A DNA stretch of 45,646 nucleotides, from assembly GCA_019314155.1 (NCBI GenBank), contig JAFCZV010000008.1:1-45646 (forward strand), in the 5' to 3' direction. This DNA comes from Deltaproteobacteria bacterium (GTDB lineage Bacteria; Desulfobacterota; Desulfobacteria; Desulfobacterales; UBA11574). The notes beneath the pieces were generated by a model. That model had not been told where the DNA came from. It saw only the letters and a list, made by a program, of their open reading frames with translations, and made no database searches. The first letter of the stretch is position 1; each line of letters begins with the position of its first letter. The position numbers and the translations under genes were made by a program. Positions 1 through 45,646 of the stretch are shown here, piece after piece.

Positions 1-72
1 TTTGAGGATGTGAAGGAATGTTATAAGGATTAAAAAAACAGGCATGATCTATCTAAATTAAAGGAGAAAGCA

Positions 73-1323
73 ATGGCTGAAGATTTAAAGAAAATGTATC
101 GAACAATAATGGATGACCATTTTCCTCCAAAGATGGAGATCAGTTTTGTGGACCAGGATAAAAGACAGACGCTTTTTTATGAAAAAGTATCATGGACCAT
201 CGATAACATCCAAAAAGGGTTGAGATATGGCGAAAATCCGGGCCAGGAAGCGGCGCTTTTCAAACTGGTAAACGGAAATCTGGTCCTTGGGGAAACCGAA
301 TCTATTCAGCCGGGCCAGTATCTGGCTTCAGATATCGAGCTGCTACAGTCTGGAAAGCACCCTGGAAAAACCAACCTGACCGATGCCGACAACTCATTAA
401 ATATTTTGAGATATTTTCCAGACAAACCCACTGTCGTCATCGTGAAGCACAACAATCCCTGTGGCGTTGCCAGATCTGATACCTTAGAAGACGCGTATCA
501 AAAGGCGAACATGGCAGACAGAATTGCGGCATTTGGAGGGTGTATCGCAGTCAACCGGGCTGTTGACCGGGCAACGGCTGAGGCCATTATCCAACAATAT
601 GCCGAAGTGGTGGTTGCGCCTGATTTTGAAGAAGGTGTAATGGGAGTTTTTTCAAAGAAGAAAAACCTCAGGGTGATCAGTATCGGCAATATCGAACGGC
701 TGCAGGCTTTTGTGGGTCAACGATGTGTGGAGTTTAAAAGCCTGATTGACGGTGGAATTATCGCCCAGTGGTCTTTTGTTCCCGAAGCCCGCACCCGGGC
801 GGATCTAAAACTTGCAGAATGCGAGTATAAGGGCAAGCACTTCCGGATCCAGCGGGAACCCACCGATGAGGAATACAACGACATGCTCTTTGGGTGGCTT
901 GTGGAATCCGGGATTACATCCAATTCAGTTATTTATGTTAAAGATCAAGTCACCGTCGGCATTGGCACAGGTGAGCAGGACCGGGTCGGTGTTGCAGAGA
1001 TTGCCAGAGACAAAGCCTATCGGAAGCTGGCGGATCGTTACTGCTTCGAAATGTCTGGCATGCCTTATAACGATCTGCAAGACGACGATAAAAAAGCGGA
1101 GATTGATGATAAGGTGGCTGCTGAAAAAGGCGGGCTAATCGGCGCGGCCATGGTCAGCGATGCCTTTTTCCCTTTCAGAGACGGTGTCGATGTCGGATTG
1201 AAAGAAGGGATTACATCGGTAATCCATGCCGGGGGATCGGAAAACGATTACCAGTCCATCGAAGCCTGCAATGAGGTCGGCGCGACAATGGTCTATACCG
1301 GACAGAGGAGTTTCAAACATTAG
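73..1323 (+). CDS. purH: AICAR transformylase-domain protein (PurH-like, lacking the N-terminal MGS/IMP cyclohydrolase domain)
   Basis: 416-aa ORF with PurH AICARFT-type motifs in the translation (GENPGQ, VKHNNPCGVA, IGTGEQDRV, SDAFFPFRDG). AAGGAG RBS just upstream of the ATG. Confidence 0.85.
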   Translation: MAEDLKKMYRTIMDDHFPPKMEISFVDQDKRQTLFYEKVSWTIDNIQKGLRYGENPGQEAALFKLVNGNLVLGETESIQPGQYLASDIELLQSGKHPGKTNLTDADNSLNILRYFPDKPTVVIVKHNNPCGVARSDTLEDAYQKANMADRIAAFGGCIAVNRAVDRATAEAIIQQYAEVVVAPDFEEGVMGVFSKKKNLRVISIGNIERLQAFVGQRCVEFKSLIDGGIIAQWSFVPEARTRADLKLAECEYKGKHFRIQREPTDEEYNDMLFGWLVESGITSNSVIYVKDQVTVGIGTGEQDRVGVAEIARDKAYRKLADRYCFEMSGMPYNDLQDDDKKAEIDDKVAAEKGGLIGAAMVSDAFFPFRDGVDVGLKEGITSVIHAGGSENDYQSIEACNEVGATMVYTGQRSFKH

Positions 1324-1462
1324 CCCTGATTCGTCCATTTGCTGTGTTATCAGGGATTCGCGGTAGGCATACTACAGCTTCATCCCCGATGCCTGGCAAA
1401 TGAACGAATCAAGCTCTTGAAAAAACCGGGTTCACCCGTATTTCTCATGAAGAATTTTAACA

Positions 1463-1496
1463 GCCCCGCCAACTCCTGTTGGCGGGGCTTCTTTTT
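1463..1496 (+). terminator. Rho-independent terminator after purH
   Basis: GCCCCGCCAAC-tcctg-TTGGCGGGGC stem-loop followed by TTCTTTTT. Confidence 0.6.
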
Positions 1497-1516
1497 GGTG
1501 CGCCCGGACCGACCAA

Positions 1517-1548
1517 CGAAAAAGACAGCGCTTTTGTCGGCGCTGTCT
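1517..1548 (-). terminator. Rho-independent terminator after the threonine aldolase gene
   Basis: On the minus strand: AGACAGCGC-cgacaaaa-GCGCTGTCT followed by TTTTT, about 50 nt 3' of the stop at 1600. Confidence 0.5.
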
Positions 1549-1599
1549 TTGGTTGGGTCGATAACACATAATTTTAGCAATGGCCTTATTCCTTACAAT

Positions 1600-2634
1600 C
1601 TATTTTAAAACTTTTGGAAATACATCTAGAGTATAATTTATATCATCGGAAGTAACATGATAATGGGTGACGGCTCTTAAGCTATCCAGACTGGTGGGAA
1701 GCACCCGGATGCCCTGGTCGCCGAGTTTTTCTGATAGGATCCGCGACGTAATCCCTTTGCGCGTTGCTTGGAAATAAACGATATTGGTCTTCACATCATC
1801 GGGATCAATTGACAGACCTTTGATATCGGCCAAGCCTTCTGCCAATTTCCGGGCGTTTTCATGATCATCTTCCAAACGATCCACCATTTCCGTCAAAGAG
1901 ACGATACCAGCGGCTGCCAGTATTCCCGACTGGCGCATGCCGCCTCCCAACACCTTGCGAACCCGTCGAGCTTTTGAAATAAACGCCCGGCTCCCGGAAA
2001 CTACCGAACCCACCGGCGCAGCCAGCCCTTTGCTCATACAAATATTGACCGAATCTGCTTCGGCAACCAGTTCCCGTGCTTCAACACCCAAAGCGACTGC
2101 GGCATTAAAAAGCCGGGCGCCGTCAACATGTACTTTCAGGCCGTAACGGCGGGCCAACTTTCCCACGGAATGCATGTAAGCAGCATCCAGGGGACTTCCA
2201 TTACATCGGTTATGGGTGTTTTCAAGAACGATCAGCCGTGTTGTCGGAAAGTGAATGTCGTCCGATCGAATAGCCGCTTCTATTTGGTTGAGCGCTATCT
2301 TGCCGTCAGGTTGGTTGGCTACAGTGCGTGGATGTATGCCGCCCAAAGCAGATGAACCTCCCTGCTCATAGAAAAAAAGATGGGATTGATCGCCAAGAAT
2401 TACTTCGTTACCCCGCCCTCATTGCGTCATCTGGCTCACCATGTTTGCCATGGTTCCACTGGGCACAAACAGTGCAGATTCTTTCCCCAGCCTTTTTGCA
2501 ACCATTTCTTCTAATAGATTCACCGTCGGGTCTTCACCGAACACATCGTCTCCGACGCTCGCCTCCGACATAGCCTGTCGCATGAGAGGGGTCGGCTGAG
2601 TGAGTGTATCCGATCGCAGATCTACAATACGCAT
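1600..2634 (-). pseudogene. ltaE: Low-specificity L-threonine aldolase interrupted by a single in-frame TGA (2419..2421). Either a nonsense pseudogene or a recoded gene.
   Basis: ORFs 2419..2634 ([14 protein letters not shown]...[13 protein letters not shown]) and 1600..2346 are in the same frame. The 24 codons between them read GRGNEVILGDQSHLFFYEQGGSSA, which is normal threonine aldolase sequence. The PLP-lysine motif SKGLAAPVGS is present. Confidence 0.7.
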
Positions 2635-2781
2635 TTGTATCTCCTTAAATATATATGAAAATAATAACGTGAAACATATTTAAAGAAGATTTTCAAGGCA
2701 TATTCTTGAGCATCTTTTAAGGTCAAAGTTAAAAAAACCAGCGTCTGGTTATTTTTTAACCTTTAGGGGTCGTTGAACCAC

Positions 2782-2817
2782 AAAAAAATCCTGCGGCACG
2801 ATAGTGCACGCAGGATT
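2782..2817 (-). terminator. Rho-independent terminator after dnaK
   Basis: Minus strand: AATCCTGCG-loop-CGCAGGATT followed by TTTTTTTG. A second AACCAG/CTGGTT hairpin with T-runs lies at about 2733..2758. Confidence 0.6.
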
Positions 2818-2840
2818 TTAGGGTAAACTGCTCTTAACTG

Positions 2841-4829
2841 TTATTTTTTTTCGTCGTCTTTGACCTCTTCGAAATCGGCATCGACCACGTCTTCGTCAGG
2901 TGCAGATGCTCCAGGCTGCTCCTGACCAGCGGCTTCAGCGCCGGCCTGCTCCTGGGCGTCTGCCTGGGAAGCCTGCTGGTACATGGCCTCAGCCAGTTTG
3001 TGAGACGCCTGTGTCAACTCCTCGCTCAACCGTTTGATCTCTTCGGCGTCCTCTCCTTCCATCGCCTTTTTAAGCGGTTCGATGGTTGTTTCAACCTTGC
3101 TCTTGGTTTCAGCATCAATCTTGTCGCCCAGATCTTTGATCGATTTTTCCGTAGAATAGATCAATGCATCAGCGGAGTTACGGGCTTCGACCAGTTCTCT
3201 TTTCTTTTTGTCATCTTCAGCATGAAGTTCGGCGTCTTTTATGAGTTTGTCGATTTCCTCTTCAGACAATCCGCTGGAGGCCGTTATCTGAATCGACTGT
3301 TCTTTTCCAGTGGCCGTATCTTTTGCAGAAACATTTACGATGCCATTGGCATCTATGTCGAAAGCGACCTCAATTTGCGGCACGCCTCTGGGTGCCGGCG
3401 GTATTCCCACAAGTTCAAAGCGCCCGAGGGTCTTGTTGCCGGGGGCCATTTCCCGTTCGCCTTGGAGCACATGGATGGAAACGGCAGGCTGGCTGTCTGC
3501 CGCCGTTGAAAAAATCTGGCTCTTTTTAGTCGGAATGGTTGTATTCTTTTCGATAAGCCGTGTCATGACCCCGCCCAGAGTTTCGATACCCAGGGAAAGG
3601 GGCTTTTCGATAAGCCGTGTCATGACCCCGCCCAGAGTTTCGATACCCAGGGAAAGGGGAGTTACGTCGAGAAGGAGAACATCTTTGACATCTCCCTTCA
3701 GGACACCGCCCTGGATGGCAGCTCCGACGGCGACGACCTCATCGGGGTTAACACCTTTGTGGGGTTCTTTGCCGAAAATCTTTTTGACGCGTTCCTGAAC
3801 CGCCGGCATGCGTGTCATGCCGCCCACCAGAATAACCTCATTAATCTCGTTGGGTGTCAGGCCAGCATCCTTGAGCGCAGTTCGGCAAGGTTTTTCCAGG
3901 TTGTCAAGAAGATCGCTGATAAGTCCTTCAAGTTTGGCTCGTGTAATTTTTATATTAAGATGCTTGGGACCGCTGGCATCGGCCGTTATGAATGGAAGAT
4001 TAACATCCGTTTCCATGGATGTGGAGAGTTCCATCTTTGCCTTTTCAGCAGCTTCTTTGAGCCGCTGCAATGCCATCTTGTCGTTTCTGATGTCGATCCC
4101 CTGGTCTTTTTTAAATTCACTTGCAAGGTAATCGATAAGCCGAAGATCGAAATCTTCACCGCCAAGATGGGTATCGCCGTTGGTGGCCTTGACCTCAAAA
4201 ACCCCTTCGCCGATTTCAAGAATAGATACGTCGAAGGTCCCGCCGCCCAGGTCAAAGACGGTGATTTTTTCTTCTTTTTTCTTGTCGAGACCATATGCCA
4301 AAGACGCGGCTGTGGGTTCATTGATAATCCTGAGTACATTGAGGCCGGCAATCTTTCCGGCGTCTTTCGTCGCTTGTCGCTGGCTGTCATTGAAATAGGC
4401 AGGCACTGTTACAACCGCATCAGTTACTTTCTCGCCGAGATATTCTTCGGCGGTATGTTTAATGTTTGCCAAAATGTACGATGATATTTCCGCCGGGCTG
4501 TTCGGCTTTCCTCTGAGGCTTATACGGACGTCACCATTTTCAGCCTGTTCAATTTTGTAAGGCAGTATGTTTTTATCAGCCTGTACTTCTTTTGAAGCAT
4601 ACTTGCGGCCGACAAGCCGTTTTACCGCAAAGACCGTGTTCTCCGGATTGGTAATGGCCTGCCGTTTTGCGATTTGACCGACCAATCTTTCCCCACTGTC
4701 CGAAACGGCGACGATGGAAGGGGTGGTGCGCCCTCCTTCGGGGTTTGTGATGACCTTTGCTTCGCTACCTTCCATGACTGCCACACAGGAATTTGTGGTG
4801 CCCAAATCAATTCCAATGACTTTACCCAT
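2841..4829 (-). CDS. dnaK: Molecular chaperone DnaK (Hsp70), carrying a 19-aa internal duplication
   Basis: 662-aa [38 protein letters not shown], acidic C-terminal tail. Confidence 0.97.
3546..3659. repeat. Perfect 2 x 57-bp tandem duplication inside dnaK
   Basis: 3546..3602 and 3603..3659 are identical (cttttcgataagccgtgtcatgaccccgcccagagtttcgatacccagggaaagggg). In frame, this gives [19 protein letters not shown] twice. Confidence 0.95.
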
Positions 4830-4877
4830 TTTTTTTCCTCCTAGCTTTTATCGATAGTCTTTTTTCTATGTTTCATT

Positions 4878-5504
4878 TTATTCTTCTTGATCTGTGTCAT
4901 TTTGGTTTTCAGGCGTAGTTTTTGTTTTGGATACAACAACCATGGCAGGCCTAAGGAGCCTGTCATGCATCATATACCCTTTTTGTAACTCCTTAACTAC
5001 AGAGTTTTCGGGATGTGCTGTGGTTTCTTCTTGCATGACCGCCTGATGTAAACTCGGATCAAAGGTTTTTCCCAGGGACCCAAAAGGTTTTACACCAAAT
5101 TGCTCAAAGACTTTGAGTATTTCCCTGAGGGTCATATTGACACCTTCCACCATCGAGCTGTCGGCAAGTTTATCATTGTTTGAGGATTCGATGGCGCGAT
5201 CTAAGTTGTCGACCACCGGGAGCATCGCCTTTACAAAGCTTTCATTGGCAAATTGCCTGAAATCATTCATTTCGCGTGCAGCACGCTTTTTGTAATTTTC
5301 AAACTCGGCGGACGCCCTCAACAAACGATCATAATTCTCTTTGGCCTCCTGTTCCATGGATTCAAGTTTTTCTTCCATCTCTTTGAGAGGGTCAACGGTT
5401 TCTGCTTTATCCTCTTTGTTCGAATCATTCTTTTGATCTATTTTGTCTTCAATAACGGTCTCTTCAGCCTTTGTATGAGCTTTGATTTTCTTGCTTTTTG
5501 CCAT
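4878..5504 (-). CDS. grpE: Nucleotide exchange factor GrpE
   Basis: 208-aa ORF directly upstream of dnaK on the same strand. GrpE-like coiled-coil N-terminus and a C-terminus with FDPSLHQAV...GYMMHDRLLRPAMVVV. Confidence 0.93.
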   Translation of the reverse strand: MAKSKKIKAHTKAEETVIEDKIDQKNDSNKEDKAETVDPLKEMEEKLESMEQEAKENYDRLLRASAEFENYKKRAAREMNDFRQFANESFVKAMLPVVDNLDRAIESSNNDKLADSSMVEGVNMTLREILKVFEQFGVKPFGSLGKTFDPSLHQAVMQEETTAHPENSVVKELQKGYMMHDRLLRPAMVVVSKTKTTPENQNDTDQEE

Positions 5505-5559
5505 CAGCCGTTGTTTTCTCCTAATTTTTTGAATATTTGCCAGCCAGATTTTAAAAAAT

Positions 5560-5595
5560 GCGGATTAAAACCACAACGCGGACTAAAACCACAAC
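5560..5595. repeat. Tandem 18-bp direct repeat in the grpE upstream region
   Basis: gcggattaaaaccacaac / gcggactaaaaccacaac (17/18 identical), 56-91 nt upstream of the grpE start codon. Confidence 0.8.
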
Positions 5596-5754
5596 ATTGC
5601 TAAAAAAATAAGACTGTCTATAATATTGTCAAGCCGGAAATGGGAATTTTAGGTTATGGGATTTAGAGTGCCCAAGAACAGCACAAAAAATGAGAAGGAT
5701 AAAAATTTGGTTGTGCACCCTCTATCGAATCTTTGCTGAAAAATAATAAGCCAA

Positions 5755-5870
5755 AAAATTGACCGGGATCGATCCACGACACAGACTGCATTACTTATCG
5801 CTGCTTCCTTCCGGACCTGACGAGGTTCGTAACCGTCTGTTGCGCGGCGGCCGGTCAGGATGACTTATAG
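5755..5870 (-). ncRNA. ffs: Signal recognition particle RNA (small 4.5S type). Ends are approximate.
   Basis: The minus strand reads ...GACCGGCCGCCGCGCAACAGACGG...CGUCAGGUCCGGAAGGAAGCAGC...CAGUCUGUGUCGUGGAUCGAUCCCGGUC. It contains the conserved domain IV motif GUCAGGUCCGGAAGGAAGCAGC. The 5' GACCGG pairs with the 3' CCGGUC, and a T-run follows. Confidence 0.8.
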
Positions 5871-6312
5871 GCTCCCAGGTTCAAACCCTTTAGAGGGAAT
5901 TCAGCCCCGCATGAAGCGGATTTCGGGAATAGGGCACCGCTAACTCCCCACCTAGCACAACCATGACTATGAATATAATCGATAATAAAAAAATTTCAAG
6001 TTATAAAATCGCGTCGCGTTTTTATAACCATGTGGCTTCGCCGCTCTAAGAATTGAATTCTTAATGATTCCAATACCCCATCATACCCAAATTGGCATCA
6101 CCTAGCATGCGAGATATCGGGTGCTTAAGCACAAGTTCCTGTCGGTTGGAAAGAGATATGCGCCGTCGTGGAGCGTCTGTCTCAATCGGGATTCAAATGC
6201 CTATGCCCTGCCGGTGTTTTTTATTGACAGGGAAGAATCAGCGTATCATAATTAAAGCTCTTGAAATCTATACAATTTTTTCAAAACCCAAGTAATTAAT
6301 AGTCACAGGATC

Positions 6313-7770
6313 ATGCCGGTATTGGACAAAATTTTGAATAAGAAATTATTACGAATTGTCGAGGAGACCGTTACCGTCCACGGAATGCTGAAAGAAAAAG
6401 ATTCCGTTGTCATTGGTGTATCCGGCGGACCTGATTCAGTCGCCCTTCTTCATGTGCTACGTGCACTGACCGAACGTTTTTCCCTTAAACTTGGCATTGC
6501 CCATCTAAATCACTGCCTCCGCCAGAACGATTCAGACAAAGAAGCTGCATTTGTTGAAACCCTTTCAGACCGGTTGGGCCTGCCTTTCCATATTGATAAA
6601 GAGGATGTGCATGAATATAAGATTAAAAACAGGCTTTCACTGGAAGAAGCAGCCCGGCGCGTTCGATACACCTTTTTAAACAGAGTCGCGGAAACAAACC
6701 GATACAATAAAATTGCACTTGGACATCATTCTGACGATAATGCAGAACTTGTTTTGATGAATCTTTTCCGAGGAAGCGGTCCGCTTGGCCTTTCAGGTAT
6801 ACCGCCAGTAAGAGACGGGAAGATTATCCGGCCGTTGATAAAAGCAAGCCGATCCGAAATCATCGATTTTTTAAATCAAAATAGATTGGAATACGTTTCT
6901 GACGCATCCAACAGGGATACGAGATATTTAAGGAACAGAGTGCGCCACAAATTAATTCCGTTGTTAAAAACCGCTTATAATCCGAAGATTTCTGAAACAC
7001 TAAACCAGCTTGCATCGATTATGCTTTCTGAAGAAGAGTGGATTGAAGATGTGATTCACCCGCTTTTTGAAAAAAGCGTGTTAAACGTTCAGGATGATCG
7101 CATCACGTTCTCTGTCTCAATGCTTGATCGATTGCATTCAGCAGCACAACGACGAATATTACGAAAAGCAATCTCAATAATAAAAGGGGATTTACGGCGT
7201 ATTAGTTTTGTCAACATAGATGTTGTGCAACGCCTTTTGGAAAAAGGACCGACTTATGGGAGGCTCGATCTTCCGGATCGCATCAGAATCCGACGAAGCG
7301 GAGACGTTCTATTGATTTCCCGAGAAAAAAGCGCATTACGTAATCTTGATGTGAAATCCGGCTATTCCAAACCGTTTGTTTTTGAATACAAAATAGCAAA
7401 ACCCGAATCTATATTTATAAAAGAAATCGGCGCACATTTGGAATTTACTGAAATGAGCACCGAAACCATGCCCGATTATTGTTGTTTTGGACAATACACC
7501 GGTTTTTTTGATAAAGACACCTTAAGTTTTCCGATGGTTGTAAGGAATTATCGCCCGGGAGACGTTTTTAGGCCAATGGGTATGGACGGAACGCAAAAGT
7601 TGAAAAAATTCTTTATTGATAAAAAAGTCCCGAGAAATGAACGGATAAAATGCCCCATTCTGCTGAGCCGAGAGAAAATAATTTGGGTTGTCGGCCATAG
7701 AGCAGATGAATCTGTTAAAATGACGCCTTCAACCAGAAATGTGCTGAAAGTGGAACTTTTTCTTGCCTAA
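6313..7770 (+). CDS. tilS: tRNA(Ile)-lysidine synthase
   Basis: 485-aa ORF with the PP-loop motif GVSGGPDS. Sits in the typical tilS-ftsH-folP arrangement. Confidence 0.9.
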   Translation: MPVLDKILNKKLLRIVEETVTVHGMLKEKDSVVIGVSGGPDSVALLHVLRALTERFSLKLGIAHLNHCLRQNDSDKEAAFVETLSDRLGLPFHIDKEDVHEYKIKNRLSLEEAARRVRYTFLNRVAETNRYNKIALGHHSDDNAELVLMNLFRGSGPLGLSGIPPVRDGKIIRPLIKASRSEIIDFLNQNRLEYVSDASNRDTRYLRNRVRHKLIPLLKTAYNPKISETLNQLASIMLSEEEWIEDVIHPLFEKSVLNVQDDRITFSVSMLDRLHSAAQRRILRKAISIIKGDLRRISFVNIDVVQRLLEKGPTYGRLDLPDRIRIRRSGDVLLISREKSALRNLDVKSGYSKPFVFEYKIAKPESIFIKEIGAHLEFTEMSTETMPDYCCFGQYTGFFDKDTLSFPMVVRNYRPGDVFRPMGMDGTQKLKKFFIDKKVPRNERIKCPILLSREKIIWVVGHRADESVKMTPSTRNVLKVELFLA

Positions 7771-7829
7771 TGGATAATGATGATTAATATTAACGTATCA
7801 TTAATTATCTTTTAAGGGGGTTAAGTCTT

Positions 7830-9740
7830 TTGAATCCTTTCTATAAAAATCTGGCTTTATGGATAGTCATCACGCTGATGATGGTCATGCTTTATAACCT
7901 TTTCAATCAACAGCAAATGGCAGAAACCAATATCAGCTATACTGAATTTCTTAGTATGGTCGATAATGAGCGCGTTTCTGATGTCGTTATACAGGGGCAA
8001 CAGCTCTTTGTTACGGATGTAAACCACAATCGCTTCAAAATATATGCACCCCAGGACAGCGATCTCATTAATATCCTCCGGAAAAAGGGTGTTTCCATTA
8101 ACGCTAAACCTGAAAGTGACTCCCCATGGTATATGTCAATACTGGTTTCATGGTTCCCGATGATTGTACTTATCGGCGTATGGATATTTTTTATGCGTCA
8201 AATGCAATCCGGAGGCGGGAAAGCTATGTCTTTTGGCAAAAGTCGGGCCCGTTTACAATCTGATAAATCAACAAAGGTCACTTTTGAGGATGTTGCCGGC
8301 ATTGATGAAGCCAAAGAAGAACTCGGAGAAATTATCGAGTTTTTAAGAGAACCTAAAAAATTTACCCGCCTAGGCGGAAGGATACCAAAAGGTGTGCTTC
8401 TGATGGGATCACCCGGAACAGGCAAAACCCTTCTTGCACGTGCCATTGCAGGTGAAGCCGACGTTCCATTCTTTAATATCAGCGGTTCAGATTTCGTAGA
8501 AATGTTTGTGGGTGTTGGGGCATCGCGTGTCAGAGATCTATTTGTCCAGGGAAAAAAGAACGCCCCCTGTATAATTTTCATTGACGAAATCGATGCTGTT
8601 GGAAGGCACAGAGGCGCCGGACTCGGGGGAGGTCATGATGAGAGAGAACAGACGTTAAATCAACTTCTGGTTGAAATGGACGGCTTTGAATCGAATGAGG
8701 GTGTAATCCTTATATCCGCCACGAACCGTCCTGATGTACTTGACCCTGCGCTTTTACGTCCCGGCCGGTTTGATCGTCAGGTGGTTGTGCCCCTGCCGGA
8801 TATTCTCGGCCGTGAAAAAATCCTTAAAGTTCACATGAAAAAAACATCGATTGCACCTGATGTCAATCCTGTTGTACTGGCAAAAGGAACACCCGGGTTC
8901 TCAGGTGCGGATTTGGAGAACCTTGTGAATGAAGCGGCCCTTTTAGCCGCCAAAAGAGACAAAGAAAAAGTTGATATGTCGGACCTGGAAGACGCCAAAG
9001 ATAAAGTTTACATGGGTCTGGAACGAAAGTCTAAGGTCATCAAAGAAGAAGACAGAAAGACCACGGCATATCATGAAGGCGGACATGCCCTTGTCGCCCG
9101 CTTTCTCCCCGGAACAGATGCCGTTAACAAAATAACCATTATTCCCCGGGGGCGGGCCGCCGGAATCACATGGTTTTTGCCGGAAGAGAGCGATTTTAAA
9201 TACAAGGATCAGCTTGAAAACGAATTATCCATTGCTTTTGGCGGACGGGTGGCCGAAGAAATCGTTTTCAAACGCATTAGTACGGGCGCTTCCAACGACA
9301 TTAAACAGGCAACCGATGTTGCACAGAAGATGATACGCAATTGGGGCATGAGTGATGTGTTGAGCCCGCTTTCATATGCCAAAGAGGAAGAGCATATTTT
9401 TCTTGGCCGGGAAATTGCGCAACATAGGGATTATTCTGAGAACACAGCCAGGAAAATTGATGAAGAAATAAGTCGGCTGATCAAAAGAACCTACAATGTC
9501 GCTAAAAACGTTTTAGAAGAAAATTTAGATGTTCTTCACGCTTTAGCCGACCTTCTCCTCGAAAAAGAGACGGTTTTAGGAAAAGAACTCGATGCGCTCA
9601 TACTCTCTATAAAACCGGATTTCAAATTTTCCCCAAATATTATTAAAGACGAAGAAGTGGTTGAAGAGCCCCAAACAGAGGTTGAAACAGATCAAGCAGA
9701 AACCAAGGAAAAAGCCGAAAGCGATCCGGCGGAGTCTTAA
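7830..9740 (+). CDS. ftsH: ATP-dependent zinc metalloprotease FtsH
   Basis: 636-aa ORF (TTG start) with two N-terminal TM segments, Walker A GSPGTGKT, the SRH region, and the HEGGHAL zinc motif. Confidence 0.97.
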
Positions 9741-9912
9741 CCCCAAGCTTCACACCTGTTTTAATTCATGCATACCTTTTTGACACCCAGCGTTCCTTTA
9801 CCCGGACGCGACTAGACGGAACTCGTCGAAGTCTTATGGGAGCAAACAAAGCTCTCGATTCAACGCGAACCGAAGGATTAGCGATCGAATTAAAAATTGA
9901 CATAATCTTTTT

Positions 9913-10791
9913 ATGAAAACATATCACCTTAAATGGGATAAACACCGTCTGGCTCTCGGTCACCGCACGTGTATTATGGGGGTATTGAATGTAACGCCGG
10001 ATTCATTCTCAGACGGCGGGAATTTTTTTTCATTCGAGGATGCAGTCCATCAGGGCCGGAAGCTTTTTGAAGATGGTGCCGACATCCTCGACATCGGCGG
10101 GGAGTCCACGCGACCATTTTCAGATCCGGTGTCTGAAGAAGAAGAAATCCGGCGAGTTGTCCCCGTCATCGAGCGGCTCGCAAACCGTATATCGATTCCA
10201 ATTTCCATCGATACAACCAAAGCCGGCGTGGCCAGGCAAGCCATTAACGCCGGGGCCTCAATGATAAACGACATATCGTCACTTCGCCTTGATTCGAAAA
10301 TGGCGGATGTCGCGGTAGAATACGGGGTTCCTGTGATCTTGATGCATATGCTTGGAACCCCAAAAACGATGCAGACGGAACCCATATATGTTGACCCTAT
10401 CACAGAAATCAAAGCGTTTCTTGAAAATGCAGTGGCTCGCGCTGAAAATCGAGGGATTTCAAGATCAAAAATCATCATCGATCCAGGGATCGGTTTCGGA
10501 AAAACCATGGATCATAATCTTTTATTAATTAAGCACTTGAAGGAACTTAAAACTCTGGAAGTTCCAATAATGATCGGAACTTCGAGAAAGGCTTTTTTAC
10601 GAAACATCCTTAAAGATTCATCGGTTGAAAATATCGATCCCGAATCGGCCATCATAGAGACCGGCAGCCAGGCTTCTGTTGCCGCTGCCGTCTTAAACGG
10701 TGCCCATATGGTCAGGGTCCACAATGTCGCCAATACACGTATAACTGTAAAAATTATTGACGCCATAAAAAATGCACGAAATACTTCATAG
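9913..10791 (+). CDS. folP: Dihydropteroate synthase
   Basis: 292-aa ORF: IMGVLNVTPDSFSDGG, DIGGESTRP, GIGFGKT motifs. Confidence 0.93.
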   Translation: MKTYHLKWDKHRLALGHRTCIMGVLNVTPDSFSDGGNFFSFEDAVHQGRKLFEDGADILDIGGESTRPFSDPVSEEEEIRRVVPVIERLANRISIPISIDTTKAGVARQAINAGASMINDISSLRLDSKMADVAVEYGVPVILMHMLGTPKTMQTEPIYVDPITEIKAFLENAVARAENRGISRSKIIIDPGIGFGKTMDHNLLLIKHLKELKTLEVPIMIGTSRKAFLRNILKDSSVENIDPESAIIETGSQASVAAAVLNGAHMVRVHNVANTRITVKIIDAIKNARNTS

Positions 10792-10901
10792 GGCCTACCC
10801 CTGTGATTATTTTTTCGAATTGCCATTGATTATAAACAGTTAAATATTTGCTATGACCAACCATAGTCCCTTCTTTATTCGAGAAAAAAGGAATTTATAA
10901 T

Positions 10902-11666
10902 ATGCTTCTTGTTATTGATGTCGGCAACACAAACGCCGTCATCGGTGTTTACGATGGCGATCATCTGATTCAAAGCTGGCGGATCCGTACGGAAAGACGT
11001 ACAACGGAAGACGAGTTTAACATACTTGCTACCAACCTATTTGCAGGCAGCAATATCAATTCCGGCGATATCGATAAGACCGTTATTTCCTGCGTCGTTC
11101 CACCCATGGTAACCATCCTCGATTCGTTCTGTCGAAAATATCTTGGCCATGCACCCCATTGGGTGGATGCCAGGTCCGCTCCAAAATTGCCGATCCGATA
11201 TAAAAATCCATCTGAAGTGGGCGCAGACAGGATCGTCAATGCGGTTGCAGCATTTCATAAATTCCAAACCAGCCTCATCGTGATAGATTTTGGCACGGCA
11301 ACAACGTTTGATTCTATTTCCGAGGAAGGGGAATACCTGGGGGGTGCAATCAGCCCCGGAATCATGATTTCTTCCGAAGCACTTTTCATAAAAGCATCCA
11401 GACTCCCCCGAGTTGAAATTTTTGTTCCACCTGAAAGTGTGATTGGCAAAGATACCGCGAGCAGTATCAAGGCCGGAATTATTTTTGGATATGCAGGCCT
11501 GGTGGACGGGATGGTAAAGCGGATGAAGATGGAAATGGGCACGAATCCCCGCATTGTCGCCACAGGCGGTCTGGCAGACCTTATGTGTCAGGTATCTGAA
11601 ACGATCGAGGTTGTTGAGCCGGCCTTAACCCTGGAAGGGTTGCGGATCATCAGCAACAGTTTGTAG
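10902..11666 (+). CDS. coaX: Type III pantothenate kinase
   Basis: 254-aa ORF: MLLVIDVGNTN..., GADRIVNAVAA, IDFGTATTFD, ATGGLA. Confidence 0.93.
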   Translation: MLLVIDVGNTNAVIGVYDGDHLIQSWRIRTERRTTEDEFNILATNLFAGSNINSGDIDKTVISCVVPPMVTILDSFCRKYLGHAPHWVDARSAPKLPIRYKNPSEVGADRIVNAVAAFHKFQTSLIVIDFGTATTFDSISEEGEYLGGAISPGIMISSEALFIKASRLPRVEIFVPPESVIGKDTASSIKAGIIFGYAGLVDGMVKRMKMEMGTNPRIVATGGLADLMCQVSETIEVVEPALTLEGLRIISNSL

Positions 11667-11675
11667 AAGCTTTAT

Positions 11676-11825
11676 TTAATCAAGCTCCATTTCTGCCTCG
11701 AGTTTTTTCATCTGTAAAATGATATCGTTTCTTTCTTCTTCACTCAGATCTTCGCGCTGGAGCCGCTGCCTGAAACTCAGGAGGATCATTTCGGTCCGAT
11801 AGTCGGCACAGGTATAGTTTATCAT
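11676..11825 (-). CDS. Small hypothetical protein (49 aa), below the ORF-track cutoff
   Basis: Hand translation: MINYTCADYRTEMILLSFRQRLQREDLSEEERNDIILQMKKLEAEMELD, with ATG start and TAA stop. Amphipathic and helical. Lies directly downstream of the zinc-ribbon gene on the same strand. Confidence 0.35.
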   Translation of the reverse strand: MINYTCADYRTEMILLSFRQRLQREDLSEEERNDIILQMKKLEAEMELD

Positions 11826-11858
11826 GAGCAATTCGGATTATTTCGGATATTTCACCGA

Positions 11859-12500
11859 TTAGATTCTGCCGGTTTTAAGAAGGGACTGCTTGTAGACACG
11901 GTAGAAGTTCTCATAATCGGTTTTCCCGCGTCTCAGGATTTTTTCTATTTCGTTCATATTCTTAAGATTGATAATCAGGTTAACACTGTTGTGAAAGGCC
12001 GCCATGTTGTCCATGGTCCTGAATCGGGTGGTGACGAGGGCCACAAAGATGTTTCGACGTATGGATATATTAAGGCGATCCTTGAGAACGACTATATCGA
12101 AAACGTGAAATCGCATTTGTTTGAGAGCGTCTTTGGGAAGCTGGGGTGCCGTGGTATGATATCCCATGTTATACAAAGCGGTTATGATTTTTGCTCGAAC
12201 AGCCGAGCCGGGTTCGCACAAAAGGGCTGTCTCCACACCCTCTTCAACAAAATCAAACGGTTTGTCTGAAGCATCATAAGTGCCGGCGTCGACTTCATCA
12301 ATGATTGCCTTGTCTTTTTCCACATCGGAGTTGGACAATGAAGCGGTCATCCTATCGGATGAAGATCGTGTGTGATCGCGGGAATCGACAAACACTTTGT
12401 TTTCACACTGGGGGCAGGTTAACGAAAAGGACTGTCCCTTTGGGATTTTTTCGTCCGGAATTTTAAACTTAGCCAGACATTTTTGACACACGACATTCAT
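11859..12500 (-). CDS. MJ0042-type zinc-ribbon protein with a receiver-like C-terminal domain
   Basis: N-terminus MNVVCQKCLAKFKIPDEKIP...LTCPQCENKVFV (CxxC...CxxC zinc ribbon). Co-directional with the two pilT-family genes and 17 nt downstream of them. Confidence 0.7.
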   Translation of the reverse strand: MNVVCQKCLAKFKIPDEKIPKGQSFSLTCPQCENKVFVDSRDHTRSSSDRMTASLSNSDVEKDKAIIDEVDAGTYDASDKPFDFVEEGVETALLCEPGSAVRAKIITALYNMGYHTTAPQLPKDALKQMRFHVFDIVVLKDRLNISIRRNIFVALVTTRFRTMDNMAAFHNSVNLIINLKNMNEIEKILRRGKTDYENFYRVYKQSLLKTGRI

Positions 12501-12517
12501 TATTTTTCCTTATTAGA

Positions 12518-13690
12518 TTATTTTCTCCGGGTCTTACCATATTCATGGTCGACCTTCAGGTCCTCAATATCCGTCGTAGCCTCTCCCCGGGCGCTCTTAA
12601 CCGCGTCGATGCCGCGTCCCACTTCACCTTTTCGAGAGCAGTAGGCCATGGCTGTCTCTTGGGTGATGAGACCCTGATCGTACAATCCTACGATATAATC
12701 GTCAAAGGTGGTCATTCCGAATGCTTTTCCGGCCTGGATGATATCATAAAAAGTTTTACCTTCGGATTCTCCGTGCAGGATTGTGTCTTTGATACGAAGG
12801 CTGGTGCGCATGATCTCAAAAGCCGCAACCCGTCCTCCGTCGACCTTGGGCAGCAGCCTCTGGCATACGATCCAGCGAACCATGTCGGCAAGCCGGGTAC
12901 GTATTTGACTTTCTTCTTCCGGAGGGAACATTCCGAGGATACGGTTAATTGTCTGCCCGGCATCCACCGTGTGGAGGGTGCTTAGAACCAGATGGCCGGT
13001 TTCGGCAGCACTGAGAGCGATATCCAACGTTACCCGGTCGCGCATCTCTCCCACCAGAATCACTTTTGGAGCCTGTCGCAGGGCTGCTCTTAGGCCGCTG
13101 GAAAATGTGTCGAAATCCTCTCCCATCTCCCGCTGGTTGAAGGTGGCTTTTTTATGCGGATGATCAAATTCCACCGGATCTTCAAGCGTCACGATATGAA
13201 ACGATTTGGTATCATTAATCTCGTTGAGGATGGCAGCCAGAGAGGTAGATTTTCCGCAGCCGGTGGCACCTGTGATCAGGATGATGCCGTTCTTCTCCTC
13301 AGCCATTTCTAAAAAGGAATCTGGGATGCCCAGTTCCTGGCAGGTAGGAATCTTGGCTGCAAGTTTCCGCAAGACAATGGAATAATTCCCTCGCTGGGAA
13401 AAGATGTTGATCCTGAAACGCGCCTTGCCGGGGAGTTCATAGGAAGAATCACATGACCCCTCAAGCAAGAGGTTCTCGGTGAGCCGTCGGTTCTGGTTTA
13501 TAAGATTGAGAGCGAAAATTTCAGCCTGAAAAGGGGTAATTTCATGAAACGGTGGGTCCATACCCACCGAAGTAAGTTCGCCGGAAGTTTCAACCTGGAA
13601 TGGTTTTCCAACGGTAATATTCAGATCTGAAACATTGTCGTAGGCATCCAGCATTCTTGCCAAAATATGATCAATCTCCTGTTTTTTCAA
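12518..13690 (-). CDS. PilT-family type IV pilus retraction ATPase (PilU-like paralogue)
   Basis: 390-aa ORF: Walker A GATGCGKST, LRQAPKVILVGEMRD, LVLSTLHT. Confidence 0.9.
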   Translation of the reverse strand: MKKQEIDHILARMLDAYDNVSDLNITVGKPFQVETSGELTSVGMDPPFHEITPFQAEIFALNLINQNRRLTENLLLEGSCDSSYELPGKARFRINIFSQRGNYSIVLRKLAAKIPTCQELGIPDSFLEMAEEKNGIILITGATGCGKSTSLAAILNEINDTKSFHIVTLEDPVEFDHPHKKATFNQREMGEDFDTFSSGLRAALRQAPKVILVGEMRDRVTLDIALSAAETGHLVLSTLHTVDAGQTINRILGMFPPEEESQIRTRLADMVRWIVCQRLLPKVDGGRVAAFEIMRTSLRIKDTILHGESEGKTFYDIIQAGKAFGMTTFDDYIVGLYDQGLITQETAMAYCSRKGEVGRGIDAVKSARGEATTDIEDLKVDHEYGKTRRK

Positions 13691-13710
13691 AATATATCCT
13701 CATAAGATTG

Positions 13711-14793
13711 TCATGCTTCGGTAAAGTCAGTGGGCGGATTCTTTAAAAATTCTCTGAATCTTCCCTTGTCATTGGCTTTGGCATAAGCTTCGTCAGACCC
13801 GATCCATCCTTTATCAAGCAGTTCCATAATAGCATCATCCAAAAGCTGCATGCCGTATTTTTTCCCGGTCTGAATTACCGAAGGAATTTGGTGGGTTTTA
13901 CCTTCGCGTATAAGATTTCGAGCCGCTGGAGTTGCTATCAATATTTCAAGAGCGGCGCAGAGCCCTTTTGTATCGGCTCTTTTAAACAAGACTTGCGCGA
14001 TAACCGACCGAATTCCGTCGGCCAGTGTCGAACGAATCTGAGCCTGTTCACCTGCAGGGAACACCTCGATGATACGATCTATGGTTTTTGCTGCGCTCAT
14101 GGTATGCAAGGTGCCAAAAACAAGGTGACCGGTCGACGCGGCTTCTATTGCAAGCGATATGGTTTCAAGATCCCTCATTTCACCCACGAGAATGATGTCC
14201 GGGTCCTCTCGCAAAGCACCCCTTAACGCCGTGGTGAATGACCTGGTATGGATTCCAACTTCTCGTTGGTTAACAATGCAACTTTGGCTCTTGTGAACAA
14301 ATTCGATGGGGTCTTCAATGGTAATTATATGATCCTTTCGGGTACGGTTTGCAATATCGATGATTGCGGCCAAGGTGGTCGATTTGCCGCTTCCGGTCGG
14401 TCCGGTTACCAGAACCAGACCTCTGGGGAGTGAGGCCAGTTTGGATATTACATTGGGAAGACCCAGCTGTTCGGCGGTCATTATTTTTTCAGGAATTTGC
14501 CTGAAAACCGCACCAACACCATTTCTCTGCATAAAGAAATTTGATCGATATCTGGCAATACCGGGTATTTCATATCCGAAATCGATATCTCCTGTCTCCT
14601 CAAACTCTTTGATCTTGTGTTCCGGCGCAATTTCATAGAGCATGGCTTTCAGTGCATCATTTTCCATCACCTTATATTTAATCCTCTCCATTTCACCCCT
14701 TATTCGAAGTGCAGGCGGCTGGCCGGATATAAGGTGAAGATCTGAGGCACTCTGCTCATTCATCAATTTAAAAAACGCATCAATTTTTGCCAT
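13711..14793 (-). CDS. pilT: Twitching motility ATPase PilT
   Basis: 360-aa ORF: ASDLHL, GPTGSGKSTT, LREDPDIILVGEMRD, LVFGTLHT, AxxNLIREGK-type motif AARNLIREGK. Confidence 0.93.
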   Translation of the reverse strand: MAKIDAFFKLMNEQSASDLHLISGQPPALRIRGEMERIKYKVMENDALKAMLYEIAPEHKIKEFEETGDIDFGYEIPGIARYRSNFFMQRNGVGAVFRQIPEKIMTAEQLGLPNVISKLASLPRGLVLVTGPTGSGKSTTLAAIIDIANRTRKDHIITIEDPIEFVHKSQSCIVNQREVGIHTRSFTTALRGALREDPDIILVGEMRDLETISLAIEAASTGHLVFGTLHTMSAAKTIDRIIEVFPAGEQAQIRSTLADGIRSVIAQVLFKRADTKGLCAALEILIATPAARNLIREGKTHQIPSVIQTGKKYGMQLLDDAIMELLDKGWIGSDEAYAKANDKGRFREFLKNPPTDFTEA

Positions 14794-14807
14794 ATCGTTC
14801 TATCCGT

Positions 14808-15311
14808 TTATTCAGAATGTCTTAACAGCTTTAGTTTGTCATCTTCCTCCTCCCTGATACTGGCGTCTTCTTTTCCGATTTCAAGGAGTTTGGAATGGCT
14901 TTCAATAACTGAGCGAATCTGAACTTCGATCTGCATGCGTTGCCGTTTTAATTCAGTAATATCTTCATGAAGCTGTGCCAGTCGGTTTTGCGACCTATTA
15001 AGGATTTTTTCCGCCGTAACCTCTGCTTCAGCAACAACCAATTCCGCCGATTTTCTGGCGTTTTGCTTCATCTGCTCCAAAACTTTCTGGGAATTCAGCA
15101 TCGCACGCTTAAAACTCTCCTCGCGCTCCCGATATCCCTGACCCTCGAGTTGAAGCCGTTTAATTTCTTTACGGAAGCGTTTATTTTCACTTTGTAACGA
15201 TTCGAAGACATCAGCCATTTGTTCGAGAAATGTGTCCACCTCCCGGACATCAAAACCTCTGAACCGTGTTTTAAACTGCTGCTGCTGAATATCAAGGGGT
15301 GTAATTTTCAT
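14808..15311 (-). CDS. DivIVA domain protein
   Basis: N-terminus MKITPLDIQQQQFKTRFRGFDVREVDTFL, followed by coiled coil. Confidence 0.85.
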   Translation of the reverse strand: MKITPLDIQQQQFKTRFRGFDVREVDTFLEQMADVFESLQSENKRFRKEIKRLQLEGQGYREREESFKRAMLNSQKVLEQMKQNARKSAELVVAEAEVTAEKILNRSQNRLAQLHEDITELKRQRMQIEVQIRSVIESHSKLLEIGKEDASIREEEDDKLKLLRHSE

Positions 15312-15334
15312 GATGTATCACCTGTTTTCTTTGA

Positions 15335-15634
15335 TCACATAAAATTTGCGGACAATCTCAAAAGGCTGTTGACGACAAAGTTTTGCAGAAATATCACGCC
15401 AAGGATAACAATAATCGGAGAAAAATCGATACCGCCAAAGTTGACGGGAATTTTTGCGCGGATTCGGTAGAGGACCGGTTCGGTCACATTATGAATAAAC
15501 CGGACGATGGGATTATAGGGATCTGGATTTACCCACGAAAGTATCGCCCGCGCGATAACGATCCACATATAAAACGTGAGAACATAACGAAGAATAATTG
15601 CAACAGCCATTAAAAAATTGCCGATGATAAACAT
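15335..15634 (-). CDS. YggT family membrane protein
   Basis: 99-aa two-TM protein with YggT-like sequence (ILSWVNPDPYNPIVRFI), adjacent to divIVA and proC. Confidence 0.85.
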   Translation of the reverse strand: MFIIGNFLMAVAIILRYVLTFYMWIVIARAILSWVNPDPYNPIVRFIHNVTEPVLYRIRAKIPVNFGGIDFSPIIVILGVIFLQNFVVNSLLRLSANFM

Positions 15635-15984
15635 ATTAACAACGATCTTTCATCTTTTTGATTAATAAAATAAGGAGACGGTAGTTCCTTGTAAAACGGA
15701 TAATATTTCTTAAAAATTAATGATATATTAACAATAAGTCAAGATATTTCAGGCAAAATCGTTGACACACTAAATATTCAGACGATAAAAGACAGGGTAA
15801 CATATTTACCCTTTGAAGCTTGATGGAGTTCATTCGATTCCGGCCCAGGGGGCTCAAACGCCGAGCTGCCGCCCGCCAAAGCACATGTTTGCGAATTGAA
15901 CCCGCTATTTTAATACACCGCAAACTGTATGCCAAGAATAATATAGGTTGAAGAATTATAAATAGTTAAAGGAGACTGGAATTC

Positions 15985-16836
15985 ATGTTAAAAGACAAAA
16001 AAATTGCTATTATCGGAGCAGGAAATATGGGAGAAGCCCTTGTGAGCGGGCTCATTTCTTCGGAATCATCCAATCCCAAGAATATCATTTGTACAGATGT
16101 TCGGAAAGAAAAGCTTGAATCCGTCAAAGAAAAATATGGTGTGATCACACTGACAAACAACATCGAAGCAGTTGAAACTTCGGATATTGTTATCTACGCG
16201 GTCAAGCCCCAGATCATTGCCTCGGTATTGAAGGAAACAACATCTTGCCTGGACATGTCCAAGCTTATCATTTCTATTGCCGCCGGTGTTCCTCTGGCTG
16301 CAATAGAGTCGTGTCTAAAAAAAGAATTGCGTCTTATTCGGGTCATGCCCAACATTGCTGCATTTGTTAAAGAAAGCGCCTCGGTTATTGCGGCAGGGGA
16401 TAATGCTACCGAAGAGGACATCGAACTTTCAATGGCGATCTTTAATTCCATGGGCAAAAGCATCTTCCTTAAAGAAAATAGCCTCATGGACGCCGTCACC
16501 GGTTTAAGCGGCAGCGGGCCGGCCTACATTTTTCTGATTGTCGATGCATTGGCTGACGCCGGCGTAAAGGTAGGGCTGGCACGGGAAGATGCCCTGTTTC
16601 TTTCAACCCAGACAGTTCTTGGTGCTGCAAAATTGTTGATGGAGACCAAAGAACATCCGGGCAGATTAAAAGATATGGTAACCTCTCCCGGGGGAACCGC
16701 CATTGCCGGAATTCATTCTCTGGAAAAAGGGGGACTCCGAACCACCCTTATCAATGCTGTAGAAGTCGCTACCCAGCGATCCAAGGAACTGGGTGAAATT
16801 GTAACCCGAAACTTTAAAAATAACGGTTGCCAATAA
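15985..16836 (+). CDS. proC: Pyrroline-5-carboxylate reductase
   Basis: 283-aa ORF: IAIIGAGNMGEAL, VKPQ, SPGGTAIAG. Confidence 0.93.
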   Translation: MLKDKKIAIIGAGNMGEALVSGLISSESSNPKNIICTDVRKEKLESVKEKYGVITLTNNIEAVETSDIVIYAVKPQIIASVLKETTSCLDMSKLIISIAAGVPLAAIESCLKKELRLIRVMPNIAAFVKESASVIAAGDNATEEDIELSMAIFNSMGKSIFLKENSLMDAVTGLSGSGPAYIFLIVDALADAGVKVGLAREDALFLSTQTVLGAAKLLMETKEHPGRLKDMVTSPGGTAIAGIHSLEKGGLRTTLINAVEVATQRSKELGEIVTRNFKNNGCQ

Positions 16837-16852
16837 ATCATAAAGGGCTGAT

Positions 16853-18970
16853 ATGATCATGGATTATAAAATGGAAACTATAAAAACTTTCAATTATGAC
16901 AGACCTGTTATAAAAAAAGGTTATGCCAACCAAACCCTTTTTATAGATATCTCTGTTCCGGACATTTCTATTAAGCCTGTTGACGATAAAATGAAAGACG
17001 TATTCATCGGCGGTAAGGGATTTGACCTCTGGCTGCTCTGGCATGGGGTGAAAAGCACGACAAAATGGACGGATCCGGATAATGCAATATGCATCTCATC
17101 GGGGCCTATGGGCGGAACCCCTCTATATCCGGGCTCCGGTAAAAGTATTGTGACCACCATTTCTCCTTTAACAGGTTCTGTAATAGATTCCAATGTCGGG
17201 GGATATTTCGGCCCTTACCTTAAATTTTCCGGGTTTGATGCCTTGGAAGTCAAAGGAAAAACCGAAAAGGATATCGTAATTCTAATTGACGGCATTGATG
17301 AAAAGGTGGAAATTTTAGCAACATCGGGGCTGCCGGACGACTCTTATGACCTTTCAGCCATATTGACAGAACACTTTGCACAGGGAAAACCCCGACATAT
17401 TTCTGTTGTTTCCACAGGTCCTGGTGCAAAAAATGCGCGGATGGGATGTCTCAACTTTACCTGGTATGATTTGAAACGAAAGCGGGCCAGATACAAGCAG
17501 GCCGGGCGTGGCGGAATCGGCAGTGTCTTTGCTGACAAACGGATTAAAGCCATTGTAGCACGATGGAATACCGTTAAAGTCGGCACAAATAATCCTGCAG
17601 ATGAGAATACATTAAAAACGGTTGGAAGAAAACACTCCAAAGAGATTGTTGAACTCGATCCCAAGCAGAACGAAATGGCAACAATCGGCACAACCCACCT
17701 TGTCACGATTATGAATGACTTTGATTTGCTACCCACCAATAATTTTCAGTATGGAAAGCATCCGGAAGCAGACAATGTCGGCCAGGAGGTGTTCAGGCGC
17801 ATATTCGATGCGGGTTATGATGGATGCTGGATGGGGTGCACGGTTGCCTGCTCCCATGGTGTCAAAGACTTTGTTCCCCTTACCGGATCCTACAAAGGGA
17901 CCAAAGTTTTTGTAGACGGCCCTGAATACGAAACCATCGCCGGGTGCGGCTCAAATCTGGGAATATTTGATCCCCATACGATTATTGAGATGAATTTTTA
18001 TTGCGACACCTATGGCCTTGACACCATTTCAGTGGGTACGAGCATCGCATTTGCCATGGAATGCTTTGAGATGGGCCTGATCGACGAAACCCATACCCGG
18101 GGAATCCATCTTTCATTCGGCAACCGGCTGGCGGCGCTTGAGATGGTTCACCAAATGGCTGAAGGCGACGGTTTTGGTTTAATTGTGGGGCAAGGCGTCC
18201 GCGAAATGAAGTCGATTTTTGCCAGAGACTATAAAGCCGATCCTCACATCATGCAGGATATCGGGATGGAAGCCAAGGGTTTGGAATTCTCAGAGTATAT
18301 GACCAAAGAATCTCTTGCCCAACAGGGTGGTTACGGCCTTGCCCTCAAGGGGCCGCAGCATGATGAAGCTTGGTTGATCTTTCTCGATATGGTGCACAAT
18401 TTTATGCCGACCTTTGAGCAAAAGGCAGAAGCGCTCCACTGGTTTCCAATGTTTAGAACATGGTTCAGTTTATGTGGACTGTGTAAACTTCCCTGGAATG
18501 ATATTATACCTGAAGATAACAAAGACACCTTAGAACCTGCAAAGGTTATGAAACACGTAGAGTGGTATGCTGAATATTACACCGCAGTGACCGGAAAAAA
18601 AACAACACCCGACGAAATTATTCGGATGAGTGAAGCGGTTTACAATTTCCAGCGCATTTTCAATCTAAAAATGGGTTTTGGACGGCGGGATCATGACGAC
18701 ATTCCCTATCGAGCCATGGGGCCGGTAAAACCGGTTGAATATGAATCACGGCCCGAGCGTTACGACAAAGAGCTTGTGGAAAAACATCAAGTCGATATCA
18801 CTGGAATGGACACGGAAGAGAAAATCCGGCTGCTCCGAAAATTTCGTGAGGCGCTTTATGAAGAACTTAAAGATGCCGTATATAAACGCCGAACCCTTGA
18901 AACCGTAAGGCGTCTGAGCATCGATTTCCCGGATGTTCTGGAATTACTTAAAGCTCATGGGGTTGAATGA
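16853..18970 (+). CDS. Aldehyde:ferredoxin oxidoreductase family (tungstopterin) enzyme
   Basis: 705-aa ORF with the AOR N-terminal domain (GGKGFDLWLL, GPMGG) and AOR catalytic-domain motifs (PEYETIAGCGSNLG, DTISVG). A MoaD/ThiS-like gene follows. Confidence 0.88.
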   Translation: MIMDYKMETIKTFNYDRPVIKKGYANQTLFIDISVPDISIKPVDDKMKDVFIGGKGFDLWLLWHGVKSTTKWTDPDNAICISSGPMGGTPLYPGSGKSIVTTISPLTGSVIDSNVGGYFGPYLKFSGFDALEVKGKTEKDIVILIDGIDEKVEILATSGLPDDSYDLSAILTEHFAQGKPRHISVVSTGPGAKNARMGCLNFTWYDLKRKRARYKQAGRGGIGSVFADKRIKAIVARWNTVKVGTNNPADENTLKTVGRKHSKEIVELDPKQNEMATIGTTHLVTIMNDFDLLPTNNFQYGKHPEADNVGQEVFRRIFDAGYDGCWMGCTVACSHGVKDFVPLTGSYKGTKVFVDGPEYETIAGCGSNLGIFDPHTIIEMNFYCDTYGLDTISVGTSIAFAMECFEMGLIDETHTRGIHLSFGNRLAALEMVHQMAEGDGFGLIVGQGVREMKSIFARDYKADPHIMQDIGMEAKGLEFSEYMTKESLAQQGGYGLALKGPQHDEAWLIFLDMVHNFMPTFEQKAEALHWFPMFRTWFSLCGLCKLPWNDIIPEDNKDTLEPAKVMKHVEWYAEYYTAVTGKKTTPDEIIRMSEAVYNFQRIFNLKMGFGRRDHDDIPYRAMGPVKPVEYESRPERYDKELVEKHQVDITGMDTEEKIRLLRKFREALYEELKDAVYKRRTLETVRRLSIDFPDVLELLKAHGVE

Positions 18971-19167
18971 TGCTCAAGGTTAACGGAGAGCAGCGATCCT
19001 GGTATGAAGGAATGACCGTTGCGGATCTGCTCAGGGATATAGGCGAATCCAATCATTATGCGGTTGTACGCATCAACGATAAGCATGTATCCAGGCCTTA
19101 TTTTGAGAAGACTCAGATTCCCGAAAATTCAGAAATGTTTCTAATTCCCCTCATCGCAGGAGGGTAA
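18967..19167 (+). CDS. ThiS/MoaD-family sulfur-carrier protein
   Basis: 66-aa ORF ending in ...PLIAGG (C-terminal Gly-Gly). Overlaps the AOR stop by 4 nt (ATGA). Confidence 0.8.
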   Translation: MMLKVNGEQRSWYEGMTVADLLRDIGESNHYAVVRINDKHVSRPYFEKTQIPENSEMFLIPLIAGG

Positions 19168-19170
19168 CCG

Positions 19171-19866
19171 GTGCCTGAAACCATGTCATTCCCCGCGGCA
19201 TTTATCGCAGGGCTTCTCTCTTTTTTATCACCATGCGTGCTGCCGCTGATTCCGGCATACTTTACATTTATTACGGGCTTCTCCCTGGAAGAGCTGACCC
19301 GAGGTTGTAATTCAGAAATCAGGAAAAAAGTATTTCTTTCAACTTTTTTATTCGTTCTTGGATTTTCCCTGGTCTTCATCCTTATGGGTGCATCAGCCTC
19401 TTTCCTCGGCAGCTTGATGTACAAGTATAAAAATTTGATACGGATAATCGGTGGTGTTTTTATTATTATTCTTGGGATTCATTTAACCGGTTTAATCCGA
19501 ATACCCGGCCTCGATTTTGAAAAGCGAATTGCTATCGAAAAGAAGCCGATACATTTTTTCGGAACGCTTATCATCGGAATGGCTTTTGGAGCCGGATGGA
19601 GTCCCTGTATCGGGCCATTGCTAGGATCAATCCTTATTATTGCCGGCAACCAGGAGACCGTATGGCAGGGAGTTTCACTCCTTGCCGTCTATTCAGCCGG
19701 ATTGGCTCTACCTTTTATTGCCCTGTCAATTTTTATCAATTTCCTGTTGATTTTTATTAAAAAGGCATCAAAAGTGTTGAAATACGTCAATACTGTCGCA
19801 GGGATCCTGTTGATTATTGTGGGGCTGATTCTTGTGAGCAATAAACTGTATTTATTTATCAGCTGA
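19171..19866 (+). CDS. ccdA: Cytochrome c biogenesis / thiol-disulfide transporter CcdA (DsbD transmembrane-domain family)
   Basis: 231-aa polytopic membrane ORF with the SPCVLPLIP and GWSPCIGP motifs. Confidence 0.88.
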   Translation: MPETMSFPAAFIAGLLSFLSPCVLPLIPAYFTFITGFSLEELTRGCNSEIRKKVFLSTFLFVLGFSLVFILMGASASFLGSLMYKYKNLIRIIGGVFIIILGIHLTGLIRIPGLDFEKRIAIEKKPIHFFGTLIIGMAFGAGWSPCIGPLLGSILIIAGNQETVWQGVSLLAVYSAGLALPFIALSIFINFLLIFIKKASKVLKYVNTVAGILLIIVGLILVSNKLYLFIS

Positions 19867-19885
19867 TATAAGAAATTCGGGACGG

Positions 19886-20146
19886 TTATTTTGAAGATCG
19901 GCGGATATATCTTTTTATCAGCCGAACTGTGGTGGTAAAAAGGACCCCTCCGCTCATTACAACAAGAAGAACTGCAACCCAAACTTCCTCTTGATATTTC
20001 ACATTTTCATGTACCACCGAAATTCCTGTAAAGCCAAATAAAAAAACGACGATCATAAATATGACAACAATGATACATGCGGTTTCAGAGTCATACCAAG
20101 GGATGAAAGATTTTCTAAATAAAGGATTTTGATCGATACGCATCAT
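19886..20146 (-). CDS. Small two-TM membrane protein, unknown function
   Basis: 86-aa ORF with two clear hydrophobic helices. I recognise no family. Confidence 0.45.
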   Translation of the reverse strand: MMRIDQNPLFRKSFIPWYDSETACIIVVIFMIVVFLFGFTGISVVHENVKYQEEVWVAVLLVVMSGGVLFTTTVRLIKRYIRRSSK

Positions 20147-20270
20147 CGCACCTGGTCTTGATGAACTCGCAAAAAGTTTTTTACGTGTGCAGTTGAATGT
20201 TTTGGCTCATTCGGAATTATCGTGTGTAAAATCTGAGCGCCAATTCTGCGAAGTTGTTTTTGCGCGAACC

Positions 20271-22757
20271 CTAAGAGCATTTTGTAAAGCCGCAGAAATG
20301 GCAGATCATGCAGCCTTCTTCAAAACTGACCGTGTGGCTGCATTCCGGGCAGATTTCTCCAAGGAGGCTGTTACCGTATCTGCTTTTCTTGTATGAGCCG
20401 TCTTTCAAATACCTTTTCTCAAGAATTCTGCCAATCGCATCCGGGATCGATAAAACTAGGCCGCCGTCTTGAAATACAGGATGTTCTCCACCGATACCTT
20501 TCAGCTGCTCTATGATCTTTCCTACCTTTACCCCGGATCTCAAAGCAAGCGAAACGAGCCTGCCGATAGCTTCTGTCTTTGCGGTGGTGGATCGTCCTGA
20601 TTTGCCGATAGTTGCAAACACTTCAAAGGGCTGCCCTTCATATTCAGTGACAGTGACGTAGAGCTGGCCCATGCCTGTTTTCATTCTGGAGGTAAACCCC
20701 TCCAGTGTTTCAGGCCGTTCTTTGATTGTAGCAGCCAGGGGGTCGAAAAGTGTATCCTTTGTGGCGTAGGAAAGGACCTGATTTTCCTTGCTTCCGTCTC
20801 TGTAAATGGTGACGCCTTTACAATCCAACTCGTAGGCCAGATCATAAATTTTTTTCACATCGCCTACAGTGGCATCGCGGGATAGGTTGACGGTCTTTGA
20901 AACAGCATTATCCGTGTGCTTTTGAAAAGCGGCCTGCATACGGATATGCCATTCGGGAGAAATATCATGTGCGGTTACAAAGACCTCGCGAACATCTGCG
21001 GGTATTTCGTTTAAATGCTGAATGCCGCCATCCATGGCGATGGCATCCATCAATTCAGAACTATAAAAGCCTCTTTTTTTTGCTTCATTCTCAAAGTAAG
21101 GATTCACCTCCATGAGCTTGTCATTGTCCATAACATTTCTGACAAAACTCAATGCGAACAGCGGTTCGACCCCGCTGGAGCAATCTGCAATGATACTTAA
21201 TGTGCCGGTGGGCGCAATGGTGGTAGTCGCAGCATTTCGATAAGTACAGCCGTCCTTGTTTTTGAAAATGCTCTTATCGAAATTAGGAAAAACGCCTCTC
21301 TCTTCGGCCAGATGTTTTGAGGCTTCATGAGATTCTTCTTGAATGAAACCCATCACTTCTTCTGAGATTTCAAGCGCCCTTTCCGAGTTATAGGGAATTT
21401 TCAATTGATAAAGCAGATCTGTAAACCCCATGACCCCAAGGCCGATTTTACGATTGCCTTGCACCATTTTTCCGATTTCCGGAAGGGGATATTTGGACAT
21501 ATCGATGGTGTTGTCTAAAAAGCGGACGCTTAACCATACAATATCTTTCAAGTGTTTGAAGTCGATGGTTGGCACTTCGTTATTATATGTTATAAACTTT
21601 GCCAGATTGATGGATCCAAGGTTGCAGGATTCCATTGGGAGCAGGGGTTGTTCTCCGCAAGGATTTGTACTTTCAATCTCCCCCAGAGCAGGGGTCGGAT
21701 TATCCCTGTTGAGTCTGTCCAAAAAGATGATTCCCGGATCTCCGTTTTCCCAGGCCTGTTTTACCAAAGCTTGGTAGACTTCGGCGGCATTAAACTCCAT
21801 AACCTTTTTATTGTCGCGCGGGTCTAACAGGCGATAATTACCTTCTTTCTTTACAGCTTCCATGAAAGCGTCTGTAATACCGACGGAGATATTAAAATTG
21901 TTCAATTCTTTATGTTTTTTTTTGCTGTGAATGAATTCCATAATATCCGGATGGTCAACCCTTAGAATCGCCATGTTTGCCCCTCTGCGAGTCCCACCCT
22001 GTTTGACCTGCTCAGTCGCCGTATTGAAGATTTTCATAAATGAAACCGGTCCGGAGGCGATACCGCCGGTGGTTCCCACTCGGCTGTCTTTTGGACGCAA
22101 GCGGGAAAAAGAAAAGCCCGTACCCCCACCTGATTTGTGTATAATTGCCGCATTTTTCAATGCATCGAAAATACCTTCCATGCTGTCTTCTACGGGAAGG
22201 ACAAAGCAAGCTGCCAGTTGGCCCAGCCTCCGTCCCGAGTTCATCAGCGTGGGTGAATTGGGCAGAAATTTCAGTTCGGTCATCATATTGTAGAAAATAT
22301 TTTCCATCTTTTTCACATCAGCGTCATTACCGTACTTTTTTTCCGCCTTTGCAATGTGTCGGGCCACCCTTTTAAACATCTTTTCCGGCGTCTCCACCAC
22401 TTTGCCGTTGTTGTCTTTCTTAAGATATCTTCTTCTTAATACGTTTTTAGCATTCTTTGAAAGTTGAAGTCCATTCTTTACAAAAATGGATTTATCCAGC
22501 CGAATGGGCGAAGTTTGAGTTAAACCGTATTCGACCAATTTTGTCTGTATCATTTTATCGATAATCGGCATGGTAATGGTATGATTTTTCATATTGTCAA
22601 TTTCTTTTCTCAAAAATCGGCTGATGTCCAGGGCCTGGTTAGTTTCAATCGGGTTGTCTTTGGCAAGGATATCCGAAAATAGTTGATCATCCCATTTGTA
22701 TGCGGTTAAGTCGAAGTGTCCATCGTCGGTAATTAGAATTTTTCCTTTTGAAGCCAT
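20271..22757 (-). CDS. nrdJ: Adenosylcobalamin-dependent (class II) ribonucleotide reductase
   Basis: 828-aa ORF: LPNSPTLMN, SNPCGEQPL, TIAPTGT, and a C-terminal Cys-rich tail CPECS...CMICHFCGFTKCS. Confidence 0.95.
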   Translation of the reverse strand: MASKGKILITDDGHFDLTAYKWDDQLFSDILAKDNPIETNQALDISRFLRKEIDNMKNHTITMPIIDKMIQTKLVEYGLTQTSPIRLDKSIFVKNGLQLSKNAKNVLRRRYLKKDNNGKVVETPEKMFKRVARHIAKAEKKYGNDADVKKMENIFYNMMTELKFLPNSPTLMNSGRRLGQLAACFVLPVEDSMEGIFDALKNAAIIHKSGGGTGFSFSRLRPKDSRVGTTGGIASGPVSFMKIFNTATEQVKQGGTRRGANMAILRVDHPDIMEFIHSKKKHKELNNFNISVGITDAFMEAVKKEGNYRLLDPRDNKKVMEFNAAEVYQALVKQAWENGDPGIIFLDRLNRDNPTPALGEIESTNPCGEQPLLPMESCNLGSINLAKFITYNNEVPTIDFKHLKDIVWLSVRFLDNTIDMSKYPLPEIGKMVQGNRKIGLGVMGFTDLLYQLKIPYNSERALEISEEVMGFIQEESHEASKHLAEERGVFPNFDKSIFKNKDGCTYRNAATTTIAPTGTLSIIADCSSGVEPLFALSFVRNVMDNDKLMEVNPYFENEAKKRGFYSSELMDAIAMDGGIQHLNEIPADVREVFVTAHDISPEWHIRMQAAFQKHTDNAVSKTVNLSRDATVGDVKKIYDLAYELDCKGVTIYRDGSKENQVLSYATKDTLFDPLAATIKERPETLEGFTSRMKTGMGQLYVTVTEYEGQPFEVFATIGKSGRSTTAKTEAIGRLVSLALRSGVKVGKIIEQLKGIGGEHPVFQDGGLVLSIPDAIGRILEKRYLKDGSYKKSRYGNSLLGEICPECSHTVSFEEGCMICHFCGFTKCS

Positions 22758-23150
22758 TGCCGTACTCCTATATAATTGTTATCATCGTTATGTGGAGATT
22801 ATTATCCGTACCATGTATGTCAAAATATGACAAGATTGCATCGCTTTGCGATGTTATCCGACGCCTGCCGGCAACGTCCTCGCCTCCGAGGCGTTCGGGG
22901 AACTTTTCTACTCTAAAAAAAGAAATTCCTAGCCTATCAAGTTTTGATCAACCCTAAATTCTCTATTAATTCAAAATCGTCAATCTTTCAGTGTCTGGTG
23001 TCGGGAAATCGAGTTTAATTCTGTCTGGATGAGGTTGTTGTCGACTTTATCGAGTAAAAATTGTACTGGCTAAAAAACCAAAAAAAACCTGTTAAAACTT
23101 ACGAAAATTAATCGACAGGTCTGTTGGAAAGTTTCGAGCCCAAATTTTCC

Positions 23151-23197
23151 ATACTATATGTAGTATGTCAAGAAAAAAAAAACGCAATATCTGCTCA
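23151..23197. promoter_or_regulatory. Possible pair of NrdR-box-like palindromes
   Basis: ATACTATATGTAGTAT (23151..23166) is a near-perfect 16-bp palindrome of NrdR-box type. A weaker ACGCAATATCTGCTCA lies 31 nt away (23182..23197). The site is about 400 nt upstream of nrdJ and about 100 nt upstream of the divergent hydrolase gene. Confidence 0.25.
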
Positions 23198-23274
23198 TTT
23201 TCGAACTTTTTAAGGCTAACCCGCTGAAAGCCTTAAAAAGAAAGTTTGAAAAATTATTTAGAGTCCAATAAGGT

Positions 23275-24090
23275 ATGATAATAGATATGGTGGTAAAAAT
23301 TGTTACATGGACGCTATTTATATACCTTGCCTACTGTGGCTTGCTCTTCCTTATTCAGCGACAGATGCTGTTTCCTCGTTATCTTGTCGAAATGCCTTCT
23401 AAAGATGAAGATATACCCTTTGTGGAAAAGATTTGGATAGAAACAGGTGCTGGAAAAATCGAGGCCTGGTTTCTACCGCCGGATCCGGTAAACGAGCCGG
23501 CGCCAGCAGTTTTGTTCGCCCACGGAAACGGAGAACTCATCGATTTCTGGCCTCATGAATTAAAAAAAATCAATCGTTTTGGAATCGGGGTGTTCCTTGT
23601 GGAGTATCCGGGATATGGACGGTCCGAGGGAACGCCTTCACAAAAAAATATCACCGAGGCATTCAACCGTGCTTACGATGTTCTCATTGAACGCGAAGAT
23701 GTGGACCCGGCCAGAATCATTTTATTCGGACGTTCCGTAGGCGGTGGAGCGGTGTGCACACTTGCCGCCCAACGACCTTCTGCTGCACTGATTCTCATGT
23801 CTGCCTTTATCAGTGTCCGGTCGTTTGCAAAAAGGTACCTTGCGCCCGCGTTTCTGATCCGAGACCCCTTTGACAATCTATCAGTTGTCCGCGACTATAA
23901 GGGACCGATCCTTGTCATCCATGGCAAATTCGACGAAGTTATTCCCTATTCCCATGGAATGACCCTTTACAATGCATCCCGTAACGCTACAATGATCACT
24001 TATAAAAGCGGACATAACGATTGTCCGCCGAATTGGAACGTCTTCTGGCAGCTCCCCCTGAAAAAGCGTTGTCCAAAGCACCGAAGGTGA
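23275..24090 (+). CDS. Alpha/beta hydrolase with an N-terminal membrane anchor
   Basis: 271-aa ORF: HGNGE oxyanion region, nucleophile elbow GRSVGG, C-terminal HGKFDEVIP...GHND. Confidence 0.85.
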   Translation: MIIDMVVKIVTWTLFIYLAYCGLLFLIQRQMLFPRYLVEMPSKDEDIPFVEKIWIETGAGKIEAWFLPPDPVNEPAPAVLFAHGNGELIDFWPHELKKINRFGIGVFLVEYPGYGRSEGTPSQKNITEAFNRAYDVLIEREDVDPARIILFGRSVGGGAVCTLAAQRPSAALILMSAFISVRSFAKRYLAPAFLIRDPFDNLSVVRDYKGPILVIHGKFDEVIPYSHGMTLYNASRNATMITYKSGHNDCPPNWNVFWQLPLKKRCPKHRR

Positions 24091-24139
24091 AGCCCTATTA
24101 ATTTGCTGCGAATCTTTGGCAACACTATCTTTTTGAGTA

Positions 24140-24814
24140 TTATCTGGCAACCATGGCCCGCATCATGTCACCGGCATTTTCAGCATGATCTGCGATGGAG
24201 CCGATTATTTCAGCCAGTCTGACGATATGAAAAACGGTGACGGCATCGATATCCATATTCAGCACTTTTTTCTTAACGATGTCTTCTGCTTTATCGGCTT
24301 CATGTTCCTTCTGGCGTAGCGTGTGGATAATATTTTTAATCACCACCCGCTGCGCTTCGGAATAATTTTTAAAGTATTTTCTTGCTTCAGAAACCATCTC
24401 GCTGAGCTGTTCGATAGGTTCGATTACAGCATCCGCCAGATTGACAAAGTCTTTTTCAAGTTCAGCGGGAATCCCCGGCTCGATTCTAAAAGAGATCCAA
24501 TCGAGTGCATCTTCAACGGCATCGATAACTTGATCCTGTTCTCTTAAATATCTGAACAGCAGAAAATTATAAACCGGCATCAGGGTCCCTTTGGGCAGAT
24601 GGCCGCGGATACGTCGTTTGATGGCGTCAGCGTCACTTTCCAGCCGGATAACTTCCTGTCTGAATTCTTCAAATGTTTTGCATTTTTCTGAAAGATGACA
24701 CTCGATTGCCTGCTGAAACGCCCAGCCGCATTCTTTCACCTTTTCGGCATGTTCCTGAAGGCCTTCAAAAGGTGATGTCATGAACATCGAAAAAAATGGT
24801 AACCGCATTGCCAT
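24140..24814 (-). CDS. DUF47 (PhoU-like, TIGR00153-type) phosphate-transport accessory protein
   Basis: 224-aa helical protein directly downstream of and co-directional with the PiT transporter. ESDADAIKRRI and EHEADK repeat motifs. Confidence 0.85.
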   Translation of the reverse strand: MAMRLPFFSMFMTSPFEGLQEHAEKVKECGWAFQQAIECHLSEKCKTFEEFRQEVIRLESDADAIKRRIRGHLPKGTLMPVYNFLLFRYLREQDQVIDAVEDALDWISFRIEPGIPAELEKDFVNLADAVIEPIEQLSEMVSEARKYFKNYSEAQRVVIKNIIHTLRQKEHEADKAEDIVKKKVLNMDIDAVTVFHIVRLAEIIGSIADHAENAGDMMRAMVAR

Positions 24815-24820
24815 CTCCTT

Positions 24821-26044
24821 TTATAAAATGATTTGAAGTAGTTTAAAAATGGCCATGCTGGTAAGCGCAGCCACAGGCACGGTTAACAACCAGTATAACA
24901 TAATTTTGAAAACAATGCCAAAATTAACCGCCTCGATTCCGCGTGCCAGGCCTACTCCCAAAACGCCGCCGACGGCCGAATGGGTTGTTGAAACCGGCAG
25001 GCCCATTTTTGAAGCCACAAGGACCGTAGTTGCCGTTGAAAATTCAATGGCAAACCCACGTGTGTTGCTCAGTGTCGTAATTTTTCTGCCCATGGTGTCC
25101 ATGACACGGTGACCGGCCATACCGATGCCGCAGGCAATACCGACTCCGCCAAACAGGAGGAGAAAAACAGGCACCGGCACTTTAGCACCGACACTACCTG
25201 TTTTTACCAGAAAATAAATTACAGCCAAAGGACCGATGGCGTTGGCCACATCATTTGCACCCTGGGCAAGGGCAACATAACAGGCGGTTCCCACCTGTAT
25301 GCGCCGGAAGATCCCTTCTGCTCCGGATTCCCTATCTTTAACAAATCGTTTCAAAGCCGCCATCCCTGCAAATCCCAATAAAACAGACAGGATAACGGCA
25401 ACGGTCAGAGATGCCGTTAGACCCAAGTCCATCTTTTTCCCCAGAGGGGTTTTAAATAAAAACGATAGGACGACAACAAAGAAAGTAATGCCGATAAAAA
25501 TCGGAGATAATTTTAATGCCCGGGCAAATGTATCTTTTTTAGAAAGAATTGATCGTACGATAGTTTTGAAAATTAAATAGGAGATAACAATGCTAAATAG
25601 CGGCGAAATGATCCAGCTCAATACCACTGCAAAGAGCTTGCCCCAATTGATGGCTGCAAATCCTCCGGCCATAATTCCAAAACCGAGCATAGCGCCCACA
25701 ATGGAATGGGTTGTGGAGACCGGAAGTGATTTCCAGGTGGCGAAACTGACCCAAATCGCTGCGGCAAGAAGGGCTGAAAGTGCACCGATAAGGGCCACAT
25801 GAGGATCGGCCATGATATCCGTCGAGACAATACCCTTACGAATGGTATTGGTCACATGGGATCCAATAAATACAGCACCGATAATATTCAAAATCCCGGC
25901 AAGAAATATGGCCTGGCGAATAGTGATTGCCTTGGCACCCACAGAAGAGGCCATGGAGTTGGCCACATCATTGGCGCCTATGTTCCAGGCCATGTAAAAA
26001 CCAAAAATGTAACCGATAATCAGGATATAATACTCTTGAGGCAT
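24821..26044 (-). CDS. pit: Inorganic phosphate transporter, PiT family
   Basis: Polytopic ORF with the duplicated GANDVAN signature. I place the start at MPQEYYIL (26044) rather than the ORF-track 26119. Confidence 0.9.
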   Translation of the reverse strand: MPQEYYILIIGYIFGFYMAWNIGANDVANSMASSVGAKAITIRQAIFLAGILNIIGAVFIGSHVTNTIRKGIVSTDIMADPHVALIGALSALLAAAIWVSFATWKSLPVSTTHSIVGAMLGFGIMAGGFAAINWGKLFAVVLSWIISPLFSIVISYLIFKTIVRSILSKKDTFARALKLSPIFIGITFFVVVLSFLFKTPLGKKMDLGLTASLTVAVILSVLLGFAGMAALKRFVKDRESGAEGIFRRIQVGTACYVALAQGANDVANAIGPLAVIYFLVKTGSVGAKVPVPVFLLLFGGVGIACGIGMAGHRVMDTMGRKITTLSNTRGFAIEFSTATTVLVASKMGLPVSTTHSAVGGVLGVGLARGIEAVNFGIVFKIMLYWLLTVPVAALTSMAIFKLLQIIL

Positions 26045-26299
26045 AATTTCTAAATTGATAAGATTAAGAAGTGCAGGGCTGTGCCGCAACAGCAAACACA
26101 TTCCCTGAATCTTGTACAAGGAGGTTCAATTCTCAGCGGCGTTGTTCTCTGGGCACATACCACGGCTTAATTTTTGAATCAATCATAAACATAAGGGTTT
26201 CTTGAAAGTCTATTTTGTTCTGCTCGTTATGATAATATTTTCGATTCAATGGCCTCCTTTAAGCTGTGACAAGTGACCTGTTTATGATGCAATGAAATA

Positions 26300-26557
26300 T
26301 TATTTTTCTTTCAATAGACCCTTTATTTCTTTTAATTCATTTTCGATTGATTTTATGTAAACACTGTTATGATATGCCATTATGATAAGCTTGACTGAGA
26401 CCAAAAATATTGCGGCCTCCAATAATAGATCATGAGTAAACCCTTTGGTAAATAGCGCCACCGTAAATAAAACAAACGTAACGATGATGATTATCATCGA
26501 ACCCACATCAAAATGCTTTCCCATGGAACATCCTTTCTCTGTAGATATTTTTTTCAA
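26300..26557 (-). CDS. Small membrane protein, unknown function
   Basis: 85-aa ORF with two hydrophobic helices and a charged C-terminal helix. No family recognised. Confidence 0.4.
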   Translation of the reverse strand: MKKISTEKGCSMGKHFDVGSMIIIIVTFVLFTVALFTKGFTHDLLLEAAIFLVSVKLIIMAYHNSVYIKSIENELKEIKGLLKEK

Positions 26558-26598
26558 TTAAAAATCTATGTGATTTGATAAATTCATCATATCGCTGG

Positions 26599-26859
26599 TC
26601 ACGGCGCCAGCGGCGGATGGTGCGCCAGGCTGTTGGGAAGCGCTTCGGGCTGTAAATATCCCGCCAAAATCCCCGGATGAATCTCCGGTACGGTTGCTGG
26701 TTTACTTTGCCTTTCGAAACTCGCACAACCCACGGTGATCGCAATGCATGCCAGAACCAGCAAAATCTTACGCAGTGGAGTATTACAAACTTGGCTCATC
26801 ATCAAATGTCTCTTTTTTATAAGTGCTGAATGCATTCGGATTATCAACGGATTGGCCAA
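26599..26859 (-). pseudogene. 5' remnant of a lipoprotein gene resembling the N-terminus of class A (PAP2) acid phosphatase
   Basis: Signal peptide plus lipobox (LLVLACIAITVGC), then ...GYLQPEALPNSLAHHPPLAP and a stop. This resembles the GYL..PDS..LLPPPP start of class A phosphatases, but the catalytic part is absent. Confidence 0.35.
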
Positions 26860-27018
26860 TGTGAGCCTTAAAGTTGATCAACAGTAATAGGGTAGAACAA
26901 AACGATTTGAATTTCAAGAGCTTGGAAAGCGAGAAATTATCGTTGAATTTGACGGTGGAATGATTACATCCTATAGGGTCGGGCTACTTCTGAGAAACAG
27001 AAGAACCGATGCATATCG

Positions 27019-27621
27019 TTATATAACGGCGGCGACAGCCTCCTTGGCAAAATCGATAAACCCTTGGGGGAATATGCCCAGCAGAATAATGATGACAATA
27101 AAAAAGATCCCGAGAACCGATGTGGAAACCCGGAGATGGATCGGCGAAACCTGGTCATCCACACCGGTATAGGCCGCCCGGACCATTTTAAGATAGTAGA
27201 AAATTGCGATACCCGAATTGATCACTGCAAGGATAACCAGTGCTTACATATCTTTTTTAATGGCGGCGGTAAAAATAAAGAGCTTTCCGGTAAAACCGAT
27301 GGTCGGGGGGATGCCGGCCAGACCGAGGGCGCCGACAGCCAGCATTAGCGCCATCAGGGGTGAACGTTTATACAGTCCTTTCAGATCATCAAAGGAAACA
27401 TTTTCCCCTTGGGGCGCCAGGTGGTATATAACAAAAAAGCAGGCCAGATTCATAAACAGATAACCTACAACATAGTATATACCAGAAAGATAACCCAATT
27501 CACTGGCACAAAGAAGACCGATCATCAAATAACCGGCGTGGGCAATACTGGAGTATGCCAGCAGACGTTTTAAATCGGTCTGCACAAGGGCGGACAAGTT
27601 AGTAAGGAAGTTGCTAAAAAA
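27019..27621 (-). pseudogene. nuoN: 3' fragment of an NADH:quinone oxidoreductase subunit N (NuoN/ND2 family) gene with an in-frame TAA
   Basis: ...[27 protein letters not shown]...[26 protein letters not shown](27244..27246)-ALVILAVINSGIAIFYYLKMVRAAY... About 300 N-terminal residues are missing. A TAG at 27622..27624 closes the frame upstream. Confidence 0.75.
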
Positions 27622-27734
27622 CTAAGCATCATATTTGATGTTCCCATTGACAGGTTTATTTAGCTCGGGTTCCTCATGAAGAATTTATCAATCAATCCAT
27701 AGGCACATAAAGGAGATTGCAAAGAAGGCAAGGA

Positions 27735-28547
27735 CTATACTATGTCTTGTTCGAGCTTTTTGCTTAACGACTTCAGTTCGGAAGAGATTTTTGGTTTCGT
27801 CAGAATAACAATAAGGTCAAAAGTTTCCTGCTTTTGCTCGCTGTTTTCTAAATATTTAAGGGTCATAGGTTCCGCATCCCGGCCCTTTTCAACGGATTCC
27901 GGTGCTCCGGCTATAATCTGAAGCCCAGGGATTTTTTCTGCTTCGTTGAGGAACTTTTCTTGAAAGGATTGACATAAGGGGGAGATCAGGACAATTTCGA
28001 GATCTTCTGTTTTGTCGAGAGCAATGATCGATTCGTTGACACCCAGAATCAGACTGGAAAGAAGGTGCTCTTCATCGCCATTTGTATTACCCTGAACAAC
28101 GGCAATACGTCCGGGGATCTCACCGTCCAGAGGAGAAACCACCATTCCGTTGAAGGGGCCGGTTGGTGAGAGCATCCTCTCAAACTGTAAATCTGTGATG
28201 ACGTCAGGATATTTTCCATAACATAATTGGGGATTAAACGGGTGAAATGCGTTGTCCTGCCCCTTGGTAATAACGACCTCGTCAAATTCCAGCTCCAGCT
28301 CCTCGTCCGGGATGTCAAAATCGATGGCTTCAGGTTTACATTCAGCCCAACAAAGGGCACAACCCAGGCAGCGCCGGCAGCCTAAACATCGTTTGGCTTC
28401 TTGAATCGCCATCTCTTCAGGAAAACCGGTTTCAACTTCCGTATAATTTTCCCTTCTTTCATCCACCGAAATCTCCGGCATTTCTGCCCGCGGAGACGGT
28501 ACATCACTGAATGGTATAATATAGCGTTTTTCTTTTTCGTAGGTCAT
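27735..28547 (-). CDS. Fe-S protein with a GltD/NfnB-type N-terminal ferredoxin region and an HdrA-fragment-like C-terminus
   Basis: 270-aa ORF: ENYTEVETGFPEEMAIQEAKRCLGCRRCLGCALCWAECKPEAI, then LQFERMLSPTGPFNG (HdrA-like). The start abuts the stop of the upstream gene. Confidence 0.75.
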   Translation of the reverse strand: MTYEKEKRYIIPFSDVPSPRAEMPEISVDERRENYTEVETGFPEEMAIQEAKRCLGCRRCLGCALCWAECKPEAIDFDIPDEELELEFDEVVITKGQDNAFHPFNPQLCYGKYPDVITDLQFERMLSPTGPFNGMVVSPLDGEIPGRIAVVQGNTNGDEEHLLSSLILGVNESIIALDKTEDLEIVLISPLCQSFQEKFLNEAEKIPGLQIIAGAPESVEKGRDAEPMTLKYLENSEQKQETFDLIVILTKPKISSELKSLSKKLEQDIV

Positions 28548-30215
28548 TTACTTGTTCCTCAGGTATGCATGAATGCCCTCAGCCGCCCGTTTACCATGGG
28601 CAATCGCACGAATGGCAATATCCGGGCCGGTCACCACGTCACCACCGGCAAACACACCCGGGAGATTTGTGGCACCTGTCTCTTCATCTATTTCGAATGT
28701 GTTCCAGCGTGAAAGTTCAAAAGTATGCTCTTTGGGAAGAAAGCTCAAATCGGCACCCTGACTGATTGCAGGCACAATGGTTTGGGCATCGATAACATAT
28801 TCAGAGCCTTCCATAGGAACCGGACGTCTGCGGCCCGAAGCATCCGGTTCACCCAGCTCCATCTTGATGCACTTCATACCCGTGACTTTACCATTTTCAC
28901 CCAAAATTTCCACCGGGGCAGCAAGGTACTGAATAATAACTCCTTCGTGCTCAGCAGCATCAATTTCCCACGAGTTGGCCGGCATCTCCTTTTTCGTCCG
29001 GCGATAAAGAATATAGACTTCGTCAAATCCCATACGCCAGCCCACACGGGCCGAGTCAATGGCTGCATTACCCCCGCCGATTACGATAAGCTTTCCTTTA
29101 GCCTCCGGCAGATTGCCCAGGGCTTGGTTCCTCAGAAAGGTCACACAGTCAATAATCCCCTCGTATTCATCTTCACCGGGAACCCGCAGCTTGAGGCCGG
29201 TGTGGCAACCCGCGCCAATAAACACGGCGTCATATTCTTTTCTAAGATCTTCAAAAGCGATATCTTTGCCGATACGCATATTGTATTGAATCTCCACTCC
29301 CATGTTGCAGATAAGGTCTACTTCGCGCTGCAGGAGTTTTTTGGGCAAACGATATTCTGGAATACCCACCCACAGATAACCCCCGGGGACAGGCAGGGCT
29401 TCAAAGATCTTGATATTCGAATATCCCATTCTTGCCAGGTCATGGCCACAGGTCAAACCAGCAGGGCCCGCCCCGATAATCGCAATCTTTTCTGGATACT
29501 TCTGTTCAGGCGTTTCATAGACCGGCTCAATGCCCTGTTGCAGCTCAACATCCGCAGCATACCGTTTGAGGAAACATATGCTGATCGGTTCATCCAGATA
29601 CTGCCGGTTGCAGGCTGTTTCACAAGGATGCGGACAGATACGGCCGATACTGCCGGGAAGCGGTAGTCTCTCTCTGATTTTAGCCAGAGAGTCAAGATGC
29701 CTGCCGTCTGCAATGAGACCGACATAAGCGCGGATATCAAGATTAACGGGGCATGTCTCCTGGCAGACCGGCATGTCTTCCTTATAGATGTTGTATTCGC
29801 CGGTTTTGGGGTGGCAGTAGTCCACGGCGGTGCGAAAGCCCAAACCCTCGTCAAAGTCGTCAAACATGTTAACCGGACAGACCTTTATACAGGCCTTGCA
29901 GTCGTTGCACTTACTATTATCGACCATGAGGCTGCGTTTTAAGATCCGGGCCTGTATGCGTCCGTTCTCCGGAGACACCTTTTTGAGATCAGTGTAAGTC
30001 AAAATCCGGATGTTCGAATGATTGCGAACCTTCTCCAAGTCAGGGTTTACAAAGGCCTCATCCGGTTTAATCAGCCTGTCCCTTGGGATTCTTTCTCCAC
30101 CTAGAGTGGGGAACTTCTCGACAATAGTAACCTGGTCCCCTGCTTCTGCTCTTTCAAGGGCGGTCCGGACTCCATTGAGTCCTCCTCCAACAACCAACAC
30201 TTTTTTGTCTTCCAC
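28548..30215 (-). CDS. NfnB/GltD-like NAD(P)H-dependent flavin oxidoreductase with an N-terminal HdrA-like FAD-fold remnant and ferredoxin insert
   Basis: 555-aa ORF: VLVVGGGLNG; CNDCKACIKVCP; ICPHPCETACNR; IAIIGAGPAGL; PGGYLWVGIPEYRLPK; VIGGGNAAID; VFAGGD. Confidence 0.85.
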   Translation of the reverse strand: MEDKKVLVVGGGLNGVRTALERAEAGDQVTIVEKFPTLGGERIPRDRLIKPDEAFVNPDLEKVRNHSNIRILTYTDLKKVSPENGRIQARILKRSLMVDNSKCNDCKACIKVCPVNMFDDFDEGLGFRTAVDYCHPKTGEYNIYKEDMPVCQETCPVNLDIRAYVGLIADGRHLDSLAKIRERLPLPGSIGRICPHPCETACNRQYLDEPISICFLKRYAADVELQQGIEPVYETPEQKYPEKIAIIGAGPAGLTCGHDLARMGYSNIKIFEALPVPGGYLWVGIPEYRLPKKLLQREVDLICNMGVEIQYNMRIGKDIAFEDLRKEYDAVFIGAGCHTGLKLRVPGEDEYEGIIDCVTFLRNQALGNLPEAKGKLIVIGGGNAAIDSARVGWRMGFDEVYILYRRTKKEMPANSWEIDAAEHEGVIIQYLAAPVEILGENGKVTGMKCIKMELGEPDASGRRRPVPMEGSEYVIDAQTIVPAISQGADLSFLPKEHTFELSRWNTFEIDEETGATNLPGVFAGGDVVTGPDIAIRAIAHGKRAAEGIHAYLRNK

Positions 30216-30310
30216 GTTTTTACACCTCTTGAGGCACTAGTTGAACGTCTCGGAATTTCTACAACTATATGAAATCAATAGTCTTTTAATGGCAACCTGT
30301 TTGTGCCATC

Positions 30311-30426
30311 GGAATGGAATACTGGAATGCTGGAATATTGGGGATAAAAGCGGAAAATAAACCATTTAAATTGTAAAAAAACTCCTTCAAACCCATCATT
30401 CCATTACTCCATCATTCCATTATTCC
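30311..30426. repeat. Repeat-armed inverted repeat (8-nt period GGAATnnT)
   Basis: The left arm 30311..30343 (ggaatggaatactggaatgctggaatattgggg) is complementary in register to the right arm 30392..30426 (cccatcattccattactccatcattccattattcc). The right arm overlaps the stop codon of gene 30420..31208. Confidence 0.8.
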
Positions 30427-31208
30427 AATTGGGGCGAAGCCACTAAGTTCAAGATTGGCGATCGGCCGGTTACCTTGTCAAGGGCAACCATACCCTTTCG
30501 TTTGAGGGCGGTTATGTATCGAAAGACCCTTTCTGAGGGAATGGCCAGGTCCCGGGCCAGGTCCTTGACTGACCGGGCACCTTCCTTGAGTCTGGCAAGA
30601 ATTTCCTGGACCTCCATTTCTTCCACTATGATCATATCAATGGCACGGTTAAATTCGTGTTCCGTGAAGATTTCACCGTACTTGTTGCCTGACTCCATAA
30701 ATTCGGTTTGCTTGCCGATGATCCACCGCATCTTTTCGCCGGCCAGCACCGCCTCGGCTGCTTCCAGCTTCTTAAAGATTTCAGGAGCCTGCAGGGTGTC
30801 TCTTCCACCTCCAATAGGTCCTAAACCGCGAATCTTCTCATTAAACTTGGTAACCAGTTCTACAAAGACGGCGGCTTCGCCCGAAGAGCATTGCCGAAAA
30901 GCAAGACGATTTTCATTGACACCAATATATTCGAAAAGTCGGCGAGTCATGTCTATTTTAATCTTGGCCTGGACATTCCCGGTGATATAATGGCAGTCGC
31001 CGAAATGGCACCCCACTACCAAAAGACCGTCAAGTCCTTTTTTGAAGGCCTTGGCTACGGTCGCCGGGTCCATCCGACCGGAACACATGATTCGAACAGT
31101 CTTAATCTCCGGGGTATATTGTAGTCTGGAAACTCCAGCTAAATCAGCGGCGGAGTATCCTCACCATGTACAGCAAAACGCGAGAATTTTGGGAACGAAT
31201 TGGGTCAA
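30420..31208 (-). CDS. mvhD: MvhD-like [2Fe-2S] protein with selenocysteine (TGA 31161..31163) and a C-terminal winged-helix-like domain
   Basis: TTG start at 31208 behind RBS GAGGAGG. The hand-translated N-terminus is [40 protein letters not shown], joined in frame to the ORF-track product MCSGR...VVGCHFGDCHY.... The C-terminal 60 aa (ILARLKEGARSVKDLARDLAIPSERVFRYITALKRKGMV) look like a wHTH. Confidence 0.8.
31122..31141 (-). promoter_or_regulatory. Candidate SECIS hairpin for TGA 31161..31163
   Basis: mRNA UAG(C)CUGGA-GUU-UCCAG(A)CUA, beginning 19 nt 3' of the UGA. Confidence 0.5.
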
Positions 31209-31227
31209 AGGAACCTCCTCAAAAAAA

Positions 31228-31367
31228 TTGTTGATTTATGATTGTTGATTGTCGATTGAAAAAAAAGTACACTTACCGACTTTAATCTACGTTTTTTTCT
31301 TACTTGATTTTCTGCTTTGTGCTGTTCTTCAATAAATCACCAATCATCAATCATACATCATCAATCC
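31228..31367. repeat. Repeat-armed inverted repeat (7-nt period GATTGnT)
   Basis: Arm 31228..31258 (ttgttgatttatgattgttgattgtcgattg) against arm 31330..31367 (caataaatcaccaatcatcaatcatacatcatcaatcc). 25 of 31 positions are complementary and the loop is about 71 nt. The distal arm overlaps the stop codon at 31361. Confidence 0.85.
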
Positions 31368-33046
31368 AAAAACGCGTCAATCTGAGCTTCAAGTTGGTTG
31401 TTTGTATAGGAGTTAATGGTTAAGGCGTGCTGATAGCAGGTAGCTGCGCACACCCCGCACCCCTTGCAGGCCACATCAATCACGTGAACCTTTTTCCCTT
31501 TTTCCGTGTTGCTAATCTCAAGAGCACTATAAGGACAAAGCGCGACGCAAAGGCTGCAGCCCCGGCAGGCGTCTTCATCCGCCAATACAGAAATAATCGG
31601 CTCTACAACAATCGAACCCTTAGACATGGGAATCGAGGCTCGAGATGCCGCACCTAAACCCTGGGCAATCACTTCTCGAATATTGGCCGGAAAACGGGCG
31701 CTGCCGCAAAGGTAGATGCCGTCGGTAGCAAAATCGAGCGGTTTTAACTTAACATGACCTTCCAGAAAAAATCCGTTTTCATCAACCGGCACCCTGAGAA
31801 GCTGAGAACTCACATTGGCATCCTCTTGGGCAACCAGCGGTGTGGAAAGGACCACTATATCCGCAGTCAAAGTCATTTCGCGGCCAAGTAGAGAATGGTA
31901 AACTCGCACCTGATCGGATTCCACCTGGGGAGGCCGGGCAGAATCATAATGGATGTACCGGACTCCCCTGGCTTTGGAATCCCGGAACATCTCTTCGTTT
32001 TCGACACCGTACATCTGCATATCCCGATAGAGAATGGAAACTCCGGCATCCGGGATTTGATCCTTGATCAATATAGCGTTCTTGACGGCTATCTGGCAGC
32101 AGATCCGCGAACAGTAGGGTCTCTCTTGATTGCGACTTCCTACGCACTGGACGATAACAACGTTCTTGACATCTGTATCCAAACCTTCTTTGAGAAGCTG
32201 CTCCATCTCAAGCTGGGTGATAACGCGCCGGCCGTCATAGCCGTAAAGGCCCTCGGGAACAAAGGCACGGCTACCAGTGGCCACTATGATAACCCCAATG
32301 TCAAATTTCTTTTTGCCGGATTCGGTCTCGACCTCGACGTCGAATTTGCCGATAAACCCCTGGACGGCGGTAACGCGTGCCCCGGTGAAGACGGTAATCT
32401 TGTCATGTTGCATGACTTCCCTTATCTTCTCCTCAATCAGCTCACCCGCATCTGTCATGGCGGGTCCAAGCTTATGCAGCCGGTTCAGCATGCCGCCTAA
32501 TCCCTCTTCCTTTTCAACCAGCACCACTTCATATCCACGCCTGGCAAGGGCCGCAGAGGCTGTCAGGCCGGCGATTCCTCCTCCAATAACAAGAGCCCGG
32601 GCACAAACTTCGGACATAATGGACTCCTGGGGTTTTAATAAAGCCGCCTTGGCAACTCCCATACGGATAAGATCCTTTGCTTTGGCGGTTCCATCCACCT
32701 GCTGTTGCATATGCACCCAGGAGCATTGATCGCGGATATTGACCATCTCGAAAAGATAAGGATTCAGCCCGGCCTCTTCACAGGAACTTCGAAAAAGAGG
32801 TTCATGGGTTCTCGGCGTACAGGAAGCAACCACAACGCGATTGAGGTTTTGCTCTTTGATTCCCTTTTTAATTTCGTTAATGCCGCCTTCAGAACACGAA
32901 TAAAGATTCCTCTGTACAAACGTTACATAGGGAATCGTCCGGGTATAATCGTCAAGCGCTTCCATATCCAGATAGCCGGCAATGTTGGATCCGCAATGGC
33001 AAAGAAATACTCCGATCCTGATGTCATTGTCTTTATTCTCAGGCAA
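31361..33046 (-). CDS. HdrA-like flavoprotein (N-terminal Fe-S domain, FAD domain, C-terminal 2x[4Fe-4S] ferredoxin)
   Basis: 561-aa [65 protein letters not shown]...CKGCGVCAATC. The TTG start lies behind RBS AAGGAGAAGG and overlaps the upstream stop by 8 nt. Confidence 0.85.
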   Translation of the reverse strand: MPENKDNDIRIGVFLCHCGSNIAGYLDMEALDDYTRTIPYVTFVQRNLYSCSEGGINEIKKGIKEQNLNRVVVASCTPRTHEPLFRSSCEEAGLNPYLFEMVNIRDQCSWVHMQQQVDGTAKAKDLIRMGVAKAALLKPQESIMSEVCARALVIGGGIAGLTASAALARRGYEVVLVEKEEGLGGMLNRLHKLGPAMTDAGELIEEKIREVMQHDKITVFTGARVTAVQGFIGKFDVEVETESGKKKFDIGVIIVATGSRAFVPEGLYGYDGRRVITQLEMEQLLKEGLDTDVKNVVIVQCVGSRNQERPYCSRICCQIAVKNAILIKDQIPDAGVSILYRDMQMYGVENEEMFRDSKARGVRYIHYDSARPPQVESDQVRVYHSLLGREMTLTADIVVLSTPLVAQEDANVSSQLLRVPVDENGFFLEGHVKLKPLDFATDGIYLCGSARFPANIREVIAQGLGAASRASIPMSKGSIVVEPIISVLADEDACRGCSLCVALCPYSALEISNTEKGKKVHVIDVACKGCGVCAATCYQHALTINSYTNNQLEAQIDAFLD

Positions 33047-34589
33047 CGGCCTTCTCCTTTTCTGACTTTAATTGAATTGCGATTTCAGCGGCACGTTCGG
33101 CAGCGCTTGAAGCCTGGGCCACAGATTCCGGTACATCCATGGGCGACTCTGCACAACCGCAGACAAAAACTCCCGGCACTGTGGTGTCGACCGGAGAGAG
33201 GGGGCTCGTCTTTATGAAGTTGTACTTATCCAGTGCGACTTCAAAAACTTTGGCCAGCTTAATAATTCCCTTGGTTGGCGCACAGGCGGTAGCCAGGATC
33301 ACCATGTCGAAATCCCGGCTTTCCACTTGCCGCTTGTGCGTGTCTTCGTAAATCACGACTGGATTGTTAGCAGGACCCTCCATGATCTCACTGACCCTCC
33401 CGCGGACATAGGAAATGTTCGAGTTGTTGCCGCCTCGTATTTTATACTCTTCAAATCCTTTGCTTACCGCCCGGATATCCATGCCGAAGATGGTGGAGGT
33501 CGTCTCCGGCTCGTGCTCGTGGGCGATTACGGCCTCCTTGATGGAGTGCATGCAGCAGTAACCCGAGCAAAACGGATAAAACCGGAAATCACGGGAACCC
33601 ACGCACTGGACAAAGGCCAGTTTCTTGGCGACGGTAAAGCCCTCGGCCTTCTTTTTCAAGGCTTCCAGGGGTTCCATGATCGCCAGATGGGTAGCATACT
33701 TATCAGCCCACTTCTTGCGGCCCTGTTCGTCCCGGTCGTCCTGATATTGGCCTTGCCGGTATTGATTATAAAATTGAGCGGAAGTTTGGTCATATTTTTT
33801 TTCAAGTTTCTCGAGCGTTCGCTTAGATTTTTTTAAATTCTTTTCAAGTGCTGCAATCTCGGCTTCAACGGCTCGATCCGAGGGACGATCCAGATGTCCT
33901 TCTGTGGGACCGCTGGCGCTCAAGAGTCTTTCGAACTCCATTGCCGTAACCACGTTGGGGATTTCCCGGTACCGGTATTCGGGAATCTGTGACGGATCGA
34001 AAACGTCGTATCCGACGGCAATGATTATGGCACCTACATCGAGGGTTATGATCATGTCTTCCTGATCAAAATTTATGGCGTCGGCCTGACAGGCTTTTTT
34101 ACAGATCCCACATTTTTTGCCTTTAAGCTGACGACAGAAATCAGGGTCAATGGTATGGGTCGAGGGTATGCCCTGGGCAAAGTAGCTGTAAATTGCACTG
34201 CGACTGCCCAGACCTTCATTGAAGGCATCCGATACCTTGGTCGGGCATTTTTCAGCACAGGCGCCGCAGCCGGTACATTTGTCCTCCTCGACATAGCGTT
34301 TTTTCCTACGCACGGTGACATTGAAGTCTCCCGCCAGACCTTCTACCTTCTCGACTTCGCTGTAGGCCAGAAGAGCTATATTAGGATGTCGACCGACATC
34401 CAGCATCTTGGGCGAGAGGATTCAGATGGCACAGTCGTTGGTAGGGAAGGTTTTATCCAGCTGTGCCATCTTGCCGCCGATGCTGGGCAGTTTTTCCACC
34501 AGGTGGACGTTGACACCCATGTCTGCAAGGTCCAGAGATGCCTGGATTCCAGCAATCCCTCCGCCTATAACCAGTACGTCTTGACTCAT
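33039..34589 (-). CDS. hdrA: HdrA-like FAD/Fe-S protein with selenocysteine (TGA 34422..34424)
   Basis: ATG at 34589. Hand translation: [61 protein letters not shown], joined in frame to the ORF-track product MLDVGRHPN.... The TGA falls at the second Cys of the HdrA FPTNDCxxC motif. Confidence 0.88.
34384..34401 (-). promoter_or_regulatory. Candidate SECIS hairpin for TGA 34422..34424
   Basis: mRNA GGAUGUC-GGUC-GACAUCC: a perfect 7-bp stem with a GGUC loop, starting 20 nt 3' of the UGA. Confidence 0.65.
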
Positions 34590-34607
34590 AATCTGTGTCC
34601 TTATTTT

Positions 34608-34740
34608 AAGTGACTAAAGTGAGCTAAAGTTATAAGTGAGCTAAGGTTGTGGAACTCGCCTTCGGCGATGTCAATGTTATAATTAAAATAGATAGAATAC
34701 CTTAACTTTAGGCACTTCAAACCTTAGGCACTTCAAACTT
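34608..34740. repeat. Repeat-armed inverted repeat (about 13-16-nt unit AAGTGAGCTAAAGTT)
   Basis: Arm 34608..34648 (aagtgactaaagtgagctaaagttataagtgagctaaggtt) against arm 34699..34740 (accttaactttaggcacttcaaaccttaggcacttcaaactt). The centre contains a GCC-TTCG-GGC mini-hairpin. Confidence 0.8.
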
Positions 34741-34745
34741 TTCAG

Positions 34746-35873
34746 TTACTCTGTTTTCAGGCAATCGGTAACCAGGTCATACAAATCTGTGATCTCTATT
34801 TCCAGATCAAAAGCTGCTTTTGCACACCGCAAGTGAATCTGGCATTTGGGGCAGGCCGTTACTAAGGTGCCGGCACCGGTGTCGCTTGCTTCACTAAGGC
34901 GTTGCAGCTGGATGTCTTTGGAACAGTTGGAACAGTTCATCCAGCCGGAAGTTCCGCAGCAGACACCGTTTTCTCTGGAACGGGGCATTTCTTTGAGTTC
35001 AATTCCTGGGATAGCTTCCAGAAGTCTGCGGGGTGCATCGTAGACACCTGCCATCCTGCCAAGCCGGCAGGGATCATGATAGGTCACCACTTCTGCTTTG
35101 GATTCCGATAGCTGAATGATACCCGAACTCAGTTTGTCTGCCAGAAAATCAAGAATGTGGACCGGTTCAAAATCGAGCTTTCCAAAATACTTGGGATAAT
35201 AATCTTTAAAGGTATGATACCCTTCCGGGCAGCTGAAAATCACCTGCTTGGCACCTGAAGAACGGATCATATCAAGATTCCAGCGAGCAAGTTGCTTGAA
35301 CGTGTCTTCGTTGCCGTTCCAAAGCGCATCATGGCCGCAACACCGTTCATCATTACTGACCACCGGCTCCACCCCGCAGGCGTTTATAATTTTCAGCACA
35401 TTCCGGGCCCCTTGAATTGATCCGGCATTGATATTCCGAAAAATAACATCAAAATAAGGCCTGCATCCCACAAAATAAAAAACATCGCCCGTTTCTTTGG
35501 TTTTCCCATCCTCGACCCAAAAAGTGCGGTTTTGCTGAACATCCTTGGTCTGGATGGACATAATAGCCTGCAGCATCCCATGGTGAGCCGGAACGCCGTC
35601 AAAACCCAGCAAATGGGCTTCATCACGCATCAGGCGAATGAATTCAGGAAAATTTATGTCGGCCGGACAACGGACACTGCACTGGGCGCAGGTAAGGCAG
35701 CTCCAGATAGTATCGTCTGAAAACTCCTCCAGTTCATAAAGAGAGCGCTCAATAATCTGCCTGGGTGAAAATTCGGGGAAAATCCTGGAAACCGGACAGC
35801 TTCCGGTACATACCCCGCAATCAAGACAGTAATAGGTCTTCGTAGCGTTAACCATTTCTACGATCGTATTCAT
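34746..35873 (-). CDS. HdrD-like Fe-S oxidoreductase (HdrC-type 2x[4Fe-4S] fused to HdrB-type CCG domains)
   Basis: 375-aa ORF: CLDCGVCTGSCP, CLTCAQCSVRCP, then CCG-type motifs (ERCCGHD, HDPC, VCCGTSG, TACPKC). Confidence 0.85.
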   Translation of the reverse strand: MNTIVEMVNATKTYYCLDCGVCTGSCPVSRIFPEFSPRQIIERSLYELEEFSDDTIWSCLTCAQCSVRCPADINFPEFIRLMRDEAHLLGFDGVPAHHGMLQAIMSIQTKDVQQNRTFWVEDGKTKETGDVFYFVGCRPYFDVIFRNINAGSIQGARNVLKIINACGVEPVVSNDERCCGHDALWNGNEDTFKQLARWNLDMIRSSGAKQVIFSCPEGYHTFKDYYPKYFGKLDFEPVHILDFLADKLSSGIIQLSESKAEVVTYHDPCRLGRMAGVYDAPRRLLEAIPGIELKEMPRSRENGVCCGTSGWMNCSNCSKDIQLQRLSEASDTGAGTLVTACPKCQIHLRCAKAAFDLEIEITDLYDLVTDCLKTE

Positions 35874-35975
35874 GCTAACCCCTTTGGTTTTTATTTTGCA
35901 GTCGTTCAGGGTTGCTTTTCTATTGTTAACCTTTACTAACCCCGAACCTTGAACCTTTGAACGGTTATTTTTTTA

Positions 35976-36395
35976 TCAGGCCGCCTTTTTTAAGATGGAT
36001 GGTCCCAAAGATTTAATCTGCTCAGTAAAGTTTCTGGCAACCTCAGCAAAACGCGTTCCTTCTGCCGATGAAATCCATTCCAGGCGCAGTCTCCCAGATT
36101 CAATTCCAAGTATACTGACCAGCTCCTGGGTCATTTGGAACATCTTTTCGGCCTTTATATTACCATCCAGGTAATGGCAGTCGCCCATGTGTCATCCAGC
36201 TACCAGGACACCATCGGCACCCAATTGCAGGGCCTTTAAGATGAAATTGGGGTTCACCCGGCCTGAACACATTACGCGAATGATGCGCATGTTGGACGGA
36301 TATTGAAGACGGCTAACGCCTGCCAGGTCGGCAGCCGAATAGGCACACCAGTTACAGGCAAACGTAATGATCTCTGGATTGAATTCTTCAGCCAT
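35976..36395 (-). CDS. mvhD: MvhD-like [2Fe-2S] protein with selenocysteine (TGA 36192..36194)
   Basis: ORFs 36192..36395 and 35976..36188 are in one frame: ...[23 protein letters not shown]...[21 protein letters not shown].... The TGA replaces the first Cys of the MvhD GCHxGDCHY motif. Confidence 0.85.
36159..36175 (-). promoter_or_regulatory. Candidate SECIS hairpin for TGA 36192..36194
   Basis: mRNA AUUACC-UGGAU-GGUAAU: a perfect 6-bp stem starting 16 nt 3' of the UGA. Confidence 0.55.
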
Positions 36396-36449
36396 TAAGT
36401 AAATCCTCCCGGATCTGGTTGATTCGTTAATTGGTAAAATGGTTAATTG

Positions 36450-39400
36450 TCAATTAAAAGCGGCCTCCACCATCGTTAGCACCTGCTGGTCATCAAAATG
36501 GAAAATAGAAGCCGCACCGGTGGGACAGGCAACAGCACATGAGCCGCATCCCGTACACATGGCCTGGTTTACTTCACAGAGAATACGGTCTTCATGAAAG
36601 TCAATGGCCTGATAAGGGCAGGCCTCCAGACACTGCCGGCATCCCCTGCAGAACTGTGCATTAATATCAGAGACGATGGCATTGCCCAGGACCTTGTCCT
36701 TGGACAGCAGCGTAGCCGCTCGTGAAGCGGCTCCCAGACCTTGAGCTACGGCTTCGTCGACAGGTTTGGGCGCATGGGCCAGGCCGCAGACAAACACCCC
36801 TTTGGTGGCAAAATCTATGGGCTGGAGTTTGACATGGGCTTCCACAAAAAAGCCATCTTCATTCACCGGCACCTTGAACAATTGAGCAATGGGATTTTCC
36901 TGCGGTGCCACAATCGCAGTGGCCAATACCAGCATATCCGGTTTTATCTCGATCTCGCGCTGCAGCACATAGCTGGTGCATCTAACATTAAGACCGTTTT
37001 GATCTTTGGAAACGGTTAAACCTTTGTCAAAGTCATAACGAATAAAGACTACGCCTTTGGCTCGGGCCTCACGGTACAGCTCCTCCCGCAATCCATAGGT
37101 TCGCATATCCCTGTAGATAATGAAGACATCCATCTCGGGTTTTGACTCTTTTAATTTGAGCGCACTTTTGACAGAGTGAGTGCAGCACACCTTGGAGCAG
37201 TACGGCCTTTCTTTGATTCGTGAGCCGACACATTGTATAAAGACCGCCGAATCAGTTTCATTTAGAGGCAAACTATTATCGATAAATTTTCGATCCAATT
37301 CCAAAGCGGTCAGAACACGCGGATCTTCACCGTATAAATATTCATCCGGTTTTAACTCTACAGCACCTGTGGCAATAATCGCCACTCCGTGCTCGATTAC
37401 CTGCTCTTTTCCCGCATTTTCAACGGTGGTTTGAAAATTACCCACAAAGCCGCCCACTTTTTTTACTTGGGTGTTTGTCAGGATATTGATGTTTTGATCG
37501 GATTCTATGTCGCTAATAAGCCTTGTTAGATTTTGCTGAACATCTTCGCCCTGCCAGGTTTCATAAAGGTTCACTGCCTGTCCTCCCAGGGCGTCGTTCT
37601 TTTCAATAAGATGGGTGAGATATCCCTGCTGTGCCAGATTCCTTGCCGCGGTAATTCCGGAAAGACCACCGCCGACAACCAGAGCGGACTGGTTCATTAT
37701 TATCTCCGGATCGGCAAGCGGCTGCAACAAGCTCACTTTGGATACTGCCATGCGTACAAGGTCTATAGCCTTTTCAGTGGCTGCGTCTTTTTCGTTGCTG
37801 TGCACCCAGGAACACTGATTGCGAATATTAGCCATTTCAAAGAGATATTTATTGATCCCCGCATTGAGTACGGTTTCCTGAAAGAGAGGTTCATGGGTAC
37901 GCGGGGTGCAGGCGGCTACAACAACGCGATTTAATTTTTGCTCTTTAATAACCTGGGTTATTTGTTCCTGGGTATCCTGACTGCAGCTGAAGAGATTATC
38001 TTCTACAAAAACTACGTTGGGTAAGGTTTTGGCATATTCGACGACATCCGGAACCTCTAAAAAACCGGCAATATTGGTTCCACAACGACAGACAAACACG
38101 CCTATCCGCGGGTGCTCTCCCCGTACATCTAGCTCTTTAGGGGTTGACTTTGTCCGTATCATAGACCCGCGGGACTCGGCCAGCATACTTTCCACCACGG
38201 CAGCAGAGGCGCTCGATTCGATAACGGACTGGGGAATATCTTTGGGGCTTTCAAAGGTGCCGCATACAAAAATACCGGGTTTTGAAGTCTGAACAGGTTC
38301 AAAACTGCTGGTTAGAGCGTGCTGATATTGATCGAGCTCAATTCCCAGCTTTTGGGCCAGGCCCAGCGCTTCCTTTGACACGCCAAAGCCCACCGACAGG
38401 ACTACGATATCAAACGCTTCTTCAATCCGTCGGCCGGTTTCGTCTGTGTAGCTGATAAGCAGATTGCCCGAATCGCCGTCCGGGTGAATCGTGCTGATTT
38501 TTGATTTGACAAAACGCACGCCCACCTCTTTGGCCCGGTTGTAGTAACGCTCAAAATCTTTACCGAGGGTCCGCATATCAATATAAAATATGGTGGTATC
38601 CAGCTCCCCCTTCTGGTGCTCTTTGGCTATAATAGCCTCTTTTATGGAATAGGTACAGCAGACCGCCGAACAGTAAGGCTGTGACCCAGGGTGCATGTCT
38701 CTGGAACCCACGCATTGAATCCAGGCAATTTTCTGCGGCTCTTTGTGATCGGAAGGTCTTACCAGATGCCCGCTGAAAGGTCCGGTTGCCGCAAGAATGC
38801 GCTCAAATTCCAGGCCGGTAACTATATTCGGTGATTTTTTGTAACCATAGGTGTCGTAAGTACCAGGATCATACACCGAGCAACCGGGGGCTATCAGCAC
38901 CGCACCTGCATTTATGGTTAATTCCTTGGGTTGGTCCTCAAAATTAATAGCGTCAGCAGGACAGAATTTCTCACAGGCCTTACATTTGCCCTTTTTAAAA
39001 TAGATGCAATTTTCATCAATGGCGTACTTTAAAGGCACCGCCTGTTCGTATTTCACATAGATCGACTTGCGTTTGGCTAGACCGGCGTCGAATGCGTTTG
39101 TCACCTTTTTGGGACACTTTTCAGCACAAATACCACAGGCAATACATTTATCCATGTCAACATACCGGGGTTGTTGCAAAACCTTGATTTCAAAATTTCC
39201 TTCCTCCCCGGAAATGCTTTGCACTTCTGTCAGGGTCAAAAGCTCAATGTTAAGATGCCGGCCGACCTCGACCAGTTTAGGTGAGATGATTCACATGGAA
39301 CAGTCATTAGTGGGAAAGGTCTTGTCCAGTTGAGCCATGATACCGCCTATGGAGGAGGATCTTTCCACTAGAAAGACATAAAAACCTGAATCGGCAAGAT

Positions 39401-39470
39401 CCAGAGCAGCCTGCATACCGGCTATCCCCCCACCGACTACCATTACCGAACCTATTTTCTCATTTGACAT
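36450..39470 (-). CDS. hdrA: Large tandem HdrA-HdrA fusion flavoprotein (about 1006 aa) with selenocysteine (TGA 39291..39293)
   Basis: ATG at 39470. Hand translation: [77 protein letters not shown], joined in frame to the 929-aa ORF-track product. The second half repeats the HdrA architecture ([45 protein letters not shown]-terminal [12 protein letters not shown]...[12 protein letters not shown]). Confidence 0.9.
39258..39275 (-). promoter_or_regulatory. Candidate SECIS hairpin for TGA 39291..39293
   Basis: mRNA CUGGUC-GAGGUC-GGCCGG: a 6-bp stem including two G-U pairs, with GGUC in the loop, starting 15 nt 3' of the UGA. Confidence 0.55.
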
Positions 39471-39473
39471 TTT

Positions 39474-40346
39474 CTACTCCTGAATCAAAAAAGATGTAAC
39501 GCCACTGATATCGAGCTGATTCATTCCGATTCCCAAAGTCTTTTCGTCAATTCCCATACTCAGCCCTAAAAGTTGCGGGTAAAGAACAGGGGCAAGCGAG
39601 TCATTCCCGTTTTGAGAGATTATTACTTTTTGTATTGTATCAAATTGCAGATGACAGTACGGACAGGCCGAGCAGAGATAGTCAGCACCGACTTTTTTCC
39701 CGTCTGCTATCTTTCTTTTGGTCAAACTCATGGAAAGATCATCATTTACGCCCAGTACGGGAGCTCCGCAGCATTCCAGTTTGCTGGTCCAATCGACGCT
39801 TTTGGCGCCTGTCACCTCAACCAGCTTATCAAACAGAGTGGGGGCAACCGGATCATCGAATTGGGTGATCTTGCTCGGCCGCAGTGCATGGCAACCGTAA
39901 TGGGTCACGATTTTAAAATCTTTGTATTGTCTGGTTATTTTGCTTTTTAAGGTGTCCAGGCCAACATCATGATACAGCACGGAAAGAAAATGCTTGATCT
40001 TAGGTTTGCCGGCGTAATTCAGGTCTCTTTGAGCCAGCAATCTGTTGACTTCTTCCTGCAAATTCCCTTCTTCCTTCAGTATATGCTCTGCTTCCTTAAG
40101 GCTGCCAAAGCAACATTTGCAAAGGACCATGATATCGAGCCCCGCTTTTTCTGCCAGGGCCAGATTTACGGCAGAAGAAAAAAGAAACGACCTCTGGTCT
40201 GAATTTCGTAAGGGATACCCGCAACAGTTAAATTCGCGGATATCCGTCAGACGTACGTCTATCTGCCTTAAAATTGCCCTGGCAGAAGCTTCATACTGTT
40301 CAACCCGGGCAGGAATATTACAGCCCAAGAACAATGCATATTTCAT
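39474..40346 (-). CDS. hdrB: HdrB-like protein (two CCG domains)
   Basis: 290-aa ORF: FLGCNIP...FNCCGYP, ...HYGCHALRP...LECCGAP. The stop lies 3 nt before the start of the large hdrA. Confidence 0.87.
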   Translation of the reverse strand: MKYALFLGCNIPARVEQYEASARAILRQIDVRLTDIREFNCCGYPLRNSDQRSFLFSSAVNLALAEKAGLDIMVLCKCCFGSLKEAEHILKEEGNLQEEVNRLLAQRDLNYAGKPKIKHFLSVLYHDVGLDTLKSKITRQYKDFKIVTHYGCHALRPSKITQFDDPVAPTLFDKLVEVTGAKSVDWTSKLECCGAPVLGVNDDLSMSLTKRKIADGKKVGADYLCSACPYCHLQFDTIQKVIISQNGNDSLAPVLYPQLLGLSMGIDEKTLGIGMNQLDISGVTSFLIQE

Positions 40347-40380
40347 AATGATATCTTTCTTAATGTAATCGAATAGTTAC

Positions 40381-42162
40381 TCATGCTGCCTCTAAATCGG
40401 AGGGGCTTTCATCGGCAGTCTTTTCCGCATTTTTAACAGCAAGATTCTTTAACTGAAAGAAAATATCCGTGACCTGGACGTTCTGGGGGCAATGCTCCTG
40501 GCACTGATAACAGGTCACGCAATTCCAAAGCATACTTGGGCCGGAAGCCATTTCTACCAGGCCCAAACCAAGACAGTTCATGATTTGATGGGGCAACAGG
40601 CCCAGAGTCTTTTGAGGATTCTCATAGCAGACTACAACGGGACATACTGTGGTACAGTTCTGGCAGCCAAAGCAGTAGGAGAATGTGCTGCTGCTTGGCA
40701 GCTTGTTCAATTCAGCGATTTTTCTGTCCTTAAAAGAGATCGGCCTGCTCTTATCCATTACCTGTTCAAACTTGCCGGCAGCAGCCCGGCTTGCCACTGA
40801 CAGCGGCTTGCCATAATCATCTTCAGAGATATTCTCTCTATTCAAGCCCCGGTAAAAGGAAAACGGAGAAAGAATCAGCAGCTCCGGATAGCCTCTTTGA
40901 ACCAGATCCTCCCTTACAACGAACCATAATTCCCTGAGATTGATCCCTGCCGGACAAACCACGGTACATCGGTCACAATTCGTGCAAAGGTAAACACCTT
41001 CCTGTATGGCGCACAGCTCCTTTTGGCTGAGGTCTTTCCCGGAAGCCAGGCTTTTGAGAAAGGTCATCTTTTCTGAAGGCAAAATGTATTCATTGCCCAG
41101 GGCATCAAATGCCGCCGAGGCAGAGCATCGCAGACTGCAGGTTCCACAGCGCATGCAGGCATCCAGCTCCATGGCCTGCCGCGTTGCAATATTTGCCGGG
41201 TCTGATTTTTCCTTGTCCATGACTGAATTTGCAAGCAGGCTTAGGGGCGTGGCGAAAATGTGAAACATCTTGCTGAACGGCAGATAGGCCAGTCCAAAAA
41301 AACAGGCTAAAAAATGGATATACCACAGGATGTCAGAGGCTTTCGCTCGGTCCAATGCTAAGGCGATAGGTTTCGATATTTTGGCAAACGCATACCCCAT
41401 AAAGGCCCATTGAGGCGGAGAATGACAGTCCATACAACTCTCCTCGTGAATCTCTTGGCCCGAAACCAGCACATCTTCTTCGAAAGGACCCTTTACATTC
41501 GGGGATACTACACTAAACTTTTGAACCCAGTAACTTTCAAGCGCCTTTATTTCATCTTCGTCATCCTCTAAGGTCATATCGGCATAATCCTCCACCATGA
41601 TCTGAAATTCGGTATAAGACGCAATTTTTGTTGCTTCCAGAAGCACACCCGAAATCATAATGACGGCCAGAATAATAATGGCATAGTGATCCATGGCGTT
41701 GGTTTTTAGGCGGGGCACTTTCAAGATGAACCGTCGATATATGGCAATACCAACACCAATAATTACCATAAAACCGAACAGATCTCTTAAAAACATAAAT
41801 GGATTGACCGTGGAATAGTAATCGGTGAAAAGAGGCTCGGATATAAAGACCTCGAGAGCATGCATCAAAAGAAGGAGCATAAAGCCGGTGTAGATCAACA
41901 TGTGCATCAACCAGCGGAGAAAATCCTCCTTGAGAATCCTTCTCTGCAGCACAACATCAAGGACAAAAACCTGGATAAGGATCAGAATGTTTGCACTGAA
42001 AATAACTCCCAGCATCCCTTTGACAGACGCAGATATCCTCTCAGACGGTGAGATGCCTTTGGCTGAAATGCCGATTCTGCGAGTAAACCAGGTCGAAATT
42101 TTGTAGATCAGACCAAGGGCTAAGATAATAAGGGCAATGTACAATGAGATAGAGAAAAACAT
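40381..42162 (-). CDS. Membrane NarI/HdrE/DsrM-like cytochrome b domain fused to two HdrC-like 2x[4Fe-4S] modules
   Basis: 593-aa ORF. The N-terminal ~300 aa have 5-6 TM helices with conserved His (HMLIY, MHALE, DHYAI, YIHFLA, FHIF). The C-terminal part has CMRCGTCSLRC...CTNCDRCTVVCP and CFGCQNCTTVCP...CVTCYQCQEHCP. Confidence 0.83.
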   Translation of the reverse strand: MFFSISLYIALIILALGLIYKISTWFTRRIGISAKGISPSERISASVKGMLGVIFSANILILIQVFVLDVVLQRRILKEDFLRWLMHMLIYTGFMLLLLMHALEVFISEPLFTDYYSTVNPFMFLRDLFGFMVIIGVGIAIYRRFILKVPRLKTNAMDHYAIIILAVIMISGVLLEATKIASYTEFQIMVEDYADMTLEDDEDEIKALESYWVQKFSVVSPNVKGPFEEDVLVSGQEIHEESCMDCHSPPQWAFMGYAFAKISKPIALALDRAKASDILWYIHFLACFFGLAYLPFSKMFHIFATPLSLLANSVMDKEKSDPANIATRQAMELDACMRCGTCSLRCSASAAFDALGNEYILPSEKMTFLKSLASGKDLSQKELCAIQEGVYLCTNCDRCTVVCPAGINLRELWFVVREDLVQRGYPELLILSPFSFYRGLNRENISEDDYGKPLSVASRAAAGKFEQVMDKSRPISFKDRKIAELNKLPSSSTFSYCFGCQNCTTVCPVVVCYENPQKTLGLLPHQIMNCLGLGLVEMASGPSMLWNCVTCYQCQEHCPQNVQVTDIFFQLKNLAVKNAEKTADESPSDLEAA

Positions 42163-42356
42163 AGGATCATTCCCATAAATCTAATCTATCTAAAACCTGC
42201 ATAAACACTTTTGAAAGAGTTAAGAATTAATTTAAACTGAGCGTTTCAAATTGTGACCGGCCTGCTCTCCGCAACCCCGCCTGTTAAAGAAGGGTTGAGG
42301 GGAGCTATACAAAAGTAAAAAAAGTCCTTACCGGGCGCACAACACTGCCGCAAGGC

Positions 42357-42380
42357 AAAACCCGCGCTCTTTAGGGCGGG
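42357..42380 (-). terminator. Weak terminator-like hairpin between hgcB and the Hdr cluster
   Basis: Minus strand: CCCGC-cctaaagagc-GCGGG followed by TTTTG. Confidence 0.3.
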
Positions 42381-42646
42381 AAGCTTCAAATGATGTCAGC
42401 AAATCAATTTTTGTTTTAAGTCAGTTAACACAAGCAATTCAAAAAGAACTCTTTTCGATCTAAGAAAATCCCCTGTTGCAAAAGGCGATATAATTATAAT
42501 TTTAGGCTTAATTTGTCAAGGAATGTTTTTAAATTTCAGGGTCGGGTCAAGTTTAATTCAACCGTGGATGCATGTGAACCTGCTTCCCAATCCATGATTT
42601 CAGCCCGTGCCGCCAATGCCCCAAGGGGCATGCCGGAAATGAACTA

Positions 42647-42719
42647 CCCCGCAGCAGAGCTGCGAGGTATCAAAATGAATTTTTATCTTATTAACCCCGA
42701 TGCAGAACATCGAGGAATC
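42647..42719. repeat. Two copies of a 25-nt hairpin repeat with compensatory stem changes
   Basis: ccccGCAGCagaGCTGCgaggtatc (42647..42671) and ccccGATGcagaaCATCgaggaatc (42695..42719). The flanks are conserved and the stems differ but still pair. Confidence 0.7.
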
Positions 42720-42760
42720 CTTTTGATTGAAAATTAAAGAAATGCATTACGGTGATAGGA

Positions 42761-43090
42761 TTAACAGCAGCTTTTGCTTTGGTCTTTGGGAGGTTCGTTC
42801 TTGGTTTCGATAACACAGCAACAAGATCCTTCTCTACCCAGAGCTGAATTGATAACAGCCGCGGCACAGCCAACGCCTGCTTGCACGGTGAGCGCTTCTG
42901 TGGGACAATTCATTGCACAAGCCCCACACTCCATGCAGGCATCCCTGTTTTCAATTTGAACTTTCCTGTTGTTCATGCTCAGAACCGCGTGAGGGCATAC
43001 GACGACGCACATGCCGCAACCCGAGCAATTTTTCTCGTTTAATTGTAGCGTTACAACATCTTTTAAATAGATCGTCTTTTCCATTTTCAT
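42761..43090 (-). CDS. hgcB: Mercury methylation ferredoxin HgcB
   Basis: 109-aa ORF with two CX2CX2CX3CP motifs (CSGCGMCVVVCP, CMECGACAMNCP), the internal GVGCAAA Cys and a C-terminal ...SCC. Starts 6 nt after the hgcA stop. Confidence 0.88.
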   Translation of the reverse strand: MKMEKTIYLKDVVTLQLNEKNCSGCGMCVVVCPHAVLSMNNRKVQIENRDACMECGACAMNCPTEALTVQAGVGCAAAVINSALGREGSCCCVIETKNEPPKDQSKSCC

Positions 43091-43096
43091 CGGCCT

Positions 43097-44266
43097 TTAA
43101 GAGACAAATCGCGATCCCACCCAGAGGGTCAATCCAGCCACTCCACCAACAATTTCAAGGGGTACAGCCCATCGCATCTCTTTTTTGATGACACCGGAAA
43201 GAGATGTGTAGGTCGAAGCGCCGGTAAAATTCATGGCAAGATACGCTGCCGCCGCCGGGGCCAGAAAAAACCACGCCAGAATTTCAACATAACCCGGCCA
43301 CATGTTAAGATATCCCGCCCAGAAAACAGTAACGACCAGGGTCGTCCCCAGGCCCATGATCAAACCTTTCAGGGAAAAGGCGCGACCCGGAATCCAGGGC
43401 AGAAGAATCGGCGTTAAAACCGCTCCGGCCACCAGTGCTCCCAGCAGATTGAGCACAGCAAAAAGGCCATCGGTCATTGCACCGTTCCAAAATCCGGAGG
43501 GTGCTCCCAAACCTCCCAGCAGAAAAAAAGCAGGCAGCATCACCAGGGACCATTTTAAAACACTCACGAGTTCGATCGGAATTAGAATGGCCCTTTCCCT
43601 TACAGGAAAGGTCTTGCGCCGCATCCCCGGCGTTGCCTTCAGACCGGCATCCAGAAAAGCCGGCAAATCAGCGGTCCGGATCGGGCCGTAAATCGCTTTG
43701 AAACCGGAGCGTTTTCTAACCGTGTACGCAGCAACACCGGGACCTGCCAGCTGGGGAAGAATGACCTCCCGGTGGGACACCACACGGATCAATCCGCTGA
43801 GTTCGATGCGTTGAACCAATTCATCGGTTCCGAACGTTCCTTTTCCGGCGGCACACCAGACATTTATCCCTTGTGTGTTCAGAACCAGAATCCATGCATT
43901 CCGTCCGGGCAGGGCTTCACGCAATCGGTCAAAACTCATTTTGTAATTGGCCGTAACCAGAACCGGCGACTGATCATCCGGATCTCCAAGCGCATAAAGA
44001 CCGGGATCCACGGTATAATGCATACGGCCCACACCCCAGCGTGCCTTAATGCCGCCCCATCGGTCCGCCCAAACCAACGCGGATGAAATTTTTGGCACAT
44101 CACCCATCGATGTCCGGATCGAGCCGATAATAAACGGCTGTTTCATGTCGGGAAGGCTCACCTGAGCCTTTATCTTCCCGGGTCAGCAACTGCCGGTCAA
44201 AGATTCCGCCGACCCGGTTTCATGACAAGATTGTTTTTTCAAAAAATCAAGGGGTTTCATATCCAT
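43097..44266 (-). CDS. hgcA: Mercury methylation corrinoid protein HgcA, with a proposed N-terminal extension containing selenocysteine (TGA 44183..44185)
   Basis: The cap-helix signature GINVWCAAGKGTFGT is present, followed by a C-terminal domain with about five TM helices. The ORF track starts at GTG 44161. The same frame continues upstream as MDMKPLDFLKKQSCHETGSAESLTGSC-TGA-PGKIKAQ to ATG 44266, with RBS GAGGAA 8 nt upstream. The core HgcA call is very confident; the Sec extension is moderately confident. Confidence 0.85.
44149..44180 (-). promoter_or_regulatory. Candidate SECIS hairpin for the hgcA TGA 44183..44185
   Basis: mRNA UGA-CC-CGGG-AAGAUA-AAGGCUC-AGGU-GAGCCUU-CCCG. A perfect 7-bp upper stem with an AGGU tetraloop begins 12 nt 3' of the UGA. 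A CGGG/CCCG lower stem flanks a 6-nt bulge. Confidence 0.55.
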
Positions 44267-44313
44267 ATATGGTATTCCTCTTCCATTGACAGGCAGCCAA
44301 GTTAGGGCTCCCG

Positions 44314-44517
44314 CTATGAAGCCGGATAATTAATCTCTTTTAGTGTGTCCCTGATCTTTTCCAGAGTGGCCGGGGAATCCCATTCAACGGTAATGCTTTT
44401 ATTTTCCGCATTACCTTCCACTGAACCCACCCCTTCCAGTTCATTCAATTCGTTTTTGATGGACATGACACAATGTCCGCATGAAATATTTGGTATCGAA
44501 AATGTCTCTTGTTCCAT
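44314..44517 (-). CDS. Heavy-metal-associated (HMA, CopZ-like) metallochaperone
   Basis: 67-aa ORF with the ferredoxin-like HMA pattern and metal site SCGHC (FSIPNISCGHCVMSIKNEL). RBS AAGGAGA. Lies 47 nt upstream of the extended hgcA start on the same strand. Confidence 0.87.
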   Translation of the reverse strand: MEQETFSIPNISCGHCVMSIKNELNELEGVGSVEGNAENKSITVEWDSPATLEKIRDTLKEINYPAS

Positions 44518-44820
44518 TTTGTGACGTCTCCTTATATCTTTTGCAGCGGCGTTGATTTTTATCCTCTTTTGAAATCTGTTCTTTTCTTGGGCGCTTAAAC
44601 AGACGCGGCTTATCTGCTTCCGGCGTAATTAAACGGTTTGAAAAAACATTGTCCATGGAACGGGTTGAAGAACGCTACGCACCCATGAAATAAATAGAGA
44701 CAAATGAATCGGTTAACATGAATTTTTTATTAAAACAAGGTGTAATATTACTCTGGAGTTTAAACCCTAAACGCGGCAGAAAACATGACGATCAATAGAA
44801 GCGCAACATCATTTTTTTAA

Positions 44821-44849
44821 TTGACACATGTGCTACTATGTAGTATATT
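44821..44849 (+). promoter_or_regulatory. Near-consensus sigma70-type promoter with an embedded palindrome
   Basis: TTGACA (44821..44826), a 17-nt spacer, then TATATT (44844..44849). The spacer contains CTAC-tat-GTAG. Lies about 60 nt upstream of the ATG at 44911. Confidence 0.5.
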
Positions 44850-44910
44850 GCGGTTCCATAATCATACAAAATATGATCCTGAACAAAAAAATAGAGATGT
44901 AGACTTTAGC

Positions 44911-45345
44911 ATGAAAAAGATTGCCGTTGGAAACAAAAAGCATATGATGAAAAAGATGGGTGTTGTATTGACTCTGATTTTTACTGTGAGTTTATATGCC
45001 GGCGGTGTATTTGCCGACACGGGTTGCGGGGCTAAATGCTGTAATCAAACGAACCCGATCGGGATGCACCACACCACAGACGAACAGATAAAATCATTGA
45101 TGGATTGCCGTTCCAATATTCCTCAAATCCCTTGTGATTTACAATCAAAACAGGCCGTTGAATTGCCGGAATATGCGTTGGCTGCAGCCGGCAATCATTT
45201 TCCAAACACTGTTGGATTAACCAAGATTTTATCCGACTCCGGTATTGATAATAATGTTTTTAAACTCAATTGTTTTGTTCAAACGGTCTGGGAAAAATCC
45301 CAACCTCCCCCCATATATCTTCAGAAACAATCATTTTTAATCTGA
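44911..45345 (+). CDS. Secreted Cys-rich protein of unknown function, divergent from the HMA-hgcAB genes
   Basis: Signal-peptide-like N-terminus (MKKIAVGNKKHMMKKMGVVLTLIFTVSLYAGGVFA), then DTGCGAKCCNQ... with 7 Cys in the mature part. The start codon is uncertain (44911 or the internal ATGs near 44944). The ORF-track start at 44821 coincides with the promoter and is unlikely. Confidence 0.55.
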   Translation: MKKIAVGNKKHMMKKMGVVLTLIFTVSLYAGGVFADTGCGAKCCNQTNPIGMHHTTDEQIKSLMDCRSNIPQIPCDLQSKQAVELPEYALAAAGNHFPNTVGLTKILSDSGIDNNVFKLNCFVQTVWEKSQPPPIYLQKQSFLI

Positions 45346-45557
45346 ACATTTTTAATCTGAACTTTACAGCATAGGAATTTCTTTTTTAAGCGACAAAGCC
45401 CCCCGCCCGCCTTGCAAGCGAGAGCGTTGCGGTCAGGCGTCATTTAGAATCGTGAAGTGATTGTACAATTTGGGCACAAATGGTCTCAAATTTTGCGACT
45501 CATCTTCAATTAATAACACCTCAACTCAGCACAAAAAAATTTAAAGGAGCAGTTTTC

Positions 45558-45646
45558 ATGTCTAAAAAAGGAAGGAAAAAGAATAAAGAAAAAATTGCAG
45601 CTAAAAAAGCGGCGGTTCTAAAAACTGAGAAAAAAGGCCGTTTGCC
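45558..45646 (+). CDS. 5' end of a Lys-rich protein, truncated by the window edge
   Basis: ATG at 45558 behind RBS AAAGGAG. Translation: MSKKGRKKNKEKIAAKKAAVLKTEKKGRL... Confidence 0.3.
   Translation, partial: MSKKGRKKNKEKIAAKKAAVLKTEKKGRL

Follow-up and report, generated by a model that had tools for sequence, protein, structure and literature searches.

Non-cubane iron–sulfur clusters are the catalytic disulfide-reducing sites of Hdr and DsrK. In the ETF:menaquinone oxidoreductase EtfD/EMO, menaquinone instead receives electrons from such clusters by way of heme b (preprint 10.64898/2026.08.18.745454). Cryo-EM of the class II benzoyl-CoA reductase BCRII describes a bifurcating unit made of BamE (a fused HdrA dimer), BamF (MvhD-wHTH with selenocysteine, Sec) and the HdrD-like BamD, fed by an NADH module; BamF combines MvhD, Rossmann and wHTH parts and carries Sec19 (preprint 10.64898/2026.04.10.717634). 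A related HdrABC/HdrL/MvhD cluster is abundant in Syntrophobacter fumaroxidans grown on sulfate (PMC5947623).

Here we consider a ten-gene cluster (g1 to g10, 27735-42162) from the MAG of an uncultured sulfate-reducer-type bacterium, within a window (the whole stretch of DNA analysed) of 45,646 nucleotides. All ten genes, and all features located below unless otherwise noted, are on the minus strand, and intergenic gaps range from -8 to 204 nt. Pfam and NCBIfam profiles recover the ten genes and the gene-by-gene anatomy previously proposed from the sequence alone, except for g9 and g10. From the domain composition, Sec codons, cofactor-ligand conservation, g1 fold and gene neighbourhoods observed, we read g1-g10, with moderate confidence, as an HdrA-type flavin-based electron-bifurcating or confurcating system of two overlapping units, which most likely connects a low-potential carrier with NAD(P)H and with either menaquinone/cytochrome or a disulfide. 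We found no published account of this arrangement with an assigned function.

Two HdrA–MvhD modules, one fused and one split

The fused (HdrA)2 selenoprotein g3 (36450-39470, 1006 aa) is a tandem HdrA, covering HdrA2 profile positions 141-562 and then about 1-640 (968 bits against an NCBIfam cutoff of 1100). Its N-terminal part is a TrxR1 domain with an inserted ferredoxin domain, a C57-x-x-U60 pair and K277; an HdrA N-terminal domain, TrxR2 (K768) and a C-terminal ferredoxin domain follow. Aligned to the solved HdrA 5ODC_A, residues 9-378, 452-606 and 866-1005 of g3 correspond to 146-511, 2-156 and 509-650, and K277 aligns with HdrA Lys409; the position of this ...xxVK/IK motif is also held by K768 of g3, K351 of g6 and K322 of g7. 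The same architecture recurs in split form: g6 (33039-34589, 516 aa, Sec56) is the TrxR1-type half, covering HdrA2 positions 139-569 with an insert of roughly 73 aa (aa 250-321) relative to g3, and g7 (31361-33046, 561 aa) is the second half, covering positions 1-232 and 326-650 with an N-terminal Cys domain, TrxR2 and a C-terminal ferredoxin domain. The TTG start of g7 lies behind AAGGAGAAGG and overlaps the g6 stop by 8 nt, exactly as the sequence-only reading had it.

Each HdrA pair is accompanied by an MvhD-type [2Fe-2S] adaptor: g4 (35976-36395, 139 aa; Pfam FlpD/MvhD, E = 2e-54) and g8 (30420-31208, 262 aa; FlpD, E = 1.5e-46). The latter starts at a TTG 6 nt downstream of GAGGAG and has a C-terminal extension whose wHTH gives a weak TrmB match (E = 1.3e-4, below Pfam's cutoff); g8 thus has the BamF-type architecture of MvhD plus wHTH with Sec near the N-terminus (Sec16 in g8, Sec19 in BamF). 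That the HdrA+HdrA+MvhD module occurs twice, as g3+g4 and as g6+g7+g8, is confirmed by identities of 41-52%, 43% and 49% between them, with g7 matching g3 residues 451-1006 at 43% over 562 aa. Judged by sequence, the hallmarks of a bifurcating HdrA are kept: besides the MvhD adaptors, these are the lysine equivalent to Lys409, the ferredoxin insertion and the Cys-x-x-Sec pair.

Selenocysteine codons

Four in-frame TGA codons lie at 39291-39293 (g3, Sec60), 36192-36194 (g4, Sec68), 34422-34424 (g6, Sec56) and 31161-31163 (g8, Sec16). Among homologues, the g3 column holds 56 TGA and 12 TGT and the g4 column 22 TGA and 10 TGY, while the g6 codon is TGA in all g6 orthologues and the g8 codon is TGA in 9 orthologous loci and Cys in paralogues. 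A putative bacterial SECIS hairpin of g3, CUGGUC-GAGGUC-GGCCGG (39258-39275), lies 18 nt after the U of the UGA. Its single-sequence fold is by itself weak (z = -0.73), but at each of positions +6 to +11 after g3-type UGAs one and the same codon is used by 51/51 distinct sequences, or by 50/51 in the case of +11, whereas conserved residues flanking this frozen stretch use 2-4 codons. Synonymous sites after the UGA are frozen in the same way in 22/22 sequences of the g4 family, over the SECIS-like hairpin AUUACC-UGGAU-GGUAAU (36159-36175). The hairpin of g6, GGAUGUC-GGUC-GACAUCC (34384-34401), has a fold z of -2.78, with 0/200 shuffles as stable, and the predicted hairpin of g8 (31126-31138) a z of -2.08. 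Because TGA and Cys codons replace each other among homologues and the downstream hairpin coincides with frozen synonymous sites, these comparisons identify all four UGAs as genuine Sec codons, as had been proposed; public gene calls do split these genes at the UGAs, another point anticipated from the sequence.

The NAD(P)H module g9-g10

The sequence-only reading had described g9 (28548-30215) as an NfnB/GltD-like NAD(P)H flavoprotein and g10 (27735-28547) as a small Fe-S protein. The former holds for aa 143-555 of g9, which are GltD/NfnB-type, but an HdrA N-terminus is fused to them: aa 1-140 comprise the HdrA FAD-binding segment and the first half of the inserted ferredoxin motif (HdrA2 positions 139-280, then GltD; Pfam Fer4_20 and Pyr_redox_2; NCBIfam PRK12771 at 446.9 bits, cutoff 516). 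The description of g10 has to be replaced, as profiles give a GltD tail with the GltD-type C-terminal Cys motif, followed by HdrA2 positions 268-503, the central part of the HdrA TrxR domain without its last FAD-binding segment. The g10 start abuts the g9 stop, and this split is conserved in related loci L007 and L086-L091 at 65-85% identity. By profile composition, then, g9+g10 form a split, truncated HdrA::GltD fusion ("HdrL").

Two relatives, L088 and L091, carry two GltD-type modules, one inserted in g3 and one in g9, which suggests two nucleotide sites. On this view the cluster might encode a non-bifurcating electron-transfer chain or pyridine-nucleotide transhydrogenase of the Nfn- or NADH:quinone-oxidoreductase-like kind, whose flavins would move electrons among NAD(P)H, another nucleotide and a quinone or disulfide without energetic coupling. 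One of the two FADs of BamE is non-bifurcating (preprint 10.64898/2026.04.10.717634). However, the bifurcating HdrA hallmarks are all retained, and four selenoproteins with more than 30 predicted Fe-S clusters would be costly for a simple dehydrogenase; we regard this explanation as very improbable.

The membrane unit g1-g2, g5 and the candidate acceptors

The membrane anchor g1 (40381-42162, 593 aa) joins a NarI/EMO-type cytochrome b to two HdrC-like 2x[4Fe-4S] modules. Pfam assigns Nitrate_red_gam (27.7 bits, cutoff 22.9) and two 4Fe-4S dicluster modules, and NCBIfam HdrC on the second module together with the QmoC cytochrome b region (E = 1.6e-16, far under the 300-bit cutoff). A Qmo or canonical Flx-Hdr identity for g1-g10 was rejected. 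In an AF2 model (pLDDT 86.7), the sole significant fold match of g1 is M. smegmatis EtfD (9OJN, E = 6e-6), and its TM-score to NarI, normalised to the target, is ~0.48; g1 is thus predicted to fold like EtfD/EMO. An alignment of 58 sequences, with identity down to 30%, has just 34 invariant columns, among them H87, H101, H283, H301, C243, C246, H247 and 15/16 of the Fe-S Cys; C346 is at least 90% conserved. The invariant CxxCH (C243, C246, H247), a feature of g1 beyond its fold relative EtfD/EMO, falls in an acidic loop (aa 181-277) that is predicted to be periplasmic, with loop charges in agreement with the positive-inside rule, and possibly binds a covalent heme c, a third heme beside the di-heme b domain. 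We note that this motif was absent from the sequence-only reading.

The next gene, g2 (39474-40346, 290 aa), encodes an HdrB-like subunit with two complete CCG motifs of 5 Cys each (Pfam CCG x2 and Cys map; HdrB model TIGR03288, E = 6e-74, 248.8 bits, cutoff 345). The HdrD-like g5 (34746-35873, 375 aa) has Pfam Fer4 and two CCG matches, with 2x[4Fe-4S] motifs and one CCG motif of 4 Cys (C137, C178, C179, C215) and another of 5; its best solved relative is EtfD/EMO (9OJN, E = 1.3e-36), and its orthologues (74-89% identity) invariably lie between g4 and g6.

The EtfD-like fold of g1 agrees with the quinone acceptor proposed earlier, but a disulfide of the DsrC type is an equally likely acceptor, because non-cubane motifs are kept in g2 and g5 and DsrC genes lie beside relatives. 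Taken further, the complex might be a DsrC-directed reductase, not a quinone-linked bifurcase: a membrane-bound relative of Flx-Hdr, DsrMK and Tmc in which the g2/g5 non-cubane clusters would be catalytic on a DsrC trisulfide/disulfide or other thiol carrier, confurcating electrons from menaquinol or periplasmic cytochrome c via g1 with those from NAD(P)H or ferredoxin via the HdrA modules. A DsrC gene (Pfam PF04358, E = 7e-32) ends g1-g2-g3-g4-FlxCBA clusters in 9 loci, both g2 CCG motifs are intact, DsrC is the proposed target of Flx-Hdr and of HdrABC/HdrL (PMC5947623; PMC10553843), and a CxxCH on the periplasmic side would, as in Tmc/Hmc, be well placed to take up electrons from the pool of cytochrome c. 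We nevertheless hold this reading to be possible but doubtful: the window has no dsrC, g5 is far below the NCBIfam cutoffs for DsrK, TmcB and HmcF (56, 70 and 51 bits against 400-750), and the homologous clusters of EMO and BamD are electron relays only (preprints 10.64898/2026.08.18.745454; 10.64898/2026.04.10.717634).

Conserved neighbourhoods

The cluster had been presented as a single ten-gene entity. Its genes are indeed co-oriented, and a terminator scan found no clear internal terminators within g1-g10 (scan counts no higher than shuffled), yet it is not indivisible: g1-g4 and g3-g10 are two overlapping conserved units that recur separately. At the boundary to hgcB, upstream of g1, lie a terminator-like hairpin (42645-42669; 11 pairs, 7 G-C) and, between it and g1, a promoter-like site, TTGACA-18-AATTAT (42490-42519), both consensus matches only, from scans whose overall counts are not above shuffled expectation.

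About 80 Desulfobacterales-type species representatives share the g1-g4 unit (391 hits), with g2 directly after g1 in 75/80 loci and g3 after g2 in 66/75, nearly all others stopping at a contig edge; it is also widespread without g5-g10. Interchangeable donor modules adjoin it in other genomes (NuoEFG-like, GltD, FlxCBA with or without DsrC, FdhAB): NuoE/NuoF/NuoG are inserted in g3 in at least 16 loci and GltD is inserted in g3 (HdrL) in some relatives, while FlxC-B-A lies beside the core in 15 loci, 9 of them with DsrC, and FdhB-FdhA(Sec) in 6. MetFV also occurs among the neighbours. The g3-g10 unit is kept as a block in 6/6 further contigs read, from about four further organisms, with all four UGAs present and 65-86% identity for g4-g10. 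Since g1-g2 are missing beside it in 4/5 further organisms with contigs read (L086/L087, L088, L090, L091), they are an optional addition to the eight conserved genes; the membrane/quinone link can then be dispensed with, and there must be a high-potential acceptor that is soluble.

The succession of g5 (D-like), g6+g7 (E-like) and g8 (F-like), then an NAD(P)H module, matches the gene order of bamDEF-GHI; compared by residue number, K277, K768 and C57/U60 of g3 fall almost on BamE Lys280, Gln768 and Cys59/Cys62; and relatives carry NuoEFG-like genes of the BamGHI kind. The cluster could accordingly be the electron-delivery half of a low-potential reductase, with g5-g8 in the roles of BamD, BamE and BamF, g9/g10 in place of BamGHI, and a catalytic subunit (a class II benzoyl-CoA reductase-like tungsten enzyme or one for another difficult reduction) encoded elsewhere. 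We consider this unlikely, as neither the window nor about 90 related loci examined contain a BamB/BamC-like gene, and related neighbourhoods show Flx, Fdh, DsrC or MetFV instead; nor do we take g1-g10 itself to be a benzoyl-CoA reductase. The sole AOR gene in the window (16853-18970) is on the opposite strand, about 9 kb away, and BamB is its weakest match among the nine solved AOR-family structures listed, so that the resemblance to BamDEF without a catalytic partner stands as first described.

Proposed mechanism and comparison with known complexes

Under the favoured bifurcating/confurcating reading, g3-g10 would be a soluble unit of two pseudo-dimeric (HdrA)2 flavoproteins, each with a Cys-x-x-Sec pair beside the presumed bifurcating FAD, together with the adaptors g4 and BamF-like g8, the HdrD/EMO/BamD-like non-cubane Fe-S subunit g5, and g9+g10, in which an NfnB/GltD-type NAD(P)H flavoprotein has been built into a shortened HdrA. 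The EMO/HdrDE-like membrane module g1-g2 would supply NarI-type di-heme b, a probable third, covalently bound heme at the CxxCH, two HdrC-like dicluster domains and a separate HdrB. NAD(P)H would be oxidized at g9, and the MvhD adaptors and Sec/Cys redox pairs would carry electrons to a bifurcating FAD of the (HdrA)2 units. The high-potential electron may then take either of two paths: over the HdrC-type clusters, HdrB and the heme b of g1/g2 to menaquinone or the periplasmic cytochrome pool, or by way of g5 to a soluble acceptor, which may be an ETF-like protein or a DsrC-type disulfide. The low-potential electron would reach ferredoxin by way of the ferredoxin domain inserted in HdrA. The system can probably also run in reverse, as a confurcating enzyme. 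Substrates, direction and stoichiometry are putative in this scheme, and all ten products may form a single complex. Against it stand the lack of any ferredoxin, ETF or DsrC gene in the cluster and the missing last FAD-binding segment of g10. The quinone/NAD(P)H/low-potential-carrier complex first proposed for the cluster fits both the interchangeable two-electron donor modules and the EtfD-like fold of g1, although its function is still what we infer. Known Hdr complexes carry alternative two-electron donor modules beside a core, and the same pattern surrounds g1-g4; the HdrA-type complex described here probably represents a variant of known energy-conserving complexes that is widespread but has so far gone unstudied.

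Architecture of the cluster

The cluster comprises ten co-oriented genes on the minus strand (27735-42162), numbered here g1 to g10 in minus-strand order and separated by intergenic gaps of -8 to 204 nt, whose domains were assigned by profile searches (Pfam and NCBIfam). In the membrane subunit g1 (40381-42162; 593 aa) two 4Fe-4S dicluster modules, of which the second is HdrC-like, are joined to a NarI-like membrane domain; g1 is followed by g2 (39474-40346; 290 aa), an HdrB with two CCG domains, g3 (36450-39470; 1006 aa), which holds two HdrA units in tandem, and g4 (35976-36395; 139 aa), an MvhD. Next come g5 (34746-35873; 375 aa), HdrD-like with two 4Fe-4S motifs and two CCG domains; g6 (33039-34589; 516 aa) and g7 (31361-33046; 561 aa), which carry the two HdrA units of g3 as separate genes; and g8 (30420-31208; 262 aa), an MvhD with a C-terminal wHTH-like extension. 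A promoter and terminator scan of the cluster gave counts not above shuffled expectation and no operon subdivision. Nearly every item of the gene-by-gene domain list in the sequence-only reading was matched by the profile searches, with the exception of g9 and g10, and the TTG start of g7, its Shine-Dalgarno sequence and its 8-nt overlap with the g6 stop are all exactly as described there.

The two exceptions are related. In g9 (28548-30215; 555 aa), taken to be NfnB/GltD-like, the GltD/NfnB part is indeed present, but the protein is not purely NfnB-like, since about 140 residues of HdrA N-terminus (including the first half of the inserted ferredoxin motif) precede it; in profile terms g9 is HdrA2 positions 139-280 plus GltD. 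The supposed small Fe-S protein g10 (27735-28547; 270 aa) consists instead of a GltD-type C-terminal Cys motif and, after it, positions 268-503 of the HdrA2 profile. Because g9 thus supplies an HdrA N-terminus and GltD, and g10 the GltD tail and the middle of HdrA, their domain content marks g9+g10 as one split, C-terminally truncated HdrA::GltD fusion of the HdrL type, a type named in the Desulfobacterium autotrophicum genome paper (Strittmatter et al. 2009, PMC2702500). As in HdrL, the GltD-type domain is inserted in HdrA and lies beside mvhD (directly after g8); here, however, there are two genes, and g10 lacks the last TrxR segment. The split is kept in seven other loci.

At residues 250-321 (33627-33842) g6 has an insert of about 73 aa, charged, coiled-coil-like and without Cys, that is absent from the g3 equivalent; it is present across orthologues and weakly matches a TumA antitoxin model (E = 1e-6).

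Four selenocysteine codons

Each in-frame TGA of g3, g4, g6 and g8 aligns with a TGA or Cys codon in homologues. The g3 column contains 56 TGA and 12 TGT, the g4 column 22 TGA and 10 TGY, and the g6 column TGA in all orthologues, while the g8 column has TGA in nine orthologous loci and Cys in the paralogous MvhDs. Stronger still, as we read the alignments, is the evidence at the RNA level. In 51 distinct g3-type sequences, codons +6 to +11 after the UGA are CTG GTC GAG GTC GGC CGG, with a single codon at each position in 51/51 sequences (50/51 for the last codon), and equally conserved amino acids flanking this frozen stretch use two to four codons. The stretch is able to fold into a 6-bp hairpin with GGUC in its loop. 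The g4 family has the same synonymous freeze over AUUACC-N5-GGUAAU in 22/22 sequences, and the g6 hairpin is significant by itself (z = -2.78, single-sequence folding). Such folding backs just two of the four SECIS candidates, the evidence coming instead from the freezing of synonymous sites; an Rfam scan of the cluster returned no SECIS and no other RNA. Codon alternation and frozen downstream sites together uphold the earlier assignment of all four UGAs as selenocysteine codons, and public gene calls do, as anticipated, split each of the four genes at its UGA. Routine annotation breaks and mislabels these selenoprotein genes, so that such complexes are under-counted in metabolic reconstructions of sediment sulfate reducers.

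A duplicated HdrA/MvhD module

Aligned to the solved HdrA (5ODC_A), g3 residues 9-378 correspond to HdrA 146-511 (a TrxR domain with inserted ferredoxin domain), residues 452-606 to HdrA 2-156 (the N-terminal domain) and residues 866-1005 to HdrA 509-650 (the C-terminal part), with a second TrxR domain lying between the last two pieces. The first part of g3 recurs as g6 (two segments, 52% and 41% identity) and the remainder as g7 (43% over 562 aa); g8 is the counterpart of g4 (49%). These identities bear out the view that the HdrA+HdrA+MvhD module is present twice, once fused (g3+g4) and once split (g6+g7+g8), and by the same measure the duplication is real and old.

The hallmarks of a bifurcating FAD are kept in g3, where C57-x-x-U60, the inserted and C-terminal ferredoxin domains, and K277, the equivalent of Lys409 of HdrA (5ODC_A), all align. 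In methanogen HdrA, Lys409 adjoins N5 of the bifurcating FAD. Motif lysines of the K277 type are also present in g6, g7 and the second half of g3.

The membrane subunit

Relatives of g1 are abundant and annotated only generically: there are 391 matches in GTDB species-representative genomes and about 2,900 (2,942) protein clusters at 90% identity (E <= 1e-20), and the membrane domain alone has 840 representatives at 50% identity. No cultured carrier is found among the best 80 of the 391 loci or the best 120 proteins, all of which are from metagenome-assembled genomes (MAGs); the window itself likewise comes from the MAG of an uncultured bacterium ('Deltaproteobacteria bacterium').

An alignment of 58 sequences reaching 30% identity contains only 34 invariant columns. 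Invariant residues include four histidines (H87, H101, H283 and H301) located in two helices, which is the NarI-type pattern of heme b ligands, and 15 of the 16 Cys of four CX2CX2CX3C motifs, C346 being at least 90% conserved. The motif C243-x-x-C246-H247 (CxxCH) is likewise invariant down to 30% identity. It sits in a loop of about 95 residues with a mean of 15.6 acidic versus 6.6 basic residues, whereas the loops of g1 that must be cytoplasmic are basic. Given this charge difference and the cytoplasmic position of the Fe-S domains, the CxxCH loop is predicted to be periplasmic, and the motif is a possible site of covalent heme attachment.

An AF2 model of g1 built on the diverse 58-sequence alignment reached pLDDT 86.7 and pTM 0.83; a first model, from a shallow alignment (38 sequences, 68-94% identical), was unusable (pLDDT 46.5). 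The only significant structural match of the good model is Mycobacterium smegmatis EtfD (9OJN), an ETF:menaquinone oxidoreductase (E = 6e-6). HdrC chains match its C-terminal module, and NarI reaches a target-normalised TM of about 0.48. At the sequence level, the g1 membrane domain has no match in the PDB. The NarI-like domain of Syntrophus EMO holds three heme b, including a stacked distal 'twin heme' (2026 preprint 10.64898/2026.08.18.745454), which makes a third, covalently held heme near the distal site of g1 conceivable, although by analogy this is speculation.

The CxxCH membrane domain also appears in other contexts. In three g1-related proteins of 711-716 aa (P0130, P0143, P0211) it is fused to a complete HdrD-like part (two Fe-S motifs and two CCG), and in four of about 380 aa (P0153, P0156, P0175, P0181) it has just a short Cys/His-rich tail. 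From these architectures it looks like a reusable membrane module.

Conserved gene neighbourhoods and variable donor modules

We compared 80 loci anchored on g1, all from MAGs of Desulfobacterales, Thermodesulfobacteriota, Syntrophales or Desulfatiglandales. A g2 gene directly follows g1 in 75 of the 80 (three more stop at a contig edge), and in 66 of those 75 the next gene after g2 encodes an HdrA (eight more stop at the edge). The variable part beside the g1-g4 core is the donor module. In at least 16 loci the inserted ferredoxin domain of g3 is interrupted by genes resembling NuoE and NuoF and by a NuoG-like N-terminus to which the remainder of HdrA is fused, and two loci have a GltD domain at the same insertion point (HdrL). 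Downstream of g4, 15 loci carry FlxC-FlxB-FlxA, nine of these with DsrC after FlxA, and six loci carry FdhB and a selenocysteine-containing FdhA. In this last arrangement, the genes after g1-g2-g3-g4 encode an FdhB-like Fe-S protein and a Sec formate dehydrogenase alpha subunit (L009 16436-19600; also L013, L019, L007, L080 and L082), and the membrane-anchored core would there have formate as an alternative donor. The L009 locus is from Eth-SRB2, a partner of ethane-oxidising archaea. In a Thermodesulfobacteriota MAG (L056 81-4790), a different fused (HdrA)2-MvhD pair precedes MetV and MetF, a cluster of the methylene-THF reductase type, about 5 kb upstream of that locus's g1; the (HdrA)2-MvhD module is evidently, to judge from gene order, reused with several partners.

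A second set, anchored on g5, adds six further contigs from about four further organisms. All six contain the g3-g10 block with all four UGAs kept, at 65-86% identity to the window over g4-g10. The block occurs with g1-g2 in L089 and without them in L086/87, L088, L090 and L091. Since g3-g10 is found with or without g1-g2, and the g1-g4 core elsewhere, the window cluster, by its gene order, combines two conserved units that have g3-g4 in common. The complete ten-gene arrangement recurs in L089 and also, within contig reach, in L007, L008, L014 and L068. Two organisms (L088 718-4473; L091 622-4748) have, directly upstream of g3-g10 and in divergent orientation, genes for a PAS/GAF sensor kinase and a response regulator of the sigma-54-dependent type, both of them candidates for regulating the system.

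Flanks and remainder of the window

Directly upstream of g1 lie the mercury-methylation genes hgcA (452 bits, cutoff 275) and hgcB (117 bits, cutoff 99), on the minus strand at 42761-44161. We rejected a functional link to the cluster: the adjacency is limited to contigs of the same species as the window (L001-L005) and occurs in none of the 80 other loci, and between hgcAB and g1 lies a strong terminator-like hairpin (42645-42669), so that the adjacency is probably coincidental. Just downstream of g10, a 5'-truncated NuoN/Mrp-antiporter-type remnant (about 26950-27600, minus strand), covering only positions 163-293 of Pfam PF00361 and containing an in-frame stop, has the look of a decayed pseudogene and would mark a site of rearrangement at the g10 end. 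Elsewhere, dnaK (2841-4829, minus strand) contains a perfect 57-bp tandem duplication (3546-3659; 2.0 copies, 100% match) that gives DnaK two in-frame copies of a 19-aa repeat and may be either an assembly artefact or real. The only Rfam match reported is the bacterial large SRP RNA (5711-5960, minus strand; RF01854, 142.9 bits), an ordinary housekeeping feature.

Proposed mechanism and significance

HdrA-based bifurcation has a central place in how methanogens, acetogens, sulfate reducers and anaerobic degraders of aromatics conserve energy, and known HdrA bifurcases include Mvh-Hdr, Fdh-Hdr, Flx-Hdr and BCRII. To our knowledge, all versions characterised so far are soluble; that a bifurcating HdrA is linked directly to the quinone pool of the membrane has been proposed for Qmo and, before that, for class II benzoyl-CoA reductase, and we know of no case in which it was shown. 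The present cluster, a type very common in environmental sequence data, is a concrete candidate for that link.

A constant HdrB/HdrC-type acceptor and an HdrA core with MvhD, served by exchangeable two-electron donors, is the design of the known HdrA bifurcases, and by analogy we propose the mechanism that seems most likely, with sequence, predicted fold and gene neighbourhood as the grounds for inferring the substrates, the direction and the make-up of the complex. NAD(P)H would enter at g9, the MvhD adaptors and Cys/Sec pairs would feed electrons to the bifurcating FAD, and the low-potential electron would exit via the inserted ferredoxin domain. The high-potential electron would have one of two exits: along the HdrC-type clusters, HdrB and heme b of g1-g2 as far as menaquinone or cytochrome c, or through g5 to a soluble acceptor. 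With NADH at -320 mV, ferredoxin at about -500 mV and menaquinone at -74 mV, splitting electrons from NADH to ferredoxin and menaquinone is feasible on textbook potentials. The DsrC genes that adjoin relatives' clusters speak for the main rival, in which the non-cubane clusters of g2 and g5 would reduce a DsrC-type disulfide; the window itself contains no dsrC. We consider this rival possible but less likely than the main reading.

If quinone-linked bifurcation is true, the cluster would be an Hdr-type counterpart of FixABCX/EtfABCX. In its fullest form, which we regard as possible though doubtful, g1 and its family would act as a tri-heme (b, b, c) anchor wiring an HdrA bifurcating flavin to menaquinone and/or a periplasmic cytochrome c pool, and hence the first membrane-integral HdrABC-type bifurcase; the window would add a second (HdrA)2 unit and an NfnB-type flavin, for three flavin modules in one machine, in a system widespread among marine and sediment Desulfobacterales, including syntrophic partners of alkane-oxidising archaea. 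The optional parts (membrane module, NAD(P)H, Flx, Fdh and DsrC) amount to a natural experiment in the range of donors and acceptors open to an (HdrA)2 core.

Comparison with known systems

The component types are familiar: Sec-HdrA, HdrL, MvhD, HdrD and membrane HdrF have appeared in genome papers since 2009 (PMC2702500), and Murali et al. noted a different HdrA plus heme-c/CCG membrane complex in HotSeep-1 (PMC10553843). In a full-text literature search, outside which stand two key reviews that may hold a prior description (Pereira et al. 2011 and Appel et al. 2021), neither the g1-g4 core nor the ten-gene arrangement was named in any paper, and no published description turned up of the cytochrome/2xHdrC fusion with CxxCH or the double-(HdrA)2 eight-gene unit.

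Like D. vulgaris FlxABCD-HdrABC and the Syntrophobacter fumaroxidans HdrABC/HdrL/MvhD cluster (Sfum_0819-0824), the latter abundant in sulfate-grown cells (PMC5947623), the cluster contains HdrA, HdrB, HdrC, an MvhD-type adaptor and an NAD(P)H-oxidising flavoprotein. What sets it apart is a duplicated HdrC joined to a cytochrome membrane domain, two copies of an HdrA pseudo-dimer (one fused, one split), four Sec residues, and an HdrL-type protein that is split and truncated; tblastn with FlxA/B/C queries from related loci found no match in the window. Scores fall below the equivalog cutoffs for methanogen HdrABC-MvhD (g3, 968.5 versus 1100 for HdrA2; g2, 248.8 versus 345 for HdrB; g1, 57.3 versus 160 for HdrC; g4, 134.5 versus 215 for VhuD), which makes g1-g4, on profile evidence, homologues and not equivalogs; in the NCBIfam searches the cluster missed all equivalog thresholds for methanogen Hdr, QmoC, DsrK, TmcB and HmcF. 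On the GltD-like subfamily model g9 scores 446.9 versus a cutoff of 516, and profile searches detected no NfnA-like gene with it.

With QmoABC the cluster shares two HdrA-like flavoproteins and an MvhD-like domain on a cytochrome b/HdrC fusion, and QmoC is the best NCBIfam match of the g1 membrane part, but at 60.7 bits versus a cutoff of 300 and over the cytochrome b part only. The domain order is reversed (cytochrome b N-terminal in g1; Fe-S N-terminal and cytochrome b C-terminal in QmoC), and, in contrast to Qmo, the cluster has a true HdrB and an HdrA that retains its ferredoxin domains. No aprAB is present in the window.

EMO/EtfD and methanogen HdrDE have the same module order as g1+g2 (NarI-like cytochrome b, HdrC-like, HdrB-like) and the same predicted topology, with cytoplasmic C-terminal Fe-S domains. 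The four invariant histidines, the EtfD fold match (E = 6e-6), the HdrC match and the two CCG domains of g2 place the pair with this membrane type; the H283/H301 spacing of g1 equals that of H233/H251 in SaEMO, and EtfD (9OJN) is also the best solved relative of g5. The present system differs in its second HdrC-like module, in having HdrB as a separate polypeptide, and in the extra hydrophobic segment after TM1 and the acidic CxxCH loop of g1. Redox partners are ETF for EMO and methanophenazine/CoM-S-S-CoB for HdrDE, whereas HdrA and MvhD are encoded beside g1, and the window has no etfAB.

The Bam system of Geobacter metallireducens, known here from published description, matches g5-g8 in being collinear as BamD-E-F. 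A fused HdrA dimer, an MvhD-wHTH-Sec adaptor and an HdrD-like subunit form the bifurcating unit of BCRII and are coupled to a second flavin module (preprint 10.64898/2026.04.10.717634). By that description, BamE resembles g3 (fused HdrA dimer of about 1000 aa, Lys at about 280, Cys/Sec pair at about 60), BamF resembles g8 (MvhD adaptor with an extra domain, wHTH, and N-terminal Sec) and BamD resembles g5 (HdrD-like, one 5-Cys and one 4-Cys non-cubane motif). These architectures fit the BamDEF-like composition noted earlier. As was also noted, the cluster lacks a catalytic partner: no BamB/BamC-type unit was found in it or in any related locus examined. A stand-alone AOR-family gene elsewhere in the window, unlinked to the cluster (16853-18970, plus strand; 705 aa), was rejected as a missing BamB, which is the weakest of the nine solved matches listed for it (4Z3W, E = 3e-21, versus 2e-54 for P. 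furiosus AOR, its closest solved relative). The second TrxR domain of g3 has Lys at 768, where BamE has Gln by residue number, not by alignment. Each system joins an HdrA flavin module to a second one for NAD(P)H, the latter being NuoEFG-type in Bam and GltD/NfnB-type in the window, and BCRII is cytoplasmic and uses ETF where the cluster has a membrane anchor. Judged by profiles and architecture, the cluster is related to the Hdr, Flx, Qmo, Dsr, Tmc, Hmc, Nfn and Bam systems and is a member of none of them.

Follow-up and report, generated by a model that had tools for sequence, protein, structure and literature searches.

Predicted selenocysteine at reciprocal cysteine positions of two MvhD paralogues in a conserved Desulfobacterota Hdr operon

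Two mvhD genes lie 5 kb apart in one operon of a 45,646-nt stretch of Deltaproteobacteria bacterium DNA (contig JAFCZV010000008.1; the whole stretch is referred to here as the window). Each contains an in-frame TGA at a conserved cysteine position at which the other has a cysteine codon. A first-pass annotation read both TGAs as selenocysteine (Sec) and proposed that two independent Cys/Sec exchanges and two independent SECIS acquisitions had taken place inside this operon, making it a clean natural experiment on which Cys of MvhD benefits from selenium. The locus raises the question of whether both UGAs are indeed Sec codons, which positions of the MvhD fold they occupy, and how old the reciprocal pattern is.

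Operon organization

The operon is encoded on the minus strand and is organized as follows, from its head:

39474..42162, minus strand: HdrB-like protein and QmoC/HdrC-like membrane iron-sulfur protein, operon head
36450..39470, minus strand: fused double HdrA, 1006 aa, with a BamE-like layout, upstream of mvhD-1
39293..39291, minus strand: UGA, predicted Sec60 of the fused double HdrA, motif DCSMU
35976..36395, minus strand: mvhD-1, family T1, short form, 139 aa plus stop (Pfam, alignment to solved MvhD, orthologues in 80/80 loci)
34746..35873, minus strand: HdrD-like protein with two CCG domains (HdrC+HdrB fusion), lying between the modules
33039..34589, minus strand: N-part of a split second HdrA
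34424..34422, minus strand: UGA, predicted Sec56 of the split-HdrA N-part, motif DCAIU
31361..33046, minus strand: C-part of the split second HdrA, immediately 5' of mvhD-2
30420..31208, minus strand: mvhD-2, family T2, long form, 262 aa (Pfam, alignment to solved MvhD, AF2, Foldseek)
27735..30215, minus strand: HdrL-type NAD(P)H module (two ORFs; GltD-like flavoprotein), 3' of mvhD-2

The mvhD-1 gene starts with an ATG behind GGGAGG and ends in a TGA followed by a TAA, and mvhD-2 starts with a TTG behind GAGGAGG. In this locus and every related one, each of the two genes comes after an HdrA gene, and the HdrL module is always present with family T2. The order HdrAA(CxxU), T1, HdrD, HdrA(CxxU), T2, HdrL recurs in approximately 27 other species-level genomes, across which all four UGAs of the operon are kept. 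The cultured strain NaphS2 is among the carriers of orthologues. The Sec56 position of the split HdrA aligns with Cys197 of Methanothermococcus thermolithotrophicus HdrA and Cys205 of Methanothermobacter marburgensis HdrA, and in both partner HdrAs the predicted Sec takes the place of the second residue of the Cys202/Cys205 pair. Profile matches to the operon genes revealed no hydrogenase genes (MvhA/MvhG, vhuA/G/U). A tRNA-Sec was not found within the window, which is devoid of any tRNA.

The two Sec/Cys sites occupy homologous columns of the MvhD fold

Translation with TGA read as U reproduces exactly the strings from which the reciprocal pattern had been deduced, being ...ITFACNWC17AYSAADLAG...VLVAGU68HMGDCHY for MvhD-1 and ...ILAFCCTWU16GYSAADLAG...LLVVGC67HFGDCHY for MvhD-2. 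The four codons concerned are:

36345..36347, minus strand: TGT, Cys17 of MvhD-1, site A, accessory Cys16 position
36192..36194, minus strand: UGA, predicted Sec68 of MvhD-1, site B, aligned with Cys67 of solved MvhD
31161..31163, minus strand: UGA, predicted Sec16 of MvhD-2, site A, aligned with the accessory Cys16 of MvhD
31008..31010, minus strand: TGC, Cys67 of MvhD-2, site B

Both proteins match the Pfam family FlpD/MvhD (PF02662) end to end (profile positions 1-123/123), with E-values of 2e-54 for MvhD-1 and 1.5e-46 for MvhD-2 and scores of 183.3 and 157.8 bits (cut-off 22.3). Their alignments to the solved MvhD chain 5ODC_D are gap-free over both sites (E 1e-48 and 7e-39, respectively), and the sites are therefore homologous columns, with site A equal to Cys16 and site B to Cys67 in M. 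thermolithotrophicus/M. marburgensis numbering. Sequence identity between the two paralogues is 47%, and they are of different length and architecture.

Five Cys columns (13, 16, 42, 67 and 72) are near-invariant, with Cys in 149-151 of 151 representatives of 50%-identity clusters, and both MvhDs have Cys or Sec in all five when aligned to 5ODC_D; column 12 is mostly L/A in the same 151 representatives. Since the five columns are equally invariant in this set, conservation does not separate ligands from an accessory Cys. The expectation that the two sites are cluster-ligating or redox-active agrees with the literature, in which the Cys16 position appears to be a redox-accessory Cys near the cluster (PMC13580544). 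The Cys67 position, which adjoins His68/Asp71, is probably a [2Fe-2S] ligand, as reached by elimination from published descriptions (PMC13580544) and conservation rather than from coordinates. Family membership predicts that both MvhD-1 and MvhD-2 are [2Fe-2S]-binding adaptors.

MvhD-2 consists of an MvhD domain (residues 1-130), a helical linker (143-209) and a winged helix (214-255). Its MvhD fold was judged from an AF2 model (pLDDT 85), which Foldseek matched to 5ODH_D, 8RVU_F and 7BKB_F (TMt 0.84-0.89, E 1e-13), with wHTH matches for the tail; that of MvhD-1 was judged by sequence (E 1e-48). Foldseek with MvhD-2 returned MvhD and generic wHTH folds only, and a PDB sequence search with MvhD-2 found no BamF chain.

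Both UGAs are almost certainly Sec codons

A survey of homologues for U at each site bore out the two states. In orthologues from other Desulfobacterota, site A is TGY and site B is TGA in every one of 80 MvhD-1-type genes, from 80 related genome loci, and the reverse holds for each of the 27 complete MvhD-2-type genes, with TGA at A and TGY at B. A search of 5.8 billion proteins turned up no close relative of T1 or T2 with Cys at the Sec site; the T1 matches of 71-86% identity have W, L or G at site B. The best 120 T2 matches listed are all N-terminally shortened (query coverage of 82-91%, mostly 215-240 aa); no named relatives of MvhD-2 (BamF) occur among the listed protein matches, only unnamed N-truncated close relatives. 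In addition, Logan contigs assembled from sequencing runs of three further studies span both TGAs, and none of the differences listed is located there, a further 131 lesser-supported differences being outside those listed. These contigs and the recurrence of the same codons in orthologues argue strongly against chance and sequencing errors.

The first-pass annotation also assigned each TGA its own downstream hairpin:

36159..36175, minus strand: candidate site-B SECIS hairpin of MvhD-1, AUUACC-UGGAU-GGUAAU, +19..+35 from the U of UGA
31122..31141, minus strand: candidate site-A SECIS hairpin of MvhD-2, UAG-CUGGA-GUU-UCCAG-(A)-CUA, +22..+41

Frozen codons lend both hairpins comparative support. 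The site-B hairpin spans the codons H-Y-L-D-G-N and keeps all six pairs in 74/74 T1 and 23/23 T3 unique sequences (T3 being a related family described below); the minor-codon share of its codons is 0.000, versus 0.448 for the same codons in Cys-bearing T2. For the site-A hairpin of MvhD-2, which has a core stem at +25..+37, a GUU loop and a bulged A, the codons GCU GGA GUU UCC are invariant in 27/27 T2 genes, and the minor-codon share is 0.022 in T2 versus 0.48 for the same codons in Cys-bearing T1. Synonymous variation is free after Cys17 of MvhD-1, indicating that there is no SECIS at site A of this protein. Likewise, the site-B hairpin is absent in MvhD-2, where the first codon base is A/G, not C, and synonymous sites are free. 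The codons just upstream of both UGAs are under protein-level selection, with free synonymous change.

A hairpin follows each TGA. The single-sequence folding energies of the two hairpins in the window are unremarkable: the z-score is -0.07 for the site-B hairpin of MvhD-1, no better than shuffled sequences, and -2.0 for the site-A hairpin of MvhD-2. The single-sequence folding energy of the fused-HdrA hairpin is likewise not separable from shuffles. The support for the hairpins thus lies in the comparative codon analysis and not in single-sequence folding energy. Compensatory covariation was not seen in the hairpins, whose pairs are invariant or, where variable, change on one side only. Rfam gave no match to them, an SRP RNA being the only match in the window at the gathering threshold. 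For the T2 site-A region, RNAalifold suggested an extended, irregular fold, which was rejected since the frozen synonymous sites lie in the CUGGA-GUU-UCCAG hairpin.

Because the pattern recurs in orthologues, codons are frozen in the hairpins only and independent assemblies agree, both UGAs are almost certainly read as Sec. Public gene calls could be taken to favor the contrary, namely that one or both TGAs are true stops, marks of a pseudogene, sequencing errors or sites of read-through by another tRNA: they begin T2 homologues after the TGA (mostly approximately 215-240 aa), and they split T1 homologues or read the TGA as Trp (code 4). However, not one of the 80 T1 and 27 T2 genes departs from TGA, and the conservation flanking it is of the coding type on either side, which speaks against termination there. 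A shortened MvhD-2 would be without the Cys13 ligand and the CxxU motif, and a split MvhD-1 would part the cluster ligands. Furthermore, the hairpin codons are frozen behind TGA only, the neighboring HdrA genes carry a classical Sec codon at the Cys197/205 site, and the independent assemblies agree over both UGAs. We therefore give a non-Sec reading almost no credence.

Four Sec-bearing families and their history

The Sec-bearing homologues fall into four families, each of which is monophyletic in the tree: T1 (short, Cys at site A and Sec at site B, or C/U; 80/80), T2 (long, with a winged-helix tail, U/C; 27/27), T3 (short, U/U; 24/24) and T4 (long, C/U; 2/2). Together they make up a single clade, separate from the Cys/Cys proteins sampled (93/92), and its nearest outgroups are Cys/Cys. 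T3 and T4 occupy the same operon slot as T2, and T1 pairs with T3 or T4 in other genomes. Trees of the 128-column domain place the four families in no firm order and give no dates for gains and losses; no branching order is rejected (p-AU 0.29-0.43), so the trees are compatible with gain as well as with loss of Sec.

With U/U in T3 and C/U in T4, the four families call for at least three Sec/Cys switches rather than a single reciprocal swap, all of them, as judged from the sampled sequences, older than the divergence of the genomes concerned. T1, T3 and T4 share an identical site-B SECIS, suggestive of one origin. At site A, the SECIS of T2 (5-bp stem, GUU loop, +25..+37, Ser codon UCC) is unlike that of T3 (8-bp stem, GGCUG loop, +15..+35, Ser codon AGU), a difference suggestive of remodeling or separate origins.

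The proposal of two independent Cys-to-Sec exchanges with fresh SECIS elements, following a local mvhD duplication in the operon, draws on the closeness of the two genes (5 kb, one operon) and on each gene having its own, different hairpin. Moreover, the hairpins are largely dictated by the motifs A-D-L-A-G-V-S and H-Y-x-x-G-N, so wobble tuning could create a SECIS fairly easily. Nevertheless, this scenario is highly improbable. The paralogues are only 47% identical and unlike in length and architecture, each state is fixed across its family in dozens of species-level genomes (80/80 and 27/27), and conservation extends to the operon as a whole, its four UGAs included (syntenic in approximately 27 genomes). 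The pairing of T1 with T3 or T4 elsewhere implies that the families predate the present arrangement, and protein identities of 69-88% among the 80 loci speak against recent lateral copies. The reciprocal pattern is an old one, fixed in two selenoprotein families that were already known, rather than the result of a recent swap in the operon.

Reciprocal loss from a double-Sec (U/U) ancestor of the bacterial families is a conceivable history that we regard as rather unlikely. T1 and T4 would have lost the site-A Sec and T2 the site-B Sec, in each case through one TGA>TGY substitution and later decay of the hairpin, by then without use. A Sec-to-Cys change takes one base, whereas a Sec gain needs a SECIS. 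The U/U family T3 exists, in the same operon slot as T2 and T4; the single clade of Sec-bearing families, the site-B hairpin common to T1, T3 and T4, and the fact that no branching order is rejected also fit this history. It requires, however, two gains and three losses, where three gains suffice on the best trees; the T2 and T3 site-A hairpins differ in register and Ser codon family (UCC versus AGU), and the nearest outgroups are Cys/Cys. In addition, archaeal VhuD uses a 3'-UTR SECIS (PMC4989117), so its double Sec could not have been inherited as such by bacteria.

Nor do the paralogues amount to a clean natural experiment on which Cys benefits from selenium, given that T3 and archaeal VhuD carry Sec at both sites and that MvhD-1 and MvhD-2 also differ in architecture and partners.

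A proposed model for selenium at the MvhD-HdrA junction

The explanation that we favor, and consider probable, is that the two UGAs are Sec codons with their own SECIS elements in anciently diverged MvhD adaptors, which serve two HdrA modules of a conserved Desulfobacterota operon. It builds on the homology of the sites, their fixed states, the selection on the hairpins and the synteny. SelB would read each UGA by means of its own coding-region hairpin, and MvhD-1 and MvhD-2 would act as [2Fe-2S] adaptors to two HdrA-type flavin modules of one operon. In T1, the accessory Cys16 position is always Cys and the Cys67 position, putatively one of four cluster ligands, always Sec; Sec68 would provide selenium ligation of the [2Fe-2S] cluster. 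In T2, the Cys16 position is always Sec and the putative ligand position Cys, as described for BamF Sec19, and site A could operate as a selenol/selenenylsulfide relay. Electrons would presumably pass from NAD(P)H via HdrL and MvhD-2 to the HdrA FAD.

Taking the predicted Sec at the HdrA Cys202/Cys205 pair together with the MvhD Sec sites, all four Sec residues of the operon would be at the MvhD-HdrA junction, clustered at the point of electron transfer from the MvhD cluster to the bifurcating FAD. Every Sec of the operon family would thus be found at one junction, at MvhD ligand 67, MvhD Cys16 or the second position of HdrA Cys202/205. The paralogues, having fixed C/U, U/C and U/U, offer a ready-made natural series for study by spectroscopy and mutagenesis. 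In public databases, the genes of these proteins are mostly called in shortened or split form or in the wrong code; annotation pipelines therefore under-count the Sec-MvhD family.

More speculatively, selenium might have two chemically different, partner-specified roles at one HdrA-bifurcation step, as an obligatory cluster ligand in T1 and as a cluster-flavin relay in BamF-like T2. If so, T1 would represent a natural selenium-ligated iron-sulfur cluster with a tuned potential, neither T1 nor T2 would tolerate Cys at its Sec site, and the SECIS would even dictate protein sequence by imposing Leu or Gln eight codons past site B.

Comparison with known systems

Both Sec sites are already known from archaeal VhuD, Geobacter BamF (Sec19) and the MvhD paralogues of Desulfobacterium autotrophicum. 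The solved MvhD of M. marburgensis and M. thermolithotrophicus (5ODC, 9SW2) is 46-60% identical to the proteins described here and has the same five Cys columns, with His68/Asp71 beside site B. It was aligned (5ODC) as Cys at both sites, with HMMER showing Sec as Cys, in contrast to one predicted Sec in each protein here.

VhuD, the F420-non-reducing hydrogenase subunit D of Methanococcales and Methanopyrus, shares the fold and PF02662 with MvhD-1 and MvhD-2 and is likewise an adaptor between an electron-input module and HdrA. It has Sec at both positions, which are separated by approximately 50 codons, with a CxxU motif at the first (PMC4989117, PMC13188914). However, VhuD combines both Sec residues in one protein with one archaeal 3'-UTR SECIS, whereas each protein here has a single predicted Sec and a bacterial in-frame hairpin; VhuD is also associated with the Vhu [NiFeSe] hydrogenase, unlike this operon, which has no MvhA/MvhG hydrogenase genes nearby. 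Scores against the NCBIfam VhuD model NF045873 (134.5 and 119 bits) are below its cut-off of 215 bits, setting both proteins apart from VhuD proper.

In D. autotrophicum HRM2, MvhD1/2/3/5 are selenoproteins beside hdrA/hdrL (PMC2702500). As described there, this organism shares with the present operon its place in the Desulfobacterota, an hdrA or hdrL gene followed by mvhD, and several Sec-MvhD paralogues; the paper appears to list the selenoproteins without the Sec position per paralogue, family patterns or SECIS elements.

A likeness to MvhD-2 is offered by BamF of the Geobacter metallireducens class II benzoyl-CoA reductase (BCRII), a long MvhD-type adaptor exceeding MvhD by >100 aa, which has Sec19 in place of the accessory Cys near the cluster, binds the module on the NAD(P)H side through its winged helix and works with the fused double HdrA BamE and the HdrD-like BamD (bioRxiv 10.64898/2026.04.10.717634). 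By numbering and published description, BamF Sec19 probably corresponds to site A. The BamF operon includes the BamB/BamC tungsten enzyme and BamGHI; bamB/C (tungsten AOR-type) and bamGHI are absent from the present operon, which has an HdrL (GltD-like) module in their place, together with HdrB and a QmoC-like protein. The predicted linker of MvhD-2 is helical, whereas BamF has a second Rossmann domain. MvhD-2 resembles BamF in its wHTH tail (214-255) and its HdrD/HdrA neighbors, and probably in the position of its predicted Sec16.

Operon layout and position of the Sec codons

A ten-gene Hdr-like operon with two MvhD paralogues, MvhD-1 and MvhD-2, lies on the minus strand of the window.

Genes of the Hdr-like operon
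42162..40381, minus strand: QmoC/HdrC-like membrane iron-sulfur protein (gene 1)
40346..39474, minus strand: HdrB (gene 2)
39470..36450, minus strand: fused double HdrA, 1006 aa, Sec in DCSMU (gene 3)
36395..35976, minus strand: MvhD-1 (gene 4)
35873..34746, minus strand: HdrD-like CCG protein (gene 5)
34589..33039 and 33046..31361, minus strand: second HdrA, split in two genes, Sec in DCAIU (genes 6-7)
31208..30420, minus strand: MvhD-2 (gene 8)
30215..27735, minus strand: HdrL-type GltD-like NAD(P)H flavoprotein, two ORFs (operon end)

The gene upstream of the operon (43097-44266) encodes a corrinoid (CdhD-like) domain, and positions 5711-5960 of the minus strand encode a bacterial large SRP RNA (Rfam RF01854, 142.9 bits). 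The spacers at 30400-30600, 31204-31404, and 34621-34821 contain short direct or tandem repeats (e.g., GTTTGAAGTGCCTAAG twice and AGCTCACTT repeated); in metagenome contigs they reach word depths in the hundreds to thousands and include length variants that skip ~70 nt at 34630-34704. In contrast to the coding parts, the operon spacers are variable or repeated elsewhere.

Translated with TGA as Sec (U), MvhD-1 has Cys17 (TGT) and Sec68 (TGA 36194..36192) and MvhD-2 has Sec16 (TGA 31163..31161) and Cys67 (TGC), exactly reproducing the strings in which the first-pass annotation saw Sec and Cys in reciprocal positions. Each protein matches the entire Pfam FlpD/MvhD profile. Both also align without gaps to the solved MvhD chains 5ODC_D, 9SW2_D, and 8RVU_F, which makes the Sec/Cys positions homologous to columns Cys16 (site A) and Cys67 (site B) of methanogen MvhD.

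Evidence for Sec decoding

A scan with one genome per species yielded 80 loci, all from Desulfobacterota-type MAGs and strain NaphS2, holding 133 complete MvhD domains. The loci were picked by similarity to MvhD-1, so families T2, T3, and T4 enter the sample solely as neighbors of T1. The domains fall into four monophyletic families, within which the Sec position of T1 and T2 does not vary.

MvhD families in the sampled loci (state at site A/site B)
T1 (MvhD-1 type): short, 139 aa; C/U; n = 80; FACNWC...AGUH; site A TGY and site B TGA in 80/80
T2 (MvhD-2 type): long, ~261 aa; U/C; n = 27; FCCTWUGY...VGC[YH]F; site A TGA and site B TGY in 27/27
T3: short, ~145 aa; U/U; n = 24
T4: long, 252 aa; C/U; n = 2

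T3 (motif CFLCTWUAY...GGUH) has a Sec codon with its own in-frame hairpin at each of the two sites, as at loci L011:8583, L063:13809, L028:13824, and ~24 others. T4 (loci L020:14911-15700 and L023:14941-15730) mirrors MvhD-2 among the long forms, and a helical and winged-helix tail is common to T2 and T4.

Two alternatives had been raised at the outset. A sequencing error at one TGA is contradicted by contigs from runs of other studies, which span both codons with no difference listed at either. Termination at the TGA conflicts with coding-type variation in the codons just 5' of each, where amino acids are kept and synonymous variation is free, indicating translation on both sides.

The strongest indication of decoding comes from a natural paralogue control: the downstream amino acid motifs are common to all families at both sites, and synonymous choice is frozen only 3' of a TGA. 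At site B, the hairpin AUUACC-N5-GGUAAU (+19 to +35 from the U of UGA) arises from codons CAU UAC CUG .. GGU AAU, fixed throughout the unique sequences of T1 (74/74) and T3 (23/23), with a minor-codon share of 0.000. T2, with Cys at this site, chooses freely among synonymous codons for the corresponding His, Tyr, Gly, and Asn (0.448) and has lost the closing pair. At site A, T2 has frozen GCU GGA GUU UCC (0.022) within CUGGA-GUU-UCCAG, with a lower stem and bulged A (+22 to +41), and eight frozen codons of T3 form an 8-bp stem (0.013); the corresponding codons of T1, with Cys here, vary (0.46-0.48). The earlier proposal that each TGA has its own downstream hairpin is therefore upheld. Because the hairpin pairs show no double compensatory change among the related loci of the families compared, the argument is one of invariance against a paralogue control and not of covariation.

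A large part of each hairpin is already fixed by the amino acid motif, which would lower the barrier to SECIS gain and also let the SECIS constrain the protein. Wherever site B is Sec, the codon eight positions past it, within the hairpin (36159-36175 in MvhD-1, and its counterpart throughout T1/T3/T4), encodes Leu (CUG) or Gln (CAG), as the first codon base closes the SECIS stem; Cys forms have Ile/Val (T2) or Asp (methanogens). The SECIS thus appears to dictate protein sequence past site B.

Synteny and history of the families

The gene order is HdrAA(CxxU) > T1 > [HdrD] > HdrA(CxxU) > HdrA', followed by T2 and HdrL (~27 loci), by T3 in place of MvhD-2 and HdrL (~26 loci, with five Sec codons per operon), or by T4 (2 loci). 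Given the recurrence of the T2 ending, the reciprocal pair is a conserved operon state, and the first-pass reading of two independent exchanges inside one operon does not hold. Two exchanges would also be too few, since the four families would need at least three Sec/Cys switches whatever the topology.

On the tree, T1-T4 group together, separate from the sampled Cys/Cys proteins (93/92), and the data fit several branching orders of the four (0/5 alternative groupings rejected; p-AU, 0.29-0.43). At site B, T1, T3, and T4 have one and the same hairpin, which favors a single origin of Sec there; T2 would then have lost it or split off earlier. At site A, T2 and T3 have different hairpins, with a Ser codon family switch from AGU to UCC among the differences, which favors remodeling or separate gains. 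The archaeal double-Sec VhuD has its SECIS in the 3' UTR (PMC4989117), which means that Sec at the two sites arose independently in Archaea and Bacteria.

Role of the two columns and proposed working of the operon

MvhD Cys16 is described as a conserved additional cysteine, located with HdrA Cys202/Cys205 in the gap that separates the bifurcating FAD from the [2Fe-2S] cluster of MvhD; MvhD His68 and Asp71, which flank site B, lie at the same interface (Sci Adv 2026, PMC13580544). A near-cluster MvhD cysteine, Sec19 in BamF, forms a regulatory disulfide (BCRII preprint 10.64898/2026.04.10.717634). Across the 50%-identity cluster representatives (n = 151), near-invariant Cys occupies exactly five columns (13, 16, 42, 67, and 72), and column 12 is mostly Leu/Ala. 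Taking Cys16 as the extra residue would leave 13, 42, 67, and 72 as the ligands; by this elimination, site B is probably a cluster ligand. In 23/27 T2 proteins, Tyr follows Cys67, replacing the otherwise highly conserved His68, a residue at the HdrA interface in M. marburgensis (PMC13580544); MvhD-2 of the window (31005-31007) is among the few that keep it.

The HdrA Sec codons fall in the alignment column of Cys197 in M. thermolithotrophicus HdrA and Cys205 in M. marburgensis HdrA, where M. maripaludis HdrA has Sec197 (PMC13518236), placing all four Sec residues of the operon around the cluster-to-flavin gap.

The observed architecture, homology, and selection lend themselves to a working model. 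The fused double HdrA resembles BamE in its layout, with CxxU at N-terminal residues 57-60; MvhD-1 would be its cluster adaptor and may present a [2Fe-2S] cluster in which one ligand is Se. In MvhD-2, the MvhD domain is followed by a helical linker and then a winged helix (AF2 pLDDT 85; Foldseek). The winged helix is the most likely dock for the HdrL NAD(P)H module, by analogy with the docking of BamI by BamF. Extrapolating from the cited structures, electrons could pass from the all-Cys cluster of MvhD-2 via Sec16 toward the split HdrA, with its CxxU pair and FAD, and HdrD would be the high-potential exit; the chemistry would involve a selenenylsulfide relay and potential tuning by Se ligation.

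Public records and known systems

In public protein sets, no Cys version of T1 or T2 was found among close relatives (for T2, among the best 120 matches listed). T1 matches at 71-86% identity have site B read as Trp (code-4 calls) and once each as Leu and Gly; the closest true Cys/Cys proteins reach ~64-68% and are archaeal where named. Among the MvhD-1 relatives (P0123-P0132), full-length-looking entries with code-4 calls have the terminal TGA likewise read as W. All of the best 120 T2 matches listed (P0003-P0122) are N-terminally shortened (query coverage, 82-91%), mostly to ~215-240 aa, and start after the TGA. Public gene calls for both families are systematically wrong, and selenoprotein-family counts from protein databases are consequently too low.

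In the literature searched, we did not find it stated that each family has its own Sec position fixed, reciprocally between families, nor paralogue-controlled SECIS evidence for this, nor that all Sec residues of the operon cluster at one junction. Sec-containing MvhD/VhuD is itself already described: VhuD carries Sec at both positions, ~50 codons apart, with a CxxU motif (PMC4989117), and D. autotrophicum has several Sec-MvhD paralogues beside hdrA/hdrL (PMC2702500). For the long form with Sec at site A, a bacterial case is already on record in BamF, likened here by its description (10.64898/2026.04.10.717634). Beside these systems, the reciprocal pair is well supported and brings no new mechanism; its worth lies in the comparative twist.

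Follow-up and report, generated by a model that had tools for sequence, protein, structure and literature searches.

The window analysed here is the whole 45,646-nt stretch of contig JAFCZV010000008.1. On its minus strand lies an hgcA gene, with hgcB starting 6 nt past the hgcA stop and an HMA-domain gene on the other side (Table 1). The HgcA protein matched NCBIfam NF040863 (HgcA_corrinoid) at 451.7 bits (cutoff 275). Its residues 57-387 align with profile positions 1-324 of 325, and the hydrophobic C-terminal half falls within this match. The cap-helix motif NVWCAAGKG, read directly, fits the pattern N(V/I)WCA(A/G)GK with the Co-ligating Cys. This residue is Cys138 here (codon 43855..43853) and is equivalent to Cys93, whose role is documented (PMC11588087). 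An AF2 model of the homologue P0120 (70% identical) contained five long helices in residues 209-374 with pLDDT of about 64-90; the overall model was poor (24-sequence alignment, mean pLDDT 50.8, residues 1-208 below 50) and is uninformative on the placement of the N-terminal tail. The partner HgcB has Cys at its GVGC position, as do all 74 loci with a locatable site, and no Sec form at this position was seen among these 74 loci.

Table 1. Features of the hgc locus and of the Hdr/Mvh-type cluster, in positions of the window
Feature	Position	Strand	Basis or remark
hgcB, ferredoxin partner ending ...KSCC	42761..43090	-	NF040864, 117.2 bits vs cutoff 99; Cys at GVGC position
Predicted full-length hgcA CDS	43097..44266	-	389 aa plus stop, putative Sec28
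Shine-Dalgarno-like GGAAGAGGAA	44275..44284	-	Read directly; GAGGAA portion (44280..44275) 8 nt before ATG 44266
Proposed true hgcA start codon, ATG	44264..44266	-	Read from sequence
N-terminal tail, codons 1-27, MDMKPLDFLKKQSCHETGSAESLTGSC	44186..44266	-	Last residue Cys27
Cys27 codon, TGC	44188..44186	-	Directly precedes TGA; TGC-TGA = 44188..44183
In-frame UGA, proposed Sec codon, residue 28 of 389	44183..44185	-	TGA conservation and Cys replacement in CC homologues
bSECIS-type hairpin	44149..44180	-	Fold energy, covariation, synonymous-site constraint, bSECIS model
Hairpin lower stem	44180..44176 with 44153..44149	-	
Hairpin conserved core stem	44168..44164 with 44159..44155	-	
Hairpin apical loop, AGGU	44163..44160	-	
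HMA-domain gene, CopZ/MerP-like, CGHC motif	44314..44517	-	Pfam PF00403, 60.7 bits; NCBIfam CopZ-type matches
Hdr/Mvh-type gene cluster, four Sec-type in-frame TGAs	31161..39293	-	Established Sec families
HdrA TGA, TNDCSM-U-IISPK	39293..39291	-	
MvhD-like TGA, VLVAG-U-HMGDCHY	36194..36192	-	
Second HdrA TGA, TNDCAI-U-ILSPK	34424..34422	-	
Second FlpD/Mvh TGA	31163..31161	-	

The GenBank product of hgcA (MBW2668455.1) is an N-terminally truncated protein of 349 aa named 'acetyl-CoA synthase subunit gamma'. Its start is placed at ATG 44146, and no SD-like sequence lies ahead of this codon. The original prediction had extended the gene back to ATG 44266, with a GAGGAA ribosome-binding site 8 nt upstream, and had described the upstream frame as interrupted by one TGA only, directly after a Cys codon; the sequence bore out both points. 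After the TGA, the frame continues as PGKIKAQVSLPDMKQPF... and, meeting no further stop, joins the ORF that was called from GTG 44161. Judging from the sequence, hgcA almost certainly starts 35 codons before the annotated position, with the UGA decoded as Sec beside Cys. The annotated starts (GTG 44161 and the GenBank ATG 44146) would then be artefacts that arose because the UGA was taken for a stop. The tryptic peptide predicted to span the Cys-Sec pair is QSCHETGSAESLTGSC-U-PGK.

Probable selenocysteine decoding on the contig

All four of the additional in-frame TGAs that had been predicted in HdrA/MvhD genes of the window were present (Table 1). Both HdrA and MvhD/VhuD are recognised as selenoprotein families, and their motif is CxxU. 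Because these four Sec-type TGAs sit at known Sec positions of HdrA/MvhD on the same contig as hgcA, they are an indirect sign that the organism decodes Sec. GGUC loops had been predicted in the hairpins that follow two of these codons. This held for the second HdrA gene, where RNAfold placed GGUC in a loop, but not for the first, where a GAGGUC loop could be drawn by hand pairing only and was not in the MFE structure. None of selA, selB, selC and selD was found among the scanned ORFs of the 45.6-kb contig, and a tRNA scan of the window returned no tRNA gene, hence no selC there.

Three further readings of TGA codons on the contig were rejected or judged unlikely. The TGA at 36452..36450, between HdrA and MvhD, was considered as a fifth Sec site; no hairpin follows it, an SD-like GGGAGGA and an ATG lie downstream, and it is most simply read as the HdrA stop. 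A TGA in an aldolase gene (2421..2419) is unlikely to mark a new selenoprotein, the best 120 homologues listed being all full-length. An alternative genetic code in which TGA is a sense codon was dismissed, since TGA clearly ends other genes of the contig, for example at 35978 and 33041.

The hairpin downstream of the hgcA UGA

A perfect 7-bp stem (AAGGCUC/GAGCCUU) begins 12 nt 3′ of the hgcA TGA, closes on an AGGU loop and is extended by CGGG/CCCG, all as originally predicted. RNAfold, which had been suggested as a check on this region, gave a lower stem of 5 bp (CGGGA with UCCCG) and an upper stem of 6 bp, with the outermost A-U pair counted in the lower one. The hairpin alone (44180..44149) folded at -15.2 kcal/mol (z = -3.87), and 1 of 200 shuffled sequences folded as well. 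In a 61-nt context the signal was weaker (z = -1.72, 14 of 200 shuffles). The published bSECIS model specifies a loop of 3-9 nt with a G in its first two positions, an upper stem of 4-16 bp, a distance of 16-37 nt from the UGA and an MFE of no more than -7.5 kcal/mol. The hgcA hairpin lies within the model on every count, with a 4-nt AGGU loop (G at position 2, followed by G), an upper stem of 6-7 bp and an apical loop that starts 19 nt after the UGA.

Covariation was analysed in 65 distinct sequences of the comparison set described below. Of the 325 cells in the 5-bp core, GGCUC/GAGCC, 324 were paired, and three of the five pairs showed compensatory changes on both sides. When the 3′ partner was shifted by 1-3 columns, pairing of the 7-bp helix fell from 86.8% to 26-54%. 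Codon usage was constrained as well. The Ala codon in the stem was GCU 59 times and GCC three times, never GCA or GCG, and every GCC had a compensating G. The Gln codon in the loop was CAG in 57 cases and CAA in none, whereas a downstream Gln was encoded by CAG 47 times and CAA 18 times, and Pro codons outside the stem used all four third bases. This freezing of synonymous sites within the hairpin is the mark of RNA-level selection, as read from the alignment. An Rfam scan of the whole window returned SRP RNA only, and no family covers the hgcA hairpin.

The element resembles bacterial SECIS elements of the E. coli fdhF type and the bSECISearch consensus in that it is a coding-sequence hairpin immediately 3′ of the UGA, with a small apical loop in which G is followed by G/U, and with spacing and MFE within the limits; its primary sequence is unrelated to that of fdhF. 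Comparative data support its assignment as a putative SelB-recruiting SECIS.

Comparison with HgcA relatives

The comparison set comprised 81 HgcA sequences, that is, the window and 80 loci from GTDB species-representative genomes. A TGA at the same codon offset was present in 71 of the 81 (the window and 70 of the 80 loci, which are related to one another, so that counts are not of independent events), and the related hgcA genes thereby carry the in-frame TGA that had been proposed as a check. The TGA lies exactly 107 codons upstream of the cap-helix motif in these sequences (106 in three). The same TGC-TGA was found in L016, a frameshifted assembly that is additional to the 70. Neither TAA nor TAG occurred at this position in any of the 71 TGA-bearing sequences. 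The preceding codon was TGC or TGT (Cys) in 64 of the 71; it was not Cys in the other seven relatives, and the Cys-Sec dyad is therefore not universal.

Upstream of the TGA, an in-frame ATG with no intervening stop was found in 67 of the 71. The ATG is exactly 27 codons ahead of the TGA in the window and in 11 loci whose differences from the window reach 45 of the 81 nt, 12 sequences in all, and close relatives keep an A-G-rich aagagga/aaggga upstream of the ATG. The length and frame of the N-terminal tail are conserved and its sequence is weakly conserved, as would be expected of a flexible tail. Downstream, coding conservation extends over the 14 codons that separate the TGA from QPF.

Four homologues (P0120, L064, L072 and L076) have CC at the site aligned to CU; P0120 has CC, 14 residues and then QPF, in the same arrangement as CU, 14 residues and QPF in the window. 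The U therefore aligns with a Cys, an alignment proposed at the outset as a check, and the statement in the original prediction that N-terminal tails containing CC occur in other HgcA proteins agrees with these four sequences and with the published alignment. All four CC forms have lost the hairpin. The features by which bacterial selenoprotein genes are recognised, namely conservation of flanking coding sequence, UGA-containing orthologues, a Sec/Cys pair and a bSECIS hairpin, were all found at hgcA, and they favour the original reading of the UGA as Sec in an N-terminal Cys-Sec dyad.

The deposited annotation corresponds to a different model, in which a 27-codon leader peptide ends at the UGA, HgcA starts separately at GTG 44161 or ATG 44146, and the hairpin serves translational coupling or regulation. 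Close database homologues are all called in the same way as the 349-aa GenBank protein. Against this model, the stop is TGA in all 71 sequences and never TAA or TAG; the upstream and main ORFs always share a frame; and homologues with a Cys codon in place of the TGA have one continuous ORF. The conservation of the 14 codons from the TGA to QPF as coding sequence also argues against it. Of the two separate starts, the ATG of 'DMKQPF' is missing in most relatives, which have Leu instead, and lacks an SD-like sequence in the window. A GTG or TTG does lie 8 codons past the TGA in 61 of the 71 sequences; this codon, GTG 44161 in the window, lies partly in the loop and partly in the 3′ arm of the hairpin, where it is sequestered, and its recurrence follows from the G[G/U] loop rule of the bSECIS model together with an invariant closing G. 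In favour of the leader-peptide model, ND132 hgcA expressed with HgcB in E. coli gave an active lysate whether or not the protein had a His tag at its N terminus (PMC11588087). The construct was presumably made from the start as first annotated and so would lack the Sec extension, in which case methyl transfer in vitro can proceed without the CU tail. Taken together, we consider separate initiation behind a leader peptide very unlikely.

Partial use of the downstream start would be compatible with Sec decoding. In the presence of Se, full-length HgcA would be made; when Se is scarce, termination at the UGA and some re-initiation at the hairpin GUG/UUG or a downstream AUG would yield a tail-less, catalytically competent HgcA, and the ratio of the two isoforms would follow Se supply. 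Bacteria generally insert Sec with low efficiency and depend on Se to do so, which suits this scheme, as do the start-capable codon 8 codons past the UGA in 61 of the 71 sequences and the in vitro activity of the presumably tail-less ND132 enzyme (PMC11588087). However, SECIS constraints fully account for the GUG/UUG, and no SD-like sequence precedes it. The TGA and hairpin are also under strong purifying retention, which points to full-length HgcA as the product under selection. We regard such a dual output as improbable.

The TGA might also have come from an error of sequencing or assembly, or have arisen as a nonsense mutation in this metagenome-assembled genome. The contig does have one TGA of this appearance, that in the aldolase gene described above. 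In hgcA, however, a TGA at the same codon recurs with a conserved hairpin in 70 independent species-level assemblies. The comparative data refute this explanation, which has practically no chance of being correct.

Sequence comparison thus demonstrates a conserved frame, TGA, neighbouring Cys, Sec/Cys exchange and hairpin, and from these we infer that Sec is actually inserted into HgcA. The hgcA of this contig is very probably a selenoprotein gene. Under the Sec reading, translation would begin at ATG 44266, and the UGA at 44185..44183 would be recoded by the bacterial Sec machinery (SelB and Sec-tRNASec), recruited by the mRNA hairpin at 44180..44149 with its AGGU loop 19 nt after the UGA. 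The product would be a 389-residue HgcA with a flexible N-terminal tail bearing vicinal Cys27-Sec28, and 14 residues would separate this pair from the conserved beginning of the corrinoid-binding domain.

Cys-Sec motifs and a possible role in mercury handling

The original prediction knew of no description of HgcA as a selenoprotein. Such a description does exist, as most HgcA proteins were reported in 2022-2023 to be selenoproteins that carry a CU motif in their N-terminal part (Haft, bioRxiv 2022, 10.1101/2022.07.06.499078; journal form, Haft & Gwadz 2023, J Bacteriol). A biochemical study of HgcAB states that some HgcA homologues 'may be selenoproteins' (PNAS 2024, PMC11588087), and a 2026 review of prokaryotic selenoproteins lists HgcA. 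For HgcA, this review further refers to a GOS paper of 2008, in whose main text no mention of the protein by its old name was found. The Sec finding made here is a correct re-discovery in an unannotated genome. The central idea being already in the literature, the added value is confirmatory and incremental.

The HgcA proteins described by Haft, among them those of Pseudodesulfovibrio mercurii ND132 and Geobacter sulfurreducens, belong to the same family (NF040863) and have vicinal Cys-Sec. They likewise have a previously unrecognised N-terminal extension, reached through one UGA read as Sec, are truncated in databases, and have an adjoining hgcB ending in CC. The preprint holds no SECIS analysis for HgcA; the hairpin is defined here, with covariation.

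The motif itself differs. P-C-U-G-P was reported as perfectly conserved in 20 of 20 sequences from RefSeq genomes (10.1101/2022.07.06.499078), and the OCR text of the supplementary alignment contains the string PCUGP 22 times and CUP not once. The window has S-C-U-P-G, with the U only 14 residues from the QPF domain start, and C-U-P occurs in 59 of the 71 TGA-bearing sequences; only L036 has U followed by G-P (Q-U-G-P), with no Cys before the U. Because C-U-P prevails in this way, the P-C-U-G-P motif appears to describe cultured lineages and not the whole HgcA family. The clade of the window consists of uncultured Desulfobacterales-type MAGs and is apparently absent from the Haft alignment, which has no CUP string. 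New here are the truncated deposition of the GenBank HgcA and the C-U-P that this clade carries instead of the published P-C-U-G-P. The departure of the local S-C-U-P-G from a motif reported as invariant was counted against the Sec reading.

Cys-form HgcA proteins (CC, CCC and CCCC tails; PCCGP, CCCGG and similar in the published alignment) have a homologous tail at the same place relative to the domain. They differ in having S rather than Se at the second position, in lacking the TGA and the GGCUC-AGKU-GAGCC element, and in that KAQ(V/L)SL is not conserved.

HgcA is used worldwide as the marker gene for mercury methylators, and databases and HMMs are built on N-terminally truncated proteins. 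Recognition of the Sec-containing tail corrects the hgcA gene model, a large uncultured Desulfobacterales-related clade falls outside the published P-C-U-G-P signature, and the compact, well-defined putative SECIS of this clade is a possible test system for recoding. If the selenol takes part in Hg handling, selenium availability would be linked to methylmercury production.

Vicinal Cys-Sec is rare among selenoproteins and has been read as a soft-metal or organometal ligand in the SAO system and MerT-family proteins (10.1101/2022.07.06.499078). The CU selenoproteins of the SAO system (SaoL, SaoB and SaoC) and of the MerT family share the dipeptide with HgcA, but they have unrelated folds and carry the motif C-terminally or internally, whereas HgcA, a corrinoid methyltransferase, has it in its N-terminal tail. 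In MerA/NmerA, mobile tails with a Cys pair relay Hg(II). These tails, and the C-terminal Cys-Cys of HgcB, likewise place adjacent soft ligands on a flexible terminus by a metal site, an analogy of mechanism with no homology. In HgcB, C94 and C95 are important for methylation (PMC11588087). By analogy, we infer that the selenol/thiol pair may bind a soft metal, either taking up Hg(II) for transfer to the methyl-corrinoid site or dealing with the CH3Hg+ product.

A more elaborate arrangement, which we put forward speculatively and think rather unlikely, would make hgcAB of the Desulfobacterales-type clade a dedicated mercury relay. The upstream HMA chaperone (CopZ/MerP-like, CxxC) would deliver Hg(II) to the Cys-Sec pair of HgcA, whose tail, alongside the C-terminal Cys-Cys of HgcB, would then offer the metal to the methyl-corrinoid. 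If true, Hg or a similar soft metal would be an evolved rather than an accidental substrate, and selenium supply would directly control the methylation capacity of these uncultured methylators. The HMA-domain gene is a probable operon partner of hgcA. It lies 47 nt upstream on the same strand. Of the 80 related GTDB loci, 18 have such a gene directly upstream of hgcA, and all of these belong to the closest relatives.

Reading frame of hgcA and conservation of its UGA

The original prediction read an in-frame UGA of hgcA as Sec directly after a Cys, and its upstream ATG, RBS, 27-codon frame and single TGA were all found exactly in place by direct reading. The ATG is preceded by GGAAGAGGAA, whose GAGGAA part ends 8 nt 5′ of it, and opens 27 codons (MDMKPLDFLKKQSCHETGSAESLTGSC) followed by the TGA and PGKIKAQVSLPDMKQPF..., in a frame that continues unbroken into the called hgcA ORF. 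The extended protein, with U written as C, scored 451.7 bits against the NCBIfam profile HgcA_corrinoid NF040863 (cutoff 275) and contains the cap-helix motif NVWCAAGKG. Because the profile match spans residues 57-387 only, the N-terminal tail lies outside the curated model. The GenBank product MBW2668455.1 (349 aa, 43097..44146 (-)) is a truncated form of HgcA, cut at the predicted Sec site. Its label, 'acetyl-CoA synthase subunit gamma', follows the CdhD/CFeSP family rather than HgcA and is shared by most metagenomic homologues. Taken alone, the window sequence makes a case for Sec that is suggestive rather than compelling.

Coordinates of the features discussed
Feature	Position	Strand	Remarks
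hgcA, as in ORF list	43097..44161	-	GTG start; ORF calling
hgcA upstream in-frame ATG	44266..44264	-	direct reading
hgcA TGA	44185..44183	-	
Hairpin after hgcA TGA	44180..44149	-	
K-A-Q-(V/L)-S-L peptide	44155..44170	-	
hgcB	42761..43090	-	ORF list
HMA-domain gene	44314..44517	-	67 aa
Cys-rich ORF	44821..45345	+	174 aa
HdrA Sec-type TGA	39293..39291	-	TNDCSM-U-IISPK; fits CxxU
HdrA paralogue Sec-type TGA	34424..34422	-	TNDCAI-U-ILSPK; fits CxxU
MvhD/FlpD Sec-type TGA	36194..36192	-	VLVAG-U-HMGDCHY; gene at about 35976..36374
MvhD/FlpD paralogue Sec-type TGA	31163..31161	-	Cys at aligned site in other contig paralogue
TGA between double HdrA and MvhD-like ORFs	36452..36450	-	looks an ordinary stop
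Threonine aldolase gene	1603..2679	-	GntG/low-specificity
TGA in aldolase gene	2421..2419	-	SQMTQ-TGA-GRGNEVILGDQSH
Bacterial large SRP RNA (RF01854)	5711..5960	-	142.9 bits

Close database homologues of HgcA were all called as 347-353 aa proteins starting at or near MKQPF/MNQPF, that is, in the truncated form, except P0120. This 375-aa homologue, 70% identical to the window HgcA, reads ...GSADPCC-DIEANIPLNLPGLD-QPF, and its spacing of 14 residues from CC to QPF equals that of C-U-PGKIKAQVSLPDMK-QPF in the window. In GTDB species-representative genomes we took 80 HgcA loci, mostly of Desulfobacterales-type MAGs and with 60-93% identity to the window, and read each upstream of the cap-helix motif; counts include the window (81 sequences). 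In 71 of the 81 sequences a TGA precedes the motif by exactly 107 codons, or by 106 in three of them, and none of these 71 had TAA or TAG at the site. Conservation of the TGA across 70 other assemblies excludes an assembly error or pseudogene. An in-frame upstream ATG without an intervening stop was found in 67 of the 71, and the 27-codon ATG-to-TGA length was common to the window and eleven loci, which differ at up to 45/81 nt and keep a purine-rich RBS. The predicted U aligned with a Cys of CC in P0120 and in three loci (L064, L072 and L076). A separate uORF ending at the UGA, with HgcA initiated independently, is very improbable: such a leader stop should drift in frame and among the three stop codons, yet TGA alone was used in the 71, and a sense Cys codon should not be able to take its place, yet Cys-Cys forms exist.

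The codon before the TGA was TGC in 46 sequences and TGT in 18 (Cys in 64/71); in the remaining seven, U follows R, S, Q, L or G, and some of these have a Cys a few residues off. The constant feature is the predicted Sec, not the Cys-Sec dyad. One locus, L056, reads TGT-TCA (Cys-Ser), one nucleotide from TGA, and still has the full hairpin, as expected of a very recent change or assembly error. Another, L030, reads CGC-TGA (Arg-Sec) versus TGC-TGA in its relative L025, and L016 has the same TGC-TGA and hairpin but a downstream frameshift in the assembly. Assembly errors or very recent mutations may account for these single-nucleotide departures at the CU site and for the L016 frameshift.

The hairpin downstream of the UGA

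The predicted 7-bp stem (AAGGCUC/GAGCCUU) with an AGGU loop, 12 nt 3′ of the TGA and extended by CGGG/CCCG, was present as described. RNAfold drew it as a 5-bp lower stem (CGGGA with UCCCG) leading into a 6-bp upper stem. Folded by itself, the hairpin had a free energy of -15.2 kcal/mol (z = -3.87; 1 of 200 shuffles equally stable), and in a 61-nt context the signal was modest (z = -1.72). The published bSECIS model has a loop of 3-9 nt with G within its first two positions and most often G or U next, an upper stem of 4-16 bp, a UGA distance of 16-37 nt and an MFE <= -7.5 kcal/mol. The hgcA hairpin falls within the model throughout: its AGGU loop has 4 nt and its upper stem 6-7 bp, it lies 19 nt from the UGA, and its MFE is -15.2 kcal/mol. 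An Rfam scan of the contig returned one match only, the bacterial large SRP RNA.

We aligned 65 distinct 48-nt segments, from the TGA on and ungapped, and obtained the consensus GGCUC-AGKU-GAGCC. The 5-bp core was paired in 324 of 325 cells, with both-side compensatory changes at three of the five pairs (G-C to A-U, C-G to U-A, U-A to C-G). Over the 7-bp helix, 86.8% of cells were paired, versus 26-54% when the 3′ partner was slid by 1-3 columns. The stem Ala codon was GCU in 59 and GCC in 3, each GCC with a compensating G, and never GCA or GCG. The Gln codon giving the loop G was CAG in 57 and CAA in 0; the Gln of QPF, seven codons further on, was CAG in 47 and CAA in 18, and Pro codons on either side of the stem show each of the four bases at their third position. 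This covariation and synonymous-site constraint indicate that the hairpin is under RNA-level selection, which, with its conservation, contradicts the uORF alternative.

The stem-loop encodes the peptide K-A-Q-(V/L)-S-L after Sec, in the window and at aligned positions in 65 loci. Because synonymous sites of stem and loop are constrained, the 'conservation' of this peptide is largely a trace left by the RNA element. All four Cys-Cys forms (L064, L072, L076 and P0120, whose DNA is L081) had lost the hairpin together with the KAQVSL residues. The GTG called as start takes its first two bases from the end of the loop and its third from the beginning of the 3′ arm. At the aligned codon, 61 of the 71 TGA-bearing sequences have GTG or TTG, a recurrence that follows from the loop rule G[G/U]N and the invariant G after it. 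Dual output, in which a re-initiated short protein accompanies a Se-dependent full-length HgcA, is unlikely. The continuous frame, conserved UGA, Sec/Cys exchange and conserved SECIS-type hairpin make it very likely, by sequence comparison, that the hgcA UGA encodes Sec.

Earlier reports and predicted function

The original prediction knew of no description of HgcA as a selenoprotein, yet such descriptions exist. Haft (bioRxiv 10.1101/2022.07.06.499078) reported in 2022 that all of 20 hgcA genes examined, the founding ones of ND132 and Geobacter among them, gain a CU motif when read further upstream across a single UGA. HgcA (NF040863, CU) and HgcB (GVGU) are listed as selenoproteins in a 2026 review, and a 2024 HgcAB biochemistry paper acknowledges the HgcA proposal (PMC11588087). 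The hgcA result is a correct, independently reasoned re-discovery, and the CU selenoprotein idea is not new. The journal version of the preprint is Haft & Gwadz 2023, J Bacteriol 205:e0025922.

In the Haft set, the pentapeptide P-C-U-G-P was 'perfectly conserved' in 20/20 (10.1101/2022.07.06.499078), whereas the window has S-C-U-P-G, and C-U-P occurs in 59 of our 71 sequences. In the OCR text of the Haft supplementary alignment, PCUGP occurs 22 times but CUP never, so the uncultured window clade appears unrepresented there. The preprint contains no analysis of a SECIS in HgcA, and the SECIS searches that it ran on servers failed (10.1101/2022.07.06.499078); in contrast, a putative SECIS-type element is defined here, backed by covariation and synonymous-site constraint. 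The re-discovery adds a clade-specific motif variant and a better-characterised SECIS. The hgcA result would hold no surprise for a specialist in selenoproteins or mercury methylation; the mis-annotation and the C-U-P clade nonetheless deserve recording.

SelB with Sec-tRNASec would recode the UGA, yielding a 389-aa HgcA with Cys27-Sec28 placed 14 residues before the corrinoid-binding domain, in a weakly conserved and probably flexible tail. Chemistry and analogy suggest that the thiol/selenol pair could serve as a soft-metal ligand for taking up Hg(II), for its transfer to the methyl-corrinoid or for handling CH3Hg+, a possible parallel to the functionally important C-terminal Cys94/Cys95 of HgcB (PMC11588087). 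When an ND132 hgcA construct was expressed in E. coli, the lysate methylated Hg with or without an N-terminal tag (PMC11588087). This construct was presumably made from the originally annotated start, hence without the extension; if so, the tail is not needed for catalysis in vitro.

Other UGA codons and neighbours of hgcA

The four other in-frame TGAs predicted in HdrA and MvhD genes were present on the contig, at positions of established Sec; the 2026 review counts HdrA and MvhD/VhuD among the CxxU selenoproteins. The two MvhD/FlpD paralogues carry their Sec at different sites: the one with its TGA at 31163..31161 has Cys (VVG-C-HFGDCHY) where the one at about 35976..36374 has VAG-U-HMGDCHY. 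Because ORF and tRNA scans of the 45,646-bp MAG contig, which the window covers in full, found no sel or tRNA genes, we infer the Sec-decoding trait of the organism indirectly, from its TGA-containing HdrA and MvhD/FlpD genes. We rejected a further Sec site at the TGA that separates the long double HdrA ORF from the MvhD-like ORF, since no hairpin follows it and an SD-like GGGAGGA with ATG lies downstream; the archaeal HdrA2 profile NF040770 has HdrA and MvhD-like parts fused. In the aldolase gene, which matches NF041359 over its full length (524.5 bits), a single in-frame TGA breaks the coding sequence. The 120 best-scoring homologues listed all run the full length, five of them (79-91% identical) were read and carry Cys at this site (SQMTHCGRGDE), and no SECIS-like hairpin follows the TGA. 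A new selenoprotein is unlikely here; a nonsense mutation from TGC to TGA or an assembly error is the most likely origin of the TGA.

HgcB, encoded by the next gene after hgcA, scored 117.2 bits against NF040864 (cutoff 99) and ends in ...SCC. Unlike the GVGU form of the 2026 review, HgcB of the window clade is a Cys form (GVGC), with Cys in each of the 74 loci in which this position could be identified. Upstream of hgcA, at a distance of 47 nt and on its strand, lies a CopZ/MerP-like HMA-domain gene with a CGHC motif. Among the 80 related loci, 18 have this gene directly upstream of hgcA, and these 18 all belong to the closest clade (L001-L011, L013, L016, L017, L020, L021, L043 and L075). 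Its product may act with HgcAB as a metal chaperone partner. The Cys-rich ORF, divergent from the copZ-like and hgcAB genes, had no match in Pfam; it has a hydrophobic N-terminal segment and the Cys-rich stretch DTGCGAKCCNQTNPIGMHH.
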